Part shown: one piece after another, positions 1-64,000 of the stretch | How the letters are laid out: each line of letters starts with the position of its first letter | How positions within the stretch are numbered: the first letter of the stretch is position 1 | From: a virus | Length of the DNA stretch: 64,000 bases | Strand: one strand, 5' to 3' | IMG/VR virus record: IMGVR_UViG_3300028415_000003 | Span: 6,814-70,813 of that record | Made by a program: the position numbers and the translations under genes | Notes under the pieces: generated by a model | Told to the model about the DNA's origin: nothing | The model's database searches: none | The model's input: the letters and a program-made list of their open reading frames with translations, nothing else

Positions 1-3
1 AAT

Positions 4-432
4 TTGCGCGACTCTCTTAAAGACAAGAAAACGCAAATACAAAGCGAAAGTGAACAGGAATCCATTGATCGTTTTTGCAAAAGCACATTAGGAACTGTCA
101 TTCCTAAAATAAAATCAATTGACAGCATTCCTGTCATTGCGATAAAAAAAGCTAACGAACTTATTGCCGAAAGGCATCATTATAAAGAATTGTTTGAAAG
201 ACAAAAAGATAAAGTAACTTTGCTTGAAGGAATCGCTTCAAACAATGCTTTTATTATTAAGCAAAAAAACAAAATAATTAAAACTATTGAACAGCGTAAT
301 TCCCATCTAAAATTCAATCTCGAAGCACAAGAAAAGCATTATAAAGAAAGGCTTCGCAAAGAAAATCTCAGAAATAAGATCAAGCTCGGAGTTGTGTCCG
401 GATTAGCTGCGTTAATAATCATCTTTGGATAA
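4..432 (+). CDS. Coiled-coil protein with C-terminal hydrophobic segment (possibly lysis/spanin-like); probably 5'-truncated by the window edge
   Basis: ORF abuts the terminase start; C-terminal LGVVSGLAALIIIFG is a TM-like helix. Function is inference only. Confidence 0.35.
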   Translation: MRDSLKDKKTQIQSESEQESIDRFCKSTLGTVIPKIKSIDSIPVIAIKKANELIAERHHYKELFERQKDKVTLLEGIASNNAFIIKQKNKIIKTIEQRNSHLKFNLEAQEKHYKERLRKENLRNKIKLGVVSGLAALIIIFG

Positions 433-2370
433 ATGTTTGTAAACGTCAACGAGTTTAGTCCTGTTCCAAAAAACGGTTACCCAGACATTAATAGTGTCGA
501 GTTTGAACAGTTTTGGCAAGAACAATTAGAGTATGTTAAAAATGGTTTTAGCGTAGGTGGGCAAACTATCTCTGGAGATCACTACTGGTATTTAAATTTT
601 TGGAAGATACGTGGGTATGATTATAAGAAAGGCCGAAAATCCATTATAAGCCCACGATTTCTCGATATTGATTATGAATACTTTTCATTGCTTGACCGTG
701 CAAGGAGAGCAGGAAAAAATCTAATTGTACTTAAACCCCGTCAGCGCGGATTCTCATCAAAAAATGCGGCAATAATAGGCAAAGAATTTAGCTTGTTTCC
801 AGGTTCACAATCCATCATCGTTGCAGGATTGGAAACATATACCATAAATACAATGGGTTTTGTTCTTCGTGGATTGAACGACCTTGCCGAAACTGAGTTC
901 TATAAGCGAAGAGATCCTAATCAGAGCGACTATATCAAAGCTTCTTATACCGATATTTATATTGATGAATATGGAAATAAGAAAAGCGTAGTAAAAGGGT
1001 ATCAATCCGAAGTGGAAGCTATTACTGCTAAGAATAACCCACAGGCTGTATCAGGTAAATCACCTTCATTTATCTTATTCGAAGAGGCCGGTATATTTCA
1101 GCAGCTTAAAAAGGCATATGGATATGTCAAACCTTCCCTTGTTACTGAAAACCAAATAACTTCAGGTATAGCTATATTTCAGGGTACTGGTGGAGAAATG
1201 TCACAAGGTGCTGAAGAGTTTGAATACATCTATTATAATCCAGACGAGTTTAATGCGCTTTCCTTTGACCTTACGGAGTTCGATTCTGAAGCAGAGCCAG
1301 GCGTTAAATGTGGTTATTTCTTCCCTGGTTGGAAGTATAAAATTATCGACACCAATGGCAATTCGCTTAAAGAAGAATCACTTAAGCAGATTGAGAAAGA
1401 ACGTTTGCTTGTAAAAGGTGGCGACACTGAATTTGAAACGATTATTGCCGATCCATTAAATCCTGCTGATTCCTTTCTTCGCCGTTCAGGTGGCTTTTTC
1501 TCTAAAAGTCTTGTAGCAAGCATGAACGGCCTTAAAAACAACATTCAAAAAACAAAGAATCTTCAAGTTGCCCAAAAAGGAAGACTTGAATGGGTATATA
1601 AGAAAAAAGAACGTGACGGTCGTGAGATAAAAATTATTAACGGTGTTGAATTTGTTCCTGATGATGATGGCTTTTTTGAGCTAATAGAACGCCCTGCTAT
1701 TGATCCGAATACAGGCAAAACCAAAGAAGGGTTGTATAAAATCGGTATTGACAGTTACGATAAGGACGAGGCAAACAGTAGTGATTCCAAGCTCTCTGTT
1801 TCCGTTTTTAAGGCTTATGAAAGTATCATGGTCGAAAACAACAATTCCTTCATTGCTCAATTATTTGTTCGTCCTGACGTAAATGAGGGGGGGGCTGAGA
1901 AGGCTTATGAAGAAGCAGCTAAAGTTTGCATGTATTTTAATAATAAAGCTCTTATTGAATGGTCGAATATCCGAATATTCAACTGGTTTAAAACTCATGG
2001 GTTTGAAAAATTCCTTCGTGAACGTCCTGACTTTGTGCTTTCCAATTGGATTCAAAACTCTACAGTTAACAACAGATACGGGGTAGACCCTTCAACAAAA
2101 GAGGACTGGCTTTTTGAATTGAATGATTACCTGATTAAGAATTGGGAAAAACTCAGAATCTTAAGGCAGATAAACGCATTCATATTCTTCAAGCTTAATC
2201 CTAAATACAATTGCGATATCACAATATCATCTTCTCTTGCGATTGTACAAGCCAAGGAAGACATGCTTAACAGAATAAATGAAACTTCTGAATCCGATAC
2301 GAAAACCGATGATTGGATTGAAAGTGGCAGATTGAAAGAGGACGTGCATGGTAACATCATTTTAAACTAA
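433..2370 (+). CDS. terL: Terminase large subunit (crAss-like)
   Basis: Walker A-like LKPRQRGFS, Walker B ILFEEAG, motif III GTGG, RNase H nuclease GIDSYD; N-terminal 'GDHYWYLNF' resembles crAss-like TerL; directly upstream of portal. Confidence 0.93.
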   Translation: MFVNVNEFSPVPKNGYPDINSVEFEQFWQEQLEYVKNGFSVGGQTISGDHYWYLNFWKIRGYDYKKGRKSIISPRFLDIDYEYFSLLDRARRAGKNLIVLKPRQRGFSSKNAAIIGKEFSLFPGSQSIIVAGLETYTINTMGFVLRGLNDLAETEFYKRRDPNQSDYIKASYTDIYIDEYGNKKSVVKGYQSEVEAITAKNNPQAVSGKSPSFILFEEAGIFQQLKKAYGYVKPSLVTENQITSGIAIFQGTGGEMSQGAEEFEYIYYNPDEFNALSFDLTEFDSEAEPGVKCGYFFPGWKYKIIDTNGNSLKEESLKQIEKERLLVKGGDTEFETIIADPLNPADSFLRRSGGFFSKSLVASMNGLKNNIQKTKNLQVAQKGRLEWVYKKKERDGREIKIINGVEFVPDDDGFFELIERPAIDPNTGKTKEGLYKIGIDSYDKDEANSSDSKLSVSVFKAYESIMVENNNSFIAQLFVRPDVNEGGAEKAYEEAAKVCMYFNNKALIEWSNIRIFNWFKTHGFEKFLRERPDFVLSNWIQNSTVNNRYGVDPSTKEDWLFELNDYLIKNWEKLRILRQINAFIFFKLNPKYNCDITISSSLAIVQAKEDMLNRINETSESDTKTDDWIESGRLKEDVHGNIILN

Positions 2371-2376
2371 CGAATT

Positions 2377-4914
2377 ATGAAAAATCATTTTTTTAACGAT
2401 TTGATCGCTCCTGAAAAAAAGAACCAAGAGTGGGTAAGAGGTAAAGCCTTGCAAATCATGAATGTAGCACAAAGTTCTTCACACCTTAAACAGAGAGACT
2501 ATATTTGTTTTAAGTATTACAATGAAGAGTTTGCTGATGATGAGTCTTTTGATTACTTAAGAAAGTATGACAGCTATGTTATGCCTGCAAAAATCCGTTG
2601 GGTACCATTGGTTCGTCCAAGACTGCAAAGGCTGATATCTGAACTCTCACTTGTTCCTTTTAAGTATGATGTTCTACTTGCTGACAGCGAATCGCTTTTA
2701 AGAAAACATGACCGCATTATCAATGCTGTTCTCGATGAAATGGAGTTACAGATTCGTAATAATGCTCAGCAGATAACTACGCTTATTGGCGATATCAACA
2801 ACAAAAAAGCACAGCTACAGCAAGCATTACAACAAAAAAACATGCCGCCTGAAAAAATGCAAGAATTGCGTATGGTAGTTGCCCAAAAGGAACAGGAGTA
2901 CAGCGAAACCCTGCAGGGACTTAACTATCATCAAGGTATTAATTCAGAGCGATTAAATGCTGTTGAGAAAGCTCAGAAGTACGATTTTAAGGAAATGGAA
3001 GAAGTAGCAATGAAGAAGATTATCAAGGCCAACAATCAGAGATATAATCTTCATGCTGAAACAGTAAAAGCTTTCACAAACAAGCTTATCAGCCAAGAGC
3101 TTTATTATGTCAATTATAGAGAAGGAGAGAAAGACCCCACCTTTAAAGCTGATAATCCTATGCAGGTATTTTGGGATAACAACAGCGACAATGAATGGAT
3201 TCAGCATGGCCGATGGGTAGCTCGTAAAGAATATTACTCACGAGAACAGATATATGACTTGTGGGGTGATCAAATGAATTCAGAGGACATAAGAGAACTC
3301 ACAAACCTTCCTTCCTCTCAGTATGAAAGTCCGAATGCTTTAATGGCTACCCCGAATGGAGCTATAGATACTGGCTACTTTGGAAGTAAAAGTAAAACGC
3401 AGGGAGTGCCTGTATGGTTTGTTTACTATCGCTCTCCAAGAAAGGTTAGGTTTAAGAAGTCACCTAATAAACACCTTCCTGAACGTCCGTTCACACATGT
3501 CATGAAGGACGAGGAAAAAGTAAAAACACAGAAAGGTGAAAAAGAAATAGTTCGTTATCCGGATGATATGTATCAGGCAACGATCATCAATGGAAAAATC
3601 ATTGTTGATGATGGCCTTTCTCCTTGTCAGGTAAGATCTCAGGATAATCCGGGGAGAGTGGAACTACCTATAATCGGAAAAAGCTTTAACGAAACGAATA
3701 AAGCTCCATATAGCATTATCTGGTCTACAAAAGATTTGCAGATTCAATATAATCTTGTCAATTATCACAAAGAATTGATGCTTGCCCTGGGCGGTGTTCG
3801 CGGTATTGTTATGGACTTGTCTCAAAAGCCCACAGCAATGTCAAAAGCAGAATGGTTTTATGACTTTAAGCGTGGCGTAGCATGGATTCAGAGTAAGGAT
3901 AAGAATGGCCGTTCAGCGCAGTTTAATCAATTCAAGACATTTGACAATAGCGTTTCTCCGGCCATCCAGTACCTTGATAATATCATGGAAAACATTCGAA
4001 CAATTGTCGGTGATGTGACCGGTGTTACAAGGCAACGGATGGGTGACGTAGTGGATTCTGATCAAGTAGGCACTTCTAACATGGCTCTGCAGCAATCATC
4101 CATGACAACGCAAATTCTATATTATGAACATGAAGAAGTTACCGAAAAGGCATTAACCAGATATGCAAATATTGGTAAAGACAGCGCATGGAAAGAAGGC
4201 CGGATTGATCACTTCATAAATACGGACACCAAGCAGCAGGAGATTATTCGTATTCCTAAGCAGATTGGCGAAGGGAAAGACTTCCTTATTTCAATGGGTA
4301 ATTTATCCAAAGAATACAAAAACCTTCAGGAGATAAAGCAATTGGCGTTTCGTTCCGGAGCGGCTAAGCACATGACCATGTCTCAAATATCAAAGATGTA
4401 CCGTATTGAAGACATTATTGAACTTGAAAAGACACTGGAAGAGTTTGAGGAAAAAGCCGCTGAACTTGCTCAACAAGCTAATATATCTGAAGAAGAAGCT
4501 AAGGCTGAAATGGCTATGCAGAAGATCAAATTCGAGAAGGAATACGATCTTAAGATTCAGCAGCAAGCGAATAATATGAAAGAGTACCAGCTTAAGTTGA
4601 AAGAGAAAGAACTTGAAATCAAGAAAACTGAAATCATTGCTTCTATTGAGCAGAAACAACTTGAAATGCAAGTTAATGCAAATCTTAAGGTTGCTAAAAT
4701 AGAAAGTGAAAGCGAAGTTGAGCAGGCGTACCTACAAGAGAAGAGCAGGGCAAATCAAGCCATGGAAGGTCTTAATAAGCTAAAACTGAAACTTGAAGCT
4801 ATCCAAACAGAGATACAGGCTGTGAATGATGAAGAGAAAAGAGTCAGCAATGAAAAAGTAAAGTTTAGCTCAAACAAGCAAGGCGGTAGTAAAGAACATA
4901 TAAATGACAACTAA
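2377..4914 (+). CDS. Portal protein
   Basis: 845 aa following TerL; 'VTGVTRQRMG...VG' portal-like segment; long C-terminal coiled coil as in crAss-like/podoviral portals. Confidence 0.88.
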   Translation: MKNHFFNDLIAPEKKNQEWVRGKALQIMNVAQSSSHLKQRDYICFKYYNEEFADDESFDYLRKYDSYVMPAKIRWVPLVRPRLQRLISELSLVPFKYDVLLADSESLLRKHDRIINAVLDEMELQIRNNAQQITTLIGDINNKKAQLQQALQQKNMPPEKMQELRMVVAQKEQEYSETLQGLNYHQGINSERLNAVEKAQKYDFKEMEEVAMKKIIKANNQRYNLHAETVKAFTNKLISQELYYVNYREGEKDPTFKADNPMQVFWDNNSDNEWIQHGRWVARKEYYSREQIYDLWGDQMNSEDIRELTNLPSSQYESPNALMATPNGAIDTGYFGSKSKTQGVPVWFVYYRSPRKVRFKKSPNKHLPERPFTHVMKDEEKVKTQKGEKEIVRYPDDMYQATIINGKIIVDDGLSPCQVRSQDNPGRVELPIIGKSFNETNKAPYSIIWSTKDLQIQYNLVNYHKELMLALGGVRGIVMDLSQKPTAMSKAEWFYDFKRGVAWIQSKDKNGRSAQFNQFKTFDNSVSPAIQYLDNIMENIRTIVGDVTGVTRQRMGDVVDSDQVGTSNMALQQSSMTTQILYYEHEEVTEKALTRYANIGKDSAWKEGRIDHFINTDTKQQEIIRIPKQIGEGKDFLISMGNLSKEYKNLQEIKQLAFRSGAAKHMTMSQISKMYRIEDIIELEKTLEEFEEKAAELAQQANISEEEAKAEMAMQKIKFEKEYDLKIQQQANNMKEYQLKLKEKELEIKKTEIIASIEQKQLEMQVNANLKVAKIESESEVEQAYLQEKSRANQAMEGLNKLKLKLEAIQTEIQAVNDEEKRVSNEKVKFSSNKQGGSKEHINDN

Positions 4915-4961
4915 CTAAATGTACTTTTCAAAATATTTTAATCCGAGATAATTAGTGAGTT

Positions 4962-6017
4962 ATGACAACAAAAAGCACAGAGCAAAATCCATCTGCATTC
5001 GCAAGCCCAGAGGGGCAGTACGAGTCTAGCACAACTAATCCACCGACTGATCCAGTGAACGATCCACCGGTAGACCCATCAGCAAGTGATCTGCCAGTAG
5101 ACCCACAGGAAGGCGATCCTCCAACGGATGATACTCCTGTAGAAGATACACCGGAAGGATTAGATTATAATACGCTTTTCAATAAAGCAGCAGAAAAAAT
5201 TGGCGTAAAAGCTCCCGAAAAAATTGAGAAGGATATCGATAAGTTTCTTGATTTTGTCACTACAAATGCAAAGCAGGGAAGTGACGAAAATCAGAACGAC
5301 GATCTTCATCCGGAAGCCAAACGCTTTAACGAAGCTTTAAAGGCTGGTTCTAAACCGGAAGATTACTTTAAGGCATATCAAGAATCTTCAGCAGAATTAA
5401 ACCTCCCTGATGATCAATTCATGTTTAACTATCTCAAAAATCAAAACGGTAAAACCGAAGAAAATGAGAATGGTTGGAGCGATGAAGACATTGAGGAAAG
5501 GGTAAATCGAATGAAGGAAAGTGGCGTTCTCGAGACTCAATCTTACGACAAAAAACAAACTCGTAAGCAAGAGATTGAACAAGAACGCACCGCGCAACAA
5601 GAGGCGGCTGACAATGAAAAAACGACCAATGAGAATAATGTCAAAGCCGAGCAGAAAAAGGCTTATGACACGCTTATGGAGGAAGTTGATAAAATCGACA
5701 CTATTGGCGGCATGAAAGTCGCTCCGGAAGACCATAAGGAATTCAAAAAGGTTTTTTCGAATTTGTTGGAGCCTGTGTCTGAAGAAAGCGATGTTCGCTC
5801 TTTAGATATGTTGCTACATAACAACAACGAGCTTTATAAGATGCTGTATATGTACTATAACGGTACAGACAAATTCAATAAGGCTCTTACAGAAGCTAAA
5901 GAAGATGTAAAAAACCAGTTTGTTAAAAAACTAAATCTTAATCCCGATGTAGGCTCCGGCCAATCTCAAAAACCAAATACAGTTGATGTTTCAAAATTTG
6001 CTTCGCCAGAAAAATAA
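4962..6017 (+). CDS. Putative capsid scaffolding protein
   Basis: Acidic, Pro/Asp-rich N-terminus and helical body; lies between portal and MCP. Confidence 0.65.
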   Translation: MTTKSTEQNPSAFASPEGQYESSTTNPPTDPVNDPPVDPSASDLPVDPQEGDPPTDDTPVEDTPEGLDYNTLFNKAAEKIGVKAPEKIEKDIDKFLDFVTTNAKQGSDENQNDDLHPEAKRFNEALKAGSKPEDYFKAYQESSAELNLPDDQFMFNYLKNQNGKTEENENGWSDEDIEERVNRMKESGVLETQSYDKKQTRKQEIEQERTAQQEAADNEKTTNENNVKAEQKKAYDTLMEEVDKIDTIGGMKVAPEDHKEFKKVFSNLLEPVSEESDVRSLDMLLHNNNELYKMLYMYYNGTDKFNKALTEAKEDVKNQFVKKLNLNPDVGSGQSQKPNTVDVSKFASPEK

Positions 6018-6048
6018 ATAATTATTAATCATTTAAAAACAACTGTAA

Positions 6049-7470
6049 ATGAAACTTTTAACAGGTAATATGCAGGGGTGGGCAAACGAATCTACCACCT
6101 CAAACCACTTATTGACATTAGGTATTTCTGAACCTGAAGTATTGAATCAGGCAGCCACACTTTTTCAGCAAGAATATACTCCTCTCTCTTCATTCCTTGC
6201 AAACAAAGGTTATACCGCTAAAGGGTTGACTCCAGGGTACGAGTCTAAAAACTACCGCGTAGTTGGTAACCGAAAAGTAATGTGGCCGGTAAAAGGATCG
6301 AGCAAGCGTAAAGGGCGTGTAACACGCTTTGAAGCTGATCACGAATCAACTCCCGGTATTCATGGCGAACTCGTTAAGATTTACACCGATACCGATTGGT
6401 TTTCTCCTTATGATACGCTTGAACTTGCAGACAACCGTACGATTGTAACGATTGTTGACGACAAGCTTCCTGACGAAGTAGAGCCTGGAGAATGGCTGTA
6501 TTACTGCAAAATGAACCGTGATTCAGAAGCGGAATACGTTGATCCTGAACTTCTTGTTGATGGTGCCGAAATTGGCTTCGCTTATACCAACTTTTATGAA
6601 GGTTCTGAGACAGCTTACGAGAAGTATACCGGTCATAATTGGGCTGCAAGTTACATGACTATTCAGCGTATGAAATGGTCTATAACTGGTACTGCTGCTG
6701 AAATGAAGACTGGTAAGTATTGGGTTGAGCACAATGGCGAAAAAGCCTGGGTAACTTATGCTGAAATGGAAATGCTTCAGCGTTGGGCTGCAGCTCGTGA
6801 ATTCCAAATCACTCGCGGTAAAGGAACAGTTTCTGAAAAAGATACTGTAATGCTTCGTGACCTTAAAGGTCGTGACATTGTTGCCGGTTCAGGTATAACT
6901 AATATTGGTGACGGATCACTTCGTTACCCAATGAATGAGTTGACAATGAACGTGGTTGACAACACCATGTCAAACATGCACATCTTCAGCTCTAACGAGG
7001 GTAAACTTGAAATGACTGTCCTTGCTGGTAAACGTTATCTCGACACTTTCAGTCGCCTGATGCGTAAAGAGGCCGGTGTCGATCCTCACGTTGTTGAGGG
7101 AACCGGATCTGAAAAAGGTATCAATGCCACTTATTCATTCTATGAATTTAACGGTATTCGTATCTATCCTATATACGCAAAGTATATGGATGACAGTTCT
7201 CGTCCTTCTCGTTACAACCAAACGAAAGGCTACCGTAAAGCTTCCAATTCAGCTATTTGGATGTCTACTGGTAATTCCAATATCGGAGCCCCTAACATTG
7301 AGTTAATTGCACTTGGAGATCGTTCATTCAAGAAAGGTACTGTAAGTGGTATCGATGAAGGTGGCGATCAAATGAAAACATCTGTGGATGGTAGTCACAC
7401 TCACGTGCTGTCTGAAACGGGTATCATCTGCCGTGACATGTTCGGTATTTCTGAACACTATGAACGATAG
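6049..7470 (+). CDS. Major capsid protein (crAss-like)
   Basis: 473 aa; position after scaffold; highly-expressed-type codon bias (CGT, GGT); C-terminal 'SVDGSHTHVLSETGI' resembles crAss-like MCP ends. Confidence 0.85.
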   Translation: MKLLTGNMQGWANESTTSNHLLTLGISEPEVLNQAATLFQQEYTPLSSFLANKGYTAKGLTPGYESKNYRVVGNRKVMWPVKGSSKRKGRVTRFEADHESTPGIHGELVKIYTDTDWFSPYDTLELADNRTIVTIVDDKLPDEVEPGEWLYYCKMNRDSEAEYVDPELLVDGAEIGFAYTNFYEGSETAYEKYTGHNWAASYMTIQRMKWSITGTAAEMKTGKYWVEHNGEKAWVTYAEMEMLQRWAAAREFQITRGKGTVSEKDTVMLRDLKGRDIVAGSGITNIGDGSLRYPMNELTMNVVDNTMSNMHIFSSNEGKLEMTVLAGKRYLDTFSRLMRKEAGVDPHVVEGTGSEKGINATYSFYEFNGIRIYPIYAKYMDDSSRPSRYNQTKGYRKASNSAIWMSTGNSNIGAPNIELIALGDRSFKKGTVSGIDEGGDQMKTSVDGSHTHVLSETGIICRDMFGISEHYER

Positions 7471-7495
7471 TATTCACCAACAAAAATAAAATTAA

Positions 7496-8194
7496 ATGTA
7501 TATTTTAAAATCGTTAAGGGCTAAATACAAAACATCTCCATGGTTCACCGTGCCTTACATAGACAATAGCAGCAAAGCCCTGACAGGTCAACACGACATG
7601 TCAAAGCAGGAACTTAGTAAACAACCTTATTTGATTGAGGCAACTACGCAATACCCTTTAAGCCATAACGAATCTTTAGACGAAAAGATTCCAGAGCAAA
7701 AACTAAAGCTTGAGATGATAAAACACTTGCCGGAAGTTGCACCGAGCCAATCAAAAGCAGATCCTGTAAAGCATCTTTTCTTTCTGTACAATGCAGAAGA
7801 AGTAGCTGATGAAGTTGTGTCTTCATATGAAAAAAAGTCCAAAGCAATGAAAGTTGTAGAGGATAACAGTTCAAATGCAGGTTTCCGTGACCTTGGATTT
7901 TTCCTTGGTATCGATCCTCGCAGACACGTTACAAAAGTGCTTAAGAAGATGGTTTATCAGGAAGCTGACAATAACCCTGAACGGGTATTGGCTTTCACCG
8001 ATAAAGGTTCTGCAAAGTACCTTTTTGTCCGTAAGATTGTCAAAACAGGTATTGTTCGACACAGCAATAATGGATATTACTTCGGCGAAGTCCTTTTAGG
8101 ATATGGAGAGTCTGAGGTAGTAGCCTATATTGAAAACGAGAAGAACACTGAAATAAAAGAGCGCCTTGGGGCACTTCTCAGGGAAGAAGAATAA
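7496..8194 (+). CDS. Conserved crAss-like protein encoded downstream of MCP
   Basis: Synteny and size; C-terminal 'GYYFGEVLLG...VVAYI' segment resembles this conserved family. Confidence 0.55.
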   Translation: MYILKSLRAKYKTSPWFTVPYIDNSSKALTGQHDMSKQELSKQPYLIEATTQYPLSHNESLDEKIPEQKLKLEMIKHLPEVAPSQSKADPVKHLFFLYNAEEVADEVVSSYEKKSKAMKVVEDNSSNAGFRDLGFFLGIDPRRHVTKVLKKMVYQEADNNPERVLAFTDKGSAKYLFVRKIVKTGIVRHSNNGYYFGEVLLGYGESEVVAYIENEKNTEIKERLGALLREEE

Positions 8195-8896
8195 ATGACA
8201 ACACAAGAAACATATCGATTATTTTTAGAGAGTATTAGAAAGGGAAGGACACGATCCTTTCCTCCTGATCTCTTTAATCCTTTTATCAATAAGGTGGCCC
8301 GTGAATGGCTGAAAGGAAAAGTAAATGAATTTCAGCAGAACGGAAAGCGTATTGATGATATCGATTTGCTTTATGTCAAAACAGATGGTGTCGATGGTTA
8401 TCCGGCAATAGAGATTACTAGTTACATAAATAATGTTTCTGTTTTTGATTTCCCTGGCATACAAAGCCAATTGATCAATAAAATACCTCACGCAGAAATT
8501 GGCGGATCGTTATATCCTTTGTCTTTCCGACTAATTAAGGTTATTGCGAATTTAAACGGTAAGCCAGTTGAGTGCCAGTATTTAGACAGTCACAAAACGC
8601 TTGAAAATAAATATCAGAAGCTTTCTGAAAATATTGTTTATTACGAGCTGAGCAAAAAGAAGATACGCATCTATGCGACGGATCGCGTACCTTCAATTGT
8701 TCTTAATTATGTCAGGCAGCCACGTCCTTATTTCTTTGATATTTCTAATGTAAATGATCATATAGCATTTGAGTACGGGGATGAACAGGTCGATGAAATC
8801 ATTGATAATGCTGTTAGAGTATTTCTTGAACGAAACACAGATCAGCGCTATCAAACTTTCTTGAATGAAGAAAAAATTAAATCAGTAAATAATTAA
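8195..8896 (+). CDS. Tail ring/adaptor protein
   Basis: ~230 aa; 'LNYVRQP...EIIDNAV' pattern typical of crAss-like ring proteins; synteny. Confidence 0.6.
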   Translation: MTTQETYRLFLESIRKGRTRSFPPDLFNPFINKVAREWLKGKVNEFQQNGKRIDDIDLLYVKTDGVDGYPAIEITSYINNVSVFDFPGIQSQLINKIPHAEIGGSLYPLSFRLIKVIANLNGKPVECQYLDSHKTLENKYQKLSENIVYYELSKKKIRIYATDRVPSIVLNYVRQPRPYFFDISNVNDHIAFEYGDEQVDEIIDNAVRVFLERNTDQRYQTFLNEEKIKSVNN

Positions 8897-8908
8897 AAAA
8901 ATAGTAAA

Positions 8909-9976
8909 ATGGGAAACTTAGTAAGAAACACAAATCGTCTGCTTATCAATAGTGATAAAGATCAGTTTGTTGCCGACACAACGAACAATAAGCTTTTTAT
9001 CAAAGATTATGCAGGCTCTATCGAAGCTAACAACGCTTCATATGCAGGGCAAGCAAAAACGGTCCTGAAAGCAGGAAAGAAAACTCCTGTACCTTCAATT
9101 GTTGTTTTGGAAACTGAACCAATGGTTGCTTCACAGCCCATAAGCTTCAGCAATGGAATCAATATTCGCAAGCAAGCAAAATTCAAAGGCTTCCAGGATG
9201 AGATTCCGGAAGTGGCAAAGTACTACGATGGTTATATCGAGCACTGCGCCCCTATCAATGGAGCCACTCTTGCTGACAGTGATCTTGTAAAACTTCGGGA
9301 GAGCATTAAAAGCCTTATCAATGGTGACGTTCATGGCTTTGGCTATGCAGGTATTCCATTGATTTTTGATGTTGGCGATGTGGCTACAGCAACGACCGCA
9401 ACTATCATTATCGGAAGTACCGAAAAAACGTACACAGGAGCGGACACGACGGCATTTGCAAAAGCTGTTAATGACGCTGGCCTTGCTTATGCCGTTGTTT
9501 CTGAAGAAAGCGGCTTAGTTATTATCACTGGTCTGAAAGGTGAAGATATTACTGAAGCTGCTATTCCTGGATACGAGAATCTAAGCTTGAATGCTAGTTA
9601 CACTCGTCCGCTGTATGTCATTGCACGTGAGGAAACTCGTAGGCTGATGATTACACCTGACAATGTTGGGCCTGTTATTCATACTCAAGCAGGAGATTAC
9701 GGATACCTTACCTCACTGGATATGTACCGTCTCTTCTCAATCAAGCCTTATGATTTCTTCTCTCGTCCAAAGGTTCCAATAGAAGATGTGGACTATGTAA
9801 AGTATCGTTTTGAGATTGTCCATGAGGGATATGCACTCGATGGGTTTGGCCATGAAGACAAGGTTCGTGAAAAGATGGAAATCTATCTGGCCGACACCGG
9901 GACTCAGGTTTTCGACTTTGAAACAAAACTCGATACTATTGGTCTATCGCCTATTGGTGATAGTTTTGTAATATAA
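8909..9976 (+). CDS. Putative auxiliary capsid protein
   Basis: 355 aa, Ala/Thr/Gly-rich, followed by a terminator, consistent with a high-copy structural protein; synteny. Confidence 0.5.
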   Translation: MGNLVRNTNRLLINSDKDQFVADTTNNKLFIKDYAGSIEANNASYAGQAKTVLKAGKKTPVPSIVVLETEPMVASQPISFSNGINIRKQAKFKGFQDEIPEVAKYYDGYIEHCAPINGATLADSDLVKLRESIKSLINGDVHGFGYAGIPLIFDVGDVATATTATIIIGSTEKTYTGADTTAFAKAVNDAGLAYAVVSEESGLVIITGLKGEDITEAAIPGYENLSLNASYTRPLYVIAREETRRLMITPDNVGPVIHTQAGDYGYLTSLDMYRLFSIKPYDFFSRPKVPIEDVDYVKYRFEIVHEGYALDGFGHEDKVREKMEIYLADTGTQVFDFETKLDTIGLSPIGDSFVI

Positions 9977-9988
9977 TCAAAACTATTT

Positions 9989-10005
9989 GTGGGTGGGTAG
10001 TTCAC
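9989..10005 (+). repeat. Solo IS200/IS605 right-end motif GTGGGTGGGTAGTTCAC
   Basis: Identical to 62396-62412; near-identical to 59214-59230 and to the tnpB element right end (GTGTGGGTAGTTCAC on the - strand ending at 48425). Confidence 0.7.
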
Positions 10006-10038
10006 AATTAGTTAGGATGATAGTTCAATAAATGATCA

Positions 10039-10072
10039 GAAGGGAGGGGTCGATTGATCTCTCTTTTTTTTT
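10039..10072 (+). terminator. Rho-independent terminator after capsid operon
   Basis: GGGAGGGGTC-GATT-GATCTCTCT stem-loop (G-U pairs) followed by a T run. Confidence 0.7.
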
Positions 10073-10087
10073 AAATAACTCAGAAGC

Positions 10088-10735
10088 ATGGAAGAAGTCA
10101 AAACGCTTAATGATATAGTAGATTCGATTGAGTATTCTCTTTCAAACTATCAGGTAAATGGAGATTTCCGGATTACAAAAGAATTTATACGTGATAAGGT
10201 TCTTGATGTTAGAACGGCAATAATCCGCGAACTCAAAAACAGAAAGCGAAGGATTCCTTCAGAATTTTATCAGGAAAACGTTTTCAATGTATCTCTCGGT
10301 CCTGACATGAAATTTATACGGGAAAACATTGAAGCAACCGTTCAGCTTCATGAGATAGTACATAGTCTGGGCAATGAAAACATTGTTTATTTTGGCGCAA
10401 AAAACTTCAGAAGAAAATTTGACAGACACTCGATGGAAGGCCTTTTAACTTTAGAACATTCAGAATATGTTAATACGCGGCCAAGCTATGCGACATTGGG
10501 CAGTAAAGCTTATATTAAAAATATGCCAACCGCAGGAATGAAGAGTGTTTCTGTCGTAGCTGTATGGGCTAATCCTGAGAAGGACAAACCCTTTCCGATA
10601 TCAAGAGACTATAAGATTGAAGTTATGGTCAAGAAAGATATCCTAAGCTCTTTTGGTATCCGAATAGATGAATCAAAAGATGAACTTGATCTGACAGGCC
10701 GAGGACAACAGCAGCAAAAAACTCAGCAACAATGA
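10088..10735 (+). CDS. Tail ring/adaptor protein
   Basis: 215 aa; 'VSVVAVWANP...FPI' ending resembles crAss-like ring proteins; synteny. Confidence 0.55.
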   Translation: MEEVKTLNDIVDSIEYSLSNYQVNGDFRITKEFIRDKVLDVRTAIIRELKNRKRRIPSEFYQENVFNVSLGPDMKFIRENIEATVQLHEIVHSLGNENIVYFGAKNFRRKFDRHSMEGLLTLEHSEYVNTRPSYATLGSKAYIKNMPTAGMKSVSVVAVWANPEKDKPFPISRDYKIEVMVKKDILSSFGIRIDESKDELDLTGRGQQQQKTQQQ

Positions 10736-11112
10736 GAGAATACCTTTTAATTACAGAAACGATAAATACTATAGAAACTTATCTTCCGGTAAGAACTGTG
10801 ATGAATGTGGTCTCAAAAGAGAATGGTGTTTACACAGCAAAAAGAGATGATGTTGAATTTCAGGTACCGGAAAAGAATTGTGTAGAGATCAATGATATGG
10901 AAGCTGATATTATTAAAAAGCAGGAAGAAGCTAAATCTCGTGGAATTTATCTTTGGAAGAATTACAAGGAATTTTACAAAAAAGCATATGGAATTGATCT
11001 TGAAAGAAGCTACATGCCGGATTACGAATATATTCCCAAAAAAGTAAAAACGAAAAAACCAAAAAGAGAAGATGAAGGAGATTCGCGTGAAAACGAAATA
11101 TGGGTACAGTAA
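10732..11112 (+). CDS. Hypothetical protein
   Basis: ATGA-coupled to the upstream gene. Confidence 0.5.
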   Translation: MREYLLITETINTIETYLPVRTVMNVVSKENGVYTAKRDDVEFQVPEKNCVEINDMEADIIKKQEEAKSRGIYLWKNYKEFYKKAYGIDLERSYMPDYEYIPKKVKTKKPKREDEGDSRENEIWVQ

Positions 11113-11587
11113 GAATAACATTGTAGGTATTCATGACATAACAGATGATAGCTTTTCTTATTTTGAGCAAAACAAAACATTTGCCAATTACAAAGAGCTT
11201 TATAAGGATATCAACACTTCGAAGGCACGTTACAAAATGACACATAAACGTATTGCCATAACCATATTTAGATTATTCCTTGAAGAGTTAATGAACGACT
11301 TGATTTACAATAATGTCGTTTTTGTTTTTCCTATCAGGGGAAGGCTTTGTTTAAGCGTAAACGAGCAGCAAAAAAAGGCAAAGTATAACATTGAGACAAG
11401 AGGAATGAAGAGCCGATTCATGCTTAACATGAGCCAAATCCTTTTCAATAAAACAAGACAGGTTCGGTATTATGTTAAGGTAGCCAAAAGATATTATGAA
11501 AAGATTCAACTAAATCTATCTGAAGGGCACACTTATCCTTATCTTGAAAATTACCCAAAAACAGATCACTATGAAGAAAAACGCTAA
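11072..11587 (+). CDS. IHF/HU-like protein of the crAss-like tail module
   Basis: Helix followed by 'VVFVFPIRGRLCLSV' strand pattern; located just upstream of the tail tubular protein as in crAss-like phages. Confidence 0.45.
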   Translation: MKEIRVKTKYGYSKNNIVGIHDITDDSFSYFEQNKTFANYKELYKDINTSKARYKMTHKRIAITIFRLFLEELMNDLIYNNVVFVFPIRGRLCLSVNEQQKKAKYNIETRGMKSRFMLNMSQILFNKTRQVRYYVKVAKRYYEKIQLNLSEGHTYPYLENYPKTDHYEEKR

Positions 11588-12173
11588 ATATATCAGCCCT
11601 GAAGTAATTTTTAACAGGCTGACAAAAATCATTAAGGGTAAAAGCTTTGAGATTGGCGACGTGATATCATGGTGTGCCCAGGTTGAAACAGAATTTCTTG
11701 GTGACGATTATCAATTAATCAAACATGAAGACAAACCTTTTAAGATAGATAAAGAAAAAAGAGTAAGAGTGCCAAATAATCTTTACCGGTTATTTTCGGT
11801 CACAAACAAGTCCGGTACCAGACTTACTTATGAATATAATGGAGCATATATTTTTCTTCCTGACAGCTATACGGCCAAAGAAGTGCATTTAAATTATACG
11901 GCCATTCCAATAGACCCTGATACCGGTTACCCCTTAATTCTTCGTGGCCATGAGCCTGTTTGTGAAGCGTATTGTCTTCGGAGCATGTATTATGAAAACT
12001 ATTTGAACGGGGAAATAAATCAGTACCAGTGGAACGAACTTGTAAGAAGTTTTGAAGATAAGCTTGCAGGTGCTGCCACAGGAGTAAGATATATGGATGC
12101 TGACGAAAAAGAAACAATAACAAAAGTGATGTACAGCATCATAAAGCCTTTCAATTATCCAAACTCATTCTAA
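11544..12173 (+). CDS. Tail tubular/ring protein (P22 gp4-like)
   Basis: 'VHLNYTAIPIDPDTGYPLI' motif; immediately precedes the tail stabilization protein. Confidence 0.75.
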   Translation: MKITQKQITMKKNAKYISPEVIFNRLTKIIKGKSFEIGDVISWCAQVETEFLGDDYQLIKHEDKPFKIDKEKRVRVPNNLYRLFSVTNKSGTRLTYEYNGAYIFLPDSYTAKEVHLNYTAIPIDPDTGYPLILRGHEPVCEAYCLRSMYYENYLNGEINQYQWNELVRSFEDKLAGAATGVRYMDADEKETITKVMYSIIKPFNYPNSF

Positions 12174-15100
12174 ATGGAACAGAAAAACATTTTCATCAAA
12201 GGGCATAAGGCGGATCTCGATCCTTCTTATATGGATAATCAATCTTTCAGGAAAGCAAAGAATTTTCGTTTTATTAAGCGTGATGGTCGGGGCTTTGTAG
12301 CTTCACCATTGAACAGTAATGAATTGGAGTTTGAGATTAAAGAGGGCTATGTTCCTTTGAATGGAATTGAATACAAAGGCATTTATTACATGGTATCTTA
12401 TAATCCGGATACCAAAAATATTGAAGTTGGATCATTTCCTTCTCCTGGCGATGATGGATTTGTGACGAAGTATAAGGCTATTCAAACCCTTGAGAAAGAT
12501 AAAGAGGATAATGATTTCGACACAAATAAATTGGGAATAACCTGGGATAACACTCTCGATATAATTGCAAGGGAAAACTTTGACAAAACTGTCAACCTTT
12601 ACTTGTGTGATTATGTAAATCCTAATTATGTTATTAATACAGGCTTTGATCAGGATGGGAATTATAAGGAGGAAACAATTAAAGATGAAGAACTTCCTGA
12701 AAGGGTTTATCAGTTTAATGCTCCACAGTTTTATCCAAAATTAGAAAATTTTAATTTAGTAGACGGAGGTACCAATAAGCCAGGAGCTTACTATATTTAT
12801 ATTCGCTATGTAGACAGTTCTTTGACAGCAACGGTCTTTATTAACAGTTTCGGTCCGTTTATGATTGGCGAAAAAGATGCTGGTCTTATTGACGATATGG
12901 GTAATTCAAGGAAAGGTATTAAATTAAAACTTGAAAAACTTGATGTGGCTTATCCTTATTTTCAAATAGGTATTTCACGAAAGTCAGAGAATGACAATGT
13001 GCCTGTTAGTGATACTTATTTAGTTGATGTTTTGTATAAAACGCAAGAGGAAAAAGAGATAACTATCTATGGATCGGAAAGCAACGCTCTTTTAACTAAT
13101 GAAGAATTGCTTTTGAAAAACAGCTCTTTTGTATCATGCAAATCACACACTATCCATGAAGGGAAATACATTGGTGCTAATTGGAAATCTGCTAAAAGAG
13201 ATTACGACACCTTTTTTGAAATAGCACAATCAGTTGACGTTGAGGTTAAAACTGAGTATCAAAAATCTGATCATCTTTATAGTGATTATATAGAATCGGA
13301 GGTTGAATCTGATGATATAGCCTATGACAATATAGGTTATATGCGTGGAGAGATTTATCCTTTTGCAATGGTGTTTATTTTTAAGGATGGATCTGAATCG
13401 CAACCAGTACCAATCAAAGGAAAAAAATTTAATAACAATAATACAATCGATAATATAAACGATAAAGGCCTTGTGATGATGCCTAATTTCGGAGACAGTG
13501 ACGAAGTGAATAATCTAAATAATCTGATTTTTGTAAAATTTGATTTGACAGAGGCCCGTTCTGTTATTCAGGATTCTGAGGAAATGAAGAATGTCAAGTC
13601 CTTTTATTTTGTTAGGGGAGATCGAATTAAAAACAGAACTTATACCGGCCTTGCTCATGCTGCAAGTTTTGCGGTTTTAGGCAGAAGCCCTGATCATGAC
13701 AACTATGCGGGAGAAATATTATTTCTTGGAAAAGAGAATTCTAATAATAATAATACGATCCCAACCTACTATTATAATGAAGATGAACTTTCAGAGCGTT
13801 TAAAAATTTTATCTAACACTAGTGATTTTAAAGAATATAAAAAGAAATCGCTATACGTTCCTTATTTATCTGAAAAGGTTAAAGGTTTCATAAAATCGAA
13901 TGATAATATCATAATTGATAATGTGATTACACATGAAGAGCTAATGTCAGATAAGTATTACTTTTTTTATTCTCCTGATCATCTTTTTTCTACTGAAAAC
14001 GATATTCAGAATTTTTACTTTAAACCTTTGTTTGAAATAAATTTAGATGAATACAGAAAACAACAAGATTTACCTGTTGATGGGGAAGGAAATGATTCCT
14101 TGGATATTCAATACGGACGTGAGATTATTGATTGCAAAAACGATTTAAAAGTAATTAATGATGGGGGATACGATGTAGAAATTGTTAATGTTAATGAGGG
14201 GGTAGGAAGAGATTCTTATGATTTTGGAACATTGCTGCATCATATTCATAATCGTGAGAGCGAGCCACTGCAAGGTGAGCCCGGATGGAATATGAGTACC
14301 GGATTTGTAATAAGAACAAATGCTAATATTAAATTTCGTGGATTCTTAGGTCTTAAATTCAATAATCCATTTAATCATAAAAAAGGAGTAATCGGATCTT
14401 TCGTAAAGTATAGCACTGATGTAGAATATTACGCTACTATCAAATCGTCTTTTTCGGTTAAAAACACACTTTACAAAAAGATATCTGATATTTTTCCAAT
14501 TGCTAGGTTGTCGGGCTTCTTAACTATTAAGAAGGGTGATATTTTTATAAATAAAGTCTTCTTCAGGCAGGCTCGATGGATTGGAAATCCTACTTATTGG
14601 AAGGATAATAATTATGCTCATGGAACATTGCTTGGATTAGTAGTGGAGAGTGAGCTAAACACTTTCTTACGAAATGAAGTGCCGGCTACAGACGAAGAAG
14701 GGACCAAAATTCGATACTCTTTCTTTCCGAAAATTTTGGAAGAAGAAAAAGAATTCAATGATTGGATGTTTTTCAGTAGAAAGGATGAAGATATCTATGA
14801 AGCCATGCAAATTAACAGGGGGTATAGTCACATGCTTCCTGACCGTGCTTTATTTGGATATGACGAGGCTTTACCTGAGAATGGTATAATACGTCCAACG
14901 AGACTATATTTCTCAGGAGAACAAAAAATTAATGCCTTCGCGGATGCATTTTCTACAATCAATCCGGGAAGTTATATGGATTATCCAGTTGAAGATGGAG
15001 AGGTGATCTATGTGGATAGTATTAACGGCAATTTATTTTCAGCAAACAGGCTGGCACTCGTTCAATATTTTTCTGGACAAAATAAGATTGAATCAAACCC

Positions 15101-16034
15101 ATCGACAGGCAGTATCGTGGTGGGTTCTAACTATCAGTTTTTAAATCCAAAAAGCAGGAAATTTGCAGACTTCGGTGTGCAGCACCATAAAGCAATCGTT
15201 AATACTGGAGAAATGATTTTCGGAGTAGATGCTTATAAGAAAAAGCTCTGGACTATCTCGCTTGGCTATACTAATTCAGGTTATGCCATGCTTTCTGCAA
15301 AAGATATTGCGAAAGAACAGCTCGTATATAGTAAAGTTTTGTCACTGATCAATGATTACCTCGAGAATGAAACAAGGTACAGCGAGTATATTGATTCGCC
15401 ATCAAAAAATAAAGGGATTGTCTTAGGACATGATCCGGAATATAATGAAGTCTTGTTTAGTTTTCATAATAACGAAAAGGATTATTCTGGAAAAACATAT
15501 GTTTTTAGTTTGGACTTGGGAGCTTTTAATGACGAGTACACTATTGTTTCTCCACACTATTTTAATCTTAACAATAAACTTTTGAGTGTCAATCCAAATG
15601 ACAAGCACAATGTCTATTTGCATAACAAAAAAGATCAAGTACTTAGTTTTTACGACAAAAATCATATATCTTTGGTTGAAGTTATTGTGACAGGTGTTAA
15701 TAGTGAATCCAATCTTAATTCATTAGAAAAAGAGTTTTTTAACTGTCAAATACGCTCACCTGAAACAGAACTGGAATCCATTATATTTAGGACAGAAACT
15801 CAAAAAAGCGTTCTTTCGCCTTTCATAGAAAATCCTTCAGAAATGTTTTTCAGGAATCCTGAGTATTATGAGGGAAAATGGCAGTTGCCTATTCCTTTAC
15901 AATCCAGTTCAGAAAAATCTTATGAAGAACAATCAGAAATGAGAGGAGATTATTTATCGGTAACTTTAAAGTATAATAAGAACAAAAGCTTTTTCATCAA
16001 GCATGTAATAACAAATTATGAAATTTCTTACTAA
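12174..16034 (+). CDS. Tail stabilization/muzzle protein (P22 gp10-like)
   Basis: 1286 aa; N-terminal 'FIKGHKADLDPS...FRKAKN', 'GYMRGEIYPFAMVFIFKDGSES', C-terminal 'MRGDYLSVTLKY', all typical of crAss-like Tstab. Confidence 0.82.
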   Translation: MEQKNIFIKGHKADLDPSYMDNQSFRKAKNFRFIKRDGRGFVASPLNSNELEFEIKEGYVPLNGIEYKGIYYMVSYNPDTKNIEVGSFPSPGDDGFVTKYKAIQTLEKDKEDNDFDTNKLGITWDNTLDIIARENFDKTVNLYLCDYVNPNYVINTGFDQDGNYKEETIKDEELPERVYQFNAPQFYPKLENFNLVDGGTNKPGAYYIYIRYVDSSLTATVFINSFGPFMIGEKDAGLIDDMGNSRKGIKLKLEKLDVAYPYFQIGISRKSENDNVPVSDTYLVDVLYKTQEEKEITIYGSESNALLTNEELLLKNSSFVSCKSHTIHEGKYIGANWKSAKRDYDTFFEIAQSVDVEVKTEYQKSDHLYSDYIESEVESDDIAYDNIGYMRGEIYPFAMVFIFKDGSESQPVPIKGKKFNNNNTIDNINDKGLVMMPNFGDSDEVNNLNNLIFVKFDLTEARSVIQDSEEMKNVKSFYFVRGDRIKNRTYTGLAHAASFAVLGRSPDHDNYAGEILFLGKENSNNNNTIPTYYYNEDELSERLKILSNTSDFKEYKKKSLYVPYLSEKVKGFIKSNDNIIIDNVITHEELMSDKYYFFYSPDHLFSTENDIQNFYFKPLFEINLDEYRKQQDLPVDGEGNDSLDIQYGREIIDCKNDLKVINDGGYDVEIVNVNEGVGRDSYDFGTLLHHIHNRESEPLQGEPGWNMSTGFVIRTNANIKFRGFLGLKFNNPFNHKKGVIGSFVKYSTDVEYYATIKSSFSVKNTLYKKISDIFPIARLSGFLTIKKGDIFINKVFFRQARWIGNPTYWKDNNYAHGTLLGLVVESELNTFLRNEVPATDEEGTKIRYSFFPKILEEEKEFNDWMFFSRKDEDIYEAMQINRGYSHMLPDRALFGYDEALPENGIIRPTRLYFSGEQKINAFADAFSTINPGSYMDYPVEDGEVIYVDSINGNLFSANRLALVQYFSGQNKIESNPSTGSIVVGSNYQFLNPKSRKFADFGVQHHKAIVNTGEMIFGVDAYKKKLWTISLGYTNSGYAMLSAKDIAKEQLVYSKVLSLINDYLENETRYSEYIDSPSKNKGIVLGHDPEYNEVLFSFHNNEKDYSGKTYVFSLDLGAFNDEYTIVSPHYFNLNNKLLSVNPNDKHNVYLHNKKDQVLSFYDKNHISLVEVIVTGVNSESNLNSLEKEFFNCQIRSPETELESIIFRTETQKSVLSPFIENPSEMFFRNPEYYEGKWQLPIPLQSSSEKSYEEQSEMRGDYLSVTLKYNKNKSFFIKHVITNYEISY

Positions 16035-16456
16035 TGAATCCAAATCAAGCTTCACTTTTAGGGACAGGGATAAACGTTGCAGGACAAGCACTGGCCGGAC
16101 CAACTGGAGGGCTTTCACTTGTCGCCTCCAGCCTTATTGGCGGCTTTATGAATGAGCTTGCTCAGCCTGAAATAAAAAAAGTCGTAAAGAAAGACGTTAA
16201 CCGCGTGGATCCATTTGCCGGAAAACTTACAGGACAACATGGGGGTAATGCACAAGAAAGTCAGGTTATCGAAAAACAAGTGGGTGCTAGTGAACCGAGT
16301 GCAGCTTTAGGGGTGCTCAATCAAGTATCAGGAATGCCTGGACTTGCTCAGAAATTTGGGCTTGCTCAGACATCCAAAGGTAACACAGAAAAAGCTTTCT
16401 CAGAAATGACAGCAGAGGAGTTGAATGATCACGCAAAAGAAGGAGGATACTACTAA
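16034..16456 (+). CDS. Putative ejected cargo protein with Gly/Ala-rich hydrophobic N-terminus
   Basis: Glycine-zipper-like TM segment; follows the muzzle gene. Confidence 0.5.
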   Translation: MNPNQASLLGTGINVAGQALAGPTGGLSLVASSLIGGFMNELAQPEIKKVVKKDVNRVDPFAGKLTGQHGGNAQESQVIEKQVGASEPSAALGVLNQVSGMPGLAQKFGLAQTSKGNTEKAFSEMTAEELNDHAKEGGYY

Positions 16457-17088
16457 TGGATGTAAATAAATATATAAAGGATTATAAAAACACAAACCTT
16501 GCTACTTCTTTGCTTCAAGGAGGTAATGCAATTGTAAGTAAGTTTGGCAATAATCGAAAAGGAATTGGCGACATACCTTCAATTGCTGTCGATTATAAAG
16601 CTCCCAGAATCAATAAAGATGAATCGGTCTTTAGAGAACAACAGGAGAACCTTGACGAAATAACCAACCGTACTATTTCTGAAATCAGATTGTCAGGGAA
16701 AAGCGAAGTACTTCCGGCAATCTATGAGAATTACCGTAAGAGTATTGAGAAGATAGGGCAAGAAAGAAGTCGGTATAGTAATCGAGTGGATAATCAAAAT
16801 GCTGTCACTGCTGTTGAAGCTGCAAACAAAACAGCCAAAAGTGAAGCTAATGATAAGCAATATCGAGAAAAGATAGCTTCTCAAAGAAATATGATGCTTG
16901 CCCAGGCAAATGCTCAAAACGATCAAGTAATAAATCAATCCATTGCAGGATACATAAACAACAATCTGAAAGCAAATGAAATGGCTATGATGGCAGATTA
17001 TTTCAAAAATAATCCTGCGTCTCTCTTTAATTATTCTAGAATAAAAACACCAGAAGAAGATGTAGAAACAAACACAAACGGTTATTAA
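16456..17088 (+). CDS. Putative ejected cargo protein (Ala/Asn/Gln-rich coiled coil)
   Basis: Composition and position between muzzle and virion RNAP. Confidence 0.5.
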   Translation: MDVNKYIKDYKNTNLATSLLQGGNAIVSKFGNNRKGIGDIPSIAVDYKAPRINKDESVFREQQENLDEITNRTISEIRLSGKSEVLPAIYENYRKSIEKIGQERSRYSNRVDNQNAVTAVEAANKTAKSEANDKQYREKIASQRNMMLAQANAQNDQVINQSIAGYINNNLKANEMAMMADYFKNNPASLFNYSRIKTPEEDVETNTNGY

Positions 17089-17090
17089 TC

Positions 17091-19334
17091 ATGGCATCAG
17101 TATACAACTTCAGAACACCTAATTATAAAGTAGCTCCAACCTTTGCTCCTTTGGTTGCTCCAAAGCAAGAATTGGTTAACGCCGGTCTTGGAGGTAGCTC
17201 CAAGCAAGGCTCAAGGAGTGAATTCACAGTCAATTACGGAATGAAAGACCAGATTCAACGGGAGATTCAAGCGCACAGAGTAAAGGTCAGATCACATATG
17301 AAAGAGTACGACTCAGTTGAAGACTATAAGAAAAGCGATGATTTTAATGATGATGCAAAAGGATTTCATAGATTAAATGCTATGGCAGGAGAAATGCAAG
17401 CTAGAACAAATTCTCGTGAAGAGTATTCTTCAAAGCTTTCGGGAGAGCAACTAAGCGCTATAGCAACTTCAGAGGGGTGGGCTCAAGACGAATTTGGGAG
17501 GACCATTTCTGATGAAGATTTAAATAAGGGTAGAACTATGACAGTTGCTGAAGTTTTTAATGCACAAAAAGGGCAGCCTTTGATTGATGGAAACGGGGAT
17601 TTAATACCGTTCTCTGTTCCTGATGCCGCACAGATAGATAAAGAACTGTCTGATCTTATAAAGGCTGCAACGACAAACCTTGGTTCTGACAAGTTCGAAA
17701 ATAGCAGGTGGAGCCAAGACGGAAAATCCTTTACTCTTAGTGAGATTTTGGCACGAGAACAAAATTTTAAGCTTGGCAATGGTGATCTCGTTTCAATTTT
17801 AAGCACATACAGTTCTGAAACAGAAGATAATACAGCCCAATTAAGAAACGCTCTTAATAGTGCAATGGGGGATTTGAGCAGAGAAGATTATGCTCAGTTG
17901 TTTTATGATCAAAAACGCCAAGGATTAATGTACGAGCTTCCTAAAATTAAAAAACAAGATGGGTCAATTGATTATGATAAGAATGGGAATGTTCAGTATG
18001 TAAAAAAAGATAATGGAGAACTGGAATTCGAAGAAAGGGCTATTAAAAGCAATAACGATTTTAACTATTGGGCAGGATCAATATTGAAATCAGGAGTAAG
18101 TAGTAAGCGCGTTAATGAAAAGAGCTATATTCCTAACAGCACAACTGTTAAAAAAAATGAAGAAGAACCCGGGGAATTAAATAAATATGATCTTATACAA
18201 CTTAATGGTAATGGCGTATTTGAAACTGGAATCGAAACCGATGGGATCACTGAAGTTGTTGATAAAGTTATATCTATTAGTGGAGAAACCAGAAGGAAAA
18301 GAGTCAAAAATAGAGTTGAACTCTTCGAGGAGTTGGGAAATGGCCTTGAAGAAACTTTAAAAGGAGAAATAAAAGAAGGTTATAAGATAGATGATGTGTT
18401 ATTATATTATGATACTCCTTCTAAAATCAAAGGTATTTTAACTGACGAAGGCCACAAGAGAATGAAAGAGGTTTTAAATAAAACATTGATGAAACAAGTA
18501 GATCAATATGTTAAAAATGGTACTATCACAAAAAGAAAAGCCAGAGATATGTTTGCATTGATGTTGGAAGGGGAGGGGTCTAATTTTGACCCTTCCGAAT
18601 GGAGACGTCTCAAACTCGGAGAGGAGACAATATCAGAAGAAGAATCAGAAAATTCAGTCAAAAGAATGTATGACGTGAAGTTTTTTGAGTTTAATAAATA
18701 TACAAACGGCGAGGAAATAATATCAGAAGAAGAATACGAAAAAAAGGTTTTGTTAAATAAAATACAGAATCCATTATCTCAGGTGTCTTATGAGGTTTTA
18801 AAAGAAAATGAAATGAAAATAGTAAAGTATAACCAAAGTTATTACCATGATACAGAATTTAATTTTACAAATCTTCAGACCATTGGATCCCCGATTCGAT
18901 ATCTAGGAAATAGCTTTAACTCTGATAATTTTACTTCTCCGGCTTATGCTGTTTCGTCTACAAAAGCATATAAAGGTTTGAGACCTAAAGGGAAGATTTC
19001 ATTAGGAGTAAATATGCTTGTACATAAACATGATTTGAAAAATTTTAACGGGTCTATAGATGGAGCTAATGGAAAAATCAACTTTGATTTAAGTGATAAA
19101 AAGGATAGGGAAAGACTTGAAGTTCATTCAATGCAATCCACGGAGGGTCGTGCTAATGTTGCAGCAGCAAAAGTATGGGATAATTCAGATATTAAAAAAG
19201 AAAATCGGGTAAATTATTTTATTATTCCTGGAGCGATTATGGATCACGATCCTTACCGGTTAGCCTCTGTTGCTAAAGATGGTTTTATCGCGTCAGAAGA
19301 CAGCAACAAAAACGCACACAAGCTTTTAAAATAA
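17091..19334 (+). CDS. Putative internal virion/cargo protein
   Basis: 747-aa ORF directly upstream of the giant vRNAP gene. Confidence 0.45.
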   Translation: MASVYNFRTPNYKVAPTFAPLVAPKQELVNAGLGGSSKQGSRSEFTVNYGMKDQIQREIQAHRVKVRSHMKEYDSVEDYKKSDDFNDDAKGFHRLNAMAGEMQARTNSREEYSSKLSGEQLSAIATSEGWAQDEFGRTISDEDLNKGRTMTVAEVFNAQKGQPLIDGNGDLIPFSVPDAAQIDKELSDLIKAATTNLGSDKFENSRWSQDGKSFTLSEILAREQNFKLGNGDLVSILSTYSSETEDNTAQLRNALNSAMGDLSREDYAQLFYDQKRQGLMYELPKIKKQDGSIDYDKNGNVQYVKKDNGELEFEERAIKSNNDFNYWAGSILKSGVSSKRVNEKSYIPNSTTVKKNEEEPGELNKYDLIQLNGNGVFETGIETDGITEVVDKVISISGETRRKRVKNRVELFEELGNGLEETLKGEIKEGYKIDDVLLYYDTPSKIKGILTDEGHKRMKEVLNKTLMKQVDQYVKNGTITKRKARDMFALMLEGEGSNFDPSEWRRLKLGEETISEEESENSVKRMYDVKFFEFNKYTNGEEIISEEEYEKKVLLNKIQNPLSQVSYEVLKENEMKIVKYNQSYYHDTEFNFTNLQTIGSPIRYLGNSFNSDNFTSPAYAVSSTKAYKGLRPKGKISLGVNMLVHKHDLKNFNGSIDGANGKINFDLSDKKDRERLEVHSMQSTEGRANVAAAKVWDNSDIKKENRVNYFIIPGAIMDHDPYRLASVAKDGFIASEDSNKNAHKLLK

Positions 19335-19342
19335 AAAGAGTT

Positions 19343-22300
19343 ATGCAAAGTAAAACAGAACAAACGCAAATAAATATACCTGAAAAAGAGTCTCTTGAAC
19401 CACCAGAGCAAAAGGTTAAATCAAAGGATAAAGACATTAATTCTCAAAATAGCTTTCTGCAAGAGCAAAATGATGAGCCCCCTTTAATGGATTTTTCGTA
19501 TGCGCTGAGGGTATATGATTACAATATTGCTGATGTAAAGCAAGACGAACTTCGCACAAAGGTTACGTATGCAATGCCTTCTCCTAAGCAATTTGCAGAG
19601 AATAATCCCAGGCTCGCTAATGATGAAGAAGCCTTTAATACCATGTATTCTATAATAGAGGATAAATGGAGGCTTTATAAAGATGGCGATTTTTCTCAAT
19701 GGTCAACAGAGGATATTTATGTTCCTGATAATAAGTATGGCGATTATTTAAAAAGAAAAACAGGCCAGAATTATCCTTCATTCATCCAGTATGATGATCC
19801 AAAACCTGTGTCACAAACAAGCCGACGCTTCCCTGGTATTGGTACTGTAGAAATTGCCACTGCGGATGAGGTAGCAGATAAGACTCCTTTTATAAAAGAT
19901 AAAGAAGGAAGGGTTCTCCCTGTTGATTATGAAAACCTCGAAACACAATATTTCAATGATTTTAAGCGTGTGCAAAACCTTGAGAAAGGCATCGATTTTT
20001 TTTGGCAAGAAGCGAAAGATGGAGAACGCATTGCCGGAGACAAAATAAGAAGTGCATTAGGTCCACGACATCTTGAGAGTTCATGGTATAAAGCTATACC
20101 GCGTGGATTGTGGTCAGGAACAGCACCAATGATGGTTAGAGGTAGCGGTCAGTTTATTGAGGTTATTGGCGATCTTATCGATCCTTCTGATCAGGATAAG
20201 TGGTCAGACCGTGTTGGCACAAACAGTTTAAATTGGGCAAATAAATACTCTAAACAGAATTACGATGAAATGGAAGGAGCTTTTAATAACTGGAGTTCTT
20301 TCAGGTATCAGGTAATGAATGGTATAGGCCAAATTTCGTCTACAGTACTTCTGAACTATGCTACCGGTGGCATGTTCAGTTCTTTAGGATTATCCACTCA
20401 GCTTTCAGGAAAAATAGCGAAGCATTTTGGAATGTCTTTTATGGCGGCAGAAGCTGCAGGAGCCTTCAGGGAAGAGGCGAAAAATCTTGGAATTGGAGAG
20501 TTTGATTCTGCTCTATTGTTTCCGCTTATCATGGCAGCAACTTACGCTTCTGAAAGAGTAATACCCGCAGACTGGGAGCATCAAGGATTCAGTCGTTACA
20601 CAAAACGCAATCTTAGAAAGACTATTAATAATGAATTTAAAGAATACGCGAAAACGACAGGGATTCCTATTACTTCTATAGGGAAAAATGGAAAAGAAAC
20701 GCTTATCAAAAGATCTTTAAATAAATGGAAGGAAGGCTTTAAAAATTGGGGTCCAAAAAGTGGCGTTTCAAGAAGTTTTCTTGGTGCTTTTGATGAAAGT
20801 CTTGAGGAAATTGGAGAAGGGTACATGCATTCAGGAATTAAAGACCTGTATAACTTATATGCAGATGCAGAAGCATCAGAAACTCTTAACAGGTATAATG
20901 AGTCTTCATGGAAAGAGTCAGATAATCCTGATAAAATGATTGAAATATTATCCGATGGATCTGAAGTTGAAATTCCTAAAAAAGAATATGAGGCTATTCA
21001 AAAAGATATAGAGCTTTCCACAAAAATTAAGAATAAAGAAGGCGGGATGTTTGACGACACTTCGGTTAACTTTGAAGAAGGGGCGATAGCTGGAATATCT
21101 TCACTGCTAACGGGATTACCAATCAATTTAATGCAACAAAGGAAGGAAGATAATTCTGAGAATAAATTTATTGAACTTGCTTTGGCGCTTGAAAACGGAG
21201 ATATTAAAGATAAGGATCTTGACGCTGCAATTAAAGAGGCAAAAAAAGATGGGGTATTGGGCTCTAAAGTAGCAACTGAAAACGGCGATGTCGTTAATGT
21301 TAAAGGAACAACTAAAGATGGGCAACCAGCCGAAACTCAAGCCAATCAATCCAAAAGAATTGTCAGGGAATCAATTGGGGTATTCCGTGATATTATTAAG
21401 CGTTACGGTATTAACTCAGCCGAAGTACTGAAAGCAACCATGGGCGATAAATCTGTTATCAAGGAAGCAACAAAAATAGCCCGTAAACTTGATGAAGCTA
21501 AGAAAGCTCTTGAAGCTTTAGAAGTAGACCCTTCTATTTTCACAGAAGAAGACAGTCAAAAATATAATTCAGTTGAAGAAAAAACAAAGAAACTTGAAGC
21601 GGATGTTGAAAGGTATTCTAAAAAGTTTGCAGATGCTACACAGCCTAAGGAAGGTGGCAAATATTCCAAGACTTATTCGTCATTATATTTTGAATCAGCA
21701 CAGGTATTTTATGGAGCAGAAAAAAAACTCAAAAAGAAAATACTTGACAAAGATTTTGATGGGAAAAAATATGAAAATCTTACTCTTGAAGAGAGGGATA
21801 AATACAAAAAGAAACTGAATAAACAACGTAAGGATCTAGTAGAAACGCAACGTCCTCAAATTCTTCAGGATATTTATCAATTTCAAGCTTTAAGATCTGC
21901 TTCTGGAGAAGAGGTTCATAAACAAACCCAAGCGCTTTTTGATGAAGTAGCGGAGAATTATTTAAAAGAAGAAGAGCGAGTTCTTAAATCAACTCAAGAT
22001 CGTTTTGACAAATCTATATTGTCCGATGAAAAAAGGGAAAGTGTAGATAAAGCGATAACTGATTTAGAAAAACAAGTCGGAGAAATAGCCAATTATAAAG
22101 AGGGTAGCGAAGTATCGCTTTCTGAAAAGTTTGAAAATACCAAAAAAAGTTATCGGAAAATTCAAAACTTCATTGCAGATGTTGAAATCGGTGCTCTTCA
22201 TGGTGATGCAAAAGCACAGCAATGGTTAGGTGAACTCGAAGGAATGAGGGCTCAAAGTGAAGCAGCTGTTGATCAAGCTCTCGGCAATCTTAACGATATG

Positions 22301-25300
22301 TTTGGCGAAGTCAATGAAGCGAATAAAGTTGATCCTGAATTATTAGATGCTGATAGAGAAGTTGCTAGTGGGAATACTGAATTATTTAATCGTTTAAGGA
22401 ATAAGCGTGGCAAAAGCATAGAAAATTTAACAGTGGAAGAACAGCTTGAGGTGCTTAATCAAATAATAGAAAAGCATCCTGTTTTTCTTGATGAGAAGAA
22501 AGAAGATCCAAGTACGCTTGAAAGCGTATTTAGAAAATACAAGGAAATGATGGATAACAAGGTTGCAGTTATGAATCCTGCATCTATGGAAAAACATCTT
22601 GAACAGATTAAAGCGGTCCTTACTACTTTGCGCAATCAGTTTGAAATGAATGTTGAACTGATGCAAAATGATATTGAAGCAAATGAAAATACAGCAGAGC
22701 ACTCACCGCTTCGTGATAAACCATATCAAAGGATAGATCAAGGAACCAGACCGGTCCTAAACAAAGAAGAATCAATTTCGGAAGGCGAATCTAACTATAC
22801 TCAGATTATAGAAAAAATTGATAACTATCTTAATACCGTAAAAGACGTAAAAGAATATGTAGCGCAAACAAAATCTTCTCGTGATTCTTACAAAGTAAAA
22901 GCTAAGTCTTTACACCTCGGGGCAAGAGTATTTGCTCTTAATGGATTTATGGAGATTGATTCAAAACTGAACATTAAAGAGCTTGATGATATTGAGAAAG
23001 TGCTTAACGAGCACAATGTCAAAACGATAAACGAACTTCTTTACCTTTTCTCTAAAAGCAAAAAAGAAAAGCAAGAAGAAATACAAGGAGCAATAACAAA
23101 AATTGAAAGACTTATTGTTCAGGCTGAAACTTTTCTTGAAGGAAAGATGGATAATGTGCTGAAAGAATTAGCGGAAGGCGCAACCACTTTTACTGCGCTT
23201 AAAGATTTTGTTTACGGATCGGCTATTTCGCCAAATGAAAACTCAGGGCTTTTAAGTGAATCAAATTTAGAAGTTGGAAAGAAAGACTTTAATTCAGAGA
23301 ATAAGAACACAGACCTTGGAGAGCTTTATCAATACATAATGATAAGCAAAGCATTGCAGATTAATCGCTTTGGAGGAAAAGATTTCTCAAAGGAGGATCT
23401 TTATGCTATATATCGTGACATGCTTTCAGAGAAAGAGCAAAAAGGATCTGATGAATTTGTTCCAAACTACGAGCAAGAGCAGGCCTTAATGGAAATCGTT
23501 TCTTTCTTGTTTGATCCGAAGTTTGATTCTTTTAAGAATTTCCTTAGTGAAGATGAACATGATACAATGATTAGAAACGGGCTTTATGTCCGTGGCTTTG
23601 CTGGCACGGGGAAGACAACTATTGTACTTAAAAATTCTATTCAACTTCTTAGTAAGTTAAAAGGCCGGGGAGTTAAAGTAACAATAGTATCTCCTAATCG
23701 TAACCTTCAATCAAATATCGATAAAGATCTTCAAGATGTTTCAGAGATTGAAACGTCGAATAACATTCTTCTTAGTGAATTTCTTGAAGGAAAGGCAAGT
23801 ATTGATCCAGATTCTGATATCGTTATTTTTGATGAAATAAGCGTTATTACAAGAGATCAATCTAATATCATCAAAGATAAACTTAACAATTCTCAAATAC
23901 CTTCATTATTTCTTGGGGATGATAACCAGGTTTCTGACTTATCATATACTGACGATCAAGGAGCTGTACTTACTCCAAAGATGCCAATCATGGAGAAAAC
24001 ACAGCGCACTATTCCAATGACTGAGGTTTATCGTTCAGGAGTTAGTGATCTTCATTATATACAGGATTATTATCGTAACCTTAGAACCACCGCTTCTGAA
24101 GGCGATCGCACCGATCTTCCAATAACTTCTTTTTCCGGAGAAGGAGCATCTATGAAAGGCGTTCGCTACATGGAAACTACTCAAGAAATTGAAGAGGCAT
24201 TCATGGATTACATGAAAAATAATCCAAATGCTCCTGTAACAGAAGTTATGCTAATTGTAAAAAATAAAGCTGAGCGTGACGAGTTTTTGAGGAAACATCC
24301 TGAATATGAAAACCATGTAAGAACAGTTGAATTTATTATTGGGAATGAAGAAAATGCGATATCAGGAATAGCTTCTAGGCATGTTTTCTTTGCTACCAAT
24401 CCAGTTGTTACAAGTACTCCAAATGGAATTGTCACAGAGTCTCGGATAGGGCTGACAGGGGTTAGTCGTGCGTCTGAATCTCTTGTCATGATAGGGAAAG
24501 TTTCAAAGTCTAAAAAAACTGATAAAGTTCCTGAAAGTGAGAGTATAAATACAGAAGAAATTTCAGAGATAAGACAGGAAGAAATCAGAAGACTTCATGA
24601 AATTACTTCTAAAAAAGCTCCCGGAAATAAAACGGACAACGAGGATAATGAAATAGATTCTAAATCAGACTTCCGATCAATTAATTTAACTGAAGATGGG
24701 AAGAATCAGGTAATCGTTGAATCGGAAGAAAAAATTAATGAGTTAAAAAACAAAGGAGTCAGTGCTTTAAAAGATCTTAATTCCGAAGATCCAACACTTA
24801 CTCATATTACTGAATCATTATTTGAAAAAACAGGTAATGAAAATGCCAATACCCGTTCGAGAAATTCTATGGTTAAGGCTGCATTGCTTTATAATTTCAA
24901 CTCAAGTGAAACAAACGAAAAAGCTTTCAGGGAAAGGATTCAAGAATACTTTGAAGCCACTGAAACAAAATATACAGAGGACGAACTTTTCAGTATTCTC
25001 TCTAATTCACTTTTTGCTTCTAAGGAAATTTTAGATATTCTTGATGAAGACCTAACATTGGTTAATCTTCCTTTTGTTTCCGGAGATAAAATTGCTATGC
25101 CGGCTATAGTTAAAATTGTAGGTTACAGCAACGGGCAGCCGGTGGTTGACGTGTACGATTTTAGAATAACAAGTGGAAAATCTATCACTAAACTGTCTGA
25201 ATACGATAAGAAAAAACTTGCTGCTTATGCAGATATTTTAAGAGCGAATGGCCTTAAAATAAATAACCTTAAAATATCAAATATTGTAGAGACATTTGAA

Positions 25301-28300
25301 AAGAAGGGTGATTCTGTTTCGCTTGAATATTTTTACGGTAAAACATTGAAGCTCGATTCGGAAGAAGCTATTAGCCTCATGTCATTTGAGAATGAAAATG
25401 AAGCGAATGAAACGTTTGTTGGGCAAGAAGAGTTTTTTGAAAACGAAAGATCTTTAACAGAGAACAAAGGATTTAAGCTTGGACAACTCATTCAGGATAA
25501 AGATTCTCTTATATTTCATAAACTTCACGGTATTACTTCAAAAAGAATTGAAGGAAAGATTGTTACTCAATACCATATTGAGACAGAGAATGGAAATATT
25601 AAGGCTGTCAACCAATCAGAATTTGAGAGTCAATATCAGGTTCCAAATACCGAAGATCCTGTAACGCGTTTTAAAACCACTGCTGAAGACTTTGAAAATG
25701 GAGTGGACACAAATACCACAAATACCTTTTTCGTTACTGATGCTGAAGCTGTGAAGATTCTCGGGGAGAATTCGAGCTCAGTTCCAGTAGAAGATTTTTA
25801 TAACCCTGATAAGAATGTTGTCTATGCAAGGAAAATGTTACTTGTTAAATACTTTTACCCTGGAGTTAGAGTAACAAAAGAATACCGTGATGGTGGCAAG
25901 GTGTTCGGAATGAAGAATGGTCAAATGGTACGATTTGAATATGACGGCAAAATAGCCATTAATCGTATGTCTGAAAAAGACATTGATAAAGCTTTAGATT
26001 TATTAAATTCTTATGGAGAAGAAATAACAAAGCAGGAATTCATTGATCAGGGATTGGATATTGTTTCGGCAGATTTTGAGCCTGAGTTTAATTTTGGTGC
26101 TGTTGATAAAACCAATACTGAAGGAAAGGTACGATCAATTCAGCCTAAAGCATACAACACTTACATGGAAGAAACAGACGATTCAAAGGCAGAAGCCCTT
26201 TTGGATAAAATGTTTGAAAATGCTTTTGACAATGATGATAATTTGGCAACCAGAGAAGCACTGATTGAAATGAATAAAGAGCGTATGCGAAGACTACGTT
26301 CAGAAGAAAAGGTTGAATCTGTTGTTAATTCTGTTGAGCCCGGAAAAATAATTCGTGTATTTGATGATTTTATTCCTATTAAGAACCTGATTGATAAACT
26401 TGTCAAAAAAAGGCAGGTTATTGAAGCGAAAGATCAAGATAATATGTATGTCATTTCTGAATCTAAAAGACAGAAAAACGGCAAATGGCGTAATACAATT
26501 ACAATTAAGCTTGATGGTGTTGGGGAGTTAACTTTTCTTATTGATCGGAAAATTGTTAAAAACAATAAAGACCTTGATTATTTCCTTCAGGATTTATCTG
26601 AGGTAGAAGATTTGATTAAAGCATATGAAGAAAATTTTAAGGATCTTTCTAATAAAGAAAAGGCTGATTTATTCAAAGAGGTTGAAGAATCCGTTTTATT
26701 CCGTTTTGTGAAAACCAATGCTAATATACTGAATAATTATAAAGATCAGTTACCATTAAGGTTTAACGATAAAGGAGTTAGCATAAAAGGAAGTACTCCA
26801 CTTCAAAAGATTAAATCTCTTAAAAGTATTGCGAAATTTATTTCTTCAGCAATAGCTAATAACAGTATTGATCAGTATTTCCGTTATCCTGCAAAAAATA
26901 AGAGTGGTAAAATTGATATAGCACATTTTGAATCTATTGTTCATGATGTTACGCAACCAAACTTAAATCTTGAGTTTAATCGTATAAGCAAAAGTGCTCC
27001 AAAAGAACAAGAAACAAAAAAGCATGAGCCCGTTAAGCCAGAAAGCATATCATCATTAGATCTTAGTAGCAGAACAAGTCTTACGATTGATGATATTAAT
27101 AACAATTCTGTTGAAGATATTGTAAGTGCTTTTGAAACTATTGGAGCCACAATAGATGAATTCGAAGCTGAAATTCTTTCTGAGGCCAAAAAGGGTGATG
27201 CAGATATGAATGAGATTCTTGAAGCATTAAATCAAAAACTAAGCGATGATGAAGAGTATCCTAAGTTAGTATCAACAGAGAATAAGCTTTCTTTTGTTTC
27301 TCTTGAAAAAGCCAGGGAAACACTCAGAAGTATTATTGGTGATTTAACCGATACAAATGTCTTTTTCCATAATGGATATTTGTATACTAAAGATGGTCAG
27401 CGTGCACTTGGCCTTACCCGTGATGCATTAATAAAGCTTGCTATGCTGGATGGGAAAACATCTTCTCAAACAGTTCGACATGAAGCAATGCACTTCATCA
27501 TTAATAATATGGTGAAGCCCGGACAACGTAAAAAAATATTAGAAACAGCACGTAAAGAAATGGAGGATAACGGAGAAAAAATAAATTCCGAAAGCGATAT
27601 CCATGAATATATTTCAAAGCTTTATGAGAACTCCGAAAACATAAAATTTAAAAATCTACTTCAAAGATTCATTATGTGGTTAAAGAAAGTAGCTAATCAA
27701 TTCGGAGCATATCATTACACTTTTGACGAAATTTTATATCTCGCAGATCAGGGATATTTTAAAGATCGTCATGCATTATCATCTAACGAAAACACCTTTT
27801 ACAAAGTTGAAAATGAGCATAATAGCGAGGAAAGTATTAAGTATCTTGAATCAAGAATAGGTGATGTTCAGCTTGTGGATTGGGTGAAGAACAATATTTT
27901 TATACCTGAATTTATTGAGCAATCACCATTTGGCAGAGGCTTAAACGAAAACAAAACAGTTGGAGAAGCTCTTCTTGCTCTTTATAACAAGTACGATAGT
28001 ATTGATGAGAAAACTCGTGAAAAACTTAGCAGGGTACTGGATAGAGACGGAAGCTTAAACTTTGAGAAAATCAAGAGAATGTTTAATACTCCATTAGGAA
28101 GGAAATATTTGAAAAGAGATATTTACCCTGTATTACTCAGTGACAAAAAGATTTTTGCTTCAATGACACAAATTGCTTTAGGTCGCGTAAACTTAAATGC
28201 GCTTGTGGATTTCAAGAGAAAAAAAGCCTTGGATAGTGAAAGTGTTAGTGGAGCTTCAGGACAAAAACTTGTAGAAGCTGAAAGCTTTGATCCTAACCTT

Positions 28301-31300
28301 TCACGTTCTGAGTTTCAGAAAATGTTACTGCAATCTATTCCTATATACGATGAAGGCAAAAAGGCTAAAGTTGAATACAATGGGAATATAGTTTATTATG
28401 CAAATCCAAATACAATGGATCATATCCTTATCGATGCAGCTAATAGATTGAAGCAGATGGGTAAACGGCATTTTACAGATCAGGAGTTTTTTGATATGCT
28501 TGAAAAGATGAAGAATGAAACAGATAAATCAAAATATAAAACACTGATTTATTCTTTCATGTCGACATTTGGAAATAAAAAATTTGCAGACTCAGAAGGG
28601 AATGCAGACCTTAATTTCAGAATGCAGAATAACGGATATCAAGCCTTGGCAGAAGACGAGCAAGTTTCATTAGAAAAAAGAAAGCGTTACAGGGATATTG
28701 TTTCCGGATTCATATCATATTATAGTTCACTCGGTAATGTGTCTTTAGCTTTAGTTAACCTAACAGAAAAACAATCCTGGGAAGTTAAATCTTCAGCTGA
28801 TGACAAAGTGATGAAAGCATATATTCGGGAATCCATGAAAACACATTTCATTGGACAAGGAGGATTCCTTAATAAGGATGTTTCTGAAGTATTTGATTCA
28901 GCAAACCAAAAAAATTTAAGTGTCACAAAAGAAGGAATTTTCTTTAACGGAAAGCTGTACATCAAAGGAGATATAAAAAAGCAATCTCCAATGGCCATTT
29001 CAATAATTCTTAACAACCTTAAGCTTAATAAGAAGGGGATTTTTACTCAAAGAATCATTGAAGAATTAAACAAAGAAGTTATAGGCCAATCCAGTGAGAA
29101 AGGTAATAAGAATTGGTCTATGTCTCTTGGGCAATACCTTCATGCTATTACTGCAGGATTACAAGCAAGAGTCATTGTGGACAAAGAATACACAAAGCAT
29201 TTTGATAATGGTGGTAAAGCACGCGATTTGAAATTTTCAAAAGAAACAAAAGCCGCTCTTGATTTAGCAAAAAGCCTTTATCAAAAAGCAAGTATTCAGT
29301 GGGATAGTGTTGAACAAAACACTAACCGGACGAGTGAACGTTCTGGTGTTCCTGATCTTCCAAGTCCTGCAGATTTCTATATGTATTATGAGTATATAGG
29401 CAACTTGATGAAGCAATACAATGCTGATATTGGTACGCGTATGATTGTTAACTCAGAAGGGAATTTTGAGTATTCACATCCACTTTCAAGCAATCTTTAT
29501 GATGCAGCTATGGGCGGTTCTAGAAGCTTAATAGCTCATGTGTCGGATCTCAGTAAAAAAGATTATGTGTCGAATCTCCCTAGAAAAATTAAGAATGAAA
29601 ATATAGATCCTGTTTCTCCGATAATCGGAAATAATGGGTATAACAATCCTATTCTTGCGAATGTAATTTCGGTTGATCCAATTCAAAAGTTTGATGGAAT
29701 TAAAACCTTCCTTCGTTCAGGTGGCATAGATAAAATGACAGATAAAGATTTTGCTAAAGTAATTATTGAAGAACTTACTTATAAGCAAATCATTAAAGGC
29801 GGTAATGAAAGCGTACTTCCTTCGCTGTATGGCACGCTTGCAGACAAAAAGAATAGGTCAGTATTTAACGTTGTTAGCGAAAGAAACCCTATCTTCTTTA
29901 AGTCGTTTGCTGAAGGATATGATTTCCTTGAAGAGCTTGGTGTAAATTACACTGGCCTTGCAAATTCAATCGATCTCTTTGTAAACTATTACGAGAAAAC
30001 AAACAATCTTGCCTTGGGCAGATGGAACAATGTTCTAGGTAAAAATTTCAAATCAACAGAATCATTACAGAAATATATCGAGGAAGGATTGTCAGCAGCA
30101 GAGACAAAAGTAATTATCAATCAACTCACAGAAAAAAAGGATTATTTTGAAAAATTTAATCCTGAAACTCGAACTATTAAGATTACAGGCCTTGGCAACT
30201 CTATAATTACAGAGGATTCCAATATTATTTATAAGCCTTCTTTTATTGCTGAATGGAGAAAAACTAATACAATAAAAGATCTAATCAAACGAGGTAGGAA
30301 GCAACAGGAACTTCTTGAAAAAGCTACGCTTGAAAGTCGTCAGCAATTTGCAGAATGGATTGCTGATTCAGGTTATAAAATGACTTCTAAAATGACCGAT
30401 CTTTTTAAGCAGTTTGGTTATAATATGGAGTCAGGAGAACAAATTTCTGATATGATTGAAAAACATATTGAGGAACTTAGAGAAAAGGAGAAAAAACGAA
30501 AAGAAATTGGCTATAAAATAGGAGAGCGTAAAAAGATTGAAGCAGAGATTGACAAACTTAGAGGAACCGAAAAGAAAGAGGCCTTAAAAGAAGCAGAAGA
30601 AAATCTTGAACAATTTGATCAGCAATTTAAGAATCTTAACGAAATGTATGGAACGCTTAAAAAGGAAATAAAAGCTATCCAGCAAAAGCATACTAAAGAA
30701 TCACGCAAGATTCGCAAACAAATAATTGAGAACAAATACCAATCTGAAGGTAATCAGATACACCCATTGATTGATATTGCTTTTTGGAATTTCCATGTAT
30801 TAAATGAATCAATGGATCAAATTGTGCGTGGTTCTCAAACAAATTATGCAAATTTAACAGATTTTATTAAGAGAGGTTCTAGTCTTACTGGTCCTGGTAC
30901 CCATGTCGACACTTCAAGAAAAGATGGTGTTGGTAAAACAGCAAACACGCTTATTCTACGTGATATTCCTGGATTGCAAAAGCAATTCAGTGAAAAATTT
31001 GAAGAGGAACTGCATACAGATGGCCTTTCTATTGTCAACCCTATTTGGGCTGAAATGCTAAAACGAAGTGCCGGGCAAGAATTTGGTAATGTCCATAACG
31101 GAATGCTTAAGCCAATGATTTTTGATTACAATCCTGTTACAGATGATTTGATATATGCTAAGCTTTCTCAAATGCCTATCAATAACCGTCAATTCAGAAA
31201 CAATAAGATATTCAAACAAATGTTTGAAATGATGGTTGGCGAAGAGTTAATGCCTTACTTCATGGAAGAATACGAGAATAACGGGCAAGATATCCGGAAA

Positions 31301-34300
31301 GCTTCAACAGCATTAATTGACAGGGCAGCCAATGATACAGATATAAGAAAGTTAATTGATGATCAGATGGTTGGTTATATTTTGTTTGAATCTGCTGTAA
31401 AATCAGGGAAAAGAAAAATAATAGATTTTGATGTGCCTATAGGAGAAATGCTAACACTTCAAAATGTATCAATAAATAAAAGCTTAAACAATGAAAAGAA
31501 CAGGATTAAGATAAATAATGACGCTTATAAAATTCAGACTGTTACAAAGCAAGATGTGATTGAAGCTGAAAAAGTTATCCCTACTCAGATTCTTAGTGTT
31601 ATCGGTGGCTTAGATAACGAAACAAATGAGACAATTGTAAAGGAAGTAAACCATGGATTAGCCGGTACTGCAAATATTATTCGAGAGAAACTTGTTTCTA
31701 TGAGTTCAGGCAAAAGCATAGAGTACATGAAAGAGTTGTTGCATTATACTGCAATGAAGCGTGGAGATACAGGAAAAGCAGGGCGGGTATCTGCATGGGC
31801 AAGTCCTGATGTTTCAAGAAATAAAGCTATTGCTGCTTTTCTTACCGCAGTGAATAAATATATAAAACCAAATATGGCCGGACAGTCTTTTGTTCAAGCT
31901 CCGGACCTTGGTAATATGTATTTTGATAAAGACGGGAATGCATACTTGCCTTCTGATCTTGATCTTGATGATGATTCTCAAAATGTTGATGGTAAAGTAA
32001 GGCGGCCATTAAAGCCAATACTTTTTATAGTAGAAGGCAAAGAAACAAAAACTGACGGCACTTTATTCACAAAAGAAGAGCTTATTGAAGCTCAAAAGGC
32101 AGGGAAAAAAGTTGAGATTAAACCTGCTGAAGTGATTGCTCCTTTTGGCTACATGAAAGTATTCGGAATTACTCGTAACACTACGCTTCGTGATGTTATG
32201 AGTGTAGTCATAAATGGCAAGGAAGTGAAATTTGATAATGCAAATCCTGAATATAAAGACGTTCAGAATAAAGTCAATAAAGCTTTTGAAGGAATGGAAC
32301 TGGACGGCATACTTGATTCCTTCCATCCTGATATCAGAACAGAAATTATCAGAAGGTTTACACAGTCTATTCGTGTTAATGATAAATATGATCTGCTTGA
32401 TACTATTCAAGAAAGCAATCCGAAACTATACAAAGAAATCGATAAGCAATTAAAAACTCTTGATGAAGAAGGAATTCCTGGAGAAGGTAGCAAGGCTTTT
32501 GGTTTAATGATGAACGTGATATCCAATTATTATTATAACCTGAATAAAGCTTTAAACGTATTTGGGGTCCGTATTCCTACGACCAACGCATCTTCAGGGT
32601 GGGTCGGTCGTATTGTAGCTTTTGACTATGAAAGCGAAAATACAGTATATACTTCTGCAGAAAAGAACATTCTTGACGGTTCTGATTACGATATTGACCA
32701 AGTTTCTATGTATTTCCTTTCTCTTGATGAATGGGGAAATGAAATAACTCCTGATTCAGTCATTAAAGAAAGAATGAAGGCTGAGAAAAAAGCACATAAA
32801 GAAACAGGTAAACTAAAAGAGAAAGCAGAAGATCCGAATTCAATTGATGAAATAGATGCAGATTATTCAAAGGCAGAAAAATTTGATACTAAATATAATG
32901 GGAATATGATATTCACTGCTTTGCAAAAGTTTTATCGTGAGTCCGGAAATATCGAAATGATTCTTGAAGAAATTAATCTTGATAGTTTCCGTGATAAAGC
33001 GGACCTTGTTCCTCAGGAATGGCAGGAATTTGTTTCTGATATTAGTTCTAACATGAAAGCTTCAGAGATTAATCTCTCAGGGCAAAAGCTTGTAGGGCAC
33101 TTTCAAAACCTTGAAAAGTTTACGCTTAAATTGTTAGCAATTCCAAAAGCCACAAGGGATCAAATATTGCCTCCTGAAAAGTTTAAAATGTTTTCAGGTA
33201 ATAAGGCTATTTCTGAGCAGATCGCTTTTGTTGCAAAGCTTATTAATGCCGCTACCGATAACGCCAAAGAAGGTGGACTTCTCGGTAGACTGAATATTAC
33301 AGAATCAACTTCACCTATTGTGAATGGAATGGTGATGGCCGGTCTTTCAGAAAAAGAAATACTAGATATTTTACAGAATGAAACAATTTTAAATGCTTCT
33401 AAAAAGAGCATGACATCTAAGTCTATTACCGGGTATAATGATAATGGAGTTCCTGAAAACGCACAATATAAAATAATTCCTATATGGGAAGCCATAAGTG
33501 AATATATATCAGGAGATTATTTTGATACTCCCACACACCAAATAAAAGATGAAAAAGATCGCTTTCTCGTTCAAATTCGTGAGTATGCATATATGGGAGA
33601 GCAATTGCGGAGATTTGGAAACATTACTAATATTCAACAGGAGATTAGTATTGAAAATTCTAAGCGAAATAATGTAATCAATAGTATTAATGAAGCCATT
33701 GGAACCACTGATGCAGATGAATATATTCAGCGCAGGCTTGCAGGAGAATCTACAACTGGAATTATGAATATTCCTACTGACGGGCATGAGTCAAATATTA
33801 GAAAACAATTTAATATTGGTGATGCAATGATGGAAAACGAAATGCTTTATACACATGTAAGAACACTTGCTCAGGTACAAAAAACAATTAATGAATCTAT
33901 TACTACAGATAAGGTTATTAATAAAGCCAAAGGAACAATTGAAAAACGTCTTGGGCAAAGCATTAATATTCCTGTTGTTTATGAAACGATAGAACGTGGT
34001 ATTGAAGATTATATTGTCGGCCAGTTTATTGCTGATAATTTTAAAGAAGTAACGGTTGGAGATCAGGCTTATGACTTATCGTTAGCAAAAAATAGGGTAA
34101 GATTTAGTATGGATTTCCCTTTATTTATTGAGGAATATACTTTTAACTGGTATAAAAATGCACCAAAAGGGAAGAAGAATAATACTTTCTTGAGAAGGGT
34201 TAAGCAGCGTAGTACAAAGTCCGGCTACCTTTATCTTGATTTTTCTTCATCTAATGATGTGAACGATACCCATAAAAAACTGTACCGAGATCATTTTGAG

Positions 34301-37300
34301 ATAATTGATGAAAGTGTTAAAAATGCTTTTAGAGCGTATCAGTTATTAATGAATGGGTTCCGTTATAAGAATGGGTCTATGATTGATTTTACGGATGAAA
34401 AAGCAGAACGCCAATACACAAATTGGATTCAATCTTTTGATCCGGAAAAGATAAATGAAAACGATCTTGCTGAGCAGGTTATTCTTCGCAATAAGGAACT
34501 TGTTCATTATGCAGCGGACACCGAAAAACTTATGAAAAAGTTGAAAAAGAATGATATCATTACGTCATTGATTTATTATACGCCAAAAAAGGCATCTTTC
34601 AACCCACACATTTATAAGTTTGATATTAAAAAAGGAACTAAAGAGTATCTTAACAGTCCTTATCCTACATTGATAAACACGTATTCTGCTAAATCTGAAA
34701 CAACAAATCTGCCTGTTATTGACGCTCTTTCCAGCAAGGAAATGAGAACGTTTAAGAATAATGATTCTGTTATAATCAAATCATATTTTCCTATAGTTGT
34801 ATGGCACCAAAAAAACAACGACTACCCTTACTCATTATCAAACAAGGATCAAGCTGTGCTTCAAGATGGAACTGTTGGAAATGTGGAAATTGTCGGTCCT
34901 AAACATAAAAAAGACAATCTAACAAATACAAGTATAATAAAATTCACTAAGGCAAATAAGCCTCAAGCTTCAAGGATATCTAAAAATCAAAGTAAAGCTT
35001 CATACTATGTTTTAAAGTCATTCATGGATAAGTTACAAAAAGCTTTTCCAAATATCCGCATTAATTATGTGAATAACATTACGAGCAAACATCCTGAATT
35101 GATAGGGTATTTTGAGAACGGACAGGTCTTTTTCAATACAGATAAATTGCAGCTTGACACGCCTATTCACGAGATTACTCACGTGTTCATTGACATACTT
35201 GAAAGTGCAAATCATGAACTGTATCGTGCTCTTGAAAATGAAGCTATAACTTTAATTGAAAGTAATCATGAGGTCGTTCAGGAAATCCTTAAAGAATATG
35301 CAGATATTTCAAAAGTGGATCTTGTTAAGGAAGTTATTGCAACTATGGCCGGATGGAATAGCCAGGAAGCCGTCAGAAATCTTTTAGACAAGACTCCGGG
35401 CATGAACTCTGATCAAAAAGCAAGTACGCTATATGGCAAAATTTCGGCCCTTGTCAATCGTTTTTATACATGGTTGAAGAATGCGGTTTATGGCGCGTTA
35501 GGTGTTCAGCAAATAAACAGTAGAACATTAAAGGATTTCGATTTTAAAAATGCTACTATTAAATCATTCGCTGAAATGATGGTTAATGCTGTTAATAACG
35601 GACAGGTTCTATCGTATGTGTCCTCAAAGCAAATGAGTAATATAGCCAAGGCTGACGTTTATGCTTCAAAAATTAAAACGATTTATGATGTAAAGAAGAT
35701 GGCCAAGGTGCTTACGAACCCAAGTGACAGGTTTGATTTCGAGGAAATGTCAACTGATGCTAAGGTCGATTATGTTTACAATCTTATTGATACTAATACA
35801 GGTAAAATCGGGGCTGGTCTAACTGGAACAGAATATAATTTCAAAGGAATGACAGTAGATGAAATCAAATCTACTATTCGTAAAAAGGTTATTACTGAAT
35901 ACGAAACTCGTGATAATAAATTTAAAGCGAAAATAAGTAACTGGATTAATGAACATGAAGCTTCTGTGCATGATTCTATAGAAACTTTTGGAAAAACTAG
36001 TAACGATATTCCTATTTATAAGGTTCCTATTCTCAAAAAGTTTAAAAAGCAGATTGAATATGCTTCATTTAAAGAGTTTGGAAGAGTTTCTGAGCTTGAA
36101 AAAATGGAAGGTGGAGAAGAGATTGCGAAGCATTTGTCAAAAAGTATCCGAAGTTTCGATCCCCATATTTCAATAGAGAAAACGTCTGACGGTTCAATTT
36201 ACGTGTCGCTTTATGATATTACCATGGACAATATCGACAGGCCGGATATAGAAAATGAGCTTGGCAATATTGCTTCTCGATTTTTAACGGATAGAGAAGC
36301 TAAAAAAATGGGTCTGTCTATGACAAATAACCCAGGTGATGTTCGTCAGCTAATGCTTGTTTTAATGGCAAACAAACTAATGAATGCTAATCCTAATATT
36401 AAGATTAAGGAGGCAGGAGTTATCAGTCTTAAGCCTTCAGGTAGCCAAATGAAAATGATTGATTTTTTAAAGGTTAATAAGAACATTAGTGTATTGTCTC
36501 AAATAGATGATTTTATAAATAGTTTGAGTCCGGAATTAAAAGAATTGTTTAAGCAGGAATTAAAAATTCCAAAAGTAGATTATGAAAAGCTTCTAAATAA
36601 TTTTTATGAAAATGCAGCCGATAACTCGTTCCCTAAATATATAAAAATGCTATTTCAGAATCCTGAAAATTATACTGTTATACAGAAAAAGAACCTGTTA
36701 ATGGCAAGACTCAGATATGCGCTTGAAAATAATGACGAAACAAATAATTATCGTCAGGAAATTAATCTGCTTACGCAGACGTTACTTGATCTTAAGACGG
36801 TAAATGTGGTTGACACTGAAATGAATAGTGAGGATATGTCACTGCTTAGTGATATTGATAAATTCATTCAACCCGGACAATATATTGCCAATGATATCAT
36901 TCAGGCTTTACGTGAAATAACCCTGGACACTTCCAATAAAATTGTTGAAGAAGTTCAGGAATTTCAATCTGAATTTAAGCCTATTCAAAAATGGTTTGAG
37001 AGTAGAAATAGTGGTATTTCAATAGGTTTTGGAGATAAGTCTCACAGGTTTTTCAAAGATTTATTTGTAAAACGTGACATTGACGGTTCTGGAAACGAAG
37101 TTTTTACTGGTGAAATATTCTGGACTACTGATGAAACAAAAGATCCTGTTAACGCAAAAAAAGCAAAAGAACTTGGTCTTTCTGCAGAACTATTGGAACA
37201 GGGAGAAAAACTTGTGAATATGATTACGGATCAATATATCGACCTTGTTTATCATTATCATGAAATGCAAGGATATATGAAAAATCTTAAAACTGGTAAG

Positions 37301-39160
37301 CCTAATTATAATTTTACAAAGAAAGACGCTTATGAGTCGTTAATGCAAAATTCTTCATATCAGAAAGGGATGCTTCCTTTAATGACAAAAACTTCTGAAC
37401 AATTATTTAATGAAGGAGAATTAGGGAAGTCTAGTAAAAAACGGCTGAGTCAGATTACTAACAACATGAACATGTTTGATGATGCAAATGATCTTTCAAA
37501 AACTGACGTGAAAGAAATAAATAAGCTTTCTGATCAATTCTTTAATCAAATTGGGTACATGCGTGAAGGCAGTAACACAAAGTTTGGTAGCCATGCAAGA
37601 ACTTTTGATATTCTTGGAATTGGGAAAAATTCAAAAGGAGAAATTGTTCTTGACAGTCAGGAGAAAAACAACAATATCACTACTGATATTGAAACAATTA
37701 TGAATTATTTTGCCATGAGTTCTAAGCGAAAGATTCATTATGAAAACGATGTGCTACCTATAATCAATGGAGCAAAAGTTTTTATGACAGATATGAAAAA
37801 TCATAAAGATAAAAATCTGAGTAATGAAATTGATTATGTGGAAATGTTTACGGAAATGTCTATTCGCGGACAACGCCGTAACCTTGGTGGTGATATTGGA
37901 GGAGTAGAGCTACAACCAACAATTAGTACACTTTCAACTGTTGGTGGTACAATTGCGCTTTTCGGTAATGTGAATGTTGGTGTTGTATCATCATTAATTA
38001 ATGGAATGCACTCGTTCGTGGAAGGAATAGCGAACCAGTTTGTTGAACGTGGGATATTTAACTTTTCGGATCTTATCAAAGCAAACAGGTTAATATTCAG
38101 CGAATGGGGGAAGATGTCTGAGCTTTGTAAGATGTATCAGAATATTTCAATGAGTGAATGGGAATTAATTTCACATCCTCAAAATATGAGCAAAACGAAA
38201 AAAGGACAGATTCTTTCAAGGTATTGGGGTCATATGTTTAACTATGCTTCTGACTATTATGGTCGTAATCTGGTAATGATTGCTCAAATGGTGCATGATG
38301 GAACCTGGGATGCTCATGAATTTGATAGCGAAACAGGGAAGATTAATTACAATCGGAAAAAAGACAAGCGTTTTTATGATGAAAACGGACAAATGACTGA
38401 AGACGGAAATGTACTGTATGAAACAATTCGTAATCAAGTTTATAAAGATGGATTCAAAGGACAGAAAAAAGAAGGAGAACTTGTAAGGGCTTATACCCGT
38501 AAAGAATCGAGGAAGTTTAAAAATATTTCTGATATGTTTGTTGTGGGAGCTTATACGGATAAAGAAAAAGTCATGTTGACTCACTATACACTTGGCCGCT
38601 TCTTCGCTGTATTCCGTAATTACTTATTTACACACGTCCAAAATGCAGTAATGAAAGGTCATTATATTGGTGATGTTGGAAGGTACAAAGTGAAAAAGGA
38701 TGCTCATGGCAAGCCTATGGCTGAATGGGAAAGACTTTACATGGAAGGATGGGTCAGAACAGCAACACGAATGATTGGCGATGTGGTTAAAACAAGAAGT
38801 CTTGACAACTTTAAGAATATGAGCGAATCTGAGAAATACAACTGGTTAAGAATTGCATCAAAAACATTGATGGTTCTTGGTGTTTCTATGCTTTACAACA
38901 TGTCTGTGAAAGACGATGATGATGATAAAACAGGTTTCGTTCCGGATTGGAGAATCCTTCGAAACATAAAATATTCTTATGCCGGTGTGTTTGCCTTGTT
39001 TGATAGTGGAATTATCTCAAGTCCTTTTGCAATTATTTCTGTATTTAAACGAATACTTACTAATCCTATAGGAGAATTTGAAGTTGAAAATATTCAAAGA
39101 TTTGCTCCGGGATATACAACAATAGAAACACTTTATGAACCAATTAAAAATGAAGAATAA
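19343..39160 (+). CDS. Giant virion-packaged RNA polymerase polyprotein (6605 aa) with SF1 helicase and zincin-like domains
   Basis: Two-barrel RNAP catalytic DxDxD in GSDYDID (DYDID at 32684-32698) preceded by RIPT; TDG motif ~31016; Walker A GFAGTGKTT (23594-23620) with IFDE, LGDDNQ, VYRS and TGVSRA; HEAMH (27479-27493) and HEITH (35168-35182). Confidence 0.88.
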   Translation: MQSKTEQTQINIPEKESLEPPEQKVKSKDKDINSQNSFLQEQNDEPPLMDFSYALRVYDYNIADVKQDELRTKVTYAMPSPKQFAENNPRLANDEEAFNTMYSIIEDKWRLYKDGDFSQWSTEDIYVPDNKYGDYLKRKTGQNYPSFIQYDDPKPVSQTSRRFPGIGTVEIATADEVADKTPFIKDKEGRVLPVDYENLETQYFNDFKRVQNLEKGIDFFWQEAKDGERIAGDKIRSALGPRHLESSWYKAIPRGLWSGTAPMMVRGSGQFIEVIGDLIDPSDQDKWSDRVGTNSLNWANKYSKQNYDEMEGAFNNWSSFRYQVMNGIGQISSTVLLNYATGGMFSSLGLSTQLSGKIAKHFGMSFMAAEAAGAFREEAKNLGIGEFDSALLFPLIMAATYASERVIPADWEHQGFSRYTKRNLRKTINNEFKEYAKTTGIPITSIGKNGKETLIKRSLNKWKEGFKNWGPKSGVSRSFLGAFDESLEEIGEGYMHSGIKDLYNLYADAEASETLNRYNESSWKESDNPDKMIEILSDGSEVEIPKKEYEAIQKDIELSTKIKNKEGGMFDDTSVNFEEGAIAGISSLLTGLPINLMQQRKEDNSENKFIELALALENGDIKDKDLDAAIKEAKKDGVLGSKVATENGDVVNVKGTTKDGQPAETQANQSKRIVRESIGVFRDIIKRYGINSAEVLKATMGDKSVIKEATKIARKLDEAKKALEALEVDPSIFTEEDSQKYNSVEEKTKKLEADVERYSKKFADATQPKEGGKYSKTYSSLYFESAQVFYGAEKKLKKKILDKDFDGKKYENLTLEERDKYKKKLNKQRKDLVETQRPQILQDIYQFQALRSASGEEVHKQTQALFDEVAENYLKEEERVLKSTQDRFDKSILSDEKRESVDKAITDLEKQVGEIANYKEGSEVSLSEKFENTKKSYRKIQNFIADVEIGALHGDAKAQQWLGELEGMRAQSEAAVDQALGNLNDMFGEVNEANKVDPELLDADREVASGNTELFNRLRNKRGKSIENLTVEEQLEVLNQIIEKHPVFLDEKKEDPSTLESVFRKYKEMMDNKVAVMNPASMEKHLEQIKAVLTTLRNQFEMNVELMQNDIEANENTAEHSPLRDKPYQRIDQGTRPVLNKEESISEGESNYTQIIEKIDNYLNTVKDVKEYVAQTKSSRDSYKVKAKSLHLGARVFALNGFMEIDSKLNIKELDDIEKVLNEHNVKTINELLYLFSKSKKEKQEEIQGAITKIERLIVQAETFLEGKMDNVLKELAEGATTFTALKDFVYGSAISPNENSGLLSESNLEVGKKDFNSENKNTDLGELYQYIMISKALQINRFGGKDFSKEDLYAIYRDMLSEKEQKGSDEFVPNYEQEQALMEIVSFLFDPKFDSFKNFLSEDEHDTMIRNGLYVRGFAGTGKTTIVLKNSIQLLSKLKGRGVKVTIVSPNRNLQSNIDKDLQDVSEIETSNNILLSEFLEGKASIDPDSDIVIFDEISVITRDQSNIIKDKLNNSQIPSLFLGDDNQVSDLSYTDDQGAVLTPKMPIMEKTQRTIPMTEVYRSGVSDLHYIQDYYRNLRTTASEGDRTDLPITSFSGEGASMKGVRYMETTQEIEEAFMDYMKNNPNAPVTEVMLIVKNKAERDEFLRKHPEYENHVRTVEFIIGNEENAISGIASRHVFFATNPVVTSTPNGIVTESRIGLTGVSRASESLVMIGKVSKSKKTDKVPESESINTEEISEIRQEEIRRLHEITSKKAPGNKTDNEDNEIDSKSDFRSINLTEDGKNQVIVESEEKINELKNKGVSALKDLNSEDPTLTHITESLFEKTGNENANTRSRNSMVKAALLYNFNSSETNEKAFRERIQEYFEATETKYTEDELFSILSNSLFASKEILDILDEDLTLVNLPFVSGDKIAMPAIVKIVGYSNGQPVVDVYDFRITSGKSITKLSEYDKKKLAAYADILRANGLKINNLKISNIVETFEKKGDSVSLEYFYGKTLKLDSEEAISLMSFENENEANETFVGQEEFFENERSLTENKGFKLGQLIQDKDSLIFHKLHGITSKRIEGKIVTQYHIETENGNIKAVNQSEFESQYQVPNTEDPVTRFKTTAEDFENGVDTNTTNTFFVTDAEAVKILGENSSSVPVEDFYNPDKNVVYARKMLLVKYFYPGVRVTKEYRDGGKVFGMKNGQMVRFEYDGKIAINRMSEKDIDKALDLLNSYGEEITKQEFIDQGLDIVSADFEPEFNFGAVDKTNTEGKVRSIQPKAYNTYMEETDDSKAEALLDKMFENAFDNDDNLATREALIEMNKERMRRLRSEEKVESVVNSVEPGKIIRVFDDFIPIKNLIDKLVKKRQVIEAKDQDNMYVISESKRQKNGKWRNTITIKLDGVGELTFLIDRKIVKNNKDLDYFLQDLSEVEDLIKAYEENFKDLSNKEKADLFKEVEESVLFRFVKTNANILNNYKDQLPLRFNDKGVSIKGSTPLQKIKSLKSIAKFISSAIANNSIDQYFRYPAKNKSGKIDIAHFESIVHDVTQPNLNLEFNRISKSAPKEQETKKHEPVKPESISSLDLSSRTSLTIDDINNNSVEDIVSAFETIGATIDEFEAEILSEAKKGDADMNEILEALNQKLSDDEEYPKLVSTENKLSFVSLEKARETLRSIIGDLTDTNVFFHNGYLYTKDGQRALGLTRDALIKLAMLDGKTSSQTVRHEAMHFIINNMVKPGQRKKILETARKEMEDNGEKINSESDIHEYISKLYENSENIKFKNLLQRFIMWLKKVANQFGAYHYTFDEILYLADQGYFKDRHALSSNENTFYKVENEHNSEESIKYLESRIGDVQLVDWVKNNIFIPEFIEQSPFGRGLNENKTVGEALLALYNKYDSIDEKTREKLSRVLDRDGSLNFEKIKRMFNTPLGRKYLKRDIYPVLLSDKKIFASMTQIALGRVNLNALVDFKRKKALDSESVSGASGQKLVEAESFDPNLSRSEFQKMLLQSIPIYDEGKKAKVEYNGNIVYYANPNTMDHILIDAANRLKQMGKRHFTDQEFFDMLEKMKNETDKSKYKTLIYSFMSTFGNKKFADSEGNADLNFRMQNNGYQALAEDEQVSLEKRKRYRDIVSGFISYYSSLGNVSLALVNLTEKQSWEVKSSADDKVMKAYIRESMKTHFIGQGGFLNKDVSEVFDSANQKNLSVTKEGIFFNGKLYIKGDIKKQSPMAISIILNNLKLNKKGIFTQRIIEELNKEVIGQSSEKGNKNWSMSLGQYLHAITAGLQARVIVDKEYTKHFDNGGKARDLKFSKETKAALDLAKSLYQKASIQWDSVEQNTNRTSERSGVPDLPSPADFYMYYEYIGNLMKQYNADIGTRMIVNSEGNFEYSHPLSSNLYDAAMGGSRSLIAHVSDLSKKDYVSNLPRKIKNENIDPVSPIIGNNGYNNPILANVISVDPIQKFDGIKTFLRSGGIDKMTDKDFAKVIIEELTYKQIIKGGNESVLPSLYGTLADKKNRSVFNVVSERNPIFFKSFAEGYDFLEELGVNYTGLANSIDLFVNYYEKTNNLALGRWNNVLGKNFKSTESLQKYIEEGLSAAETKVIINQLTEKKDYFEKFNPETRTIKITGLGNSIITEDSNIIYKPSFIAEWRKTNTIKDLIKRGRKQQELLEKATLESRQQFAEWIADSGYKMTSKMTDLFKQFGYNMESGEQISDMIEKHIEELREKEKKRKEIGYKIGERKKIEAEIDKLRGTEKKEALKEAEENLEQFDQQFKNLNEMYGTLKKEIKAIQQKHTKESRKIRKQIIENKYQSEGNQIHPLIDIAFWNFHVLNESMDQIVRGSQTNYANLTDFIKRGSSLTGPGTHVDTSRKDGVGKTANTLILRDIPGLQKQFSEKFEEELHTDGLSIVNPIWAEMLKRSAGQEFGNVHNGMLKPMIFDYNPVTDDLIYAKLSQMPINNRQFRNNKIFKQMFEMMVGEELMPYFMEEYENNGQDIRKASTALIDRAANDTDIRKLIDDQMVGYILFESAVKSGKRKIIDFDVPIGEMLTLQNVSINKSLNNEKNRIKINNDAYKIQTVTKQDVIEAEKVIPTQILSVIGGLDNETNETIVKEVNHGLAGTANIIREKLVSMSSGKSIEYMKELLHYTAMKRGDTGKAGRVSAWASPDVSRNKAIAAFLTAVNKYIKPNMAGQSFVQAPDLGNMYFDKDGNAYLPSDLDLDDDSQNVDGKVRRPLKPILFIVEGKETKTDGTLFTKEELIEAQKAGKKVEIKPAEVIAPFGYMKVFGITRNTTLRDVMSVVINGKEVKFDNANPEYKDVQNKVNKAFEGMELDGILDSFHPDIRTEIIRRFTQSIRVNDKYDLLDTIQESNPKLYKEIDKQLKTLDEEGIPGEGSKAFGLMMNVISNYYYNLNKALNVFGVRIPTTNASSGWVGRIVAFDYESENTVYTSAEKNILDGSDYDIDQVSMYFLSLDEWGNEITPDSVIKERMKAEKKAHKETGKLKEKAEDPNSIDEIDADYSKAEKFDTKYNGNMIFTALQKFYRESGNIEMILEEINLDSFRDKADLVPQEWQEFVSDISSNMKASEINLSGQKLVGHFQNLEKFTLKLLAIPKATRDQILPPEKFKMFSGNKAISEQIAFVAKLINAATDNAKEGGLLGRLNITESTSPIVNGMVMAGLSEKEILDILQNETILNASKKSMTSKSITGYNDNGVPENAQYKIIPIWEAISEYISGDYFDTPTHQIKDEKDRFLVQIREYAYMGEQLRRFGNITNIQQEISIENSKRNNVINSINEAIGTTDADEYIQRRLAGESTTGIMNIPTDGHESNIRKQFNIGDAMMENEMLYTHVRTLAQVQKTINESITTDKVINKAKGTIEKRLGQSINIPVVYETIERGIEDYIVGQFIADNFKEVTVGDQAYDLSLAKNRVRFSMDFPLFIEEYTFNWYKNAPKGKKNNTFLRRVKQRSTKSGYLYLDFSSSNDVNDTHKKLYRDHFEIIDESVKNAFRAYQLLMNGFRYKNGSMIDFTDEKAERQYTNWIQSFDPEKINENDLAEQVILRNKELVHYAADTEKLMKKLKKNDIITSLIYYTPKKASFNPHIYKFDIKKGTKEYLNSPYPTLINTYSAKSETTNLPVIDALSSKEMRTFKNNDSVIIKSYFPIVVWHQKNNDYPYSLSNKDQAVLQDGTVGNVEIVGPKHKKDNLTNTSIIKFTKANKPQASRISKNQSKASYYVLKSFMDKLQKAFPNIRINYVNNITSKHPELIGYFENGQVFFNTDKLQLDTPIHEITHVFIDILESANHELYRALENEAITLIESNHEVVQEILKEYADISKVDLVKEVIATMAGWNSQEAVRNLLDKTPGMNSDQKASTLYGKISALVNRFYTWLKNAVYGALGVQQINSRTLKDFDFKNATIKSFAEMMVNAVNNGQVLSYVSSKQMSNIAKADVYASKIKTIYDVKKMAKVLTNPSDRFDFEEMSTDAKVDYVYNLIDTNTGKIGAGLTGTEYNFKGMTVDEIKSTIRKKVITEYETRDNKFKAKISNWINEHEASVHDSIETFGKTSNDIPIYKVPILKKFKKQIEYASFKEFGRVSELEKMEGGEEIAKHLSKSIRSFDPHISIEKTSDGSIYVSLYDITMDNIDRPDIENELGNIASRFLTDREAKKMGLSMTNNPGDVRQLMLVLMANKLMNANPNIKIKEAGVISLKPSGSQMKMIDFLKVNKNISVLSQIDDFINSLSPELKELFKQELKIPKVDYEKLLNNFYENAADNSFPKYIKMLFQNPENYTVIQKKNLLMARLRYALENNDETNNYRQEINLLTQTLLDLKTVNVVDTEMNSEDMSLLSDIDKFIQPGQYIANDIIQALREITLDTSNKIVEEVQEFQSEFKPIQKWFESRNSGISIGFGDKSHRFFKDLFVKRDIDGSGNEVFTGEIFWTTDETKDPVNAKKAKELGLSAELLEQGEKLVNMITDQYIDLVYHYHEMQGYMKNLKTGKPNYNFTKKDAYESLMQNSSYQKGMLPLMTKTSEQLFNEGELGKSSKKRLSQITNNMNMFDDANDLSKTDVKEINKLSDQFFNQIGYMREGSNTKFGSHARTFDILGIGKNSKGEIVLDSQEKNNNITTDIETIMNYFAMSSKRKIHYENDVLPIINGAKVFMTDMKNHKDKNLSNEIDYVEMFTEMSIRGQRRNLGGDIGGVELQPTISTLSTVGGTIALFGNVNVGVVSSLINGMHSFVEGIANQFVERGIFNFSDLIKANRLIFSEWGKMSELCKMYQNISMSEWELISHPQNMSKTKKGQILSRYWGHMFNYASDYYGRNLVMIAQMVHDGTWDAHEFDSETGKINYNRKKDKRFYDENGQMTEDGNVLYETIRNQVYKDGFKGQKKEGELVRAYTRKESRKFKNISDMFVVGAYTDKEKVMLTHYTLGRFFAVFRNYLFTHVQNAVMKGHYIGDVGRYKVKKDAHGKPMAEWERLYMEGWVRTATRMIGDVVKTRSLDNFKNMSESEKYNWLRIASKTLMVLGVSMLYNMSVKDDDDDKTGFVPDWRILRNIKYSYAGVFALFDSGIISSPFAIISVFKRILTNPIGEFEVENIQRFAPGYTTIETLYEPIKNEE

Positions 39161-40299
39161 TGGCACATATTGATCCTACATTTATCATAGGCACAGAAGT
39201 CGAAAAAGAGAGCAAACATATTTTTGTAAGAGATCAAACTCTTAATTATGCAGAAACGCTTAATGAAGAAGATACAGGATATGCTTCAACAGAGTTTATC
39301 CGGGCAATATTTGTATTTGAAAACAACACGATAAAGCCGTCTCTTTCTCAACTAACAGGGTTTGGTATGGAGTATCAATATCCTGTACTCAATAACAGAA
39401 GGTATAAAACCTTCATGTATTTCATTCCAGTATATGATGATGCCCAGGAGTACCCTGTTGGAGTCATTGTATATAAAGACGGCGGTTTTTATAAGAAAAT
39501 AAACAATGATGCGATTTCTTATGAACCAGGTGAGGAGCCTGAAATAAGAGCGAGTGTCACCGACCAACCGTTATATGATGATGCCCAAATAGAGTTATGG
39601 CAGCGATTAACTATAGATGATTTCGCTGAATTTGATGCGTGCTATACAAATGCTCAAGCAGGAAGCCTTGTTTATCCTGTTCAGTCTATTCAACAAGCAG
39701 TGTCATTTAGTAATACTGATTGGCAAGATTACAGCTTAAAAAAGATTGCTCCATACAGGTGGCAAATTTCAGACGATAGCAACGTTCCAGGTGCAAGAGG
39801 AATAAGAGTGCTTGATGTTGAACAAAACGAGTTAGAGCCTGCGATTTCATTTTCTATTGAAAGTGGAGAAACCAAAGAGATAAACCTTGGAAATAATTCG
39901 GATGGAGTTTATTTAGTAAAGATATACAATGGGTCTATAGAAGAAATGAGAGACGCCGATCCGAATTCTGAAATCTTAATCGAAGAATCAACCAAGTGGC
40001 TTGTGATATATGAGTATTCAAAAGTAAATGATTATGTTCATCAAGCCATGAAAGAAGTGTATACTAAAAAGCATGAAAGCTATCAAGGTGTAATGGAGCA
40101 ATACAAAAGAAGCCGTAATGTTATGAGTTCTTTCAAAATCTACTCGTTTTTTCTGACCGCAATGAGTACCATAAATTTTGAAAGGTTTGAATACATAGAG
40201 CATTACATGCTTACTAACGACAGATATTCTGTTATTAAATTAGCAGATAAGTATATAAGAAAATCGCTTGAAATGGCGACTAACTACAAAGACGATTAA
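39160..40299 (+). CDS. Putative tail-associated structural protein
   Basis: Acidic, beta-rich; coupled to the vRNAP gene; within the structural operon. Confidence 0.4.
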   Translation: MAHIDPTFIIGTEVEKESKHIFVRDQTLNYAETLNEEDTGYASTEFIRAIFVFENNTIKPSLSQLTGFGMEYQYPVLNNRRYKTFMYFIPVYDDAQEYPVGVIVYKDGGFYKKINNDAISYEPGEEPEIRASVTDQPLYDDAQIELWQRLTIDDFAEFDACYTNAQAGSLVYPVQSIQQAVSFSNTDWQDYSLKKIAPYRWQISDDSNVPGARGIRVLDVEQNELEPAISFSIESGETKEINLGNNSDGVYLVKIYNGSIEEMRDADPNSEILIEESTKWLVIYEYSKVNDYVHQAMKEVYTKKHESYQGVMEQYKRSRNVMSSFKIYSFFLTAMSTINFERFEYIEHYMLTNDRYSVIKLADKYIRKSLEMATNYKDD

Positions 40300-40714
40300 T
40301 ATGTTGAATGTATTAGCTTTCGAAACCATTCCTGATTATTTAGCAAAAAAAGGGTCTGATTTTTCTCAGTATTGGGCAGAGTTCTATAGTCTGGCTGATG
40401 ATTTTTTAAGAGGAAACACAGAAAAATTATTGATTGTTGAAGAAGAAGGAGCCCAGGATGAAGCCGATGAATTATCGCTTCGGATTATGGAAATGCATAT
40501 GCTGTTTATTTACTTCTTTATTATGAGGGAAGAATACGATCAGGAGGAAATAACAATTAAAGAGCTTTGGGAAGAATACGAAGTTCAAAAGATTGTGGAT
40601 TACTTTTTATCAATGAATATTAGTATATATCAATTGCTTGATATTTTTGAGCTTACCACCTATGAGCTTGGAATTGGAACAATGAAGATAGGTGATAATT
40701 TTCATGTTTTATAA
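40268..40714 (+). CDS. Hypothetical structural protein
   Basis: C-terminal 'GIGTMKIGDNFHV' resembles motifs in crAss-like tail proteins; the true start may be the ATG at 40301. Confidence 0.4.
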   Translation: MKWRLTTKTINMLNVLAFETIPDYLAKKGSDFSQYWAEFYSLADDFLRGNTEKLLIVEEEGAQDEADELSLRIMEMHMLFIYFFIMREEYDQEEITIKELWEEYEVQKIVDYFLSMNISIYQLLDIFELTTYELGIGTMKIGDNFHVL

Positions 40715-40728
40715 AACCATTTACTACT

Positions 40729-42132
40729 ATGAATAATATTATAAGAAAAAAACGCGAATTCTTCTTTGGTCCTGCCGGAAGTTCTTACAATAAGTTCTCT
40801 TCTATGAACAGGCCAAATGAGGCTACTTTCAGAAGGTTATTTTATTCCATTCCATTTTTTATGGAATCGGAAAGCACTGCTAAAGAAACCTCTCAAGGTT
40901 TGGTTAGATTAAGCAAAGATGATGATGCTTTTAATAGAAATACTATTAGTTCAGACGGCTTTGCAAGAGCAGTACAACCGCACCAGTTACCATCCATTAA
41001 GCGAAAGGATTCAGTAAAAAATATTTTGAAGATTACTGAAGCCAATAGTGCAGATAACAGAACAGGAGGAACTGGTTCTAATATTTTACTTTCTTCATAT
41101 GAATTTGTTGGGGATGGAGTTGGTATTGACGTTGATCATGTAAATGAAAAAATTACGTTTTCATATGTACCAATCAACCAGGATGATATCAGTGTATATA
41201 TTGATGATGCATTGCAAATTTACAGGACAAATAGTGAAATTGGTAATGCTTTTGTTAGTACATCAATATTTAATAATTCCATTGCAAATATTAATAGTAA
41301 CATTACATCCATTAAGGATTTGCAAGGAAACTTTACCGATGTACCTATTGCTCTTGGTAATACAATTTCAAAAGCATTAATCAATCTTAATACCGCTGTT
41401 GGTTCTGCCAGTTCTGAAGCAAATCAGAACACACAAGCCATTACCGGATTGAATCAATTCATAGGACAGATAAACACTTCTATTAATCAATTATTAGTAA
41501 ATCAGGCCGATGTTTCTAATTTTGAATCACGACTTAATGACGTTGAAGCAACAGCTATCCCTATTTCTTTATGGCTAACAACCGCTGGCAAAGTTGAGGA
41601 TATGCATAGAAGTTATAATGAACATTATTTTACTCATTATGAAGAAATAAGTACGAATATAAACAATAGACTTGTTAAATCCGCATCTATACCAAGCAAT
41701 GTTGCTAACAACATGGATATGATTTCTATTGTTTCAGATTTCACATTTAGTCCTTCTTCAGGAGTCAATAAAATAAAACTGATAATTCAACAAGGATCAG
41801 AAAAAATAGAAATTGAGGTTACTGATAATGATACGGGTAACAAACAAATTTTAGAATCTTATTTTGAATTTGATGATGAGGGTAATGTTTTGTATTATGC
41901 TTACGAACATGGGCTTAATATAGACAGTAAAATGATTAAAGAAGGTAAATCTGAAATGATTAATTTATCTGAGGAATTTAATATTCATTTAATTGCTCTT
42001 ATTTCTGATTCAACGAAACAAATTACGTTTGGAAAACTTCTCGGTTCTGTTCAGCATAGACCAATAACTTCAGGAGCAAATATTACAGTTCAATCCACAA
42101 CAATAGAATACGATCCTGTTATGTATCAATAA
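40729..42132 (+). CDS. Putative tail fibre/needle protein
   Basis: 'AKETSQGLVRL' fibre-repeat-like motif, Asn/Ser/Ile coiled coil, beta-rich C-terminus; last gene of the + strand block. Confidence 0.5.
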   Translation: MNNIIRKKREFFFGPAGSSYNKFSSMNRPNEATFRRLFYSIPFFMESESTAKETSQGLVRLSKDDDAFNRNTISSDGFARAVQPHQLPSIKRKDSVKNILKITEANSADNRTGGTGSNILLSSYEFVGDGVGIDVDHVNEKITFSYVPINQDDISVYIDDALQIYRTNSEIGNAFVSTSIFNNSIANINSNITSIKDLQGNFTDVPIALGNTISKALINLNTAVGSASSEANQNTQAITGLNQFIGQINTSINQLLVNQADVSNFESRLNDVEATAIPISLWLTTAGKVEDMHRSYNEHYFTHYEEISTNINNRLVKSASIPSNVANNMDMISIVSDFTFSPSSGVNKIKLIIQQGSEKIEIEVTDNDTGNKQILESYFEFDDEGNVLYYAYEHGLNIDSKMIKEGKSEMINLSEEFNIHLIALISDSTKQITFGKLLGSVQHRPITSGANITVQSTTIEYDPVMYQ

Positions 42133-42162
42133 AAAAAGGCCGCTCATGGTTGGGCGGCCTTT
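42131..42162. terminator. Terminator at the convergence of the structural and replication blocks
   Basis: AAAGGCCGC...GCGGCCTTT inverted repeat with A7 on the left and T3 on the right. Confidence 0.75.
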
Positions 42163-42500
42163 AAATTTCTCAGTTTTCTTCTCATTAATTTTACTTTCAC
42201 TTCAGGAGGTTCCTCAAGATATTCAAACTTATATCTTGGTTTCATAGTTCTTATAAAAGTAGCATGTGAAGTCTTAAGGAAAGAAAGATATTTTTTCTTG
42301 TCTCCGTATTCATCATGCTCTTTTCTGTTTACGGCCATAATATTTTCGATATGATTAATTTCCGGATTATTTGTTCCTCCCATTCCTTTATTTTTGATAT
42401 GGTGTATTTCAGTGGCTAAACGAAAGTTTAGTTCACTTGGAACAAAATCTCCTGGTGCATACCCAAAAAAGACGAAATATATTTTAGTATGTCTTTGCAT
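42144..42500 (-). CDS. HNH-family nuclease-like protein
   Basis: EIHHI...GMGG...ENIMAVNRKEH HNH pattern; the usual Zn-binding cysteines are absent. Confidence 0.65.
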   Translation of the reverse strand: MQRHTKIYFVFFGYAPGDFVPSELNFRLATEIHHIKNKGMGGTNNPEINHIENIMAVNRKEHDEYGDKKKYLSFLKTSHATFIRTMKPRYKFEYLEEPPEVKVKLMRRKLRNLKAAQP

Positions 42501-42518
42501 GATACATCATATTAATTT

Positions 42519-43232
42519 TTAATATTTTGTGTATGTAAAATATTTGATATTAAAATCAGAGTATTCAGTATGACCTTTTGGTGCTACATTTCTAATCATG
42601 TTGTTAATCACAAGATTCATAGAGTATTCGTTTAAATAATCCATGGTAGATTTATTCGTAACGGTTCTAACAAGCTTATCATTATAAAAAAATTTTAGGC
42701 TGTCTTTTCTCCATTCCAAAGCATATATCATATGCGTTTTATTCGGTGATTTAAAGCCAATCCAATGATCTCGTGCCGGTGGTGTATGTACGTAGTTTCC
42801 TCTGGTGTGAACATTTGATTCAATGTTGTAAAGCGAGGGATTGTTAATGCTTGGCCTAAAGTACCCAAAATGTTTAGAAGAATAGGCTTCGAATATATCA
42901 ATTTCAGGAGGCCAATCCCCCCACGCCCACAACCAAAATGCCGGCCATAACCAACGGCCTTCAGGGAGCCTTGCTTTTATTTCAAACCTTCCCCACGTAA
43001 AGTGTTTTAAACAAGAAATAAGACCAACAGCATTAATAGATTTTACTTTCTTCCCATCTATCTCAAATATTTTAGGTTTCCATTGAGTTAATAGGCTTAT
43101 AGAACCATCTGGCCTGAGTATAACAGAATTCTTATCATAATACGCCTGTCTTTTTTCTTTGTGTATCTGACCCCAACGTTCTTGTGTCAACCATTCATAT
43201 CCACACCACTGAAATGTTTTTCTTAATGACAT
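42519..43232 (-). CDS. Glycoside hydrolase family 16 (beta-glucanase/laminarinase-like)
   Basis: GRFEIKARLP, WPAFWL, catalytic EIDIFE (ExDxxE, 42888-42905), YALEW. Confidence 0.9.
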   Translation of the reverse strand: MSLRKTFQWCGYEWLTQERWGQIHKEKRQAYYDKNSVILRPDGSISLLTQWKPKIFEIDGKKVKSINAVGLISCLKHFTWGRFEIKARLPEGRWLWPAFWLWAWGDWPPEIDIFEAYSSKHFGYFRPSINNPSLYNIESNVHTRGNYVHTPPARDHWIGFKSPNKTHMIYALEWRKDSLKFFYNDKLVRTVTNKSTMDYLNEYSMNLVINNMIRNVAPKGHTEYSDFNIKYFTYTKY

Positions 43233-43576
43233 TTTTTAATTTCGTTATCTATGATTGTTAATATTTCATTTCCTCCTTTGTCATAAACTCCAATTTCACC
43301 AATGAACAATCCGCTATCTGAAAACTTGGTTTCGGATGGTAATTCATAAGTTCGTGTAGTGTGGGATATTATTTCGTAAACAATATCGCCAAACAACACT
43401 ACGTTAATATATGTACCTTCTATTTCAAATTCTTCATTAATATTTACTGAAACGCTGCCTTCAAAGTCTTCATAGTTTATTAATTCAATGATGCCTGAAT
43501 AGTTGAAGCTTAATATTTCTTCAATCTTTTTAATTACCAATTCTTTAAGATTGTCTGGTAAATTCATGTTTTTCAT
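43223..43576 (-). CDS. Hypothetical acidic protein
   Basis: ORF overlapping its neighbours in the - strand operon. Confidence 0.5.
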   Translation of the reverse strand: MKNMNLPDNLKELVIKKIEEILSFNYSGIIELINYEDFEGSVSVNINEEFEIEGTYINVVLFGDIVYEIISHTTRTYELPSETKFSDSGLFIGEIGVYDKGGNEILTIIDNEIKKCH

Positions 43577-44346
43577 AATAATGCTTTTTTTTCGTTAATA
43601 AATAATCGTCCTTTTTCAGTCCATACGGTTTGCATCCTGGTTCTTTCATTCCCTTCGGTATCTGTAAAAACAAACGTTTTAGTTTTTGTCAGACTCTTAT
43701 TTTGATACTTGTGGTACAGTAACCAAGTTTTGTTTTGTTTGTATTGAACGCCTAATTTGTTAAGTTTTTTGTTAAGTGTAACAGCACTCATCCCTAACTC
43801 CTTTGCAATCTGGTTTGTGTTATAAGTGCTATTACTCTGAAGAACGTTTTCATAATATTTGACTTTTGGAGCAGCTATTTGAAGCTCTTTTTGTTGTAGT
43901 TTGGTTTGAGTTTCAATCTGTTGTTTTTGCTCGTAAACATCAGCCCATGCTCGAGCAGCTTCAACAGGATTTTTAAAATCCGGCAATCCTTGGAAAGTTG
44001 TAGCGCCTGTTGTCATTAACTCTTTGATTCTTTGATTGCACCAAATTGCAAAAGTTGGGGAGAGCCAACGTGCAAATTCTAAAGCTACGTCTTCATGAAA
44101 CCAAGTTCCGCCACCATTTTCAGGGCCTCCCATCACTGTCCTAACTAACTGGTTATCAGGTGTGTCCGGAAATCGGATACTACTCAAACTCTCTAAGAAT
44201 GAGGTAGTTGAGGATAATTCTAACCATTTACTTGGACGCTTACCAAAAATTTCTGCCATTTGCGTAGCGTTTACCATTGTGTCACCATTCCCTAATTGGA
44301 AGGTAATTTCATTTTCATTGTATTCAAATTTTTTAATGTCTTTCAT
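43573..44346 (-). CDS. KilA-N DNA-binding / phage antirepressor (KilAC/ANT) protein
   Basis: VNATQMA, GTWFHEDVALEFARWLSP (KilA-N); PVEAARAWAD, PKVKYYE, IAKELGMSA, TVWTEKGR (ANT/KilAC). Confidence 0.9.
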   Translation of the reverse strand: MKDIKKFEYNENEITFQLGNGDTMVNATQMAEIFGKRPSKWLELSSTTSFLESLSSIRFPDTPDNQLVRTVMGGPENGGGTWFHEDVALEFARWLSPTFAIWCNQRIKELMTTGATTFQGLPDFKNPVEAARAWADVYEQKQQIETQTKLQQKELQIAAPKVKYYENVLQSNSTYNTNQIAKELGMSAVTLNKKLNKLGVQYKQNKTWLLYHKYQNKSLTKTKTFVFTDTEGNERTRMQTVWTEKGRLFINEKKALL

Positions 44347-44568
44347 TTCATTCTATTTAAGTTTTATTTGTTAATTAAAATAAACAAGTGGGCTTTCAGT
44401 AGCGATTTTCTTCCTTCGGATGTGCATCCTTTTCAGAGTCTTTCTACCTACTATATATCTGCACAGATACGCCCACCAGTATATAATTTAGTTAGCAGAA
44501 ATAGGGGTGATGCTCTTTGATTAAACATTCGTGATGAAAAAAATAAAAGAAAAACATCACCTGCATTT

Positions 44569-45150
44569 TTAGTAAATCAAATCAACATCTTTTTCATTTT
44601 CGGAAAAATACTTCTGCAAGTAATCCTTACCATACAAATTCAATGTTTGTGGACTTACTTTAAATTTCCATTTCTTACCGCTTGGTGTCGATTGTGGATA
44701 TTCTTCCCATTTACCACCTATGAAAGTTTTACCATCGCTATATTTACTTTCATTGCTGAATGTAATATGGTTTGGCTTCTTGTAGGTATCAGGCAAATGT
44801 CCTGTTTGTGGGTCAAATTTAAGCTTTCCAGCCTTGATGTCTTTCCAAGCACCTTGTAAGTCGTAAGAACCCATTTCATAAAGAACATTATCTTGTCATT
44901 TATATTTGTCGTTAGCCCATTTGTAGTATTCATCAAATTCAGGCTGTGTTAATCCTGTATTATAATTTGACACATACTTTAATGATGGGTCTTTAGCCCT
45001 TTCATTTCTGATTTTATCAGTCAAAGAAAGTTGTAGAAGTTTAGCAGGTTCTTTTCTCAATTGGGTAGTATATTGTTTACCGTTAAAAGCAAATTGTGCT
45101 AATCCTTGTTTTCTTGCATTCGCAAATGCAATTTCAAATTCTGTTGGCAT
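44569..45150 (-). pseudogene. Phage protein split by a single in-frame TGA (44896-44898)
   Basis: ORFs 44896-45150 and 44569-44874 are in the same frame: ...DKYK*QDNVLYEMGSYDL... Confidence 0.7.
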
Positions 45151-45253
45151 TATTTTTTATTTTTAAATTGTTTAATTAAGTCCCACGCTTCTTTTTTTTT
45201 TATTTTTTCTTTAGTGCTTCGATTGAAGTTAGATGGTGGGAATACCCTACTTC

Positions 45254-45384
45254 TGTTAACAGCACCTAACAAAAAGCGGGGGCGACCTGCCTCGTAGAAA
45301 CATTTGTGGTTTATTAAATTTCATATCTTCGTATTTAATTTTGTAGTTAATTCCCCGCCTTCTGTTAGCCGCAAACCGTTGTAA
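45254..45384 (+). repeat. attC-like recombination site
   Basis: TAAC-AGCAC-CTAACAAAAAGCGGGG (45266-45281) ... CCCCGCCTTCTGTTAG (45353-45368)-CCGCAAACC-GTT (45378); both stem mismatches are G:T pairs on the bottom strand. Confidence 0.72.
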
Positions 45385-45626
45385 AAAACAACCGAAATCA
45401 GATATAATTCGTTTTAATTAATGTGCCCTCGCCTTCTCACCAGTTTCATTTCAGCGTGTAAAGTTTCGTTTAATTTTAGGTTATAAATTGTTTTTTCCAT
45501 TTCGGTATATTTATTAAATACTATTTTGTTATCCATAATTTTAAGTGTTAAATTGTGAATGATTTAAATATTGATCTTTTTTTAATTTACATGATTATTT
45601 TATTTTAAGTTTGTAATTCTAATTCG

Positions 45627-46121
45627 TTAGCTGCAACTACTATCATACCGTTCTAGACTAGCTATTGTGTCGTGAATTGCCCCTCCGTGAGAAAACAATC
45701 CTATTTTTTCAACGTGAAAACCTCTATTTTTGCCCATCGTATTTGAATGATACCCGAATGTAATAACTATTCCCCCTTTATTTAATACATTATGTATTTC
45801 ATCTTTTAGTTGTTTGAATGGACTGCATCGGATACCTTTATACATCTCGATACTTTTCCGGTATGCATAAGGTGGGTCAAGCAATATAGTATCAAACTTT
45901 TCCCTTTTCCAAGTTCTTAACAATTTTAAAGCATCCATTCTATAATCAGCCAATGCTTCTGGGTCTAAATCATTTCTTACTTCATCAATGTTCAGCTTTG
46001 TTCTACCAGCAAAAAGGTTTAAAGTTCTTCCTTCGCAATTAAGCTCAACCCATTCCCTAATGTTTTTTACCGAAAAAGTATATCGGTGCAATGGGCATTT
46101 TATGTAATCAAATTTTATCAT
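45627..46121 (-). CDS. Small DNA adenine methyltransferase-like protein
   Basis: SAM-binding NLFAG and catalytic DPPY; the stop codon lies in an R-box-like GTTAGCTGC. Confidence 0.75.
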   Translation of the reverse strand: MIKFDYIKCPLHRYTFSVKNIREWVELNCEGRTLNLFAGRTKLNIDEVRNDLDPEALADYRMDALKLLRTWKREKFDTILLDPPYAYRKSIEMYKGIRCSPFKQLKDEIHNVLNKGGIVITFGYHSNTMGKNRGFHVEKIGLFSHGGAIHDTIASLERYDSSCS

Positions 46122-46663
46122 TTCATTTTTTTGTTTCCAAATAAATTTTTTGATATTAATTTGTAATAAACATATTTTGCACCGAGGTATTCCGATAATG
46201 TTTTAATGTCTTTTTTGTATACTGGAATCTCGATATATTTCCTTACTTTTTTTATTGAATACCGGACAGAAGTTTCTTTGATCGAAAAAATATCGGCAAT
46301 TTGTTTTCGTGATAATCCATTGTGATAGTAGAGAAAGAATATTACTATTTGTTTAGAATACCCACAAATGCCTTTATTCTTTAATTGGAAAATATTTTCT
46401 CGCTTTATATTAAAATAGTAAACAATAATGTCAATCGTCAGGTCTTTTCCTGATTTTCTGCTGAACTCTTGTAATAGTATTTCCTTTAAATCCGAAGGTG
46501 AGTGGATAGTATGGCCGTTAACAATGTAATTGGATATCATCGTCAATACGTTGTTCACAGGCACTTCATATGCTTTTGAGATAGCGTTAATAATATCATC
46601 CCAATTATTTACAGGAAGTGCTATTATTTTTTCGATAAATTCAATACTTTCTTTCTTTGACAT
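46118..46663 (-). CDS. DnaA C-terminal (domain IV)-like HTH protein
   Basis: 'YFNIKRENI...KQIVIFFL...LSRKQIADIF...TSVRYSIKKV' matches the DnaA_C pattern. Confidence 0.65.
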   Translation of the reverse strand: MSKKESIEFIEKIIALPVNNWDDIINAISKAYEVPVNNVLTMISNYIVNGHTIHSPSDLKEILLQEFSRKSGKDLTIDIIVYYFNIKRENIFQLKNKGICGYSKQIVIFFLYYHNGLSRKQIADIFSIKETSVRYSIKKVRKYIEIPVYKKDIKTLSEYLGAKYVYYKLISKNLFGNKKMK

Positions 46664-47211
46664 AGGTATTCTTTTAGTAGTTTGATTTTAAAATTAATCT
46701 TACGGCGTCTTGTGCCATTGTTCGTCCAGATATATCGTGTCGGAATAAAAGTTTTTTTAAACAATTCAACAGGTTTAATCAATTGGACATAAATATCGTG
46801 TTTATTATATATCCATTTTTGATTAAGCGTAAATGCTCTTGTCATGTTGTGCTGATCAAAGGAAGGTTTAATCTCAATAATACTTCTTGGTTTATCTACA
46901 AATTTAAACGCAGAGTTTGCAAGTATAAATGGAGTATTTTTTTCATTGAACCCTCCAATATAAGAAGTAAATATATCAGCAGCTATTTCATTCCAAACAA
47001 TTGTGAAATCCGGAGTATAAATGTGTTTATGCAGCAGCGTGTGCGATAAAGGTTTTTGTTTTGTCTTAAGCTGTTCAAACATTTTTATTTCTTTTTTATC
47101 GGAAAGAGAAATAACAGGGTGTTGAGGAATAATTTCTTCAACAAACCCTATTTTTTTTAAATCCTCTAAATACCAGTAAAAATATTTTTCTTCGTCGCTA
47201 TCAAATGTCAT
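46624..47211 (-). CDS. PD-(D/E)xK endonuclease (DUF1064/T7 endonuclease I-like resolvase)
   Basis: FDSDEE, YTPDF and IEIK motifs. Confidence 0.72.
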   Translation of the reverse strand: MTFDSDEEKYFYWYLEDLKKIGFVEEIIPQHPVISLSDKKEIKMFEQLKTKQKPLSHTLLHKHIYTPDFTIVWNEIAADIFTSYIGGFNEKNTPFILANSAFKFVDKPRSIIEIKPSFDQHNMTRAFTLNQKWIYNKHDIYVQLIKPVELFKKTFIPTRYIWTNNGTRRRKINFKIKLLKEYLCQRKKVLNLSKK

Positions 47212-47263
47212 GGCTTATGATTCAAGTGTTCTAAGAATACCTTGGAAAGGTATCTGTTTTACT

Positions 47264-47572
47264 TTAAAATAATTTTCCTTGCTCATACACTATTTCTTTT
47301 TCGTTAGTTATATCTTCTCTTCTTGGCTCTCGTTTATTTTTAAAGATAAAACGAATAAAACTTTCATACCCATATTTAGCTTGATAGGCAGCAACCCATT
47401 TGTTTGGATGATTTTGGCTCATGCCTATTACCCGTTGCCACATATGATATTGAAAAATTTTTTTTTTGCCATTAACAAGTACTGTGTATTCAGCATTGGC
47501 GATTGTGTTTCCTTTTACAGAAACAAGCTCAATATTTTGTCCGTCTTCAAGTTTAAATGATGTTATTACCAT
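47264..47572 (-). CDS. Hypothetical protein
   Basis: ORF in operon; ends in QGKLF. Confidence 0.5.
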   Translation of the reverse strand: MVITSFKLEDGQNIELVSVKGNTIANAEYTVLVNGKKKIFQYHMWQRVIGMSQNHPNKWVAAYQAKYGYESFIRFIFKNKREPRREDITNEKEIVYEQGKLF

Positions 47573-47814
47573 AAGATTATCAGATAAATTATAAGGTTCA
47601 ATAATGCAATTACGATGCTTAAAAGCACAAATTGTTTTAGCTTAATAACATGTCTTGCTTTTGATATACGATAAATTATTTTTTCATGTCCATTTATATA
47701 CCTTCCTCGACGATCTCTTTTTGGAACTATTTTAATAGTGAAATCATTATTAAATACAATAGCAAAAACAAAAAAAATAAATATTACAGTCGGTAAAAAA
47801 CTAATTATCTCCAT
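47566..47814 (-). CDS. Small two-TM membrane protein
   Basis: Two hydrophobic segments flanking a basic RDRRGRY loop. Confidence 0.55.
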   Translation of the reverse strand: MEIISFLPTVIFIFFVFAIVFNNDFTIKIVPKRDRRGRYINGHEKIIYRISKARHVIKLKQFVLLSIVIALLNLIIYLIILW

Positions 47815-47831
47815 GATTTTTTCTTATTTCG

Positions 47832-48010
47832 TTAAACAATCATTCGTGATGAAAAAATAAAAAACCCCACCCGCATTTTTAGTAAATCAAATCAACATCT
47901 TTTTCGTTTTCAGAGAAATACTTTTTCAGGTAGTCAGCACCGTATCTATCCAAAACTTGTTTGCTTGGTTTATAAAAAGACCTTTTTGTGTCAGCGTTTT
48001 GCCCCCATTC
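47832..48010 (-). pseudogene. Diverged duplicate of the 3' end and downstream flank of the 44569 gene
   Basis: Encodes ...YGADYLKKYFSENEKDVDLIY* (stop 47879-47881) versus YGKDYLQKYFSENEKDVDLIY*; the flank CATTCGTGATGAAAAAA...GCATTTTTAGTAAATC is also shared. Confidence 0.8.
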
Positions 48011-48383
48011 GCCTTCGCCAAGCCCGAAAACGTTGCCTACAATTAAAGAAAAACGGAATAAACAAAAATCTGTTTTTAGGTGTATCGCTAGTTTTTCTAC
48101 TTCCGTATTTCACTCTCATTTCTAATTCAATCAACTCTTTTGGTTTCGCTAACTCTCTATCAAGCTCACACCTTAATTCAATCATTTTTAATTCAAATTG
48201 TATCATATATGGTGGTTTTTCCCAATAAGGAAGGGATAGGTAGTGCATAGCAAAAGCATCTTCTTTTTCTTGTGCTTTATAGAAAGCATCGCACTGTTTG
48301 GGGTGTACTCTTTTTAATATTCGGTGGCTATTGCCGTTACTATCTACATACTCACCGTAAGATTTCTTATTTTCTCTTTTCAT
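47991..48383 (-). CDS. Hypothetical cassette-borne protein
   Basis: Lies between GTTGCCTACA (48032) and TGTGGGTAAC (48410-48419), complementary at 8/10; reads through the R box because CAA sits where TAA would be. Confidence 0.5.
   Translation of the reverse strand: MKRENKKSYGEYVDSNGNSHRILKRVHPKQCDAFYKAQEKEDAFAMHYLSLPYWEKPPYMIQFELKMIELRCELDRELAKPKELIELEMRVKYGSRKTSDTPKNRFLFIPFFFNCRQRFRAWRRRMGAKR
48009..48041 (+). repeat. 3' arm of an attC-like site
   Basis: CGCCTTCGCCAAGCCCGAAAACGTTGCCTACA parallels CGCCTTCTGTTAGCCGCAAACCGTTG at 45356-45381. Confidence 0.6.
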
Positions 48384-48424
48384 TTTTAATATAAATTATC
48401 GTTAATAACTGTGGGTAACACTGT

Positions 48425-49769
48425 GTGAACTACCCACACACTAAAAAGATGTGTGGGCTTCCTGTACAACGCATAGCCTAATGGCTTACGTTAGCGTACA
48501 AAGGGTTGTCCCTAACCCCGAAATTTTTTATATTATACGCAGCGTTAAGGTCTCTATCTATTGAATTATTACACTTATCACAATTATATGTCCTATCTGA
48601 AAGTTTTAAATCTTTCTTGTGGTTTCCACAATTAGAACATACCTTACTGCTCGGTCCAAATCTACCAATTACAACAAGGTTTTTACCTTGCCAATCAGTC
48701 TTATATTCAAGCATTGTTCTTAATTGTCGCCAACCCATATCAGATATTGCTTTAGCTAAATTATGGTTCTTAACCATATTACTAACAGCTAAATCTTCCA
48801 AAACAATCGTATCATACGTGTTTACTAATTCAGTAGATATTTTATGCAAGTAATCAGTCCTTTGGTTACGGATTTTTTCTTGCAATAATGCTACTTTTAA
48901 TTTTTGTTTTTCTCTATTTATCGAACCCTTTTGTTTTCTTGAAAGGCTTCTTTGTTCAACTCTTAATCTTCTTTGTTGTAATTTAAAGAAGTTTTTGTTT
49001 TCATATACTACGCCATCAGAAGTAATTGCTAAATCTTTAATACCAAAATCAATACCAACAGACGTTTCTGTTTTTATACTTTTTTGTTTTGGTTTTTCAG
49101 TTTGAGTATCAACCAATATTGAAACAAAGTATTTACCAGTTACCGTTTTCGTTAGTGTAACTCTTTTTGGTAAGCCTTTAAATTCTCTATGGTAGCCAAT
49201 AGCAACTTCTTTAAGTTTAGGTAATTTTAAAATATTATCCTTAAATGATATTTCAAATCCTTGTGGAAATGTAATTGACTGTTTAGAGTACTTATTTTTA
49301 AATTTAGGGAATTGACCCCTACCTTTAAAAAAGTTTTGGTATGCAGTATCTAAATTAATTATACTATGTTGTAAAACTTGGCTTGGACACTCTTTAATGT
49401 AATCAAACTCTTTTTTTAATTCTGGCAGTTGTTTAATTAAATCATACTTAGATATTGATGTTTTATTTGAAGCATACGCAACACTCTTAGTTTCTAAACC
49501 AAGGTTATACACCAATCTATTAACTCCAAAGTACCTTTGTAATTGGGCTTTTTGAGTTTCCGTTGGAAATATTCTGTATTTGTATCCTTTTAGCATATAT
49601 TATTAAATAGTCTAAACTTTTGTAAAAGTACAATATTTTTTATCTAAAATCAAGTTCTGGTTAAAATTTGTTTAATTGATACCATTAAACAATACATATT
49701 ATCACAAGGCTAATAGTCGCTTACATCCCATCCACGCTAAAGCGATGAATGGGTTTTACGCTCCAACGT
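48425..49769 (-). mobile_element. Non-autonomous IS200/IS605-family (IS1341-type, tnpB-only) element
   Basis: On the - strand: TTTAT target motif (49774-49770), left end with hairpin CCCATTCA-TCGCTTTAGCG-TGGATGGG, tnpB, right-end hairpin CCCACAC...GTGTGGG ending GGGTAGTTCAC; no tnpA. Confidence 0.88.
48478..49596 (-). CDS. tnpB: RNA-guided endonuclease TnpB
   Basis: N-terminal YKYRIFPT HTH; RuvC GIDFG / LEDL / DRDLNAA all intact; Zn ribbon CSNC...CDKC. Confidence 0.95.
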   Translation of the reverse strand: MLKGYKYRIFPTETQKAQLQRYFGVNRLVYNLGLETKSVAYASNKTSISKYDLIKQLPELKKEFDYIKECPSQVLQHSIINLDTAYQNFFKGRGQFPKFKNKYSKQSITFPQGFEISFKDNILKLPKLKEVAIGYHREFKGLPKRVTLTKTVTGKYFVSILVDTQTEKPKQKSIKTETSVGIDFGIKDLAITSDGVVYENKNFFKLQQRRLRVEQRSLSRKQKGSINREKQKLKVALLQEKIRNQRTDYLHKISTELVNTYDTIVLEDLAVSNMVKNHNLAKAISDMGWRQLRTMLEYKTDWQGKNLVVIGRFGPSSKVCSNCGNHKKDLKLSDRTYNCDKCNNSIDRDLNAAYNIKNFGVRDNPLYANVSH

Positions 49770-49851
49770 ATAAAGTAATGCCGAAATGATTGGTAAATCT
49801 TAATAATTGTATTTGCATGATCTCTCGCTTTAATAATTCAATAACTATAGA

Positions 49852-49859
49852 CAAAAGTA
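49852..49859 (-). promoter_or_regulatory. Bacteroidota sigma-70 type -7 element (TACTTTTG)
   Basis: Matches TAnnTTTG; points into the tnpB/cassette region. Confidence 0.45.
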
Positions 49860-49934
49860 AAAAAAATGATAACATAATCAAAATAATGACAACTAAATAA
49901 ATAAAAAGTAAGTAAAACCGTTGCTATTGATTGG

Positions 49935-49942
49935 TATATTTG
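49935..49942 (+). promoter_or_regulatory. Bacteroidota -7 element (TATATTTG), divergent
   Basis: Matches TAnnTTTG; ~75 nt upstream of a bidirectional terminator. Confidence 0.4.
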
Positions 49943-50015
49943 CCGTGAGTTTATTTTAAAAAAATCATTTGTTTATATTTTTCAATGTCTTACCATCAAT
50001 TCTTGCATACTACTG

Positions 50016-50048
50016 AAAAAAGCCGGATTCGTAGTCCGGCTTTTTTTT
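50016..50048. terminator. Bidirectional Rho-independent terminator
   Basis: A6-GCCGGATT-CGT-AGTCCGGC-T8. Confidence 0.88.
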
Positions 50049-50102
50049 ATGAATGCCCATGCCCTTGGGTCTTGTTAAGGCTTCTGGCACGCCTGATTCG
50101 TA

Positions 50103-51356
50103 TTATGCTTTTGTAGTATTTTCAGCCTTTTTTAAGGCTTTTTCAGATTTTAATTTGAATTTTGTTAGTGGCACTCCGGATATTTGCCCAACATTAGTCA
50201 TAATAATGTCTTTAAACCCTCCTTTTTCTTTCATGATACGGATGGATTCAATCATTCCCATTCGGGTAACATTGTCCATAATATCGAGTACACGGCATAG
50301 TTTTTTAGGGTTGTTAGGATCTTTCCTGAGCCCTCGTCCAACCATTTGATAATACAAAGCAAGTGACATTGTTGCTCTTGCCAGTGTAATTCCGTCAAGT
50401 GAAGGAAAGTCAAATCCAACAGTAAGCACACCCATATTAAACATATGCTTTATCTTTCCTTCCCGGAAAGCGTCAATCTTTTCTGTTCGTATGTTCATAG
50501 GTGTTTTCCCATGGATATAGTCGGCACTCATTCCCATCTCGCGTAGCATTTCAGCACTACGTCTTGCTTGTCTTACTGAACTGCAGAATATAAGGTTGTG
50601 ATTCACTTTCTTATCAAACCAAGCAATATTCGCAGCGAGTTTTTTTAGTCTTGCATCACTCCAAAATCTTTCGAGCTCAGCTTCATCAAAGTCTCCACCT
50701 ATAGTGTTGGTTTTAATTTTGCTTACATCAAAATGATTGCTGATGTGATATTTTATTGGTGACAAATACCCTTGTTTGAAAAGCGTATAATTGTCAATCT
50801 TGAAGGCTATTTTCTTGAAGAAAAACGGATAAATTCTGTTTACCATTTGAAGAGATTGGCTGTAAAATTTATCATCACCTTGGCTAAAATATTTTCCAAC
50901 CATACGGTATGGGGAAGCTGTCAATCCGCAAACATTTTTTGGCTGTATAGCTTCAAAAAATTGATTATACATGCCATTGAAGTTTTTAGGATTCAGCAGG
51001 TGGCATTCGTCAAGAATGATGTACTTGAACCTTTTAAAAAGTTCAGGGTTTTTATAGATACTCCCTATTGTAGCGTACGTGAATGTTGATATTTCCTTTT
51101 GACCAAAGCTGGCTGAATAAATAGAAACATCTAATATTCCATATGACAATAGTTTCTGAAAATTTTGTTCTAATATTTCCTTTGTTGGTTGCAGAATAAG
51201 AACAGGCTCTTTTATTTTTTGGACAATATCCGCTATTATAAGAGACTTTCCGCTACCAGTGGGTAATACTAACATGAAAGGCTTCTCGTAATTCATTAAA
51301 TGATATACAGCAGATTCAGAAGCTTGTTTTTGATATGGTCTTAGTGTAAATTTCAT
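50103..51356 (-). CDS. Superfamily 2 DNA helicase (DEXH; UvsW/YejH-like)
   Basis: LRPYQ, PTGSGKS, DECH, TASP, GFDFP, QMVGRGLR. Confidence 0.92.
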   Translation of the reverse strand: MKFTLRPYQKQASESAVYHLMNYEKPFMLVLPTGSGKSLIIADIVQKIKEPVLILQPTKEILEQNFQKLLSYGILDVSIYSASFGQKEISTFTYATIGSIYKNPELFKRFKYIILDECHLLNPKNFNGMYNQFFEAIQPKNVCGLTASPYRMVGKYFSQGDDKFYSQSLQMVNRIYPFFFKKIAFKIDNYTLFKQGYLSPIKYHISNHFDVSKIKTNTIGGDFDEAELERFWSDARLKKLAANIAWFDKKVNHNLIFCSSVRQARRSAEMLREMGMSADYIHGKTPMNIRTEKIDAFREGKIKHMFNMGVLTVGFDFPSLDGITLARATMSLALYYQMVGRGLRKDPNNPKKLCRVLDIMDNVTRMGMIESIRIMKEKGGFKDIIMTNVGQISGVPLTKFKLKSEKALKKAENTTKA

Positions 51357-51865
51357 ATGAAATGTTTTATCGTTGTAAGTGTTAATAGCCCATAATATTT
51401 AGTGATCAAACTATCAAAATTTTCGTCATTAATATCATGAAGTTCTTCTGTTGATTCATAATTAAAGTATAAGATTAATTTTTTGATATTAATTGATATT
51501 TTGCCCATTAATAACATGTTAAAATCAATAATCTTTACAAGATCAAAAGGCTTATTAAATATCCTTAAAAGATTCTTTATCATTTTGAGTTCATCAGGAT
51601 CGGGTATTACAGCAATTCCAAGAATTGCATCAGCTACCTGTGGATCGTATTGGTTTAAATAGGTTCCTTTAACTATTTCCTTTCCGTATTTGTAAAAGGC
51701 ATCCTTTATTGTTTTAAAGTCGAAATCTAAAGGTTTTGGTAGAAAAATGGGCGTTACTTCAGAATAATTCAAACCCCTGAGAGGAATTTTGTCTTTAATC
51801 CTCTCAAGAGTTGTGAATGAGTTTGCAGAATAGTATTTGTTATTAATTTTGAAAATAGCTCGCAT
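51353..51865 (-). CDS. Hypothetical protein
   Basis: ATGA-coupled to the helicase. Confidence 0.5.
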   Translation of the reverse strand: MRAIFKINNKYYSANSFTTLERIKDKIPLRGLNYSEVTPIFLPKPLDFDFKTIKDAFYKYGKEIVKGTYLNQYDPQVADAILGIAVIPDPDELKMIKNLLRIFNKPFDLVKIIDFNMLLMGKISINIKKLILYFNYESTEELHDINDENFDSLITKYYGLLTLTTIKHFI

Positions 51866-51891
51866 ATGTTCTTTGTCTTTCTTTTGTGAAT

Positions 51892-52542
51892 CTATTCTGA
51901 AGTTTCGTTTAAGATTTCTCTTGATATAAATATTTTTCTTGTTCTAATGCTTATGTAACCATTTTCGGATTTAAACCCAAAAAATATTTTAGATCTTCTC
52001 TCAAGTGCTCTAATAGTGACAGGGGTTTTGTTATCCATTAAAGCTTTAATCTTAGTTACTTCTGAATTTTCTTTTGAGGAGCTTAATAGAAAGAATTTGG
52101 TGATTTCATTATTGTAAAATACTGAAATGTAATCATTATCAAAGATTACTAAGCCATCATGATTTGTTTCGGATGGTTCTTCAGATTCTGAATTATCGTA
52201 CAATTCTAATTTTTCAATTTTTAAAACTGCATCCTGTGAGAATGAGATAAATGGAATTAATAATAGTATAAATATTAGTTTTTTCATTGGTTTAAAGTTT
52301 AAATGATAATATTGTGAATTTTTTTTTAAATCTTTATTATAAGTGTTTATGGCAAGAAACCAATATTTTACTTTGTCATAATCAGTGATTATTCTGTAAT
52401 CTCTATAAAATGACATTACAGATTTTCCGTATTTGAGAATGGAATCAATTGGTGAATCCACAAATGCTGAATAAACTAAAATTTCACATTGATCAAATAC
52501 TCTTTTTGACAGTTTAAAATATTTTTTTGCTGCTTTTTTCAT
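51892..52542 (-). CDS. Hypothetical protein with an internal signal-peptide-like segment
   Basis: The track's GTG start lies inside a mini-IS, so the ATG at 52542 is preferred; internal MKKLIFILLLIPFISFSQ starts at 52287. Confidence 0.5.
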   Translation of the reverse strand: MKKAAKKYFKLSKRVFDQCEILVYSAFVDSPIDSILKYGKSVMSFYRDYRIITDYDKVKYWFLAINTYNKDLKKNSQYYHLNFKPMKKLIFILLLIPFISFSQDAVLKIEKLELYDNSESEEPSETNHDGLVIFDNDYISVFYNNEITKFFLLSSSKENSEVTKIKALMDNKTPVTIRALERRSKIFFGFKSENGYISIRTRKIFISREILNETSE

Positions 52543-52687
52543 AAAAATGCTACGGAAACACACTCATCAGCTTTGCTGTGGGTGTGAGGAAAGTAGCTAC
52601 CCCTTTGTTAAAATTAATTATTTCCTTCAAATAATGTTCTAAGTTCTAAAACCTAACCTATCGCTTTTGCGTAGGTGGGTAGTTTAT
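52543..52687 (+). mobile_element. 145-bp miniature IS200/IS605 derivative (LE + RE, no gene)
   Basis: LE-like GCTACGGAAACACACTCATCAGCTTTGCTGTGGGTGTGAGGAAAGTAGC hairpin; RE-like ACCTATCGCTTTTGCGTAGGTGGGTAGTTTAT; removal restores the ATGA overlap of the flanking genes. Confidence 0.72.
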
Positions 52688-53085
52688 GTTTTTTTCCATT
52701 TGAATAATCCTTTTGGTTTTTTTCCTGAATATTCAAAGTGTTTGGTTGCGCAGCGTATGCATAGTTGTTTGGTGATTGATATCCGAATTTTTTTTACATT
52801 GTAAAATATAGATCGGTATCCACATTTTTTGCAATTGTATGCTACAAAATAGCCTTTAAGGTATTCTTGTAGTAAATTTTGTAACCTATCTCTTCCTATA
52901 GTTCTGTTCAGAATCTCTTTATGAGGAATAGAAACATCTAAATTTCTCAGCTTAACAGCTTCTCCAATTTCATTTATGATCTCGGTATTAGATTGTTCAT
53001 TCAGGAACATTAAAAGGTCACGCTTTACACTTTCAGGCAATTCATGGAAATCGTTTTCAATTTCTATATGCTTATAATAGTACAT
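52684..53085 (-). CDS. Hypothetical Zn-ribbon protein
   Basis: CKKC and CIRC pairs. Confidence 0.55.
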   Translation of the reverse strand: MYYYKHIEIENDFHELPESVKRDLLMFLNEQSNTEIINEIGEAVKLRNLDVSIPHKEILNRTIGRDRLQNLLQEYLKGYFVAYNCKKCGYRSIFYNVKKIRISITKQLCIRCATKHFEYSGKKPKGLFKWKKT

Positions 53086-53098
53086 GATTGTAAGTTTT

Positions 53099-53135
53099 AA
53101 AAAAAAAGCTATAACATTACACTATAGCCTTTTTT
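53099..53135. terminator. Putative terminator hairpin
   Basis: A-run-GCTATA...TATAGC-T-run downstream of the 53140 gene. Confidence 0.5.
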
Positions 53136-53139
53136 AGGT

Positions 53140-54033
53140 TTATGACAAGAAAGATTTTGAAATAAAGTGGCCTAAGCTGTGATTAGCTTGGAATATTTCA
53201 TTCATGGTAGTAATTCCAGGTTTGTAAAGCTCTGTTCCCAAATTGTAAATCTGATACAGGTTAGAAACTTGCTCAGGATTTTCATCGTATTTTTCAATGT
53301 AGGATCCGACTACCTTATTCACCTGTGATGAATTCAACGGTGGTACGCCATCATACTTGAGACTGGCATTGTTTTTCTTCACCGCATACATGGTAAGCCA
53401 TCCGGCCAGTTCTGCCATGTCACGCTGCGTGAATGGCGTGTTGATCATCTTTTGAAGCATTTCCTGATAATACAAGCGCTTTTGCTCAAAGTCCTTAATC
53501 CATCCAGAAAGGGTATCGAACATATTCTTCAGTGGGGTCTTATTTGGTCCGTAAGACATAAGCAAATCACCACCCATGAGGCACATATTTTGGCATATGT
53601 GGACGTTTGCGCCAAAGGCTATCTCTACACCGTTCTGGTGGAAGTTAAGCCCTACAGCCGTATTTGTGAGCTCGTCACTCATGTCGTTAATGACAAAGCG
53701 GGTAAGTACTCTCCGGAAAAGAATATTCTCAATAGGATATTCTTTATCCTGATAGATTTCTTTGTTTTTCATGATGGAAATACCGGGCATGATTTTGCTT
53801 CTGTTGTTGGCTGCATAAATCGGATCTAATTGAAAGTTCATGTTGTGCTTATCCAGCACTTCGGATGCCTGGTCAATCAACTCAAAATGGCGGATACCAT
53901 GAATAGGGCGTGATCCGTCAAATGTTTCGTTGATACTGTTTTTCAAATCATTAAAGCTAATAGTATGTAAACTGTTTTGCTTTACCTCTAAGCTTTTGTT
54001 TTTTGTTTGTTGTGCTATTTGAATATCTTGCAT
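53140..54033 (-). CDS. DUF932-like phage/plasmid protein
   Basis: 'AFGANVHICQNM' and 'NLYQIYN..TE' resemble the DUF932 family. Confidence 0.55.
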   Translation of the reverse strand: MQDIQIAQQTKNKSLEVKQNSLHTISFNDLKNSINETFDGSRPIHGIRHFELIDQASEVLDKHNMNFQLDPIYAANNRSKIMPGISIMKNKEIYQDKEYPIENILFRRVLTRFVINDMSDELTNTAVGLNFHQNGVEIAFGANVHICQNMCLMGGDLLMSYGPNKTPLKNMFDTLSGWIKDFEQKRLYYQEMLQKMINTPFTQRDMAELAGWLTMYAVKKNNASLKYDGVPPLNSSQVNKVVGSYIEKYDENPEQVSNLYQIYNLGTELYKPGITTMNEIFQANHSLGHFISKSFLS

Positions 54034-54053
54034 AATAACTCATTTTTAAGATT

Positions 54054-54875
54054 TTAATAAATAATTTTTGCTGTTTGTTTTTCCATGGCCTTCGTGCATG
54101 ACCCGTCTGTTTTAAGAGGGCATTTGCTACAGTTTTCAGCTGATGGCTTTTCAGTCCATTCCTGAAGTGATTCATGGAAATAAAATTCTTCAATGACTTT
54201 TCTTGTAGTCTCTTTAAATTCTGCTATGTCAGCAGAATTTATTTGCTTTAAGAAAAGTTGATTTTCTTGTTCAGAAGGTTTGTAATCGAATACCCAATAG
54301 AAGAAAGGGATTTGCTTGCCGTAATTTTGCATGAATAACCATGTGTACACATAGGCTTGCAGGTGATCCATGTTCTGTGGATATGCCCAGGCAAAATCGC
54401 CATATGTGGTATACAGGTTTTCAGTAAGTTTTATATCAATCATAGCGAGTGGAACCTTTACGATCTCACCGGACTCACTATCTACATAAGAAATACCGCT
54501 AAACAAGTCCACCGTTCCTTCAATAATCACATTTTCATCATCCGGCCATTTAGCCGAAAGTTTGACTTGTGTCTGCTCAGGTTTTACTTCGATTTCATGA
54601 AGGTCTTTTAGCCTGTCAAAACGGAATATCTGATCATCAATACGCTTGTGATGTGCCGAACGGCTGCCATTCTTTAAGCGTGGTAAATCTGTTACTGCCT
54701 CTCCATGCGCTACACCTCCAATAGTGTTCGTTTCAAAATACTGTCCTCTCAGCATGGCTTCAGAAGTGATATCATATTTCTTGTCAATGTAGACTTCTTT
54801 GACTTTACGAGGACAGTAGTTAAGAAGGTCGCCCTTCTTAACTACTTGTTTGATTAATGATTGTGATAGTTTCAT
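54054..54875 (-). CDS. Cas4/RecB-like PD-(D/E)xK exonuclease
   Basis: YCPR near the N-terminus; GTVDL, IDIK, QAYVY; C-terminal CSKC...C (1+3 Cys, Fe-S pattern). Confidence 0.78.
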   Translation of the reverse strand: MKLSQSLIKQVVKKGDLLNYCPRKVKEVYIDKKYDITSEAMLRGQYFETNTIGGVAHGEAVTDLPRLKNGSRSAHHKRIDDQIFRFDRLKDLHEIEVKPEQTQVKLSAKWPDDENVIIEGTVDLFSGISYVDSESGEIVKVPLAMIDIKLTENLYTTYGDFAWAYPQNMDHLQAYVYTWLFMQNYGKQIPFFYWVFDYKPSEQENQLFLKQINSADIAEFKETTRKVIEEFYFHESLQEWTEKPSAENCSKCPLKTDGSCTKAMEKQTAKIIY

Positions 54876-55669
54876 ATGAATAGATTTTCATCTGATTCTT
54901 CGTTTGATTTTGCTATTGTTTCGGTTTCCTGTTTAGTACCGCCTTGCACATCAGTAAAATTTAATTTTGGATCGATTTCTCGATCCTCTTCAAAAGCTTT
55001 GACGTGTTCAATAACTTTAGCAAGGTCATTCTCTACTATCTTGCCTGGAAACATATCTTTTGGTGATTTCACGGTATTGTCTCCACTGTTCTCAGTCAAG
55101 AAGTAATATTTGTTGAAGCCATTTTCTGAATATTCAACATAGGTTTGGATCACTGTTGTAAAGTTGGATTCCATTTTTATCTTTTCTTTCAGGAGCTTTC
55201 CACCAGGAACAAAGAAACTTGTTTCGTAATTTTCTGTCTCGATATGTGCCATAAACACTACAGTCAGATCTTCTCTTAGACCGTCTATCATTTTCACGAT
55301 TTGATAGGTTGTGTTAGCTTGATTGCTGTATTTATCATACCCTTTGATACTGATTTGAGACATGAACATGTCTGTCATCATCAGGGTAAGTGTATCAACA
55401 ATGATAAATTTTATTTCGGGACGCTTGCTGCTGATTGCTTTGATAAGTTTCCAAATGGTATTTGGATCACTGGTCATTGTGTAATTGCTTTGCATGAAAT
55501 CCGGTTCTCCGGCTTCATTTTTCACAATATGAAACTTCTTTCTCCATCCTTTAAAAGGCATGGATTTGCGGTCTACATTGATATAGAAAGATGTTTTCGG
55601 ATCAATGTTTCGTAAACTGAATGTTTTGCCTGTGCCTGATCTGCCCAAGACTAAAATTTTGTCTGCCAT
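54872..55669 (-). CDS. Sak4-like AAA ATPase / phage recombinase
   Basis: GRSGTGKT, IIVDT, FMAH, TVKSP..MF. Confidence 0.8.
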   Translation of the reverse strand: MADKILVLGRSGTGKTFSLRNIDPKTSFYINVDRKSMPFKGWRKKFHIVKNEAGEPDFMQSNYTMTSDPNTIWKLIKAISSKRPEIKFIIVDTLTLMMTDMFMSQISIKGYDKYSNQANTTYQIVKMIDGLREDLTVVFMAHIETENYETSFFVPGGKLLKEKIKMESNFTTVIQTYVEYSENGFNKYYFLTENSGDNTVKSPKDMFPGKIVENDLAKVIEHVKAFEEDREIDPKLNFTDVQGGTKQETETIAKSNEESDENLFI

Positions 55670-55681
55670 AATTCGTTTAAT

Positions 55682-57205
55682 TTAAAAGTTAAAATTTGAA
55701 AAATCGTCCTCTTTACCGGTGTTTCCGGTGTCGGGTGATTCCATTTGATTTAGTTGATTAGAAAAGTCGGGTAGTTTCCGTTCTTTTTCTTCTTTAGATT
55801 TTGGAGGAGCCTCTACTTTTTGAATATCTGTGCTTTTTTTTGGCTTAGAATCGTAATTTATACGTTCCTCAAATTCAAGCTGAAAGTCACCTTTCTCTAC
55901 TTTATCGATAAAGATTTGGCAATTATTTTTCGTGGCTTGTTCTACTATTTTTTCAAGGCTTTCCGGATCAAGTGATTCAGCACGGCCTACCACAATGATT
56001 GGAGCCTTCTGATTCATTTCAATAAGAACACTAATCGCTATTTCCATAATTTTGGAAGTGCTTATTTGATTCTTATTGAAAGGGAGGCCGTTAATTGATA
56101 ATCCATCACTAGTAATCTCAAGACCTTCAACCGGAAGCTTATTCTTCTGTACCAGTAGTTCTTTTTCTTCCCTGGTATTTCGTAGCTTTGTATCTTCCTT
56201 TTTGATTAAGCTGGTATACTTATCAAGTTCATTTTTTTTCTTTGTGAAACTATCTACTCTTTTTAAAGCTTCATTAATTTTGTTGAACTTTATTCGGGTT
56301 GCTTCAACAGCTTTTTCAGCAGTGTCGAATTTCTCTTTATTGAATTTACCTAAAGCATGAAGATCTTCTTCTTTCTTTTTTTTATAAGTGCCGTAATCTT
56401 TTTCGAGTTTTGTAAGACCGGCTTCTTGTTCATCACGTCTTTTTTCCAATGCTTTGATTTGATCGTTAATTTGATCAATCATATCGCTATGTTGTCTTTT
56501 CCGTGATTCATAAGATGTTTGAGCTTTATCAAGCTCACCCTCAATAGTTTCCATATTTTTTTTGTGGATTTTTTGAGCATCCAATTCTTCTTCAGCTTTA
56601 TGCCACTTTTTTTCGTACTTATCGACTTCATTAGCCATCTGTTTTTCTTCCTCAGAAGGTTTTTCGCTTTGAATCATTTTCTCGTATGCATCGGCATTAC
56701 GCTTTAATTCTCTGCGTTGATCGAAAGCTTCCTTTTCTTCTTCCATTGCTTTTCTGAAGCTTTTTTGTATTTCATCAGGTAATAACTTAAGAACTTGATC
56801 TCTTTGCCATCTTCTTCCTTCAGCTGTTTCTGATTTTGCCACAAATTCTTCTGGAGAAAAAGCGTTGTAATTGAAAATATCACGAATCTCGGTAACTTTC
56901 CTGCTGATCTTGCCATTCGGGTAGGCAATTTTGATTTTAGATTTGTCATTTTCGAATTCGATTTTTACGGTATACTTGTCACCGTTGGGAGCTTCAAATA
57001 CGCCTTCTAATGAACCTTCTTTTTCCCCGGTTGTTACAGGAGTGTCTACACTTATTTTGGCTTCCAGTAAAGAAATAATGGCATTAGTAAAGGTTGTTTT
57101 CGCTTTGTTATTACCACCTTTTACATAGATAATGTTGCCGTTAATGGGTGTATTGAGCTCTGTTAACTTTTTGAAGTTTTCTATTTTGATACGTTTTAAT
57201 TGCAT
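55682..57205 (-). CDS. SMC/Rad50-like coiled-coil ATPase
   Basis: Preferred start MQLKRIKIENFKK (57205); variant Walker A GGNNKAKTT; long coiled coil; degenerate signature/Walker B (ISTSK, IVVGRAESLD). Confidence 0.75.
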   Translation of the reverse strand: MQLKRIKIENFKKLTELNTPINGNIIYVKGGNNKAKTTFTNAIISLLEAKISVDTPVTTGEKEGSLEGVFEAPNGDKYTVKIEFENDKSKIKIAYPNGKISRKVTEIRDIFNYNAFSPEEFVAKSETAEGRRWQRDQVLKLLPDEIQKSFRKAMEEEKEAFDQRRELKRNADAYEKMIQSEKPSEEEKQMANEVDKYEKKWHKAEEELDAQKIHKKNMETIEGELDKAQTSYESRKRQHSDMIDQINDQIKALEKRRDEQEAGLTKLEKDYGTYKKKKEEDLHALGKFNKEKFDTAEKAVEATRIKFNKINEALKRVDSFTKKKNELDKYTSLIKKEDTKLRNTREEKELLVQKNKLPVEGLEITSDGLSINGLPFNKNQISTSKIMEIAISVLIEMNQKAPIIVVGRAESLDPESLEKIVEQATKNNCQIFIDKVEKGDFQLEFEERINYDSKPKKSTDIQKVEAPPKSKEEKERKLPDFSNQLNQMESPDTGNTGKEDDFSNFNF

Positions 57206-58199
57206 TGTAGATGTGTTTTTTGATATGATATGAGCTGACGTTTCTCTTGACAAATACACGCTCTGCATAATCTGTAATATCATTGATCCATGTACTGTTT
57301 TTCAGCGTACAGTAACCAAGGATATCTGATAAATGCACTATTGGTATATCGTAAATGTCAACATTTTTTCGCATTCCAAGAACACCGGTTTTGTCATTGT
57401 CGTACATGATAAATAAATACGGTGTCTTTTTCATTAAATCCTTATACAGCCATTGCATAAGGAAAGCAGATTCACTGTTCAGGCTTACACACTTAATTCC
57501 TAGGTGTTCATACATTACAAGAACATCACGGTTCCCACCAATGATTCCAATGGCTGGTTCATGATCATTTAACGCTGAGTACCCGAATACTTCCTTTTCT
57601 GGGTTCATATTGTTTTTGAACTTAGATTTTTTCTCATGGAAAGGAGCATAAAATTTCTGTCCTTTGCCTTCTTGGAATAAGTATATAGGCTTTTGTTTTG
57701 TGGCGTGTGTGACTATGTTTGGATGTTCTTTTAGATGAAACCACTTAATAGGAATTGTATTGTAAACTTTTAGTGTAGAAAGAGAGATACCTGTTTTCCA
57801 CCAAAATTTTGTGTTGTCATTATCCCAATTTGTGGATTTATAAACAAACTCAGTTCTATCAAAGAATTTAGGTTTGGGGAGTTTAGGTATTTTCTTGATG
57901 GGTTTTCTTTTATAGTCTTTAACATCTTCCAAATGGAAATCACTTGCAATAATATCAAGACCATCCCGGAAAGATACCTCATAATAGATCATTACATAAC
58001 CAAAAGCGTCTATAGCTTTAAATGCAAAGTCGTTATAAAGATACTTTCTGGAACGATTTCCATAAAATACATTAGCTGAAGGGTGTTTTTCTTCTCTTAA
58101 CTCAGAAATGAATGCCTTCCCTAATGTAAAATCATGGTTGATGTATTTCCGGAGGATATCAAGTTCATTGATGTGCTCAAGAATATCTTCTTTTTTCAT
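57141..58199 (-). CDS. DNA primase (crAss-like, TOPRIM)
   Basis: SELREEKHPS, YNDF, GNRDVLV, SLNSES, MYDNDKTG. Confidence 0.85.
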   Translation of the reverse strand: MKKEDILEHINELDILRKYINHDFTLGKAFISELREEKHPSANVFYGNRSRKYLYNDFAFKAIDAFGYVMIYYEVSFRDGLDIIASDFHLEDVKDYKRKPIKKIPKLPKPKFFDRTEFVYKSTNWDNDNTKFWWKTGISLSTLKVYNTIPIKWFHLKEHPNIVTHATKQKPIYLFQEGKGQKFYAPFHEKKSKFKNNMNPEKEVFGYSALNDHEPAIGIIGGNRDVLVMYEHLGIKCVSLNSESAFLMQWLYKDLMKKTPYLFIMYDNDKTGVLGMRKNVDIYDIPIVHLSDILGYCTLKNSTWINDITDYAERVFVKRNVSSYHIKKHIYNAIKTYQNRKLQKVNRAQYTH

Positions 58200-58201
58200 C
58201 T

Positions 58202-58966
58202 CTAAAAAGGTAAATCATCTTCTTTATCAGGGCTGGTTCCTATACTGTTCATATCAGCCGAAAAGTTATCGACATTGGAAGGAATACCTTCTTCGTTTTG
58301 ATTGGGCAAGGAAGCGCTTTGATTACGTTTTTTGGCAAGCACTTTCTTTTTAGTAGTTTCACTGATTTTCCAAACCTTGTTTTTTATGCTTTTGTCAAGA
58401 TTTTCAGCTTTTTTGATATCGCCTGTTATCGAAGTTATGGAAGGCATGTACAGCTCAGGAGAAAGAATAAGCCTGTCTTTGTAAACGATTTCACGGTGTA
58501 TGACAATTCCGTAAAATGCTATTTCTCTTCCCTTGAAATGTTCTAATCCTTTAGTAAGAACTGTTGCAATTTCTTCAAGATCGGCTTCTTCATTTTTGAA
58601 TTGAATTTGTTTACCAAAAGCATCATCAATAAAACCATAAAGCTGTTCAAAAGAAATACATTTTGGATCTCCGGTTTCTTTATCTTCAAAGGTAAAGAAT
58701 GGAAATTCCATACGGAAATCAAAATAATTGTTTTTACTGTTTTTCAGGGCTGTATTTAATTTAAGAATAATTTTCTGAACTTTTTTTCTCTCGTCGGTTT
58801 TTTTATCGTTGAACTCAAACGATGTGTGCTCAACGTCAACAATTACAAGTTTTCCAAGTCCTGTAGGAAATTTTTCCTTGTTCATGTTTTGAATGGATTT
58901 CTCTTTAGCTTCTTTACTCTCGCTAATTGTTTTTTCAAGTGCGTTTTTTCTTACATTAATTTTCAT
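58202..58966 (-). CDS. Putative single-stranded DNA-binding protein
   Basis: Acidic C-terminal tail EDDLPF; next to primase and helicase. Confidence 0.65.
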   Translation of the reverse strand: MKINVRKNALEKTISESKEAKEKSIQNMNKEKFPTGLGKLVIVDVEHTSFEFNDKKTDERKKVQKIILKLNTALKNSKNNYFDFRMEFPFFTFEDKETGDPKCISFEQLYGFIDDAFGKQIQFKNEEADLEEIATVLTKGLEHFKGREIAFYGIVIHREIVYKDRLILSPELYMPSITSITGDIKKAENLDKSIKNKVWKISETTKKKVLAKKRNQSASLPNQNEEGIPSNVDNFSADMNSIGTSPDKEDDLPF

Positions 58967-59171
58967 AAGTTTGATTTTTTGTATAAATGTTTTAAACTCG
59001 TTATAAATATTATAGCTAATGAAAAAGACATATTTTTTATTAATCCTTTTCGCATTGATAATTCATAAGCTGTACCAGGCTCTTTATTTAGTTGGTCAAT
59101 AAGTTTCTTTTTTTTCTGATTTTTAAATGAATACGCAATGTCAATTATTTTTTGTACTCTTTGTGCTTTAT

Positions 59172-59230
59172 ATTAGGGAGCATAAAACCCATTCATCACT
59201 TTTGCGTGAAGCCGTGGGTGAGTAGTTCAC
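59172..59230 (+). mobile_element. 59-bp miniature IS200/IS605 derivative inserted in dnaB
   Basis: TTTAT (59167-59171), then GGAGCATAAAACCCATTCATCACTTTTGCGTG (matches the tnpB element left end) fused to GTGGGTGAGTAGTTCAC (right end). Confidence 0.85.
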
Positions 59231-60560
59231 TCCACTCATTAAATTTACAGTATTTTAGGTTTTCTAAATAACGAATTAGACCAAGTTCACTTTCCCTGTT
59301 TTTCGTCACGTCAAGAATAATCAAGTGTTCAAATACATTGTATTTTTCTTTGGACACTCGAAGTTTCTCTGCTATTTTTAAATCAGGAAATAATGAAGGG
59401 CGGTTCATAAGTATAACCTGATTTGCATAATCTGCAATTCGAGAAGATCCCCGTACATCTGAATCTCTTAGTCTGTAACCTTCAGTCATGCGTTTTTTGT
59501 TCTGTGATTCCTTTGTTACGTGGTGAATAACGATAATAATGCCTTTGGTATAGTCACGTAATTCAACCAATTTTTTGGCAATTAAATCATCATTCTCCAA
59601 TTGATGTTTCTTGTCAATTCCACTGACAAGACCAAGGTTATCAATAATCAAAACATTGGCTTTGGTTGGTCTCAAAATACAAAAGCGCTTAAAATCATTG
59701 CATATCTGATAGATATTTTTCGGTTTGGTAATGAACTCTACATCATCCTTATCGTATTGATTGTAAATCGCTTCCATGTCCTTAATATTACGATCAGTTA
59801 AACTGTGATTTCGTGATTGAATTTGGCGTTCTGTTAAATTTAAGTGACTGCTAACAACATTACGAAGAATAGCTTCACCGGATACTTCATAAGTGTGCCA
59901 GTTAATTGCTACATCTTTGTTGTGTTTTAATAAGTTAAAGGCATAATGAATAGAGAATTTTGTCTTTCCTGCCCCTTTTTGAGCAGCAATTAAAATGATG
60001 TTACCAGGACTAGTCGCTATGAAATGGTCAAAGTTTTTGTCTCCGGTTTCTAGGTAAGGCTTTTTTGCTCCAGATGCTTTCATTCGTACATCTTCAAGCA
60101 TAGACTTGAAAGATAATTTCAGTGTTTTTTGATCCTTGCTGTTTAAAGATAAATTGGAAATTTCTGTTTCGATTTTTTGTGTGATTTCGTCAGCAGGATA
60201 TTCTCCAAGCATTTTTTTAATTGTTTGGCTGAGCTCTAAGAGTTTCTTTTCGTTGTAGTTACCAATAATTACTGAGAGGTGATATTGCCATTTATCTTCA
60301 TCCTCATATTCGGTATTTATAAGGTTTTTGAAAATATCAATGTAATCTTCATTACCGCTTGATTCAAAAGCGTCAGTCATTGTTGATAAGCAGATTTCTT
60401 CATCTTGTTCTGAGATTAATTTGTAAATCGCCCAGAACATTGCATTTTTTTCATCCGTAAACATTGTTGCAGTAAGCTTTTTCTCTATAGAATAGTACAC
60501 TGCCAGATGATTAAAGCATTGTTTTAAGATGTTTTTTTCATAATTTTTCTCCTTTACCAT
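59196..60560 (-). CDS. dnaB: Replicative DnaB-like helicase (C-terminus altered by mini-IS)
   Basis: AAQKGAGKT, YEVS, IIDNLGL, DVRGSSRIADYANQVI, KNRE. Confidence 0.88.
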   Translation of the reverse strand: MVKEKNYEKNILKQCFNHLAVYYSIEKKLTATMFTDEKNAMFWAIYKLISEQDEEICLSTMTDAFESSGNEDYIDIFKNLINTEYEDEDKWQYHLSVIIGNYNEKKLLELSQTIKKMLGEYPADEITQKIETEISNLSLNSKDQKTLKLSFKSMLEDVRMKASGAKKPYLETGDKNFDHFIATSPGNIILIAAQKGAGKTKFSIHYAFNLLKHNKDVAINWHTYEVSGEAILRNVVSSHLNLTERQIQSRNHSLTDRNIKDMEAIYNQYDKDDVEFITKPKNIYQICNDFKRFCILRPTKANVLIIDNLGLVSGIDKKHQLENDDLIAKKLVELRDYTKGIIIVIHHVTKESQNKKRMTEGYRLRDSDVRGSSRIADYANQVILMNRPSLFPDLKIAEKLRVSKEKYNVFEHLIILDVTKNRESELGLIRYLENLKYCKFNEWSELLTHGFTQK

Positions 60561-60867
60561 ATAGATAATAATCTAAATATTCATTTTTATCACTTTCCTT
60601 GAAGTCCTGAAGAAATATACGTTTTTCCAGATAATCAAAGAGATCTTTTTTTTTCGTATAGAACTGTTTTTCGCGACCCATATTTCGGCTGTCGATATAC
60701 TCATTATACTCTTTGAATCGCTTTTTAATGAAGTCGAAATCAATGTTGTTACCATCGAGATCTGGAATCCACCCAAGAGCAAATTGCAAAGACGAAAATG
60801 CTTTATCAAAATCGCCAGTCGGATTTATTGGCCATAGTTCTTTATGAAACCGGTCTTTTAAATTCAT
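60538..60867 (-). CDS. Hypothetical protein, possible replication initiator/helicase partner
   Basis: Overlaps the dnaB start. Confidence 0.4.
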   Translation of the reverse strand: MNLKDRFHKELWPINPTGDFDKAFSSLQFALGWIPDLDGNNIDFDFIKKRFKEYNEYIDSRNMGREKQFYTKKKDLFDYLEKRIFLQDFKESDKNEYLDYYLYGKGEKL

Positions 60868-60882
60868 AAGAATTTTTTAGTT

Positions 60883-61116
60883 TTAGTTCAACATTATTGT
60901 TGTGAATACAAAATAGCGGGAAGGATACTTAAACGGAATACTTTTGAATTGGAGATAGTCGCCTTTTTCGTATATAATTTTCCTGTCCAAGATATAAAAC
61001 TGATGTTTATCCAACTCAGGGTTCATACGCAGAAAGTTGTCCAAACTCTCCACGTTTTTTTTCAACTTGAAGACGATTGGTGCTATCACTGTTCCAATTA
61101 ATATTTCGTTTTTCAT
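60883..61116 (-). CDS. Hypothetical protein
   Basis: First ORF downstream of the promoter motif at 61144-61151. Confidence 0.45.
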   Translation of the reverse strand: MKNEILIGTVIAPIVFKLKKNVESLDNFLRMNPELDKHQFYILDRKIIYEKGDYLQFKSIPFKYPSRYFVFTTIMLN

Positions 61117-61143
61117 AGTTTATCTTCTCGCAATTACTTGATA

Positions 61144-61151
61144 CAAATGTA
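61144..61151 (-). promoter_or_regulatory. Bacteroidota -7 element (TACATTTG) heading the replication operon
   Basis: TAnnTTTG consensus ~28 nt upstream of the ATG at 61116. Confidence 0.55.
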
Positions 61152-61164
61152 AAGATAATATTAA

Positions 61165-61494
61165 TTAATTCAATAATTGTAACTCAATATTTATTCCTAC
61201 ATTTCTGTATTTGATATTTCCATCTTTATCTAATCCTGTGATTTTGAAATTGATAAGTTTTACTCTATGAGCAATTACATTTTCTAAGTATTTGAATTGC
61301 AGTTGTCCAATTTCTAATTTCATATTCCAATGTTTTACGGTACATTGAAGCGTATTTAAATCGATTTCAAAAGAAGATCGATCCATTTTATCAGGTAAAA
61401 GAGAAATATCAAATAGGTTAAACTGGATTTTTGTTTTGGAAGTTCCAACCAATTTTGATCGGATAAATGTTCCATTTTCGTTGGTTATTAGCAT
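61165..61494 (-). CDS. Hypothetical protein
   Basis: 109-aa ORF; no recognised motif. Confidence 0.45.
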   Translation of the reverse strand: MLITNENGTFIRSKLVGTSKTKIQFNLFDISLLPDKMDRSSFEIDLNTLQCTVKHWNMKLEIGQLQFKYLENVIAHRVKLINFKITGLDKDGNIKYRNVGINIELQLLN

Positions 61495-61564
61495 TTTTCA
61501 TTAAATTTGATAAATAATTATTGTAAATAAATTGTTATATTAATTAATTTCTAAATAAATTTAT

Positions 61565-61798
61565 ATGGTTTTGCAGGAGAAAAAAGTTATAAGTTACACA
61601 ACATTAGTTAAAACGAGACTTAGCAATGAATACGGAATTGAGCTTGATAGGCGTGCAATTCATCAAACAATTAATTATGCTCTTAAAAATATTGTAAACG
61701 CCATGTACCATTTATGGTTAATCGAAATAAAGAATTATATGTTTATTCGGCCAAATCAACATCGAAGACAGCTAAAGTTGAATCAACTTAAAAGATAG
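61565..61798 (+). CDS. Small basic protein, possibly HU/IHF-like
   Basis: Helix-helix-strand pattern ('IEIKNYMFIRP'); divergent orientation. Confidence 0.35.
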   Translation: MVLQEKKVISYTTLVKTRLSNEYGIELDRRAIHQTINYALKNIVNAMYHLWLIEIKNYMFIRPNQHRRQLKLNQLKR

Positions 61799-62340
61799 TT
61801 GTGATTATTGTAAAGTATGGCTTTCACAATAATTCGGAAGTACAAGATTGTACTTATCCTCTATTAATAGTTAAGAATTAATCTAAACTGTTATATTTAT
61901 GAATTATTTTTCACATTCATAAAATGTAAGCGTTTCATTTACAATATTATCATGTTATTCTATATGTGTTCCGGGGTTGAAAGTGTCAAAAAAAGTTTAT
62001 AACTTCGTATCCTCAAATTACGCTCAGCATCTTTTTCTATTCTTATTCTATATTTTTTCTTTTCTTTTTAATCTTTTAAAAATTCCATTAATTTTCAAAC
62101 TCTCGGAGATAAACGCAGGGAAGGTGTAGTATAAAGCCAAAGCATCTGTATGCATTATATAGTAAATTCAATTGCTTTTTTTATAAATTGTCATATAGAA
62201 ATTATTCAAGCATTATAAAGGATTTGTGTCACAGGTTACATATACTTTGTTGGTTGTGCCAATCAAACTTTCCTGTCCTTCAGAATATACTTTCTCTACT
62301 AACATAACGTGCGCGTGCGCGTATATTAGAATTTTTGAAA

Positions 62341-62412
62341 GTGAACTATTCACTCACATCAGTTGACTTCTGAAGTCCATCCCATTTCTTCTGGCGTGGG
62401 TGGGTAGTTCAC
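62341..62412. repeat. Back-to-back pair of IS200/IS605 right ends
   Basis: GTGAACTATTCACTCAC ... GTGGGTGGGTAGTTCAC (inverted, 14/17). Confidence 0.7.
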
Positions 62413-62423
62413 TAGTAAATATT

Positions 62424-62536
62424 GTAGGGAAGTTAAGACTCGAACTTAACAGGCTAGTAAAACACAGTACTATGAATTACTTTAGGAGACCGCCAAACCA
62501 ATAAATTATTGGTATTAATATCTCTTATTTTCCCTA
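62424..62536 (-). ncRNA. tRNA-like structured element (non-canonical)
   Basis: TAGGGAA/TTCCCTA closing stem; T-arm GTTAAG-TTCGAGT-CTTAAC; internal hairpins; no canonical D or anticodon arm. Confidence 0.45.
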
Positions 62537-62564
62537 GGTCTTTATAAAATCTTCAATGAGTTCA

Positions 62565-62810
62565 CTATATCAGTTCTTCTATTAGATTTGTGGCCGCTTC
62601 ACCATATTTTTGATATATATAATCAAATAATGAAACTGTACCCATATCTAGATGATAACAATTATCCGGATTATAGAGATCGTCTTTCTCTTTTAATGAG
62701 TTTTCAAATTGTTCAATATCGAATGATTTTATACTCATTGAAAGAAAAACTGTAGAGTATGGCACCCGAAAGCCAAAAACGCTTTCAAATATTTTTTCAT
62801 TTTCCGTCAT
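62565..62810 (-). CDS. Hypothetical protein
   Basis: 81-aa ORF with an AT-rich leader. Confidence 0.5.
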   Translation of the reverse strand: MTENEKIFESVFGFRVPYSTVFLSMSIKSFDIEQFENSLKEKDDLYNPDNCYHLDMGTVSLFDYIYQKYGEAATNLIEELI

Positions 62811-62855
62811 ATATTAAATTTTTAGTTATTAAATCGCACTAACCATACACGGATG

Positions 62856-63092
62856 TTAGTTTTTATTTGCTAATATTTTATCTAATTCCTTAACAGACTC
62901 ATCTATAATCCAATTGCGTTCAGAGCAACCGCAATCGAACCCTTTATAACTATCACAGATACAACCGACATCTAATCCAATAATCATATTTTTCATGCTG
63001 ATTAGTGTTTCTTTGTCGGGTTCATTAGCATTTTCTAAGTGGTTTTCTGCCATTTTTATCACTTCTTTTAGTGCTATTTTTATAAAATCCAT
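62856..63092 (-). CDS. Small Cys-rich hypothetical protein (likely cassette-derived)
   Basis: CIC...CGC; the stop codon coincides with GTTA of an attC-arm-like CATACACGGATGTTAG. Confidence 0.5.
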   Translation of the reverse strand: MDFIKIALKEVIKMAENHLENANEPDKETLISMKNMIIGLDVGCICDSYKGFDCGCSERNWIIDESVKELDKILANKN

Positions 63093-63152
63093 ATTTCTAA
63101 TTTTTTAATTTCACGTAAAGGTGTCTTTATTCGCTTGTTACCTGCAATGCCT

Positions 63153-63938
63153 TTACCACAATCGTAATTGACGTTTGAACGTATTAAAACGCTCTTCTTG
63201 CAAGCTCCAGTATTCTTTATCTATTTCCCAGCCTCTAAACTCGCAATTTGCTAAATCAGCTTCTATGCGTATCGAGCCACCGCCTACGTGGGTATCAAGT
63301 AGCTTCATTCCTTCAAAGCCGTAATCCGCAATTAATTTTTTATACAACAGTTGTGGTTTATGGCAAGGATGCAATCTCTTTTCATTCAACTTCTTATTTC
63401 CTTGTTGCGTCATAGGTTTTTTTAGGCTTTTAGCTTGGCACATTCCAGCCCACAACAAAGGCAATTCAATTTCGTGGTCAATCAAGCTACAGTAAGCCAT
63501 TTCATATTTTTTGAAACTCATACCTTCTGCTACGCCTTTGTTCCACTTAATACGCCCTGTGCCTAATCCTTGCCAATCGACATATTCTATTCCAAAAATT
63601 ATTTGCTCCTTACTAACTCTCTGCAATTCATTAAAGTATTCCTGTGAAGGTAGCTCTTTGTCCCATTGCTTTTGCGTATATGGCTTTTTGTTTTTGTTGC
63701 CGTTTAGCCTTGTTCCATTTTTCTGCTTAACTGTTGTGTTCGTTTCTTTAAGATAAGCCATATTCGCAACATCAATTCCGTAAGGTATATCGCAAATTGC
63801 TAAATCGAAGTAGTTATTTGGGAAGCGTTTTAATCCTTGCATACAATCTTCATTGAACACAATAGAAGGCACAGCAGGTAACAACGTGTCATACTGCATA
63901 GCCTCTGTATTTTCGGTGTTTATATCTCGTTCAATCAT
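63153..63938 (-). CDS. DNA methyltransferase (N6-A/N4-C, beta class)
   Basis: NEDCM, DLAICDIPYG (motif IV variant), HPCHKP, LDTHVGGGS, GWEID. Confidence 0.88.
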   Translation of the reverse strand: MIERDINTENTEAMQYDTLLPAVPSIVFNEDCMQGLKRFPNNYFDLAICDIPYGIDVANMAYLKETNTTVKQKNGTRLNGNKNKKPYTQKQWDKELPSQEYFNELQRVSKEQIIFGIEYVDWQGLGTGRIKWNKGVAEGMSFKKYEMAYCSLIDHEIELPLLWAGMCQAKSLKKPMTQQGNKKLNEKRLHPCHKPQLLYKKLIADYGFEGMKLLDTHVGGGSIRIEADLANCEFRGWEIDKEYWSLQEERFNTFKRQLRLW

Positions 63939-64000
63939 TTGTGTATTTTTAAAAGTTTGTGGCTCGTTTCAACTGGCTACGCAGCATACACAAACCGTTA
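63874..64000 (+). repeat. attC-like recombination site
   Basis: GGTAAC-AAC-GTGT[C]ATACTGCATAGCC ... GGCTACGCAGCATACAC-AAACC-GTTA; one extra C in the left arm (extrahelical G on the bottom strand); mismatches are bottom-strand G:T. Confidence 0.78.

Follow-up and report, generated by a model that had tools for sequence, protein, structure and literature searches.

Does a crAss-like phage keep some of its accessory genes as integron-type cassettes, and if so, which enzyme would move them? The question is raised by a distant crAss-like lake phage known from a 70.8-kb contig (81% complete), in which we analyzed a window of 64,000 nt. An earlier note, based on sequence alone, had proposed that gene-bearing segments between 44491 and 64000 are cassettes flanked by integron attC sites and recombined by a host IntI or another integrase encoded elsewhere. 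We regard it as likely that a gene-exchange system resembling integrons, common to phages and Bacteroidota, is represented in the window by two clear cassettes and a third that has decayed, and that a DNA methylase gene and at least one further accessory gene are kept as swappable cassettes between folding hairpins. As the note had stated, such sites are not part of standard descriptions of Crassvirales: a literature search brought up no article on integrons or attC-type sites in this group. One review contains "crAss-like" once, alongside attC and integron, and a further search listed no paper containing "Crassvirales". Coordinates below are those of the plus strand, and "sense" denotes the minus strand, on which the cassette gene block is encoded; all features described lie on the minus strand.

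Junction sites, units and genes in the window

The first, attC-like junction site (45245-45381) matches a strict junction grammar, of which it is the sole match in the 70.8-kb contig (0.07 matches per shuffle, 30 shuffles). Its parts are a CAAC core (45378-45381), a 5-nt spacer (ggttt, 45373-45377), the 20-nt 5' arm of the L stem (45353-45372), a 70-nt loop (45283-45352), the 3' arm of the L stem (45262-45282), a 1-nt spacer (t, 45261) and the left end-repeat of a unit encoding a 193-aa protein (45245-45260, sense GTTAACAGAAGTAGGG). The pairing pattern of the 20-bp stem is WWgxWWWWWWgWWgWWWWWW (W, Watson-Crick; g, G.T; x, mismatch); its G.T pairs occupy stem positions 3, 11 and 14, of which the last two are the pair found across the family. 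The right end-repeat of the same unit lies at 44491-44506 (sense CCCTATTTCTGCTAAC), the unit ending on the C of a TAAC (44491), and the two ends (45260/44491) form 14 of 16 Watson-Crick pairs plus one G.T.

The second site (63866-64000) has its TAAC core (63997-64000) at the very end of the contig, followed in the sense direction by the spacer ggttt (63992-63996), one stem arm (63975-63991), a loop, the other arm (63886-63903), the spacer gtt (63883-63885) and a left end-repeat (63866-63882, beginning in sense with GTTACCTGC) that lies inside the methyltransferase reading frame. Its stem contains two G.T pairs and one bulged G, in arm 63886-63903. The right end-repeat of the methyltransferase unit is at 63137-63153 (sense AAGGCATTGCAGGTAAC), and complementarity between the ends 63882/63137, previously seen as nine of nine positions, in fact runs over 17 positions with one mismatch and one G.T. 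A third, degenerate unit (48032-48419) comprises a left repeat (48406-48419), a right repeat (48032-48045) and a 130-aa ORF (47991-48383) with no family match, whose 3' end contains the right repeat; judged by eye, its ends (48419/48032) pair at 11 of 14 positions plus a G.T at position 11, and its core has changed from TAAC to CAAC. Next to it (47879-48031) lies what remains of a gene paralogous to the 193-aa gene, its final ~45 codons, with the downstream flank repeated to 47829.

Both palindromes and all three pairs of complementary ends listed in the earlier note are real. Among the additional half sites, that in the 48410/48032 area belongs to the degenerate unit, the one at 62844-62859 has neither hairpin nor partner, and the one at 45626 is just a TAAC at a stop codon, its one support being a metagenome contig that starts 28 nt off, at 45657. 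An extrahelical G, named as an attC hallmark, is present in site 2, but most sites have no bulged bases. The 7-mers RYYYAAC and GTTRRRY, also named there as hallmarks, are not enriched in 44491-64000 (RYYYAAC, 19 vs. 18.2 +/- 3.8; GTTRRRY, 11 vs. 21.5 +/- 4.1). We also observed that the core reads CAAC rather than TAAC at two places in the window, and that the units are isolated, ~18 kb apart, and form no array.

The 193-aa cassette gene (44569-45150) belongs to no Pfam or PHROG family, and its homologues (73-83% identical) are found in otherwise unrelated viral contigs. At 44896-44898 its frame is interrupted by a TGA; four homologues have GGA (Gly) at this place, and the window copy therefore carries a nonsense mutation. 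The stop-broken gene, the degraded unit, the two CAAC cores and the lack of an array count against the cassette reading. The second cassette gene (63153-63938) encodes an N6/N4 DNA methyltransferase (PF01555, phrog_23224) whose homologues begin ~35 codons later, inside the hairpin loop. The left box of this unit is coding and reads LLPAVP in the window vs. VLGAVP in relatives, with compensating changes in the right box. One homologue (47% identical) lies upstream of the recombinase gene of its locus (L180), between detected units.

A family signature and the movement of its units

Across the family, a 15-bp inverted repeat (GTTA...TAAC), whose position 11 is almost always a G.T wobble, closes each unit, and neighbouring units are separated by a hairpin of the form (T/C)AAC|G, 5-nt spacer, ~20-bp stem with two G.T wobbles, loop, T|GTTA. 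With a unit signature that requires GTTA/TAAC ends, a G.T at position 11 and pairing at no fewer than 13 of the remaining 14 positions, the contig contains 2 signature pairs (mean 0.01 in 100 shuffles) and the related crAss-like contig G001 contains 11 (0.02 in 100 shuffles), along with 12 strict junction matches (0.03 in 30 shuffles). The signature was derived from these same relatives, and later recurred in loci chosen by other criteria. Of 281 phage-type junctions, 273 have a G directly after AAC and 272 have a T directly before GTT.

Covariation supports a paired structure. In 277 units, positions 5-10 and 12-15 show all four Watson-Crick pair types, with a mean of 9.56 of 10 positions paired (3.94 with shuffled partners) and pairing that ends at 15 bp; because the units were selected for pairing, only this 15-bp limit and position 11, which played no part in choosing them, are unbiased in the set. 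Position 11 is Watson-Crick in 4/36 views of the phage set, 14/456 of the viral set and 0/96 of the bacterial set, the remainder being G.T, or A.C as the other-strand view, plus a few other mismatches. In folding, which the earlier note had suggested as a check, composite site 2 is more stable on the sense strand (-23.1 vs. -18.5 kcal/mol), as are 9/10 composite sites; plain folding of the two palindrome stretches in their array form, against 200 shuffles, is weak (z = -1.7, with 12/200 shuffles as good, and z = -0.4).

Comparison with relatives reveals that the units change places, as expected of mobile cassettes between structured sites. Both orders of the methyltransferase and 193-aa units are seen in L035 and G002, and G001 has the two units in other contexts. 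G001 has three ORFs in common with the contig and no more (tblastn E <= 1e-5): those of the two units and a 61-aa ORF that corresponds to the window ORF at 47566-47814. The breakpoints, which the earlier note had predicted to fall at the core, do so: for the methyltransferase unit, each of the six homology-block ends is 0-4 nt away from a TAAC, and homology of the 193-aa unit to L034, L035 and G002 stops exactly at 44491, the C of TAAC.

Lake metagenomes extend this to populations, with contigs in which the 193-aa unit is missing or replaced. For instance, 44335-45001 has a depth of ~2 in the runs X14 and X16, vs. 18 and 7 in the flanks. A contig from run X14 joins 44363 to 45548, the latter inside a TAAC, at a joint that may represent replacement by ~47 other letters instead of a clean deletion, and contigs from run X16 break off at 44320 and start again at 45657. 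The metagenome variants diverge from the window at a pair of TAAC cores (45547-45550 and 45626-45629). Neither an excised circle nor an empty site was seen among the assembled metagenome contigs.

A cassette is thus one unit of hairpin site plus gene, which in the sense direction reads (T/C)AAC | G, 5-nt spacer, ~20-bp two-wobble stem, loop, return arm, T, GTTA, 15-bp box, gene and a complementary box ending TAAC |, where the loop can hold the start codon of the gene. In a circularized unit, the two boxes and the hairpin would make one long folded site, of which a tyrosine recombinase may cut one folded strand at AA|C or AAC|, much as IntI does at attC; such cutting would allow units to be inserted, excised and reordered.

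The probable recombinase and the relation to integrons

Searches with PF00589 and TIGR02249 found no tyrosine recombinase in the contig, in agreement with the earlier placement of the enzyme outside the window, and PF00589 is also absent from the four related contigs G001-G004 and from G005, a viral contig sharing only a helicase with this phage. Since the available 70.8 kb do not encode the enzyme, the phage would need either supply in trans, from the host or a co-infecting phage, or a gene in the missing ~19% of its genome.

Elsewhere, this class of sites is linked to a recombinase. Units are present in 9/14 bacterial loci picked solely by orthology of an Xer-type recombinase without the IntI insertion, starting ~105-110 nt from the 3' end of the recombinase gene in 6/9 and further off in 3/9, and in 59/80 viral loci with a relative of this recombinase, compared with 0/10 canonical IntI loci. 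The array-linked recombinase aligns to IntI with the IntI-specific insertion missing, scores 209-211 bits on TIGR02249 (cut-off 265 bits) and has NF040815, "tyrosine recombinase/integron integrase", as its best profile. By association, the enzyme acting on these sites would be a short Xer-type recombinase of this kind. Smyshlyaev et al. 2021 (PMC8138268) noted that the IntI insertion is not fully conserved in an "integron-like" subgroup of simple tyrosine recombinases, and the accessible part of that paper assigns no cassette array or site to members without it.

To compare the sites with true attC, we used two Bacteroidota integrons with IntI (L119 and L124), whose 24/24 attC sites read nnnTAAC|G, 4-nt spacer, L stem, loop, T-GTTAnnn; the plan of the phage sites matches that of these bona fide attC sites. 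Both kinds are folded imperfect palindromes of 70-150 nt that separate single-gene units, and both have a core that does not vary (AAC/GTT, here TAAC/GTTA), a G next to AAC, a spacer that is unpaired and asymmetric, and an inner stem closed by a variable loop. In both, the cassette end is complementary to the far side of its own site, exchange is at the core, and one strand folds better than the other. In contrast, the phage sites have a 15-bp outer helix whose position 11 is a fixed G.T (the attC R box is 7 bp) and an inner stem with two fixed G.T wobbles where attC has bulged bases, and the phage genes lie on the strand matching the attC bottom strand, so that each site is upstream of its own gene and the classical orientation is inverted. 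Moreover, the enzyme linked to phage-type sites lacks the IntI insertion, and this contig has neither an attI site nor an integrase.

The closest described case is that of CALINs (attC clusters without integrase) in virulent phages, such as Polaribacter phage P12002L with its methyltransferase cassettes (Qi et al. 2023, PMC9892861). P12002L is likewise a virulent phage of a Bacteroidota host with DNA methyltransferases between attC-like hairpins and no integrase in its genome, where we found junctions built alike (TAAC|g, spacer, stem, GTTA), which may be those tested by Qi et al. The accessible part of that paper treats the sites as ordinary attC for IntI and describes no 15-bp closing helix, fixed wobbles, inverted gene orientation or non-IntI recombinase; its main text contains "crAss" and "Bacteroid" zero times and does not mention crAss-like phages. 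Unlike CALINs, the sites in the window are too widely spaced for one cluster.

Alternative readings

The units are integron-like cassettes, and classical IntI is probably not their enzyme; membership in the classical IntI family is not supported by the locus counts given above. That they are ordinary attC sites, with classical cassettes recombined by a host IntI, seems to us unlikely. The site plan is that of Bacteroidota attC; a host IntI is plausible, given TIGR02249 integrases above the curated cut-off in 113/401 sampled genomes from the phylum of a Puia (Bacteroidota) genome; and IntI1 recombined 5/6 attC sites predicted in virulent phages, one of them from P12002L, according to Qi et al. 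2023 (PMC9892861). Yet signature units occur beside the Xer-type recombinase and in none of the canonical IntI loci, the TIGR02249 match is absent or weak in five bacterial genomes with such arrays, and both the scarcity of bulged extrahelical bases and the inverted genes depart from classical cassettes. We hold it quite improbable that the helices instead act in RNA, in mRNA processing, stability or termination around each cistron, with shuffling by ordinary homologous recombination. Homologous recombination at similar intergenic sequences has been suggested to shuffle the promoter stem-loop cassettes of T4-type phages, and in the phage units the G.T wobbles lie on the gene-sense strand (G.U pairs in mRNA), start codons lie in hairpin loops and sense-strand folds are mostly the stabler. 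However, in 19/23 units of bacterial arrays with this signature the wobbles are on the strand antisense to the genes, and the bias therefore belongs to a DNA strand rather than to mRNA; breakpoints fall at a 4-nt core and not inside long shared sequence, and the tight linkage to a recombinase gene also speaks against an RNA role.

Chance matches, or leftovers without present function, are a very unlikely explanation: 7-mer counts at or under chance, our estimate that inverted matches of 9/9 or 14/16 positions within 1 kb arise by chance several times per 20 kb, and the broken gene and degraded unit would suit it, but the shuffle controls, covariation, population polymorphism and recurrence of the signature in loci picked by unrelated criteria do not. 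Finally, we give hardly any credence to the units being non-autonomous IS200/IS605-type elements moved single-stranded by a Y1 (HUH) transposase. Unit boundaries do fit insertion 3' of a tetranucleotide, and the window holds an IS200/IS605-type element with tnpB only (48425-49774; tnpB ORF 48478-49596), which has hairpin ends conserved in at least 12 other viral contigs, and whose relatives carry an extra ~475 nt at the expected place of tnpA. Against this, a search of the contig yielded no Y1 transposase, the gene to which arrays are linked is that of a tyrosine recombinase and not tnpA, and units have one large left hairpin plus a long-range 15-bp closing helix instead of two similar subterminal hairpins. 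The element resembles known TnpB-bearing IS200/IS605 members in its OrfB_IS605, Cas12f-like TNB and HTH domains and its insertion 3' of TTAC (49775-49778), and differs from them in that the window copy has no tnpA. It has inserted into a junction stem, in the 3' arm and 5 nt before the GTTA at 48419, and is a passenger inside the junction site, not the mover of the cassettes.

Junction hairpins and shared units in a distant crAss-like phage

On its sequence, the window holds cassettes belonging to an integron-like system; its sites share the build of attC, and it is linked to a recombinase of the Xer type rather than to IntI, with a recombination chemistry that we infer. The source contig is viral, 70.8 kb long and rated 81% complete; the window covers its positions 6814-70813 and ends where the contig ends. 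Structural genes, among them a 6605-aa ORF, occupy the plus strand; from 42144 on, the minus strand takes over with genes for a helicase, a primase, DnaB, a Sak4-like protein and two DNA methyltransferases, together with many ORFs without a known family. A 473-aa protein resembles the major head proteins of crAss-like phages (~23% identity, E values down to 5e-15), and this match, together with the structural and replication gene content, therefore identifies a distant crAss-like phage, in agreement with an earlier note on this DNA. The runs holding the phage are lake-water and salt-lake metagenomes, and megablast of window positions 44000-64000 against phage records gave no match.

Two complete junction hairpins lie in the sense (minus-strand) orientation. 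Site 1 (45381-45245) reads CAAC (45381-45378), ggttt, a 20-nt arm, a loop, an arm, t and GTTAACAG (45260), and it is the sole match to the strict junction grammar in the contig, compared with 0.07 expected from shuffles. Site 2 (63866-64000) follows the same plan and fits the grammar when one bulge is allowed; the contig breaks exactly at its TAAC core. Core sites with inverse AAC/GTT arms are thus present in both (CAAC...GTTA in site 1, TAAC...GTTA in site 2), AAC is followed in each by ggttt facing 1-3 nt on the opposite arm (an unpaired asymmetric spacer), and the inner stem has one bulged base in site 2, a G, and none in site 1. The earlier note had proposed bottom-strand folding as a check: plain folding of the palindromes as it delimited them gave weak z-scores (-1.7 for the minus strand of the first, -0.4 for both strands of the second), while the outer limits it assigned to site 1 are correct, as the junction plan of relatives makes clear. 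An internal TAAC (45364-45367) considered as the junction of site 1 was dropped, being part of the inner stem, and the folds labeled "win_193" rest on this slightly wrong boundary.

Two units, one around a 193-aa gene (45260/44491) and one around a methyltransferase gene (63882/63137), are each closed by a 15-bp helix with G.T at position 11, and a third (48419/48032), which brackets a 130-aa ORF, keeps this closing helix in degraded form. Positions 62844-62859, previously listed among half sites or R-boxes, lack junction-type structure. The complete sites are 18.6 kb apart with end boxes and one disrupted site only between them, and nowhere in the window do two or more attC sites lie within a few kb of each other, as the CALIN criterion has it. 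The RYYYAAC/GTTRRRY cores that had been put forward as a hallmark are not enriched: in 44491-64000 these 7-mers occur at or below chance (RYYYAAC 19 vs. 18.2 +/- 3.8, GTTRRRY 11 vs. 21.5 +/- 4.1, 100 shuffles), and neither of the boxes, GTTAACA or GTTACCT, conforms to GTTRRRY. Motif searches with CCCYRCYTTYTGTTARS, TTYTGTTARC and CACAAATGTTTCTACGARGC in the window, and with a 16-mer in viral contigs (14 single matches, 0 paired), revealed no dispersed repeat family.

The 193-aa gene (44569-45150) has homologues 73-83% identical in four viral contigs; two peptide patterns found no relative of the protein in bacterial genomes. DNA similarity to three of these four relatives spans exactly 45261 to 44491, the complementary cassette ends that the earlier note had recognized, and the 16-nt inverted repeat flanking the gene is kept in every relative with compensating changes. 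An in-frame TGA (44896-44898) is replaced by GGA (glycine) in all four homologues, which rules out recoding and therefore makes it a nonsense mutation of the window copy; with this TGA in place of a glycine codon, the cassette seems to be in decay. The gene also has a duplicated 3' fragment at 47879-48031.

Homologues of the terminal methyltransferase of the window lie directly before the 193-aa gene in two viral loci (L034, L035), directly after it in a third (L036) and 2.3 kb away in a fourth (L037). In three contexts, all six ends of the homology blocks of the methyltransferase unit fall 0-4 nt from TAAC, which places the breakpoints of relatives at the core, and the hairpin upstream of each gene moves along with that gene. 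We also compared the window contig with G001, a 49-kb crAss-like contig with a 5482-aa ORF: common to both at tblastn E <= 1e-5 are only the 193-aa gene, the methyltransferase and a 61-aa ORF (window ORF 47566-47814), and the shared genes thus sit in phages otherwise unrelated at this threshold. Ten cassette ORFs of G001 (loci L039 and L040, 33986-47940) compared with Pfam yielded two N6/N4 DNA methyltransferases and eight ORFs without a family, and a further methyltransferase cassette of this contig is the homologue of the window gene. A homologue 47% identical to the window methyltransferase is found in another viral locus (L180), upstream of a recombinase gene and between detected units.

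A wobble-marked signature and the recombinase linked to it

By scanning for GTTA...TAAC pairs, we found a closing helix pattern, GTTA(N6)G(N4)...(N4)T(N6)TAAC, in which position 11 of the 15-bp helix sets a G of the 5' arm against a T of the 3' arm. G001 contains 11 such signature units (vs. 0.02 in shuffles) and the window contig 2 (vs. 0.01). Between units, the junctions share one plan: (T/C)AAC is followed by G and ~5 nt, then by a stem of 17-21 bp with its 35-75 nt loop, and past the return arm 1-2 nt, the last of them T, lead to GTTA. The stem carries two G.T wobbles three or five positions apart. Hairpins were counted as members if AAC was followed by G, a 3-6 nt spacer and a stem, 17 bp or longer, containing G(5')-T wobbles, and if T preceded GTT. 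Among 281 family junctions the core is TAAC in 255 and CAAC in 23, and most were recovered by the ungapped grammar without any bulge, with fixed G.T wobbles instead. This grammar is blind to bulged true attC sites, with one match each in two Bacteroidota integrons next to IntI (L119, L124), and is therefore unfit as a general attC detector.

Covariation was assessed in 277 units from phage, viral and bacterial loci, all with G.T at position 11. Positions 5-10 and 12-15 contain all four Watson-Crick pair types, with 9.56 of 10 positions paired vs. 3.94 with shuffled partners, although units were chosen for pairing (position 11 being left out of the selection), which leaves the position-11 result and the 15-bp limit as the only unbiased ones. 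Position 11 is Watson-Crick in 4/36 views of the phage set, 14/456 of the viral set and 0/96 of the bacterial set, and pairing beyond position 15 is at chance level.

The 70.8-kb contig (81% complete) has no tyrosine recombinase or integron integrase (no PF00589 or TIGR02249 match at E <= 1) and encodes no Y1 transposase, nor does an Xer-type recombinase lie next to the window units anywhere in it. With no recombinase gene in the available sequence, the enzyme must therefore act in trans or its gene must lie in the missing part. A pattern taken from phage junctions, TAACGN{8,10}TTGSCGAAG, matched 118 of 401 genomes; a reversed control also matches many of these 118, and therefore only clustered matches were followed. 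These fall in Bacteroidota genomes; in five loci retrieved from them, the same units and junctions recur as arrays, at TAAC-to-GTTA distances of 116-119 nt. In one of them (L137, genome G163) the gene for a 391-aa tyrosine recombinase lies 67 nt from the last unit, and an orthologue 61% identical lies a few kb past another array. The enzyme matches NF040815 best (227.7 bits) and scores 209-211 bits with TIGR02249, below its 265-bit cut-off; its alignment with IntI contains 43 gap positions where IntI carries its own insertion.

The association also holds when loci are chosen by the enzyme. Of 14 further bacterial loci selected solely by recombinase orthology, nine have units 3' of the gene, and in six of these loci the units begin ~105-110 nt from the gene end. 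Of the five without units, two are truncated at contig ends, and in three the N-terminus differs. Likewise, 59 of 80 viral contigs with a relative of the recombinase (41-49% identical) carry units, mostly ending ~70 nt before the gene; among four viral recombinases scanned, three are short and all score below the TIGR02249 cut-off. In the bacterial loci (L136-L159) genes run opposite to the wobble strand, the strand carrying the fixed G.T bases, and the recombinase gene comes first; in the viral loci (L160-L239) the wobble strand is the coding strand and the recombinase gene stands last. Seen along the polarity of the sites, bacterial and viral arrays alike have the recombinase at the same end.

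Relation to integrons and a proposed mechanism

Gene capture by cassette is the textbook role of integrons, which are thought to depend on a special insertion in IntI that reads bulged bases. The earlier note had attributed the window sites to a host IntI or to an integrase outside the window. In the phylum of a Puia genome, integrases above the curated TIGR02249 cut-off are present in 113 of 401 sampled genomes; the IntegronFinder 2.0 paper (PMC9024848) reports very few integrons in complete Bacteroidetes genomes. Among loci with such an integrase, L119 and L124 are clear integrons: they carry at least 12 and at least 13 attC sites, respectively, and their genes lie on the opposite strand. 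In their 24 attC sites, which come from two genomes and are closely alike, nnnTAAC is followed by G, ACCC, a bulged inner stem, the loop and T-GTTAnnn, and these true Bacteroidota sites likewise keep only nnnTAAC/GTTAnnn and not the full RYYYAAC/GTTRRRY. The phage junctions resemble attC in the core, the asymmetric spacer, the inner stem, the loop and the G after AAC, a base given for attC by Bouvier et al. (2009, PMC2727003). What sets them apart is the 15-bp outer helix, the use of wobbles at places that are bulged in attC, and the orientation of the genes. Qi et al. (2023, PMC9892861) describe CALINs in 17 phages, one of them the virulent Polaribacter phage P12002L, which has methyltransferase cassettes, and report that IntI1 recombined five of six tested sites. 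We find that P12002L has junctions of the present plan and no PF00589 gene, although these junctions need not be the sites assayed by Qi et al. Against classical IntI as the enzyme, none of 10 canonical IntI loci contains signature units.

Gene orientation separates the two systems further. A classical attC site lies 3' of its own gene with its bottom strand antisense, whereas the window hairpin has its gene downstream, and that gene travels with it. The ORF lies on the wobble strand in both window units (a third scored pair is a spurious match inside the giant ORF), in 15/15 scored pairs of G001, some of them nested, and in 197/215 from viral loci, but opposite it in 19/23 bacterial units; the window units show the viral pattern. 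That the wobble bias lies on the DNA strand antisense to bacterial genes argues against a purely RNA-level role.

We tentatively suggest, as a possibility we rate somewhat below its negation, that crAss-like phages take part in a phage-Bacteroidota cassette network served by an Xer-type recombinase, not IntI, supplied in trans, with wobble-marked hairpins and inverted cassettes. What the enzyme would recognize is a folded single-stranded hairpin, marked not by bulged bases but by fixed G.T wobbles, and phages without the enzyme, like this one, would borrow it in trans. Phage cassettes are inverted relative to host cassettes; each would therefore carry start signals of its own within the hairpin loop, and on capture by a host array it would lie antisense and hence be silent.

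The literature searched contains no report of attC-type sites or integrons in crAss-like phages or Crassvirales (one review has "crAss-like" once beside attC and integron), and no description was found of an insertion-less recombinase with cassette arrays in Bacteroidota; the Xer-type cassette system of phages and Bacteroidota is without a name and absent from the papers searched. An attC site plan with wobbles for bulges, which travels with an insertion-less recombinase, is shared by numerous viral contigs and by genomes of Bacteroidota; stand-alone cassettes in a distant crAss-like phage can now be added to these. For the variable accessory regions of crAss-like phages, this would offer a mechanism. 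If this mechanism holds, the capture of cassettes by way of hairpins arose, or has been retained, beyond the IntI family, and it would explain how lytic Bacteroidota phages trade anti-restriction methyltransferases and unknown small genes across very distant lineages; the structural marks by which a plain Xer-like enzyme selects its strand could then be tested.

Variation among metagenome runs and the tnpB element

Contigs of four metagenome runs were placed on 43001-63000; these are assembled contigs, not reads, no circle junction was seen in them, and uncovered parts carry no weight. Depth over 44335-45001 is ~2 in runs X14 and X16, compared with 18 and 7 in the respective flanks. In one X14 contig, 44363 is followed, after ~47 letters of its own, by 45548, a position within the TAAC at 45547-45550, so that a replacement rather than a clean deletion may be involved. 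Contigs of X16 end at 44320 and restart at 45657, 28 nt from the TAAC at 45626-45629.

An IS200/IS605 element (48425-49774), its conserved ends set by comparison with copies in 17 viral loci, carries tnpB (ORF 48478-49596, with domains PF01385, PF07282 and PF12323) without tnpA, and is inserted after TTAC (49775-49778), within a junction stem, in its 3' arm. At least 12 other viral contigs have copies of the element, 83-96% identical along ~1.26 kb, some of these copies with an extra ~475 nt at the place expected for tnpA, and depth over the element in X16 is 133 vs. 7 in the flanks. The element does not point to a host, its best bacterial match being 45% identical. At 52327-52659, an X10 contig has instead 33 letters resembling the left end of the tnpB element, which looks like a small IS-end derivative, polymorphic in the population.

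A tRNA search and an Rfam search at the gathering threshold found nothing. Positions 61495-62564 form 1070 nt without long ORFs, in which one stretch resembles the 3' half of a tRNA with no ARAGORN call, a 36-nt inverted repeat lies at 62327-62426, and insertion polymorphisms among runs occur at 62307-62343. Finally, two patches inside ORF 55682-57283 (56375-56615 and 57041-57151) keep the same length with diverged sequence in contigs of two to four runs, forming local hypervariable patches.

Follow-up and report, generated by a model that had tools for sequence, protein, structure and literature searches.

Anatomy of the element

The window analysed here is a 64,000-nt stretch of the genome of a crAss-like lake phage, whose record comprises 70.8 kb and is 81% complete. 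It carries, at 48425..49769 on the minus strand, a 1345-bp element of the IS200/IS605 family (IS605 group), with an intact tnpB gene, a hairpin at both ends and a conserved structured 3' region. The hairpins are subterminal and imperfect, terminal inverted repeats are absent, and the element lacks a target duplication, neither flanking sequence (TTTAT, ACAGTG) being repeated. This is the only full-length copy in the record; a second, 59-nt mini-copy is present in the same phage at window position 59172.

The tnpB gene (48478..49596, minus strand) encodes a protein of 372 amino acids that matches the Pfam families OrfB_IS605 (1.2e-27), Cas12f1-like_TNB (6.5e-22) and HTH_OrfB_IS605 (1.8e-14). 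Alignment to ISDra2 TnpB (chains 8bf8/8exa, E 6.6e-58, 356 alignable residues) revealed all three RuvC residues (D183/E267/D349) and the CxxC...CxxC zinc finger (C320, C323, C339 and C342), in agreement with the intact TnpB that had been proposed for this DNA. The reading frame is full-length and shares 85-97% identity with 14 other viral-contig copies. On the plus strand, the last 11 codons and the stop codon of a tnpA gene (49678..49713) were detected by tblastn with the 134-aa Y1 transposase of a related locus, L006 (10 of 11 residues at 49678-49710). These terminal codons are what the window copy retains of the Y1 (HUH) TnpA of the IS605 group, the corresponding Pfam domain (PF01797) being absent from the whole 70.8-kb record; a full divergent tnpA of 134 aa is found in 10 of the 17 related loci. 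The window copy is a non-autonomous IS605-group derivative, which has kept tnpB and both of the hairpin ends recognized by TnpA, and lost tnpA through internal deletion. This type of element is ordinary, and what is mildly unusual is only its place of insertion, at the boundary of a gene cassette that appears mobile. Close relatives of the lineage are known solely from metagenomes and viral contigs, and no host could be assigned from tnpB, whose best match among 185,579 species genomes had only 46% identity.

Ends and target motif

The left end (49717..49769, minus strand) folds into an imperfect hairpin, CCCATTCATCGC...GCGTGGATGGG, which is kept in L005/L006, L010, L011, L016 and the mini-copy, and is lost in L004, L009 and L012. 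At the right end, a blastn comparison of the element and 60 nt of flank with the related loci showed that the homologous stretch ends no more than 1 nt from 48425 in 11 of the 14 loci holding this end, and extends 4, 5 and 19 nt beyond it in L004, L009 and L010, respectively. All copies terminate in GTGGGTAGTTCAC, beyond which the flanks are unrelated.

Six independent left-end junctions were compared (the window, the mini-copy, L010, L011, L016, and the identical L005 and L006 as one count), a pattern match at L012:6040 being left out as unrelated sequence. TTTAT lies exactly 5 nt before a conserved GGAGCG in five of them, and TTGAT takes its place in L005/L006. TTGAT is the insertion motif of ISDra2. 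In the window, the insertion target and predicted TAM is the TTTAT at 49770..49774 (minus strand; ATAAA on the plus strand), and two further junctions of the right end, from the lake-metagenome run X9, also adjoin ATAAA on the plus strand. The boundaries and the target motif given in the original prediction were thereby borne out, 48425 and 49769 being fixed by the 17 related loci, the mini-copy, lake-metagenome junctions and one variant allele.

Predicted omegaRNA and guide

The right end (48425..48560, minus strand; 5' limit approximate) overlaps the 3' end of tnpB and comprises a terminal hairpin, CCCACACA...TGTGTGGG, and a predicted omegaRNA scaffold. An alignment of 13 right-end sequences contains 39 consensus pairs, 16 of which show compensatory changes, and the single-sequence fold has a z of -2.97; no Rfam family matched in the window. 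The conserved pairing suggests that the right end encodes the scaffold of an omegaRNA.

Directly abutting the right end is a 16-nt flank, ACAGTGTTACCCACAG (48409..48424, minus strand), the predicted guide and target-strand sequence. The guide deduced originally does adjoin the established right end, and its role would follow by analogy with ISDra2-type TnpB. The flank contains an R'-type GTT core (48417-48419, AAC on the plus strand) and the 5' end of the adjacent ORF130 cassette, and is kept as GTTACCCGCAG upstream of an ORF130 homologue in the metagenome contig L022. A second match to the guide with at most 3 mismatches was not found in the window. As a separate observation, base pairing between guide and scaffold tip (GUGGGUA / UACCCAC) is possible and might interfere with the guide.

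Alleles in lake metagenomes

Phage alleles were read from the contigs of four lake-metagenome runs. Three junctions between the right end and phage sequence were found (48424|48425, 47971|47972 and 47583|47584), all on one strand and beside TTTAT; those of run X9 (47583>48425 and 47970>48424) lie directly beside ATAAA on the plus strand (TTTAT when read along the element). Moreover, a separate IS605-like insertion of 1291 nt is present at 47848|47849 in runs X14/X15. Such polymorphic insertions in the phage population indicate recent mobility.

A 15.7-kb contig of X15 spans 47849-48421 and continues with GGT ATAAAGT, so that TTTAT is contiguous with the right flank. This allele has one substitution at 48422, i.e., guide position 3, and differs upstream of TTTAT. 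In another allele (X14 and X15), the helicase side is the same up to TTTAT and is followed by different sequence. The history of the junction was therefore not a simple one. The variant allele after 48421 might also be read as the end of another IS, an idea that rests on 30 letters only. A contig that links 48424 directly to 49770 and has the window's flanks on both sides was found in none of the four runs, where absence from contigs proves nothing, and an exact flank search in IMG/VR, a collection that may omit records near the window, returned no left-flank and no right-flank match. The helicase relatives L020 and L021 (54-59% identity) were too distant to serve as an empty site at the DNA level.

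attC-like hairpins in phages

Integron attC sites have the strict R-box consensus RYYYAAC/GTTRRRY, a total length of 57-141 bp, and an L box with an unpaired spacer and a variable loop. A family of similar hairpins could be aligned in phages, in which 28-29 of 29 sites retain AAC and GTT and which conforms to the attC L-box pattern, with an 11-bp L helix, a GTTT/NN spacer and sites of 78-122 nt. In this alignment, 95.3% of cells are paired, vs 87.0% in shuffles (0 of 500 reach the observed value) and 31-46% when the alignment is slid. Two matches to the model are found in the window (63871-64000, 33 bits, E 2.7e-5; 45255-45393, 17.1 bits, E 0.21). The hairpins lie between co-oriented ORFs, and some of them enclose a start codon.

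In L022, six co-oriented cassettes have 5' ends matching their own R''. The sequence that follows GTT pairs with the R'' of the next cassette rather than with the one in its own site; this is the outcome expected of a crossover at G|TT of circular cassettes. An automated test gave complementarity of at least 8/10 in 3 of 13 next pairs; the corresponding figures were 0.8% for random pairs and 1 of 80 for pairs within one site. This test is noisy, as its pattern-based finder misses some sites.

A canonical integron was tried as an explanation and rejected, since the record contains no tyrosine recombinase (PF00589) and neither the window nor 10 array loci gave an Rfam match. Among five array-bearing phage records, two have a tyrosine recombinase; one complete record is without it. 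The best model match in NC_028924 (29996-30068) is the primer sequence listed in Table S3 for P12002L_attC1 (PMC9892861). In that study, which gives GTTRRRY as part of the attC consensus, HattCI alone predicted this site, and among six phage attC candidates assayed with IntI1 it was the single one to show no recombination (PMC9892861). A family of attC-like hairpins whose ends are complementary in the manner of cassettes is widespread in Bacteroidota phages, of which P12002L_attC1 appears to be the only member noted earlier in the literature that we found.

The ORF130 cassette and the interrupted site

Downstream of the insertion lies ORF130 (47991..48383, minus strand), a cassette-like gene with no Pfam or PHROG match. 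No relatives were found in viral contigs, and one was found in metagenome contigs: the L022 homologue (75% identity), which is located within an array of attC-like sites (8 model matches within 4.4 kb) and is flanked by GTTACCCGCA and TGCGGGTAAC.

It had been claimed that the element interrupts one arm of an attC whose other arm is GTTGCCTACA at 48032-48041, complementary to the flank at 8/10 positions (10/13 when extended). Taken alone, this pairing is no more than chance would give, as 2.7 kb contain 158 inverted pairs of 10 nt or longer, and repeats of either motif in the window do not exceed the chance expectation. A single canonical attC hairpin formed by these arms was rejected: ORF130 separates them, the distance being 368 nt, and both depart from RYYYAAC/GTTRRRY. 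A better reading is that the start of a cassette, after GTT, is complementary to the R'' at the 3' end of that cassette, before AAC. In this reading, the R''-type end of the cassette is AATTGTAGGCAAC (48032..48045, minus strand), 10/13 complementary to the 5' end at 48407-48419. Its L022 counterpart is AATTGCGGGTAAC, where the complementarity is 11/13 with one compensatory change relative to the window. Own-end complementarity is also seen in five other L022 cassettes, and a methyltransferase cassette in the window has a GTT...AAC inverted repeat of 13/15. Hence what stands of the original claim is a cassette 5' boundary with a GTT core in the right flank, the element occupying the expected position of an L' box; the canonical integron attC does not.

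Alignment with the attC-like family places the insertion within the L' box predicted there, with 5 nt between it and the GTT of R'. The R' sequence, GTTACCCACAGTT, agrees with the family consensus and is almost the same as its counterpart in the intact L087 site. An initial reading of the attC likeness as pure chance was given up on the strength of this alignment, the P12002L_attC1 match, and the complementarity of next cassettes and of the methyltransferase cassette. The rest of the site is poorly preserved. Its 5' half was not recognizable as intact in the window, the L boxes are unpaired, and the distance AAC...GTT would be approximately 170 nt, vs 52-96 nt in the 33 short family sites listed. 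The R' GTT has a matching R'' candidate only, GTTACCC and GGGTAAC both miss the strict consensus, and the junction obtained by in-silico excision gave no nhmmer match.

A weak candidate for the 5' half is a remnant after the helicase gene (49878..49935, minus strand; 9.4 bits with the covariance model, E 0.083 in a 341-nt search), which contains AACGGTTT with 3 mismatches to the 13-mer, approximately 150 nt upstream of GTTACCCACAGTT on the same strand. Another diverged and weak site, recognized by eye, follows ORF130 (47945..48047, minus strand; AAC, GGCTTGG...CCAAGC, GTT; 4.4 bits), and the X9 junction 47971|47972 lies just 5' of its L'-like box. Taken together, the view that the site interrupted in the window is a decayed attC-like cassette-junction site is partly supported by sequence comparison.

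Probable opportunistic landing and alternative explanations

We consider it likely that a non-autonomous IS605 element has landed opportunistically at a cassette junction and that its TnpB would home as ISDra2-type TnpB does. Like its relatives, the element would have entered single-stranded DNA 3' of TTTAT. The TTTAT used lies in the spacer between the helicase gene and ORF130, at the position predicted for the L' box, with 5 nt between it and the GTT core at which the ORF130 cassette begins. Landing there is probably opportunistic: TTTAT is common (465 per 128,000 strand positions), insertions survive only between genes, and the junction is the sole DNA between cassettes. A transcript of the tnpB 3' end and the right end would then be processed to an omegaRNA with the guide ACAGTGTTACCCACAG, by analogy with ISDra2-type TnpB, and TnpB would cut uninterrupted, TTTAT-flanked copies of the junction, which could arise through excision by a TnpA provided in trans or be carried by a co-infecting phage that lacks the IS. 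Repair by recombination would then reinstate a copy of the element, and the mobility of the cassette might be affected. With regard to the earlier claim that the empty allele would be cut, such cleavage would represent standard TnpB homing. Homing of TnpB on vacant sites has been described in two reports (PMC10690162, PMC10055086).

It had also been suggested that the element is aimed at attC arms and that its guide would cut further attC sites in phages or the host, which now seems very improbable. Two of the four IS605-type insertions in a 1-kb stretch of the phage population do lie within the 3' part of attC-like sites, whose folded loops would expose TTTAT single-stranded. However, an R'-like motif is present in none of 10 distinct relatives' right flanks, so no preference of the IS for attC sites emerged, and no covariance-model site adjoins the element in L003-L019 (the only match, L016 1365-1516, is approximately 900 nt away, E 0.23). 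Nor did cutting of similar sites gain support: within the window the guide has no second match at up to 3 mismatches, and where the TAM should be, the family carries TATAG or TTTAG instead of TTTAT. The site closest in R', that of L087, has TATAG and two guide mismatches. A broader idea, that cassette-junction hairpins of Bacteroidota phages serve as single-stranded landing pads for IS605 elements and couple homing to cassette exchange between phages, is quite unlikely. If true, the guide would by construction consist of the core of the crossover plus the bases with which the adjacent cassette begins, and in mixed infections IS-free genomes would be cut at the cassette boundary and converted, with ORF130 dragged along.

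The nature of the junction itself can be read in other ways. The flank may be ordinary intergenic DNA (such as an ORF130 promoter or leader) with a coincidental likeness to attC, reached through TTTAT and selection against gene disruption. This agrees with motifs that are not above chance in the window, ORF-flanking inverted repeats that follow the background distribution, site-model scores of 4.4 and 9.4 bits and no site after in-silico excision; it appears unlikely given the family-type R', the presence of the ORF130 homologue in a true array, where these boundary sequences recur with a single compensatory change, AACGGTTT upstream on the same strand, and, in the window, two better sites and a cassette with the 13/15 inverted repeat. 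Somewhat more plausible, yet still doubtful, is that the hairpins act as RNA, in inter-cistronic processing or termination, rather than as DNA recombination sites, in which case the element would interrupt a transcript signal. Near-invariant G-U pairs, which are tolerated in RNA (17-106 in 29/29, 28-96 in 28/29 and 22-103 in 17/29 sites), the location between co-oriented ORFs, in part around start codons, and the failure of P12002L_attC1 to recombine with IntI1 (PMC9892861) favour an RNA role, whereas the complementarity of the post-GTT sequence to the next R'' and the lack of an Rfam family for the hairpins argue against it. Finally, it seems unlikely that the tnpB copy is a stranded, unexpressed relic that does not cut. 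In favour of this view are the loss of tnpA, the absence of the left end from three relatives (L004, L009 and L012) as well, and the partial complementarity between guide and scaffold tip; the full-length reading frame so similar to other viral-contig copies, the catalytic residues, the two intact ends and the recent mobility in the population argue against it. Opportunistic landing at a decayed cassette junction is thus the explanation that we prefer.

Comparison with known systems

Considered alone, the element is one more TnpB transposon without tnpA, and its value lies in its setting. One phage population harbours the same IS lineage at several TTTAT sites together with an allele of the uninterrupted TAM-target; therefore, RNA-guided homing between co-infecting phages becomes directly testable. 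In addition, the element drew attention to the widespread attC-like hairpin family in Bacteroidota phages.

The closest parallels are ISDra2 and IS608, with which it shares a TnpB alignable over most of its length with the RuvC triad, subterminal hairpins in place of inverted terminal repeats, a pentanucleotide target lying 5' of the insertion, and a structured RNA at the right end; unlike them, it lacks tnpA and resides in a crAss-like phage genome of virulent type. Both the IS1111-attC group and group IIC-attC introns recognize attC specifically. Like these, the present element is a mobile element within a cassette recombination site, whereas its lineage shows no attC preference. Further background on the two groups is given in PMC11187229 and PMC7923331, and the sole printed IS200/IS605 case that we found is located beside a CALIN and not in an attC (PMC7923331). 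The hairpins resemble the phage-borne attC clusters (CALINs) of Qi et al. 2023 (PMC9892861), since the family includes P12002L_attC1 and, as in that study, sites lie between small co-oriented genes, including methyltransferases, with no integrase nearby. They differ in that the shared member failed the IntI1 assay and the window site is decayed. As described for cyanophage A-1(L) (10.64898/2026.02.14.705889) and Campylobacter phages (PMC2853527), phage tnpB genes vary between close phages; unlike in those accounts, the ends, target motif, guide and an empty-type allele are defined here.

The Phage Genome and the Boundaries of the Element

The source record is a 70.8-kb IMG/VR virus that is 81% complete, and the window covers its bases 6814–70813. 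Terminase, portal, and major head protein genes lie on the plus strand of the window, and a minus-strand block contains helicases, a primase, a Sak4-type annealing protein, a DnaB-like helicase, and methyltransferases; no tRNAs or Rfam families were found in the window. Since the terminase is approximately 30% identical to terminases of crAss-like phages of Bacteroides, Flavobacterium, and Cellulophaga, we infer that the window belongs to a crAss-like phage with a Bacteroidota host. A single ORF of 6605 aa (19343–39160, plus strand) takes up 31% of the window.

One full copy of the element is present in the record. Its tnpB ORF (48478–49596, minus strand) encodes 372 aa with matches to HTH_OrfB_IS605, OrfB_IS605, and the Cas12f1-like TNB zinc ribbon. 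Residues 3–358 align with ISDra2 TnpB (8bf8/8exa, E 6.6e-58) with both CxxC pairs kept, and D183, E267, and D349 stand opposite the ISDra2 triad, D191/E278/D361.

Seventeen related loci were identified in IMG/VR, with a protein identity of 85–97% in 14. Of the 14 loci that include the right end, 11 lose DNA homology with the window within 1 nt of 48425, and three stay homologous for 4–19 nt more; every copy terminates in GTGGGTAGTTCAC, beyond which the DNA is unrelated. At the left end, the motif 5 nt ahead of a conserved GGAGCG is TTTAT in five of six independent junctions and TTGAT in the sixth; in the window, junction comparison places TTTAT at 49770–49774 (read on the minus strand). A pattern match in L012, considered as a further left-end junction, was spurious and was dropped. 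Because right-end homology stops and the left-end junctions are conserved, the aligned sequences set the boundaries at 48425–49769, with ACAGTGTTACCCACAG as the right flank, and the related loci bear out the original prediction of these boundaries, with TTTAT on the left.

In L005/6, L007/8/13/14, L010, L011, and L016, the left end and tnpB are separated by a gene for a divergent Y1 transposase of 134 aa; L019 also has a Y1 transposase, so that 10 of the 17 loci carry tnpA. The left end is also lost in L004, L009, and L012. The window retains only the last 11 tnpA codons (49678–49710; 10/11 residues identical), and PF01797 has no match anywhere in the whole record; the window copy is therefore non-autonomous, yet it keeps the two ends on which a TnpA would act.

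A mini-copy and further right-end-like tips are also present. The 59-nt mini-copy (59172–59230, plus strand), in which the left-end 5' arm is joined to the right-end tip after TTTAT, overlaps the final codons of the DnaB-like helicase ORF (59196–60560). Tips identical or nearly identical to GTGGGTAGTTCAC occur at 9993–10005 and 52675–52687 (both plus strand) and at 62341–62412, where two facing tips fold into a hairpin of 17 bp (−31 kcal/mol); a comparable facing pair is found in L007/8/13/14 at about 1189–1252.

A Family of attC-like Hairpins

The original prediction placed the element inside an attC arm. The attC reading at first seemed unsupported: a tyrosine recombinase is absent from the record, the two motifs that had been paired have no repeats in the window, and their pairing (48032–48041 with 48410–48419, 8/10) is one of 158 pairs of similar quality within 2.7 kb. 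This view was changed by the array in contig L022 and by a hairpin family.

L022 holds the sole relative found (75% identity) of ORF130, the cassette-like gene (47991–48383, minus strand) beside the right flank of the element. In its array, TAATG-N6-7-AAC-GGTTTGGCTA follows each small ORF, and the bases past the next GTT are complementary to the same cassette's own end. Copies of the 16-mer AACGGTTTGGCTATGT were found in 95 IMG/VR stretches, with at least two copies on one strand in 25 of 80 loci retrieved. Twenty-nine short sites could be aligned to one shared structure comprising an R box of 5 bp (tAACg/tGTTa), a spacer of unpaired GTTT opposite two bases, an L box of 11 bp (GGCTATGTGcc/ggCATATAGCC, also given as GGCTATGTG/CATATAGCC), and a variable loop; 95.3% of cells are paired, versus 87.0% in shuffles (0/500 reach the observed value) and 31–46% when slid. 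Past GTT, the tail agrees with the R'' of the following cassette at 8/10 or better in 3 of 13 pairs, compared with 1/80 for the own-site R'' and 0.8% of random pairs, the pattern that would be expected from G|TT crossover of circular cassettes.

The covariance model of this family, R1, detects eight sites in L022 and two in the window. The best window site (63871–64000, minus strand; 33 bits, E 2.7e-5) reaches the window end, and its loop contains the start of a DNA methyltransferase gene (63153–63938, in region 63137–64000, minus strand), which is flanked by GTTACCTGCTGTGCC and GGCATTGCAGGTAAC, a GTT...AAC inverted repeat (13/15). A weaker site at 45255–45393 (minus strand; 17.1 bits, E 0.21) has AACGGTTTG and TTGTTAGGTGCTGTTAAC with a 97-nt loop. 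The family is widespread in Bacteroidota-type phage contigs (L022:370–3800; L087–L166; L182), with arrays that reach eight sites in 4.4 kb and cassette ends complementary to their own R''. L182 is Polaribacter phage P12002L (NC_028924), which has five R1 sites between methyltransferase genes (29996–30068, 30897–30967, 32211–32293, 38023–38102, and 38867–38948; E ≤ 0.024). The best of these is the published P12002L_attC1 (supplementary Table S3, PMC9892861), which that paper gives as predicted by HattCI only and as the lone non-recombiner with IntI1 among six. Of five array-bearing records, two encode a tyrosine recombinase; a complete 44-kb record lacks one.

The Insertion Point

On the minus strand, the right flank reads AC-AG-TGTTA-CCCACAGTT. 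TGTTA makes up the R' box, CCCACAGTT fits the R' tail of the family (GTTACCCACAGT in L087, GTTAACCACAGTTAAT in L130), and the seven L' positions (TATAGCC in the family) are taken up by TTTAT plus AC. Because these fill the L' positions beside the R' box, the insertion lies within the L' position, 5 nt ahead of GTT. The ends of ORF130 are complementary at 10/13 positions; in L022 the figure is 11/13, and one A-T pair is replaced there by G-C as a compensatory change. The remainder of the interrupted site is poor: AACGGTTT occurs approximately 150 nt upstream (49922–49915), its L boxes do not pair, and nhmmer gave no match at the junction after in-silico excision. The proposed attC location is partly supported: right in spirit, yet the attC is non-canonical and decayed.

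With the element present, its right end (TAACG...TTAGGCTATGCG) plus R' (48407–48495, minus strand) scores E 0.027 with nhmmer against the attC-like profile, as good as the true site at 63871–64000, and the score is gone after in-silico excision. This match is probably due to chance, because its GGCTATG part is unconserved in the L010/L011/L015 subfamily.

The site after ORF130 (AAC, GGCTTGG...CCAAGC, GTT) reaches just 4.4 bits, and one insertion in lake run X9 lies immediately 5' of the L'-like box there. Of the four insertions of IS605 type seen in this kilobase, two fall within the 3' portion of attC-like sites, and the remaining pair lies upstream of ORF starts, by 11 and 34 nt. A preference of the element for attC sites was not apparent: an R'-like motif was found in 0/10 right flanks of distinct relatives, and no R1 site adjoins the element in L003–L019. 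Cutting of similar attC sites, which the original prediction gave as a possibility, was not supported either: a search of the window at up to three mismatches gave no further match for the guide, and TTTAT is absent from the TAM position of family sites. The sequences thus point to no cross-targeting and no site preference, and the landing place is most simply explained by the availability of TTTAT together with selection against gene disruption.

Insertions in Lake Populations

The stretch is present in 24 lake and salt-lake metagenome runs, and population junctions were examined in contigs of four of them, none of which contains the 48424-to-49770 joint. A 15.7-kb X15 contig passes through 47849–48421 and then reads GGT ATAAAGT, with TTTAT contiguous with the right flank; it has one change at 48422 (guide position 3), and the sequence beyond diverges from the window. 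X14 and X15 contigs matching from 49770 on have unrelated sequence before it. Two more right-end/phage junctions were found in X9, at 47583 and 47970/47971, with short sides of just 29–30 nt; ATAAA directly adjoins both, and this double coincidence with a motif (ATAAA/TTTAT) whose frequency is 0.0036 per position speaks for genuine junctions. A 1291-nt insertion with related, IS605-like ends occurs at 47848|47849 in X14 and X15. Insertions of IS605 type are polymorphic in the phage population (47848|47849, 47583|47584, and 47971|47972), and all share one strand.

In X16, the depth of the element is 5–28 times that of its flanks; therefore, the IS lineage is abundant beyond the window phage. 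The closest TnpB protein relatives are all metagenomic, and a search of 185,579 species genomes gave 46% at best. One metagenomic protein (P0032, 593 aa), 79% identical to the window TnpB, has an extra PF02086 (D12-class adenine methyltransferase) and may represent a fusion or gene-calling read-through.

Predicted omegaRNA and Homing

When the final 180 nt of 13 copies were aligned, the consensus structure had 39 pairs, of which 16 show compensatory changes; it takes in the terminal hairpin as well as a long stem around AAGCC/GGCT. The fold of the window right end has z = −2.97. Such a conserved structure is as expected of a predicted omegaRNA scaffold. At 48409–48437, the right-end tip GTGGGTA and the right flank UACCCAC form an inverted repeat, whereas the flank in L007-type loci repeats the tip directly (cGTGGGTAGTTt).

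On the basis of homology to ISDra2-type systems and of the published TnpB homing model (PMC10690162, PMC10055086), an omegaRNA ending in ACAGUGUUACCCACAG would direct TnpB to cut uninterrupted TTTAT-flanked junctions, and repair from an IS-bearing copy would put the element back. In a phage, this would take place during co-infection or following excision by TnpA supplied in trans. Splitting of the junction might also keep the cassette from being exchanged, as the original prediction holds, if a recombinase acts on it. The element adds to a known kind of transposon.

Follow-up and report, generated by a model that had tools for sequence, protein, structure and literature searches.

This locus raises the question of why the replicative helicase gene of a lake phage ends inside a 59-bp mobile-element remnant, and whether the open frame behind that remnant ever belonged to the helicase. 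The window, that is the whole stretch of DNA analysed, is 64,000 nucleotides long and corresponds to bases 6814-70813 of a linear 70.8-kb virus record estimated to be 81% complete. A sequence-only reading had proposed that the insert truncates a DnaB helicase and that its precise excision would restore a 69-aa C-terminus, the insert being either a recent tolerated insertion or a reversible switch between two helicase forms operated by TnpA in trans. The underlying observation is real; it reflects an ordinary fixed insertion of a known kind of element, and a switch is not supported. The account that we favour, with a probability of about 0.75, is that a degenerate PATE-like remnant became fixed at the junction between a complete helicase gene and a small ArsR/SdpR-like gene that is now a relic.

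Setting of the insertion site

The insertion site lies within a block of replication genes on the minus strand, which holds the helicase, a 254-aa gene, a primase-like gene and AAA ATPases. The genes next to the site are:

59196..60560, minus strand: DnaB-family replicative helicase, 454 aa (Pfam, TIGR00665, PHROG 19)
58202..58966, minus strand: next gene, 254 aa, beginning MKINV, no family match above cut-off
57141..58199, minus strand: primase-like gene (PHROG 12622, 1.8e-22)

The gene following the helicase had been labelled as SSB, a label that found no backing, as SSB or OB-fold family matches were absent from Pfam, PHROGs, PDB sequences and NCBIfam. Nothing was matched in Pfam or PHROGs at E <= 0.01 or among PDB sequences at E <= 1, and the only NCBIfam row was an unrelated one (teichoic_TarQ, E 0.0053, 15.7 bits vs a cut-off of 350). 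The product has an acidic C-terminus ending in DDLPF, which it has in common with its homologue at a related locus, L003 (L003 1959-2705). We take this end to be reminiscent of the acidic C-terminal tip typical of bacterial SSBs. A promoter and terminator scan of 58700-59500 gave nothing better than shuffles, a tRNA search returned none, and no Rfam family was found in the window. Elsewhere in the window, a single ORF spans 19343-39160 on the plus strand; it encodes 6605 aa, an unusual length given the size of the phage.

The helicase appears complete

The helicase ends ...FNEW-SELLTHGFTQK followed by a stop codon, as had been read, and its ORF was confirmed at 59196..60560 on the minus strand. 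Residues 1-443 are native, and residues 444-454 (SELLTHGFTQK) together with the stop codon are read from the mini element (59230..59196). The protein matched Pfam DnaB_C (PF03796) at 1.3e-17, with residues 171-441 on positions 3-254 of a 255-position profile, and its residues 4-442 were placed on positions 5-432 of 435 in TIGR00665 with a score below the equivalog cut-off. PHROG 19 was matched at 4.9e-29 and the DnaB N-terminal family PF00772 at E 0.0081 (16.6 bits vs a cut-off of 23). The claim that the insert truncates the helicase is contradicted by these alignments, in which the protein covers the DnaB profiles up to their last positions ahead of the insertion point. Judged from its sequence, the helicase appears to be complete, with its conserved domains kept.

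The protein search returned 17 relatives, 16 of 437-455 aa and one 312-aa partial sequence. Ten of the 17 were aligned, and the C-terminal extension expected among homologues was found in none of them, all 10 ending 1-12 residues past a conserved EW (or EK/ER), which is the outcome that the sequence-only reading had itself named as its refutation. Two close helicases, P0002 (83% identical) and P0005 (80% identical), have short tails that differ. A helicase form of 512-523 aa was absent from 5.8 billion clusters. Three related loci were read in DNA. At L003 the helicase is 79% identical and ends in EWP and a stop codon, after which come an unrelated 239-bp spacer and a homologue of the MKINV gene; at L005 and L006 the helicases are 35% identical and end in DWQ and a stop codon, and the following gene begins one base further on. 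The ancestral helicase probably ended one residue after EW. Related helicase loci could not be confirmed in viral contigs, and a blastn search of phage GenBank records gave no match.

The spacer between the helicase and the next gene measures 239 bp in L003 (1720-1958) and 229 bp in the window (58967-59195), and the two sequences are unrelated. From these sequences, the position has the appearance of a variable slot that accommodates small genes in this phage group.

A terminal-only mini element in degenerate form

The insert and the element from which its ends can be recognised are:

59167..59171, plus strand: TTTAT, transposon-adjacent motif (target), read directly, adjoining the mini element on its 5' side
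59172..59230, plus strand: terminal-only, PATE-like mini element, 59 bp, degenerate (end homology, TTTAT/TTCAC)
48425..49769, minus strand: full tnpB element, 1345 bp (TTTAT at 49774-49770, TTCAC end at 48425)
48478..49596, minus strand: tnpB ORF encoding a 372-aa TnpB (OrfB_IS605, 1.2e-27 in Pfam; guided_TnpB, 341.6 bits vs a cut-off of 100 in NCBIfam)

Direct reading agreed with the earlier description of 59 bp preceded by TTTAT at 59172-59230; on the helicase coding strand, the motif at 59167-59171 is present as its complement, ATAAA. The plus strand of the element finishes in TAGTTCAC, that is, with TTCAC at its end. Left-end sequence comes first in its layout, followed by what is left of the right-end guide region (GAAGCC) and then by the right-end 3' arm with TTCAC. 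Its proposed origin, the left end of the tnpB element fused to the right end, was likewise upheld, with 29 of 32 bases identical between 59177-59208 and the left end (49764..49733, minus strand) and 15 of 17 identical between 59214-59230 and the right end. The left-end alignment scored 49, compared with at most 22 for 1956 59-mers taken at random from the window. For the right end, the score of 24 is not unique (random maximum 29), because right-end-like 17-mers also occur at 9989-10005 and 62397-62413. The flanks, TTTAT and TCCAC, show no duplication, and the insert has neither terminal inverted repeats nor coding capacity. These features identify it as a terminal-only, PATE-like derivative of an IS200/IS605-family element. 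Two other origins were considered and rejected: the 59 bp are not ancestral sequence, being absent from L003 and carrying a TAM, a TEM and left-end homology, and they are not an assembly artefact, being found in independent assemblies.

When the mini element was folded as single-stranded DNA, the canonical subterminal hairpin was missing from the minimum-energy fold (z -1.7, with 11 of 200 shuffled sequences folding equally well). The same folding produced this hairpin in the left end of the full element, in its right end and in a typical 51-bp mini. The subterminal imperfect hairpin is the TnpA binding site, and its loss here is a thermodynamic prediction. The copy is thus predicted to be degenerate, and it is atypical in its 59-bp length and its retention of GAAGCC; it is probably no longer excisable.

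Relatives of the element in phages and in the lake habitat

No Y1 transposase was found in the 70.8-kb phage record. It is unlikely, judging from the ends, that the phage's own TnpB guards the mini copy, because the copy has a right end of only 17 bases and a right flank unlike that of the full element. A scan of viral contigs with a 15-mer of the left end gave at least 117 exact matches. Among the matches listed, 81 were chance occurrences by their flanks and 36 were real left ends; 33 of these 36 listed left ends are preceded by TTTAT, 26 continue as longer elements, and 10 are 49-52-bp single-hairpin minis at no fewer than 7 distinct sites. Each such mini consists of a single left-end hairpin that leads directly into (T/C)AGTTCAC. 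The mini loci are L017, L037, L045, L071, L073, L084/L090/L123 and L105/L111, and TTTAT precedes 6 of the 7 sites. Empty sites for these minis were sought in three flank scans (L084, L105, L071), which found only occupied copies, and for this reason the precise position of the left cut, after TTTAT, is taken from the experiments on ISGst2. The distribution of the minis suggests mobility of terminal-only PATEs within phage genomes. Since minis of about 50 bp occupy several phage-contig sites, host transposases are suggested to mobilise them in phage DNA.

Contigs of other organisms in runs X10, X22 and X24 carry the same left end (window 59167-59208) and continue as a full-length element. Left-end copies in those runs reach depths of 24-64, compared with 3-7 for the phage, which indicates that the IS family is common in the lake habitat.

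Two further places in the window resemble parts of the element. At 62340-62413 (plus strand), two inverted right-end-like sequences form an 18-pair stem that includes three G-T pairs; the DNA fold has -13.1 kcal/mol (z -3.15, 0 of 200 shuffles as good), TTTAT is absent upstream, and the end of a viral-contig mini is identical to the 20 bases that lead up to 62413. A further degenerate PATE, or two of them nested, may lie here. At 9960-10005 (plus strand), a solo 17-base right-end-like motif ending in TAGTTCAC lies just past the stop codon of the ORF at 8909..9976. A 9-pair hairpin spans that stop codon before the motif (z -4.6, 0 of 200 shuffles), and no left-end part is present.

The tail behind the insert resembles a broken small gene

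Removal of the 59 bp by script opened the helicase frame for 69 more codons, to the TGA within the ATGA at 58963-58966, in agreement with what had been claimed. The stretch behind the insert holds two parts:

59056..59171, minus strand: first part of a putative decayed gene (ArsR/SdpR-like winged-helix; phmmer, tblastn)
58970..59062, minus strand: last part of the putative decayed gene, in another frame, that of the next gene (tblastn, three-frame translation)

The 68-aa tail itself had no family match in Pfam or PHROGs. A phmmer search of 1.84 billion representatives found one credible relative, a stand-alone protein of 95 aa (P0028), whose residues 4-42 align with tail residues 3-41 at 59% identity (E 1.4e-7). 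By tblastn, P0028 residues 2-39 matched window 59169..59056 (E 6e-14). Its residues 61-91 matched 59062..58970 in frame -1, with 16 of 31 residues identical (E 1e-5), in a collinear arrangement that abuts the ATG of the next gene. Between the two parts, about 21 residues have no counterpart in the window; they correspond to P0028 residues ~40-60, the helix-turn-helix core. The SdpR-family (ArsR-type) model NF033789 was matched by P0028 along almost its full length (E 4.3e-8; 32.9 bits vs a cut-off of 100), and P0028 also weakly matches several winged-helix Pfam families. A word-based protein search returned only P0028 itself for P0028 and no relative for the tail, and relatives of P0028 were absent from viral contigs.

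Because its start matches the stand-alone P0028 and the end of P0028 lies in the other frame, the tail is most simply read as the wreck of a separate small ArsR/SdpR-like gene with P0028 as its single homologue. The 69-codon extension would accordingly comprise about 40 relic codons and about 29 out-of-frame relic codons that are open by chance. Shuffling left the last 29 tail codons free of stops in 3.6% of cases, and of the stop-to-stop runs of the gene block 7.7% are at least as long. A TAA within the mini element directly precedes the relic in its frame, and a possible start codon (ATG, GTG or TTG) does not appear before codon 39. The idea that excision would restore a helicase C-terminus is thus not borne out, the tail being homologous to a separate 95-aa protein and itself broken over two frames.

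The insertion is fixed in the sampled relatives

The 90% identity cluster of the helicase has 10 members, of which 8 are full length (0-9 residues different) and 2 are fragments, and the IS-encoded tail is identical in all 10. A sibling contig, L004, is the same as the window over 431 aligned bases (58900-59330) apart from one substitution in the next gene. The stretch is held by 24 lake or salt-lake runs, 7 of them possibly its source. Contigs of 4 of these 24 runs were compared; they bridge the insert in 3 of the 4 (X8, X10, X22) and skip it in none, a count to be read with the proviso that Logan contigs drop rare variants and could miss low-frequency excised alleles. Alleles lacking the 59 bp, for which read mapping had been suggested, were not seen among the contigs of these 4 runs. 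The insertion-site flank had 0 matches in viral contigs. No empty site was found in the 10 protein variants, in the sibling L004 or in the contigs of the 4 runs out of 24, and at 79% helicase identity (L003) the spacer is unrelated.

The insertion is fixed in all sampled relatives of the phage and is not visibly polymorphic. Of the two scenarios offered earlier, a tolerated insertion is consistent with the data; the mini element sits behind TTTAT, and the conserved domains of the helicase are intact. The word recent does not fit, since the same tail is found in all 10 variants, with up to 9 residues of difference among them, and the copy is degenerate. The reversible switch is left without an insert-free allele in the protein databases, the sibling contig or the contigs of the 4 runs, and the record is without a Y1 transposase.

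A probable history of the junction and its alternatives

The order of events at the junction may be reconstructed as follows. A PATE, or a full element later shrunk by deletion, would have inserted on the strand that does not encode the genes, 3' of a TTTAT whose complement sits at the natural end of the helicase, with a host TnpA presumably carrying out the integration. The target would have been the place where the end of the helicase gene overlapped the beginning of the small regulator gene. The last residue or residues of the helicase and its stop codon would have been replaced by 11 element-read residues and a TGA. The small gene would have been cut off from its start, and some 21 codons of its DNA-binding core would have disappeared together with a shift of the frame, or else it may already have been dead. 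The hairpin of the mini element would then have degenerated.

A single junction base decides between a fusion and two overlapping genes. With the canonical cuts, right after TTTAT and right after TTCAC, the helicase and relic frames join without a stop or a start codon. One extra junction base of any kind makes the helicase end in EW plus one residue and TAA (compare the EWP and stop codon of L003), and it also gives an overlapping ORF starting Met-Ser-Gly, while P0028 starts Met-Arg-Gly. The history of two overlapping genes has its own difficulties: it needs an extra junction base that is no longer present, and exact removal has the look of a true fusion; the relic rests on one homologue, P0028; and the 29 out-of-frame codons open to the exact ATGA imply a chance of a few percent.

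A lineage-specific helicase-ArsR/SdpR fusion could instead have existed in the immediate ancestor, in which case the PATE would have uncoupled it and the orphan domain would have decayed. Such a fusion would explain why the frames join seamlessly under canonical boundaries, why the relic frame lacks its own start codon and why the first residue of P0028 aligns with the codon split by the insert. However, P0028 stands alone at 95 aa, the nearest helicase relatives (79-83% identity) stop after EW, and one extra base gives the overlapping two-gene layout, which is commoner and fits three observations at once. A match of P0028 to PHROG 12156 (DNA helicase) was considered as a precedent for a helicase-wHTH fusion and rejected, because it is weak (E 0.044) and that family matches nothing in this genome. 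We regard the fusion as unlikely, and the loss of one base at the junction as the likelier history, because indels are demonstrably tolerated in the relic.

It is quite improbable that a functional, shortened small gene with an unusual or internal start persists in the open frame beyond the insert, remodelled rather than killed. The 68 open codons would suit a working gene, as would their ATGA overlap with the gene that follows, which is typical of coupling, and the sibling, 98% identical overall, has the same sequence in this region; however, identity at about 1-2% divergence is uninformative. Against it also stand the lack of an ATG, GTG or TTG before codon 39, the in-frame TAA directly upstream, the missing helix-turn-helix core, the true homologous C-terminus in the other frame and the absence of a family match.

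A broader version of the fusion account, in which the PATE uncoupled an ancestral helicase-regulator fusion whose frames a host TnpA could still re-join, and in which 49-59-bp single-hairpin PATEs may move in the genomes of lytic phages, inserting at the complement of A-TAA-A stop contexts and remodelling gene ends, appears very improbable.

Hardly credible is a native 69-aa helicase extension truncated by the mini-IS, with TnpA in trans toggling two helicase forms: exact removal of 59 bases does give one open frame to the ATGA of the next gene, scarless excision by TnpA is, as had been stated, established for ISGst2 with the same TTTAT/TTCAC pair (10.1101/2023.03.14.532601), and a TnpA source is plausible because left ends of the family are abundant in the same lake metagenomes (depth 24-64 vs 3-7 for the phage), but no extension exists in the 10 aligned relatives, none of the 17 exceeds 455 aa, the tail is homologous to a separate protein and split over two frames, the insert is present in 10 of 10 variants, in the sibling contig and in bridging contigs of 3 of 4 runs, the record has no Y1 transposase, and the hairpin is predicted to be degenerate.

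The preferred reading, a degenerate remnant between a complete helicase gene and a relic, makes this copy one more terminal-only IS605 remnant of little consequence that leaves the conserved domains of the helicase intact. It carries the caution that a frame re-opened by the removal of a mobile element need not belong to the upstream gene. The wider interest lies in the TTTAT/TTCAC minis of about 50 bp at several phage sites and in the variable slot between the helicase and the next gene.

Comparison with known systems

Among described elements, ISGst2 of Geobacillus stearothermophilus offers a close comparison. According to Meers et al. (10.1101/2023.03.14.532601), it has TTTAT as its TAM and TTCAC as its TEM, which differ at positions 3 and 5; its flanks are re-joined scarlessly by TnpA, and protein-free PATE-like derivatives are present in the same G. 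stearothermophilus genome. The element in the window is alike in its TTTAT/TTCAC pair, subterminal hairpins, TnpB cargo and PATE-like derivatives, the ends being compared by TAM and TEM only. Scarless excision by TnpA in trans is a feature of ISGst2. Unlike ISGst2, which resides in a bacterial chromosome, the window element is found in a lake phage whose record is without TnpA.

With regard to its host gene, the window helicase shares with phage DnaB-family helicases (PHROG 19, TIGR03600) a full DnaB C-terminal ATPase domain and the invariant glycine-lysine columns of the P-loop. It is unlike them in that its last 11 residues come from a transposon remnant and its N-terminal domain is weakly matched.

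Terminal-only minis are already a known kind of element, as 52-bp PATEs were described in Haloquadratum walsbyi (PMC3119063). These derivatives of ISHwa23 and HqIRS46 are described there as terminal-only copies with a core deletion between near-terminal palindromes, and the authors (Dyall-Smith et al. 2011) suspected that such copies are still mobile. They resemble the window copy in having fused IS605-type ends of about 50 bp with no inverted repeats, target duplication or coding sequence. The Haloquadratum PATEs are, however, archaeal and apparently unrelated in sequence, whereas the window copy has 59 bp, a piece of the guide region and a hairpin that is predicted to be broken. The 49-52-bp minis of viral contigs are a closer analogue of the window copy than the Haloquadratum PATEs.

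Follow-up and report, generated by a model that had tools for sequence, protein, structure and literature searches.

AttC-like hairpins between gene modules of Bacteroidota phages and a methyltransferase gene that may be read from a hairpin loop

The methyltransferase gene and the hairpin at the contig end

The window, i.e., the whole analysed stretch of 64,000 nt (positions 6,814 to 70,813 of the IMG/VR record IMGVR_UViG_3300028415_000003), contains an N6/N4 DNA methyltransferase ORF near its right end. This ORF (63153..63938, minus strand, 261 aa) opens with MIERDINTENTEAMQYDTLLPAVPS and matches the PF01555 profile (N6_N4_Mtase) with 40.3 bits at a cut-off of 26.7. The DxPYG catalytic motif is present as DIPYG at residues 50–54, and 639 homologues were found at E ≤ 1e-40. 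The next unit downstream is a Cys-rich ORF of 78 aa (62856..63092, minus strand).

The methylase ATG is enclosed by a 125-nt imperfect hairpin of the TAAC...GTTACCT type (64000–63876; the gene-sense strand is the minus strand). Read in this sense, it begins with the 5′ core TAAC (63997..64000), of which only 4 nt are visible, since the contig stops where the window does; the other core nucleotides (7 nt in all) and the outer motif fall outside the sequence. The 5′ arm (63975..63996) consists of an unpaired spacer GGTT(T) and the stem strand TGTGTATGCTGCGTAGCC, as delimited by stem traceback, and was aligned with 19 homologous hairpins. It is followed by an A-rich loop of 71 nt (63904..63974), in which a TTGAAAC motif and the ATG (63938–63936) were recognized from the sequence and the alignment, then by the 3′ arm GGCTATGCAGTATGACACGTT (63883..63903, from the traceback) and the 3′ core GTTACCT (63876..63882), all on the minus strand. 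The stem has two or three G:T wobbles on the sense strand and one bulged G in the sense 3′ arm, the latter being the "extra C" of the plus strand in the preliminary description. Metagenome unitigs also stop at position 64000 in three of four runs, and an exact search of viral contigs with 25 nt of the right arm gave no matches.

Taken alone, the contig-end hairpin barely exceeds chance. Folding of 141 nt (63860–64000) as DNA of both strands and as RNA gave non-significant z values of −0.70, −0.97 and −0.68, and the anchored stem score of 37 compares with a maximum of at most 36 in 25 block-shuffled windows. The hairpins were not among the top families in a generic search for repeats across the window, and a strict TAAC...GTTA scan of the plus strand found the contig-end hairpin only. 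Relaxing the cores and scanning both strands revealed a second complete hairpin of the family (45254..45384, minus strand; the copy scored at 42 spans 45380–45258), whose loop ATG opens an ORF of just 22 aa, with the TAA of the 3′ core as its stop codon. A paralogous remnant at 47700–48060 can be aligned with 44380–44720, which proved uninformative. The significance of the contig-end hairpin comes, judging by sequence comparison, from its relatives.

The hairpin family in related phages

Related viral contigs contain arrays of homologous hairpins, as do the Polaribacter phage P12002L and some assemblies of Bacteroidota. Across 99.7 kb from related loci, 31 strand-hits (20 places) scored at least 33, as compared with two in shuffled sequences. 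One 41.6-kb record, rated 100% complete, carries ten hairpins, and the relatives G001, G002 and G003 carry 4–15 within a few kb. The two complete hairpins of the window are 18.5 kb apart and are supplemented by hairpin-less cores at 63137–63143 and 62855–62859.

When 20 long hairpins were aligned, 92.8% of the cells in the 10-bp upper stem were paired versus 58.7% after shuffling. None of 500 shuffles reached the observed value, and slid alignments gave 42–57%. Double changes were found at nine of the ten pairs, and one G:T pair is invariant (20/20). The length of the hairpins is 59–144 nt, with a mode of 120–127, and the unpaired spacer on the sense strand is most often 5 nt after AAC and 1–3 nt before GTT. 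AAC and GTT were preconditions of the scan; beyond them, TAAC is present in 32 of 48 hairpins, GTTA in 36 of 49 and AACG in 43 of 49. The integron consensus is rare (RYYYAAC, 3/48; GTTRRRY, 5/49), and the window copy reads GTTACCT. A search of 49 hairpins for conserved extrahelical bases revealed none: 14 bulges lie on the 5′ arms and 12 on the 3′ arms. Integron attC sites have two or three such bases, located on the arm that faces AAC of the recombinogenic strand, whereas the window copy has a single bulged G. By eye, the conserved ends extend to GTT-NNNN-GNAGTR and TAG-YATTGC-NNNN-AAC. Repeats of 'ACAAATG' can also be noted by eye in the loops.

The cores are related to one another across genes. 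As is characteristic of integron cassettes, their four variable positions are perfect inverse complements in 14 of 32 adjacent pairs flanking a gene, whereas the background is 3.1% of 1858 pairs, and within one hairpin a match occurs in 1 of 48. The palindrome was initially interpreted as an attC-type site, and the covariation, the arrays and the inverse-complementary cores across genes bear this out in the form of an attC-like cassette junction. AAC/GTT triplets stand at the base of an imperfect hairpin; the R box, unpaired spacer, L box/stem and variable terminal structure can all be distinguished, the stem being backed by covariation; and the cassette start and the inverse core of the end attC are complementary. 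Compared with the published 5–6 nt per arm, the spacer is less symmetric. A chance palindrome at the contig end would agree with the weak fold (z of −0.7 to −1.0) and with a stem score of 37 just over the shuffle maximum of 36; however, it is refuted by the covariation of the homologous copies, the arrays and the core complementarity, and the contig end is an assembly branch point in independent runs. We regard such an origin as extremely improbable.

Borders and exchange of the methyltransferase module

The methylase gene occupies a module (63138..63881, minus strand) with inverse-complementary ends, TTGTTACCTGC (plus strand, 63135–63145) and GCAGGTAACAA (plus strand, 63874–63884), whose complementarity extends over 11 bp. 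The same layout is repeated in the L043, L044 and L045 records. The module opens with coding sequence right after G|TT, without a leader of its own, and is closed by the downstream core AGGTAAC (sense; 63137..63143, minus strand), after which there is no complete hairpin.

The window and the L002 record share 86.9% identity across 763 nt (bounds 63893 and 63137); the homology begins at G|TT, between 63882 and 63881, and ends at 63137. Between L043 and L044, the identity is 91.8% over 744 nt, its limits are both cores, and the flanking hairpins differ on each side. The module is thus shared at about 87–92% identity between unrelated hairpins, in records that are otherwise unrelated at the nucleotide level. 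Contigs from lake metagenomes branch at 63139/63140, in the GTTA core, in four of four runs, with at least four different continuations rightward, and the segment 62877–63140 has a several-fold greater depth and several contexts. The termination of this contig on GTTA is explained by the breaking of assemblies of such phages at these junctions. Judging by these borders, the methylase gene is an exchangeable module in a cassette-like arrangement. Unlike in classical cassettes, the interior of neither flanking hairpin moves with it, while another gene (gene X of L004/L007) is co-inherited with its complete downstream hairpin up to GTTA.

As noted previously, two neighbouring ORFs end on the core: the stop codon 62858–62856 falls within GTTAG (62855–62859) and the stop codon 45629–45627 within CTAAC (45630–45626). 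The suggestion that attC serves as a stop module does not extend to the family, in which the TAA of the core is the stop of the upstream ORF in just 4 of 49 hairpins. The commonest position of this stop is 13 nt ahead of the core (12/49).

The start of translation

The methylase had been described as starting in the attC loop. An in-frame ATG is indeed present in the loop of every linked copy checked, which makes such a start likely, with a GTG at 63872–63870 as another possibility. The absence of a leader in the module makes the ATG in the A-rich unpaired loop the most probable start, and the methylase frame likely opens at the loop ATG 63938. An open in-frame loop ATG was found in nine of nine methylase-linked long hairpins; among the other long hairpins, the loop ATG leads into an ORF of at least 60 aa in 10 of 25. 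In-frame loop ATGs were also found at L066 and L067 by the scan and at L064 by eye. The 3′ arm, which contains a second in-frame ATG (63899–63897), lies within the ORF and encodes approximately A13–L20; the observation of an N-terminus encoded by an arm of the attC holds. According to the comparison of homologues, copies not linked to a hairpin lack the N-terminal extension, as expected. Variable extensions are present in 55 of 120 homologues, and Met occupies the short-form start position in only seven of these 55. A start in the loop would add about 22 variable residues to the enzyme, which are probably dispensable: no sign of protein-level constraint can be seen, since L043 and L045 differ at five codons of the extension, one of them synonymously (by eye).

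It is possible, although we consider it doubtful, that the hairpin is a junction site only and that the methylase starts at the GTG (63870..63872, minus strand, Val23) or at ATG 63899, leaving the upstream frame untranslated. The GTG stands where short-form homologues carry ATG, in the start region of 46 of 120 homologues, 24–29 aa ahead of DxPYG, and it is found at this position in the window and in L002, L003, L004, L055, L064, L066 and L067; the variable and unconstrained extension also agrees with this. However, the GTG belongs to the conserved site motif GNAGTR, which is kept in other cassettes whatever the frame, and a stable stem precedes it by 9 nt, with no A-rich leader. The class-II relatives lack a corresponding codon (L008, L043 and L044 contain no ATG, GTG or TTG from the core up to the conserved SxVFN), yet all have an in-frame loop ATG. 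Nine of nine open in-frame loop ATGs would be unexpected if they were unused: where a frame slot has no long ORF ahead of it, an open frame with an ATG is found in about 7 of 65 cases.

Strand and orientation of the cassette

In the preliminary description, an extra C and the G:T bias were taken to define the plus strand as the attC top strand, so that the methylase would be an inverted cassette with its own 5′ attC, antisense to the usual orientation; in that case, a single cassette would carry the gene together with its leader, start codon and N-terminus. The bias proved real and general. Of 49 hairpins, 42 fold better as the sense strand, two fold equally well and five worse, and 129 G:T and T:G wobbles are on the sense strand versus 16 on the antisense strand. 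In published attCs, according to the available part of the source, G:T pairs are commoner on the bottom strand (1.24 vs. 0.39; PMC5027507). The inverted arrangement is also consistent with the loop ATG region, 3′ arm and gene that L043 and L045 have in common, with the polymorphic junction 63137–63140, which is the sense-strand AA|C, and with the bulged base opposite the sense-strand AAC arm of the window hairpin. The extra base, however, is not conserved (14 vs. 12 among 49 hairpins), and the G:T bias might equally stem from selection on mRNA. Linkage of the gene with a hairpin is an ambiguous strand test, as the comparisons disagree: in the window/L002 and L043/L044 pairs, genes 87–92% identical are preceded by hairpins with unrelated interiors, the similarity breaking off at G|TT, and gene X is inherited with its whole downstream hairpin. 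The longer unpaired spacer is on the sense-strand AAC arm (mode of 5 vs. 1–3 nt), and therefore the sense strand would be the top strand by the published rule. The antisense orientation of the methylase is thus not established, the spacer asymmetry and the pair of gene and downstream hairpin being opposed to it, and we consider the inverted cassette unlikely. We infer that both cores are crossover points.

Search for a recombinase

No match to the tyrosine recombinase profile PF00589 was found in the 70.8-kb record, rated 81% complete, whereas the control was positive in 14 of 14 genomes. The enzyme is also absent from 8 of 10 related viral records, and none of five bacterial genomes carrying the module has an integron integrase (TIGR02249) above the curated cut-off. 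Small Xer-like genes are located near arrays in three contexts (G003, L066 and L073). We claim no association of these genes with the arrays: they share just 28–34% identity, and other Xer-like genes of the same bacterial genomes resemble them no less. The recombinase might be other than a classical IntI, and the Xer-like neighbours are a weak lead. The intI gene and attI site that stand beside the array in a complete integron were not found here. Integron integrases act on attC as a folded single strand and cross over between A and C of AAC; for the present family, the homology breaks and metagenome branch points at the cores and the published IntI1 activity on one P12002L site (PMC9892861) bear on this only indirectly. 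Clusters of attC sites lacking an integrase (CALINs) consist of at least two sites close together, the spacing limit reportedly being about 4 kb. The helicase of the window (59196–60560) gave, in a phage collection, only matches of <27% identity to unrelated phages.

Interpretation

The structure of the hairpins, their conservation and covariation, the core complementarity, the sharp homology borders and the junction polymorphism are observed directly. We lean towards the explanation that the contig-end hairpin is a member of an attC-like family separating exchangeable modules, and that the methylase is such a module, read from the loop ATG. Each hairpin comprises AAC, an unpaired spacer of about 5 nt, a stem of 17–22 bp with G:T wobbles, a loop and GTT, and would separate swappable gene modules in arrays of Bacteroidota phages, such as those termed CALIN in P12002L. 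The methylase module ends in a core inverse-complementary to its own first bases, and translation would proceed from the loop ATG 63938 over the 3′ arm, cross the core and continue in the module. The exchanges may be made by an integron-type tyrosine recombinase, host-encoded or acting in trans. More tentatively, the family could constitute a separate integron-like system by which Bacteroidota phages exchange genes, with near-symmetric sites without extrahelical bases, an invariant coding-strand G:T, crossovers at both cores that reassort gene and hairpin modules independently, and long hairpins acting as portable start modules (ATG plus leader) for leaderless genes.

The hairpins might instead act mainly as RNA, namely, as intercistronic stem-loops of early mRNA with G:U pairs that present a start codon in the loop or control processing or stability; the borders at hairpins would then be ordinary phage mosaicism at gene limits. 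The near confinement of wobbles to the transcribed sense strand, the G:U pair invariant in 20 of 20 hairpins, the start of the downstream ORF inside the loop in 19 of 34 long hairpins and the inclusion of the long-range stem in the RNA centroid fold are all in line with this. Such a role leaves unexplained the inverse-complementary cores (14/32 vs. 3.1%) and the conserved AAC/GTT triplets. IntI1 recombines a hairpin from this group of phages, according to the accessible part of PMC9892861, and an Rfam scan of the window at the gathering cut-off gave no matches (Rfam has no attC family). A mainly RNA-level function seems quite improbable, and the RNA-level and recombination readings are compatible with each other.

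Phage methyltransferases shield phage DNA from host restriction; therefore, the swapping of their genes among unrelated phages bears on phage–host arms races. Provided that translation begins at the loop ATG, the recombination site and the translation start are a single physical unit, and a leaderless gene could be expressed wherever it is inserted, which would extend the role of ORF-11/attI1 to attC-type sites. If the two-core exchange and the coding-strand folding bias are confirmed, integron-type sites can work without the strand-selectivity features of class 1.

Comparison with known systems

Promoter-stem-loop (PeSL) cassettes of T4-type phages are repeated stem-loops between small early genes, for which modular shuffling has been proposed; they combine a promoter with a terminator-like stem-loop and act by homologous exchange. 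By description only, they resemble the window hairpins as stem-loops between genes of virulent phages associated with module shuffling. PeSLs are not known to have AAC/GTT cores or inverse-complementary ends around each gene.

The hairpin family shares with the classical integron attC (class 1 cassettes, Vibrio VCRs) the AAC/GTT at the base, the unpaired spacer and the variable terminal loop, as well as the length (published, 57–141 nt; here, 59–144 nt). As in the present family, classical cassettes have first bases complementary to the inverse core, and their sites are richer in G:T on one strand (all from the available part of PMC5027507). Unlike the classical integron, the integrase and attI are absent here, RYYYAAC/GTTRRRY is rare, and extrahelical bases are not conserved; the spacer differs between the arms (5 vs. 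1–3 nt), and the coding strand is the better-folding one. In addition, the interior of a hairpin is specific to the lineage and shows no linkage to the gene, and the crossovers seem to occur at both cores.

In classical integrons, ORF-11 of attI1 and short attC ORFs support translation of cassettes without an initiation region (PMC8876359, in the part available). The likeness to ORF-11/attI1 lies in a site-borne start that is read across the crossover point into a leaderless next cassette. ORF-11 and the attC ORFs act, as far as this source goes, by short-peptide translational coupling or occasional fusion, whereas in window-type sites the ATG is fused in frame to a full-length enzyme in every linked copy examined.

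The closest comparison is with the CALINs carrying N6_N4 methylase cassettes that Qi et al. (2023) described in the Polaribacter phage P12002L and other virulent phages (PMC9892861, from the part accessible to us, as are the statements on this source below). P12002L resembles the window phage in being an integrase-free phage of a marine Flavobacteriia host with attC-type hairpins beside methyltransferase cassettes, and its P12002L_attC2 site is recombined by IntI1. In NC_028924 (P12002L), our scan revealed members of this hairpin family on the strand that is sense for the genes; GTTACCT...AGGTAAC spans the methylase gp54, and a long hairpin (39244–39119) has arms close to those of the window hairpin and G003_19613. 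The P12002L methylases are merely 17–28% identical to the window methylase, and in gp54 and gp36 the ATG is located about 60 nt behind a short hairpin, outside it. Loop start codons, the sense-strand G:T bias and exchange at both cores are not mentioned in the accessible part of that report. Relative to the attC clusters with methylase cassettes already published for a few phages of marine bacteria, the probable hairpin-borne methylase start is a variation.

Attachment of a Methylase Gene to an attC-like Hairpin

The window is taken from a viral record of 70.8 kb, of which it makes up the right-hand 64 kb, and its end is the contig end. The minus strand there, further called the sense strand, contains a methylase ORF (63153..63938) of 261 aa with a DIPYG motif and a match to PF01555 (N6_N4_Mtase) of 40.3 bits, the cut-off being 26.7. 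In sense-strand orientation, the final 125 nt begin with the 5′ core TAAC (64000-63997) and the 5′ arm (63996-63975), followed by a loop of 71 nt that holds ATG 63938, the 3′ arm (63903-63883), which lies within the methylase ORF and has a second in-frame ATG at 63899, and the 3′ core GTTACCT (63882-63876). An in-frame GTG (63872) follows the hairpin within the methylase frame. The sequence facts of the preliminary description were correct, including the single bulged base in the hairpin, and stop codons in GTTA/TAAC were confirmed for two neighbouring ORFs.

The folding energies of the window-end hairpin are ordinary (z = -0.70, -0.97, -0.68), and an Rfam scan of the window gave no match at the hairpin. 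A custom scanner, scoring AAC...GTT pairs whose inner flanks make an anchored stem, revealed two outliers on the sense strand of the window, 45380-45258 (score 42) and 63999-63880 (score 37), while the top score in 25 block-shuffled windows, both strands included, was 36. By itself, the window-end hairpin is barely above chance; it was judged to be more than that because of the comparison with relatives. Viral loci with a methylase homologue numbered 14 by protein search and 30 by profile search, and the same hairpin architecture with differing stem sequences was found upstream of the methylase in six of the first 14. In 99.7 kb of related loci, the scanner gave 31 strand-hits at 20 places versus 2 in shuffles; whole records contain hairpin arrays, and, for example, one of 41.6 kb that is rated complete has 10 hairpins and another has about 15. 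When 20 long hairpins were aligned, 92.8% of cells of the upper stem (10 bp) were paired, compared with 58.7% in column shuffles (0/500 reach the observed value) and 42-57% when the alignment is slid, and compensatory double changes occur in nine of its ten pairs. One G:T pair of the coding strand (alignment columns 26/117), 6-7 bp down from the loop, does not vary among the 20. The element at the window end is a genuine attC-like junction accompanied by a methylase module.

Several further features of the hairpins can be noted. A second wobble, 3 bp below the invariant G:T, is G:T in 8 of the 20 long hairpins. By eye, two to three ACAAATG-like words about 20 nt apart are seen in the loops of a related record (G001, e.g., L019:7818-7950 and 15825-15956) and at 63904-63974 of the window, and a TTGAAAC word stands right behind the 5′ arm in the same loops; the loop ATG may be part of a putative repeated binding motif.

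Cassette Signature and Module Mobility

The cores were compared across the gene, the seven 3′-terminal bases of one hairpin being set against the seven 5′-terminal bases of the next. Of 32 adjacent pairs, 14 show perfect inverse complementarity, against a background of 3.1% among 1858 pairs that combine different records, and 1/48 within one hairpin. This is the relation expected if the gene module circularises, its own two ends completing the site, as in integron cassettes. The ends of the methylase module are complementary over 11 bp (63135-63145 and 63874-63884). Conserved end motifs, recognised by eye only, are GTT-NNNN-GNAGTR where modules begin and TAG-YATTGC-NNNN-AAC where they end.

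The methylase copy of the related locus L002 has 86.9% identity over 763 nt, and the similarity is confined to 63893-63137. It reaches from the upstream hairpin's 3′ core to the core that follows the stop codon; inside the two flanking elements, the sequences are unrelated. Likewise, one methylase with 90-92% identity is present in loci L043, L044, and L045 with three different downstream and two different upstream hairpins, and the similarity again breaks at the cores. Beyond the methylase, only one further gene is shared between records at the nucleotide level.

Contigs from four lake-water metagenome runs were mapped to 61500-64000. The methylase piece forms a unitig of its own, which ends at 64000 in three of the four runs, and contigs matching up to 63139/63140 then carry at least four different sequences. 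This branching of assemblies explains why the contig ends on GTTA. The region 62877-63140, with a 78-aa Cys-rich ORF (62856-63092), has a summed depth several-fold higher than its flanks over the four runs and is fragmented into numerous short contig variants whose neighbours differ to the left and to the right, much like a cassette that occurs in multiple contexts. A depth peak at 62340-62423 falls on short repeats, described earlier as IS right-end motifs. To the left of the window, contig 1-726 of the same record (L032) carries tandem repeats of a roughly 51-nt unit, with staggered self-matches of 81-90% identity.

No match to PF00589 was found in the 70.8-kb record (the control was positive in 14/14 genomes). 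Matches were present in two of ten related viral records, the better being a 271-aa Xer-like protein with 67 bits versus the integron-integrase cut-off of 265, and five bacterial genomes with the module gave no match above that cut-off. Genes of small Xer-like tyrosine recombinases (271-278 aa) are located on the array strand at L016:1453-2268 (record G003), L066:10950-11771, and L073:8843-9679. In L066 and L073, the distance to the methylase or to its hairpin is about 0.3-2.2 kb; in G003, an array is 1.6 kb away. Their proteins share only 28-34% mutual identity and score below the integron-integrase cut-off. As recombinase candidates, these genes are a lead rather than a finding.

Translation Start and Stop

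The methylase has 639 homologues at E<=1e-40. Among the best 120 of them, 46 begin 24-29 residues before DxPYG (M-x-S-I-V-F-N-E-D-C), and 55 have at least 36 residues before it, of variable sequence; Met occupies the short-form start position in only seven of these 55. The supposed association of the N-terminal extension with attC linkage was borne out in the related loci, where hairpin-linked copies are extended and copies without a hairpin begin at the core. The L045 copy (L045:1430-1570) has an L043-type loop ATG region and 3′ arm and has lost the 5′ arm; its ORF extension persists without the hairpin. The frame in which the extension crosses the 3′ core differs between lineages, all three being represented (LLPAV = TTG TTA CC., DVS = GAT GTT AGC, CYA = TGT TAT GC.), and therefore the DNA is conserved, not the peptide.

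An in-frame open loop ATG is present in 9/9 methylase-linked long hairpins and, for the downstream gene, in 10 of 25 other long hairpins; of the frame slots not leading into a long ORF, about 7 of 65 combine an open frame with an ATG, as counted from the hairpin table. The 9/9 result is beyond chance. Three further bacterial loci have an in-frame loop ATG (two by scan, one by eye). The methylases of L008, L043, and L044 (class II) have no ATG, GTG, or TTG from the core to the conserved domain. Given these observations, the lack of a leader in the module, and the A-rich, unpaired loop, the methylase probably starts at loop ATG 63938. Alternatively, it would start at GTG 63872, which stands at the short-form start position, where eight copies have GTG; however, this GTG belongs to the GNAGTR motif, conserved regardless of frame.

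The companion idea of attC as a stop module is not established. For upstream ORFs of at least 50 codons at 49 hairpins, the stop lies on the core TAA in only four; the modal position is 13 nt before AAC (12/49), and in 20/49 the stop lies 8-16 nt before it. The methylase stop is 16 nt before AAC, with a second in-frame TAA on the core. The two stop-on-core cases reported earlier are real but not the rule. One of them, ORF 45627-46121 (164 aa, LLDPPYAY), is a second, short methyltransferase-like ORF ending on a CTAAC core; a second complete hairpin lies about 250 nt downstream, with a loop leader like that of gp36 of phage P12002L.

Orientation of the Cassette

From one bulged base and the G:T pairs, the preliminary description took the plus strand as the attC top strand and the gene as inverted. 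The G:T bias holds: when gene sense is taken from the flanking ORFs, 42/49 hairpins score better on the sense strand, which has 129 wobbles versus 16 positions that would wobble on the other strand, and G:T is commoner on the bottom strand of the published attCs treated in PMC5027507. The wobble bias could alternatively reflect selection on mRNA. The bulges are not conserved (14 versus 12 on the two arms), and the sole systematic length asymmetry opposes inversion: on the sense strand, the spacer behind AAC has 5 nt and the one ahead of GTT 1-3 nt, which puts extra bases on the sense-strand AAC arm and would make this a top strand by the rule given in PMC5027507. The gene–hairpin linkage, as it appears in the compared loci, does not decide the strand: the methylase is linked to neither neighbouring hairpin, L043 and L045 have the loop and 3′ arm in common, and a second methylase gene (L004, L007) co-travels with the entire downstream hairpin up to GTTA. 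The simplest reading would be crossover at both cores, as is conceivable where a site lacks extrahelical bases. The inverted-cassette idea is not established.

Comparison with Known Systems

In a full-text search of a limited literature collection, we found no description of phage cassette ORFs regularly starting inside the attC loop. According to a review (PMC8876359), ORF-11 of attI1 and short ORFs in attC aid translation of cassettes without an initiation region. Qi et al. 2023 (PMC9892861) report 17 clusters of attC sites lacking an integrase (CALINs) in phages, including the virulent Polaribacter phage P12002L; in this phage, two methyltransferase cassettes are present, and IntI1 recombined one attC. 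Scanned in the same way, the P12002L genome has hairpins of this family on its gene-sense strand, where GTTACCT...AGGTAAC likewise spans a methylase gene. Phage attC clusters with methylase cassettes are known from that report, and the hairpins described here add a probable translation start in the loop.
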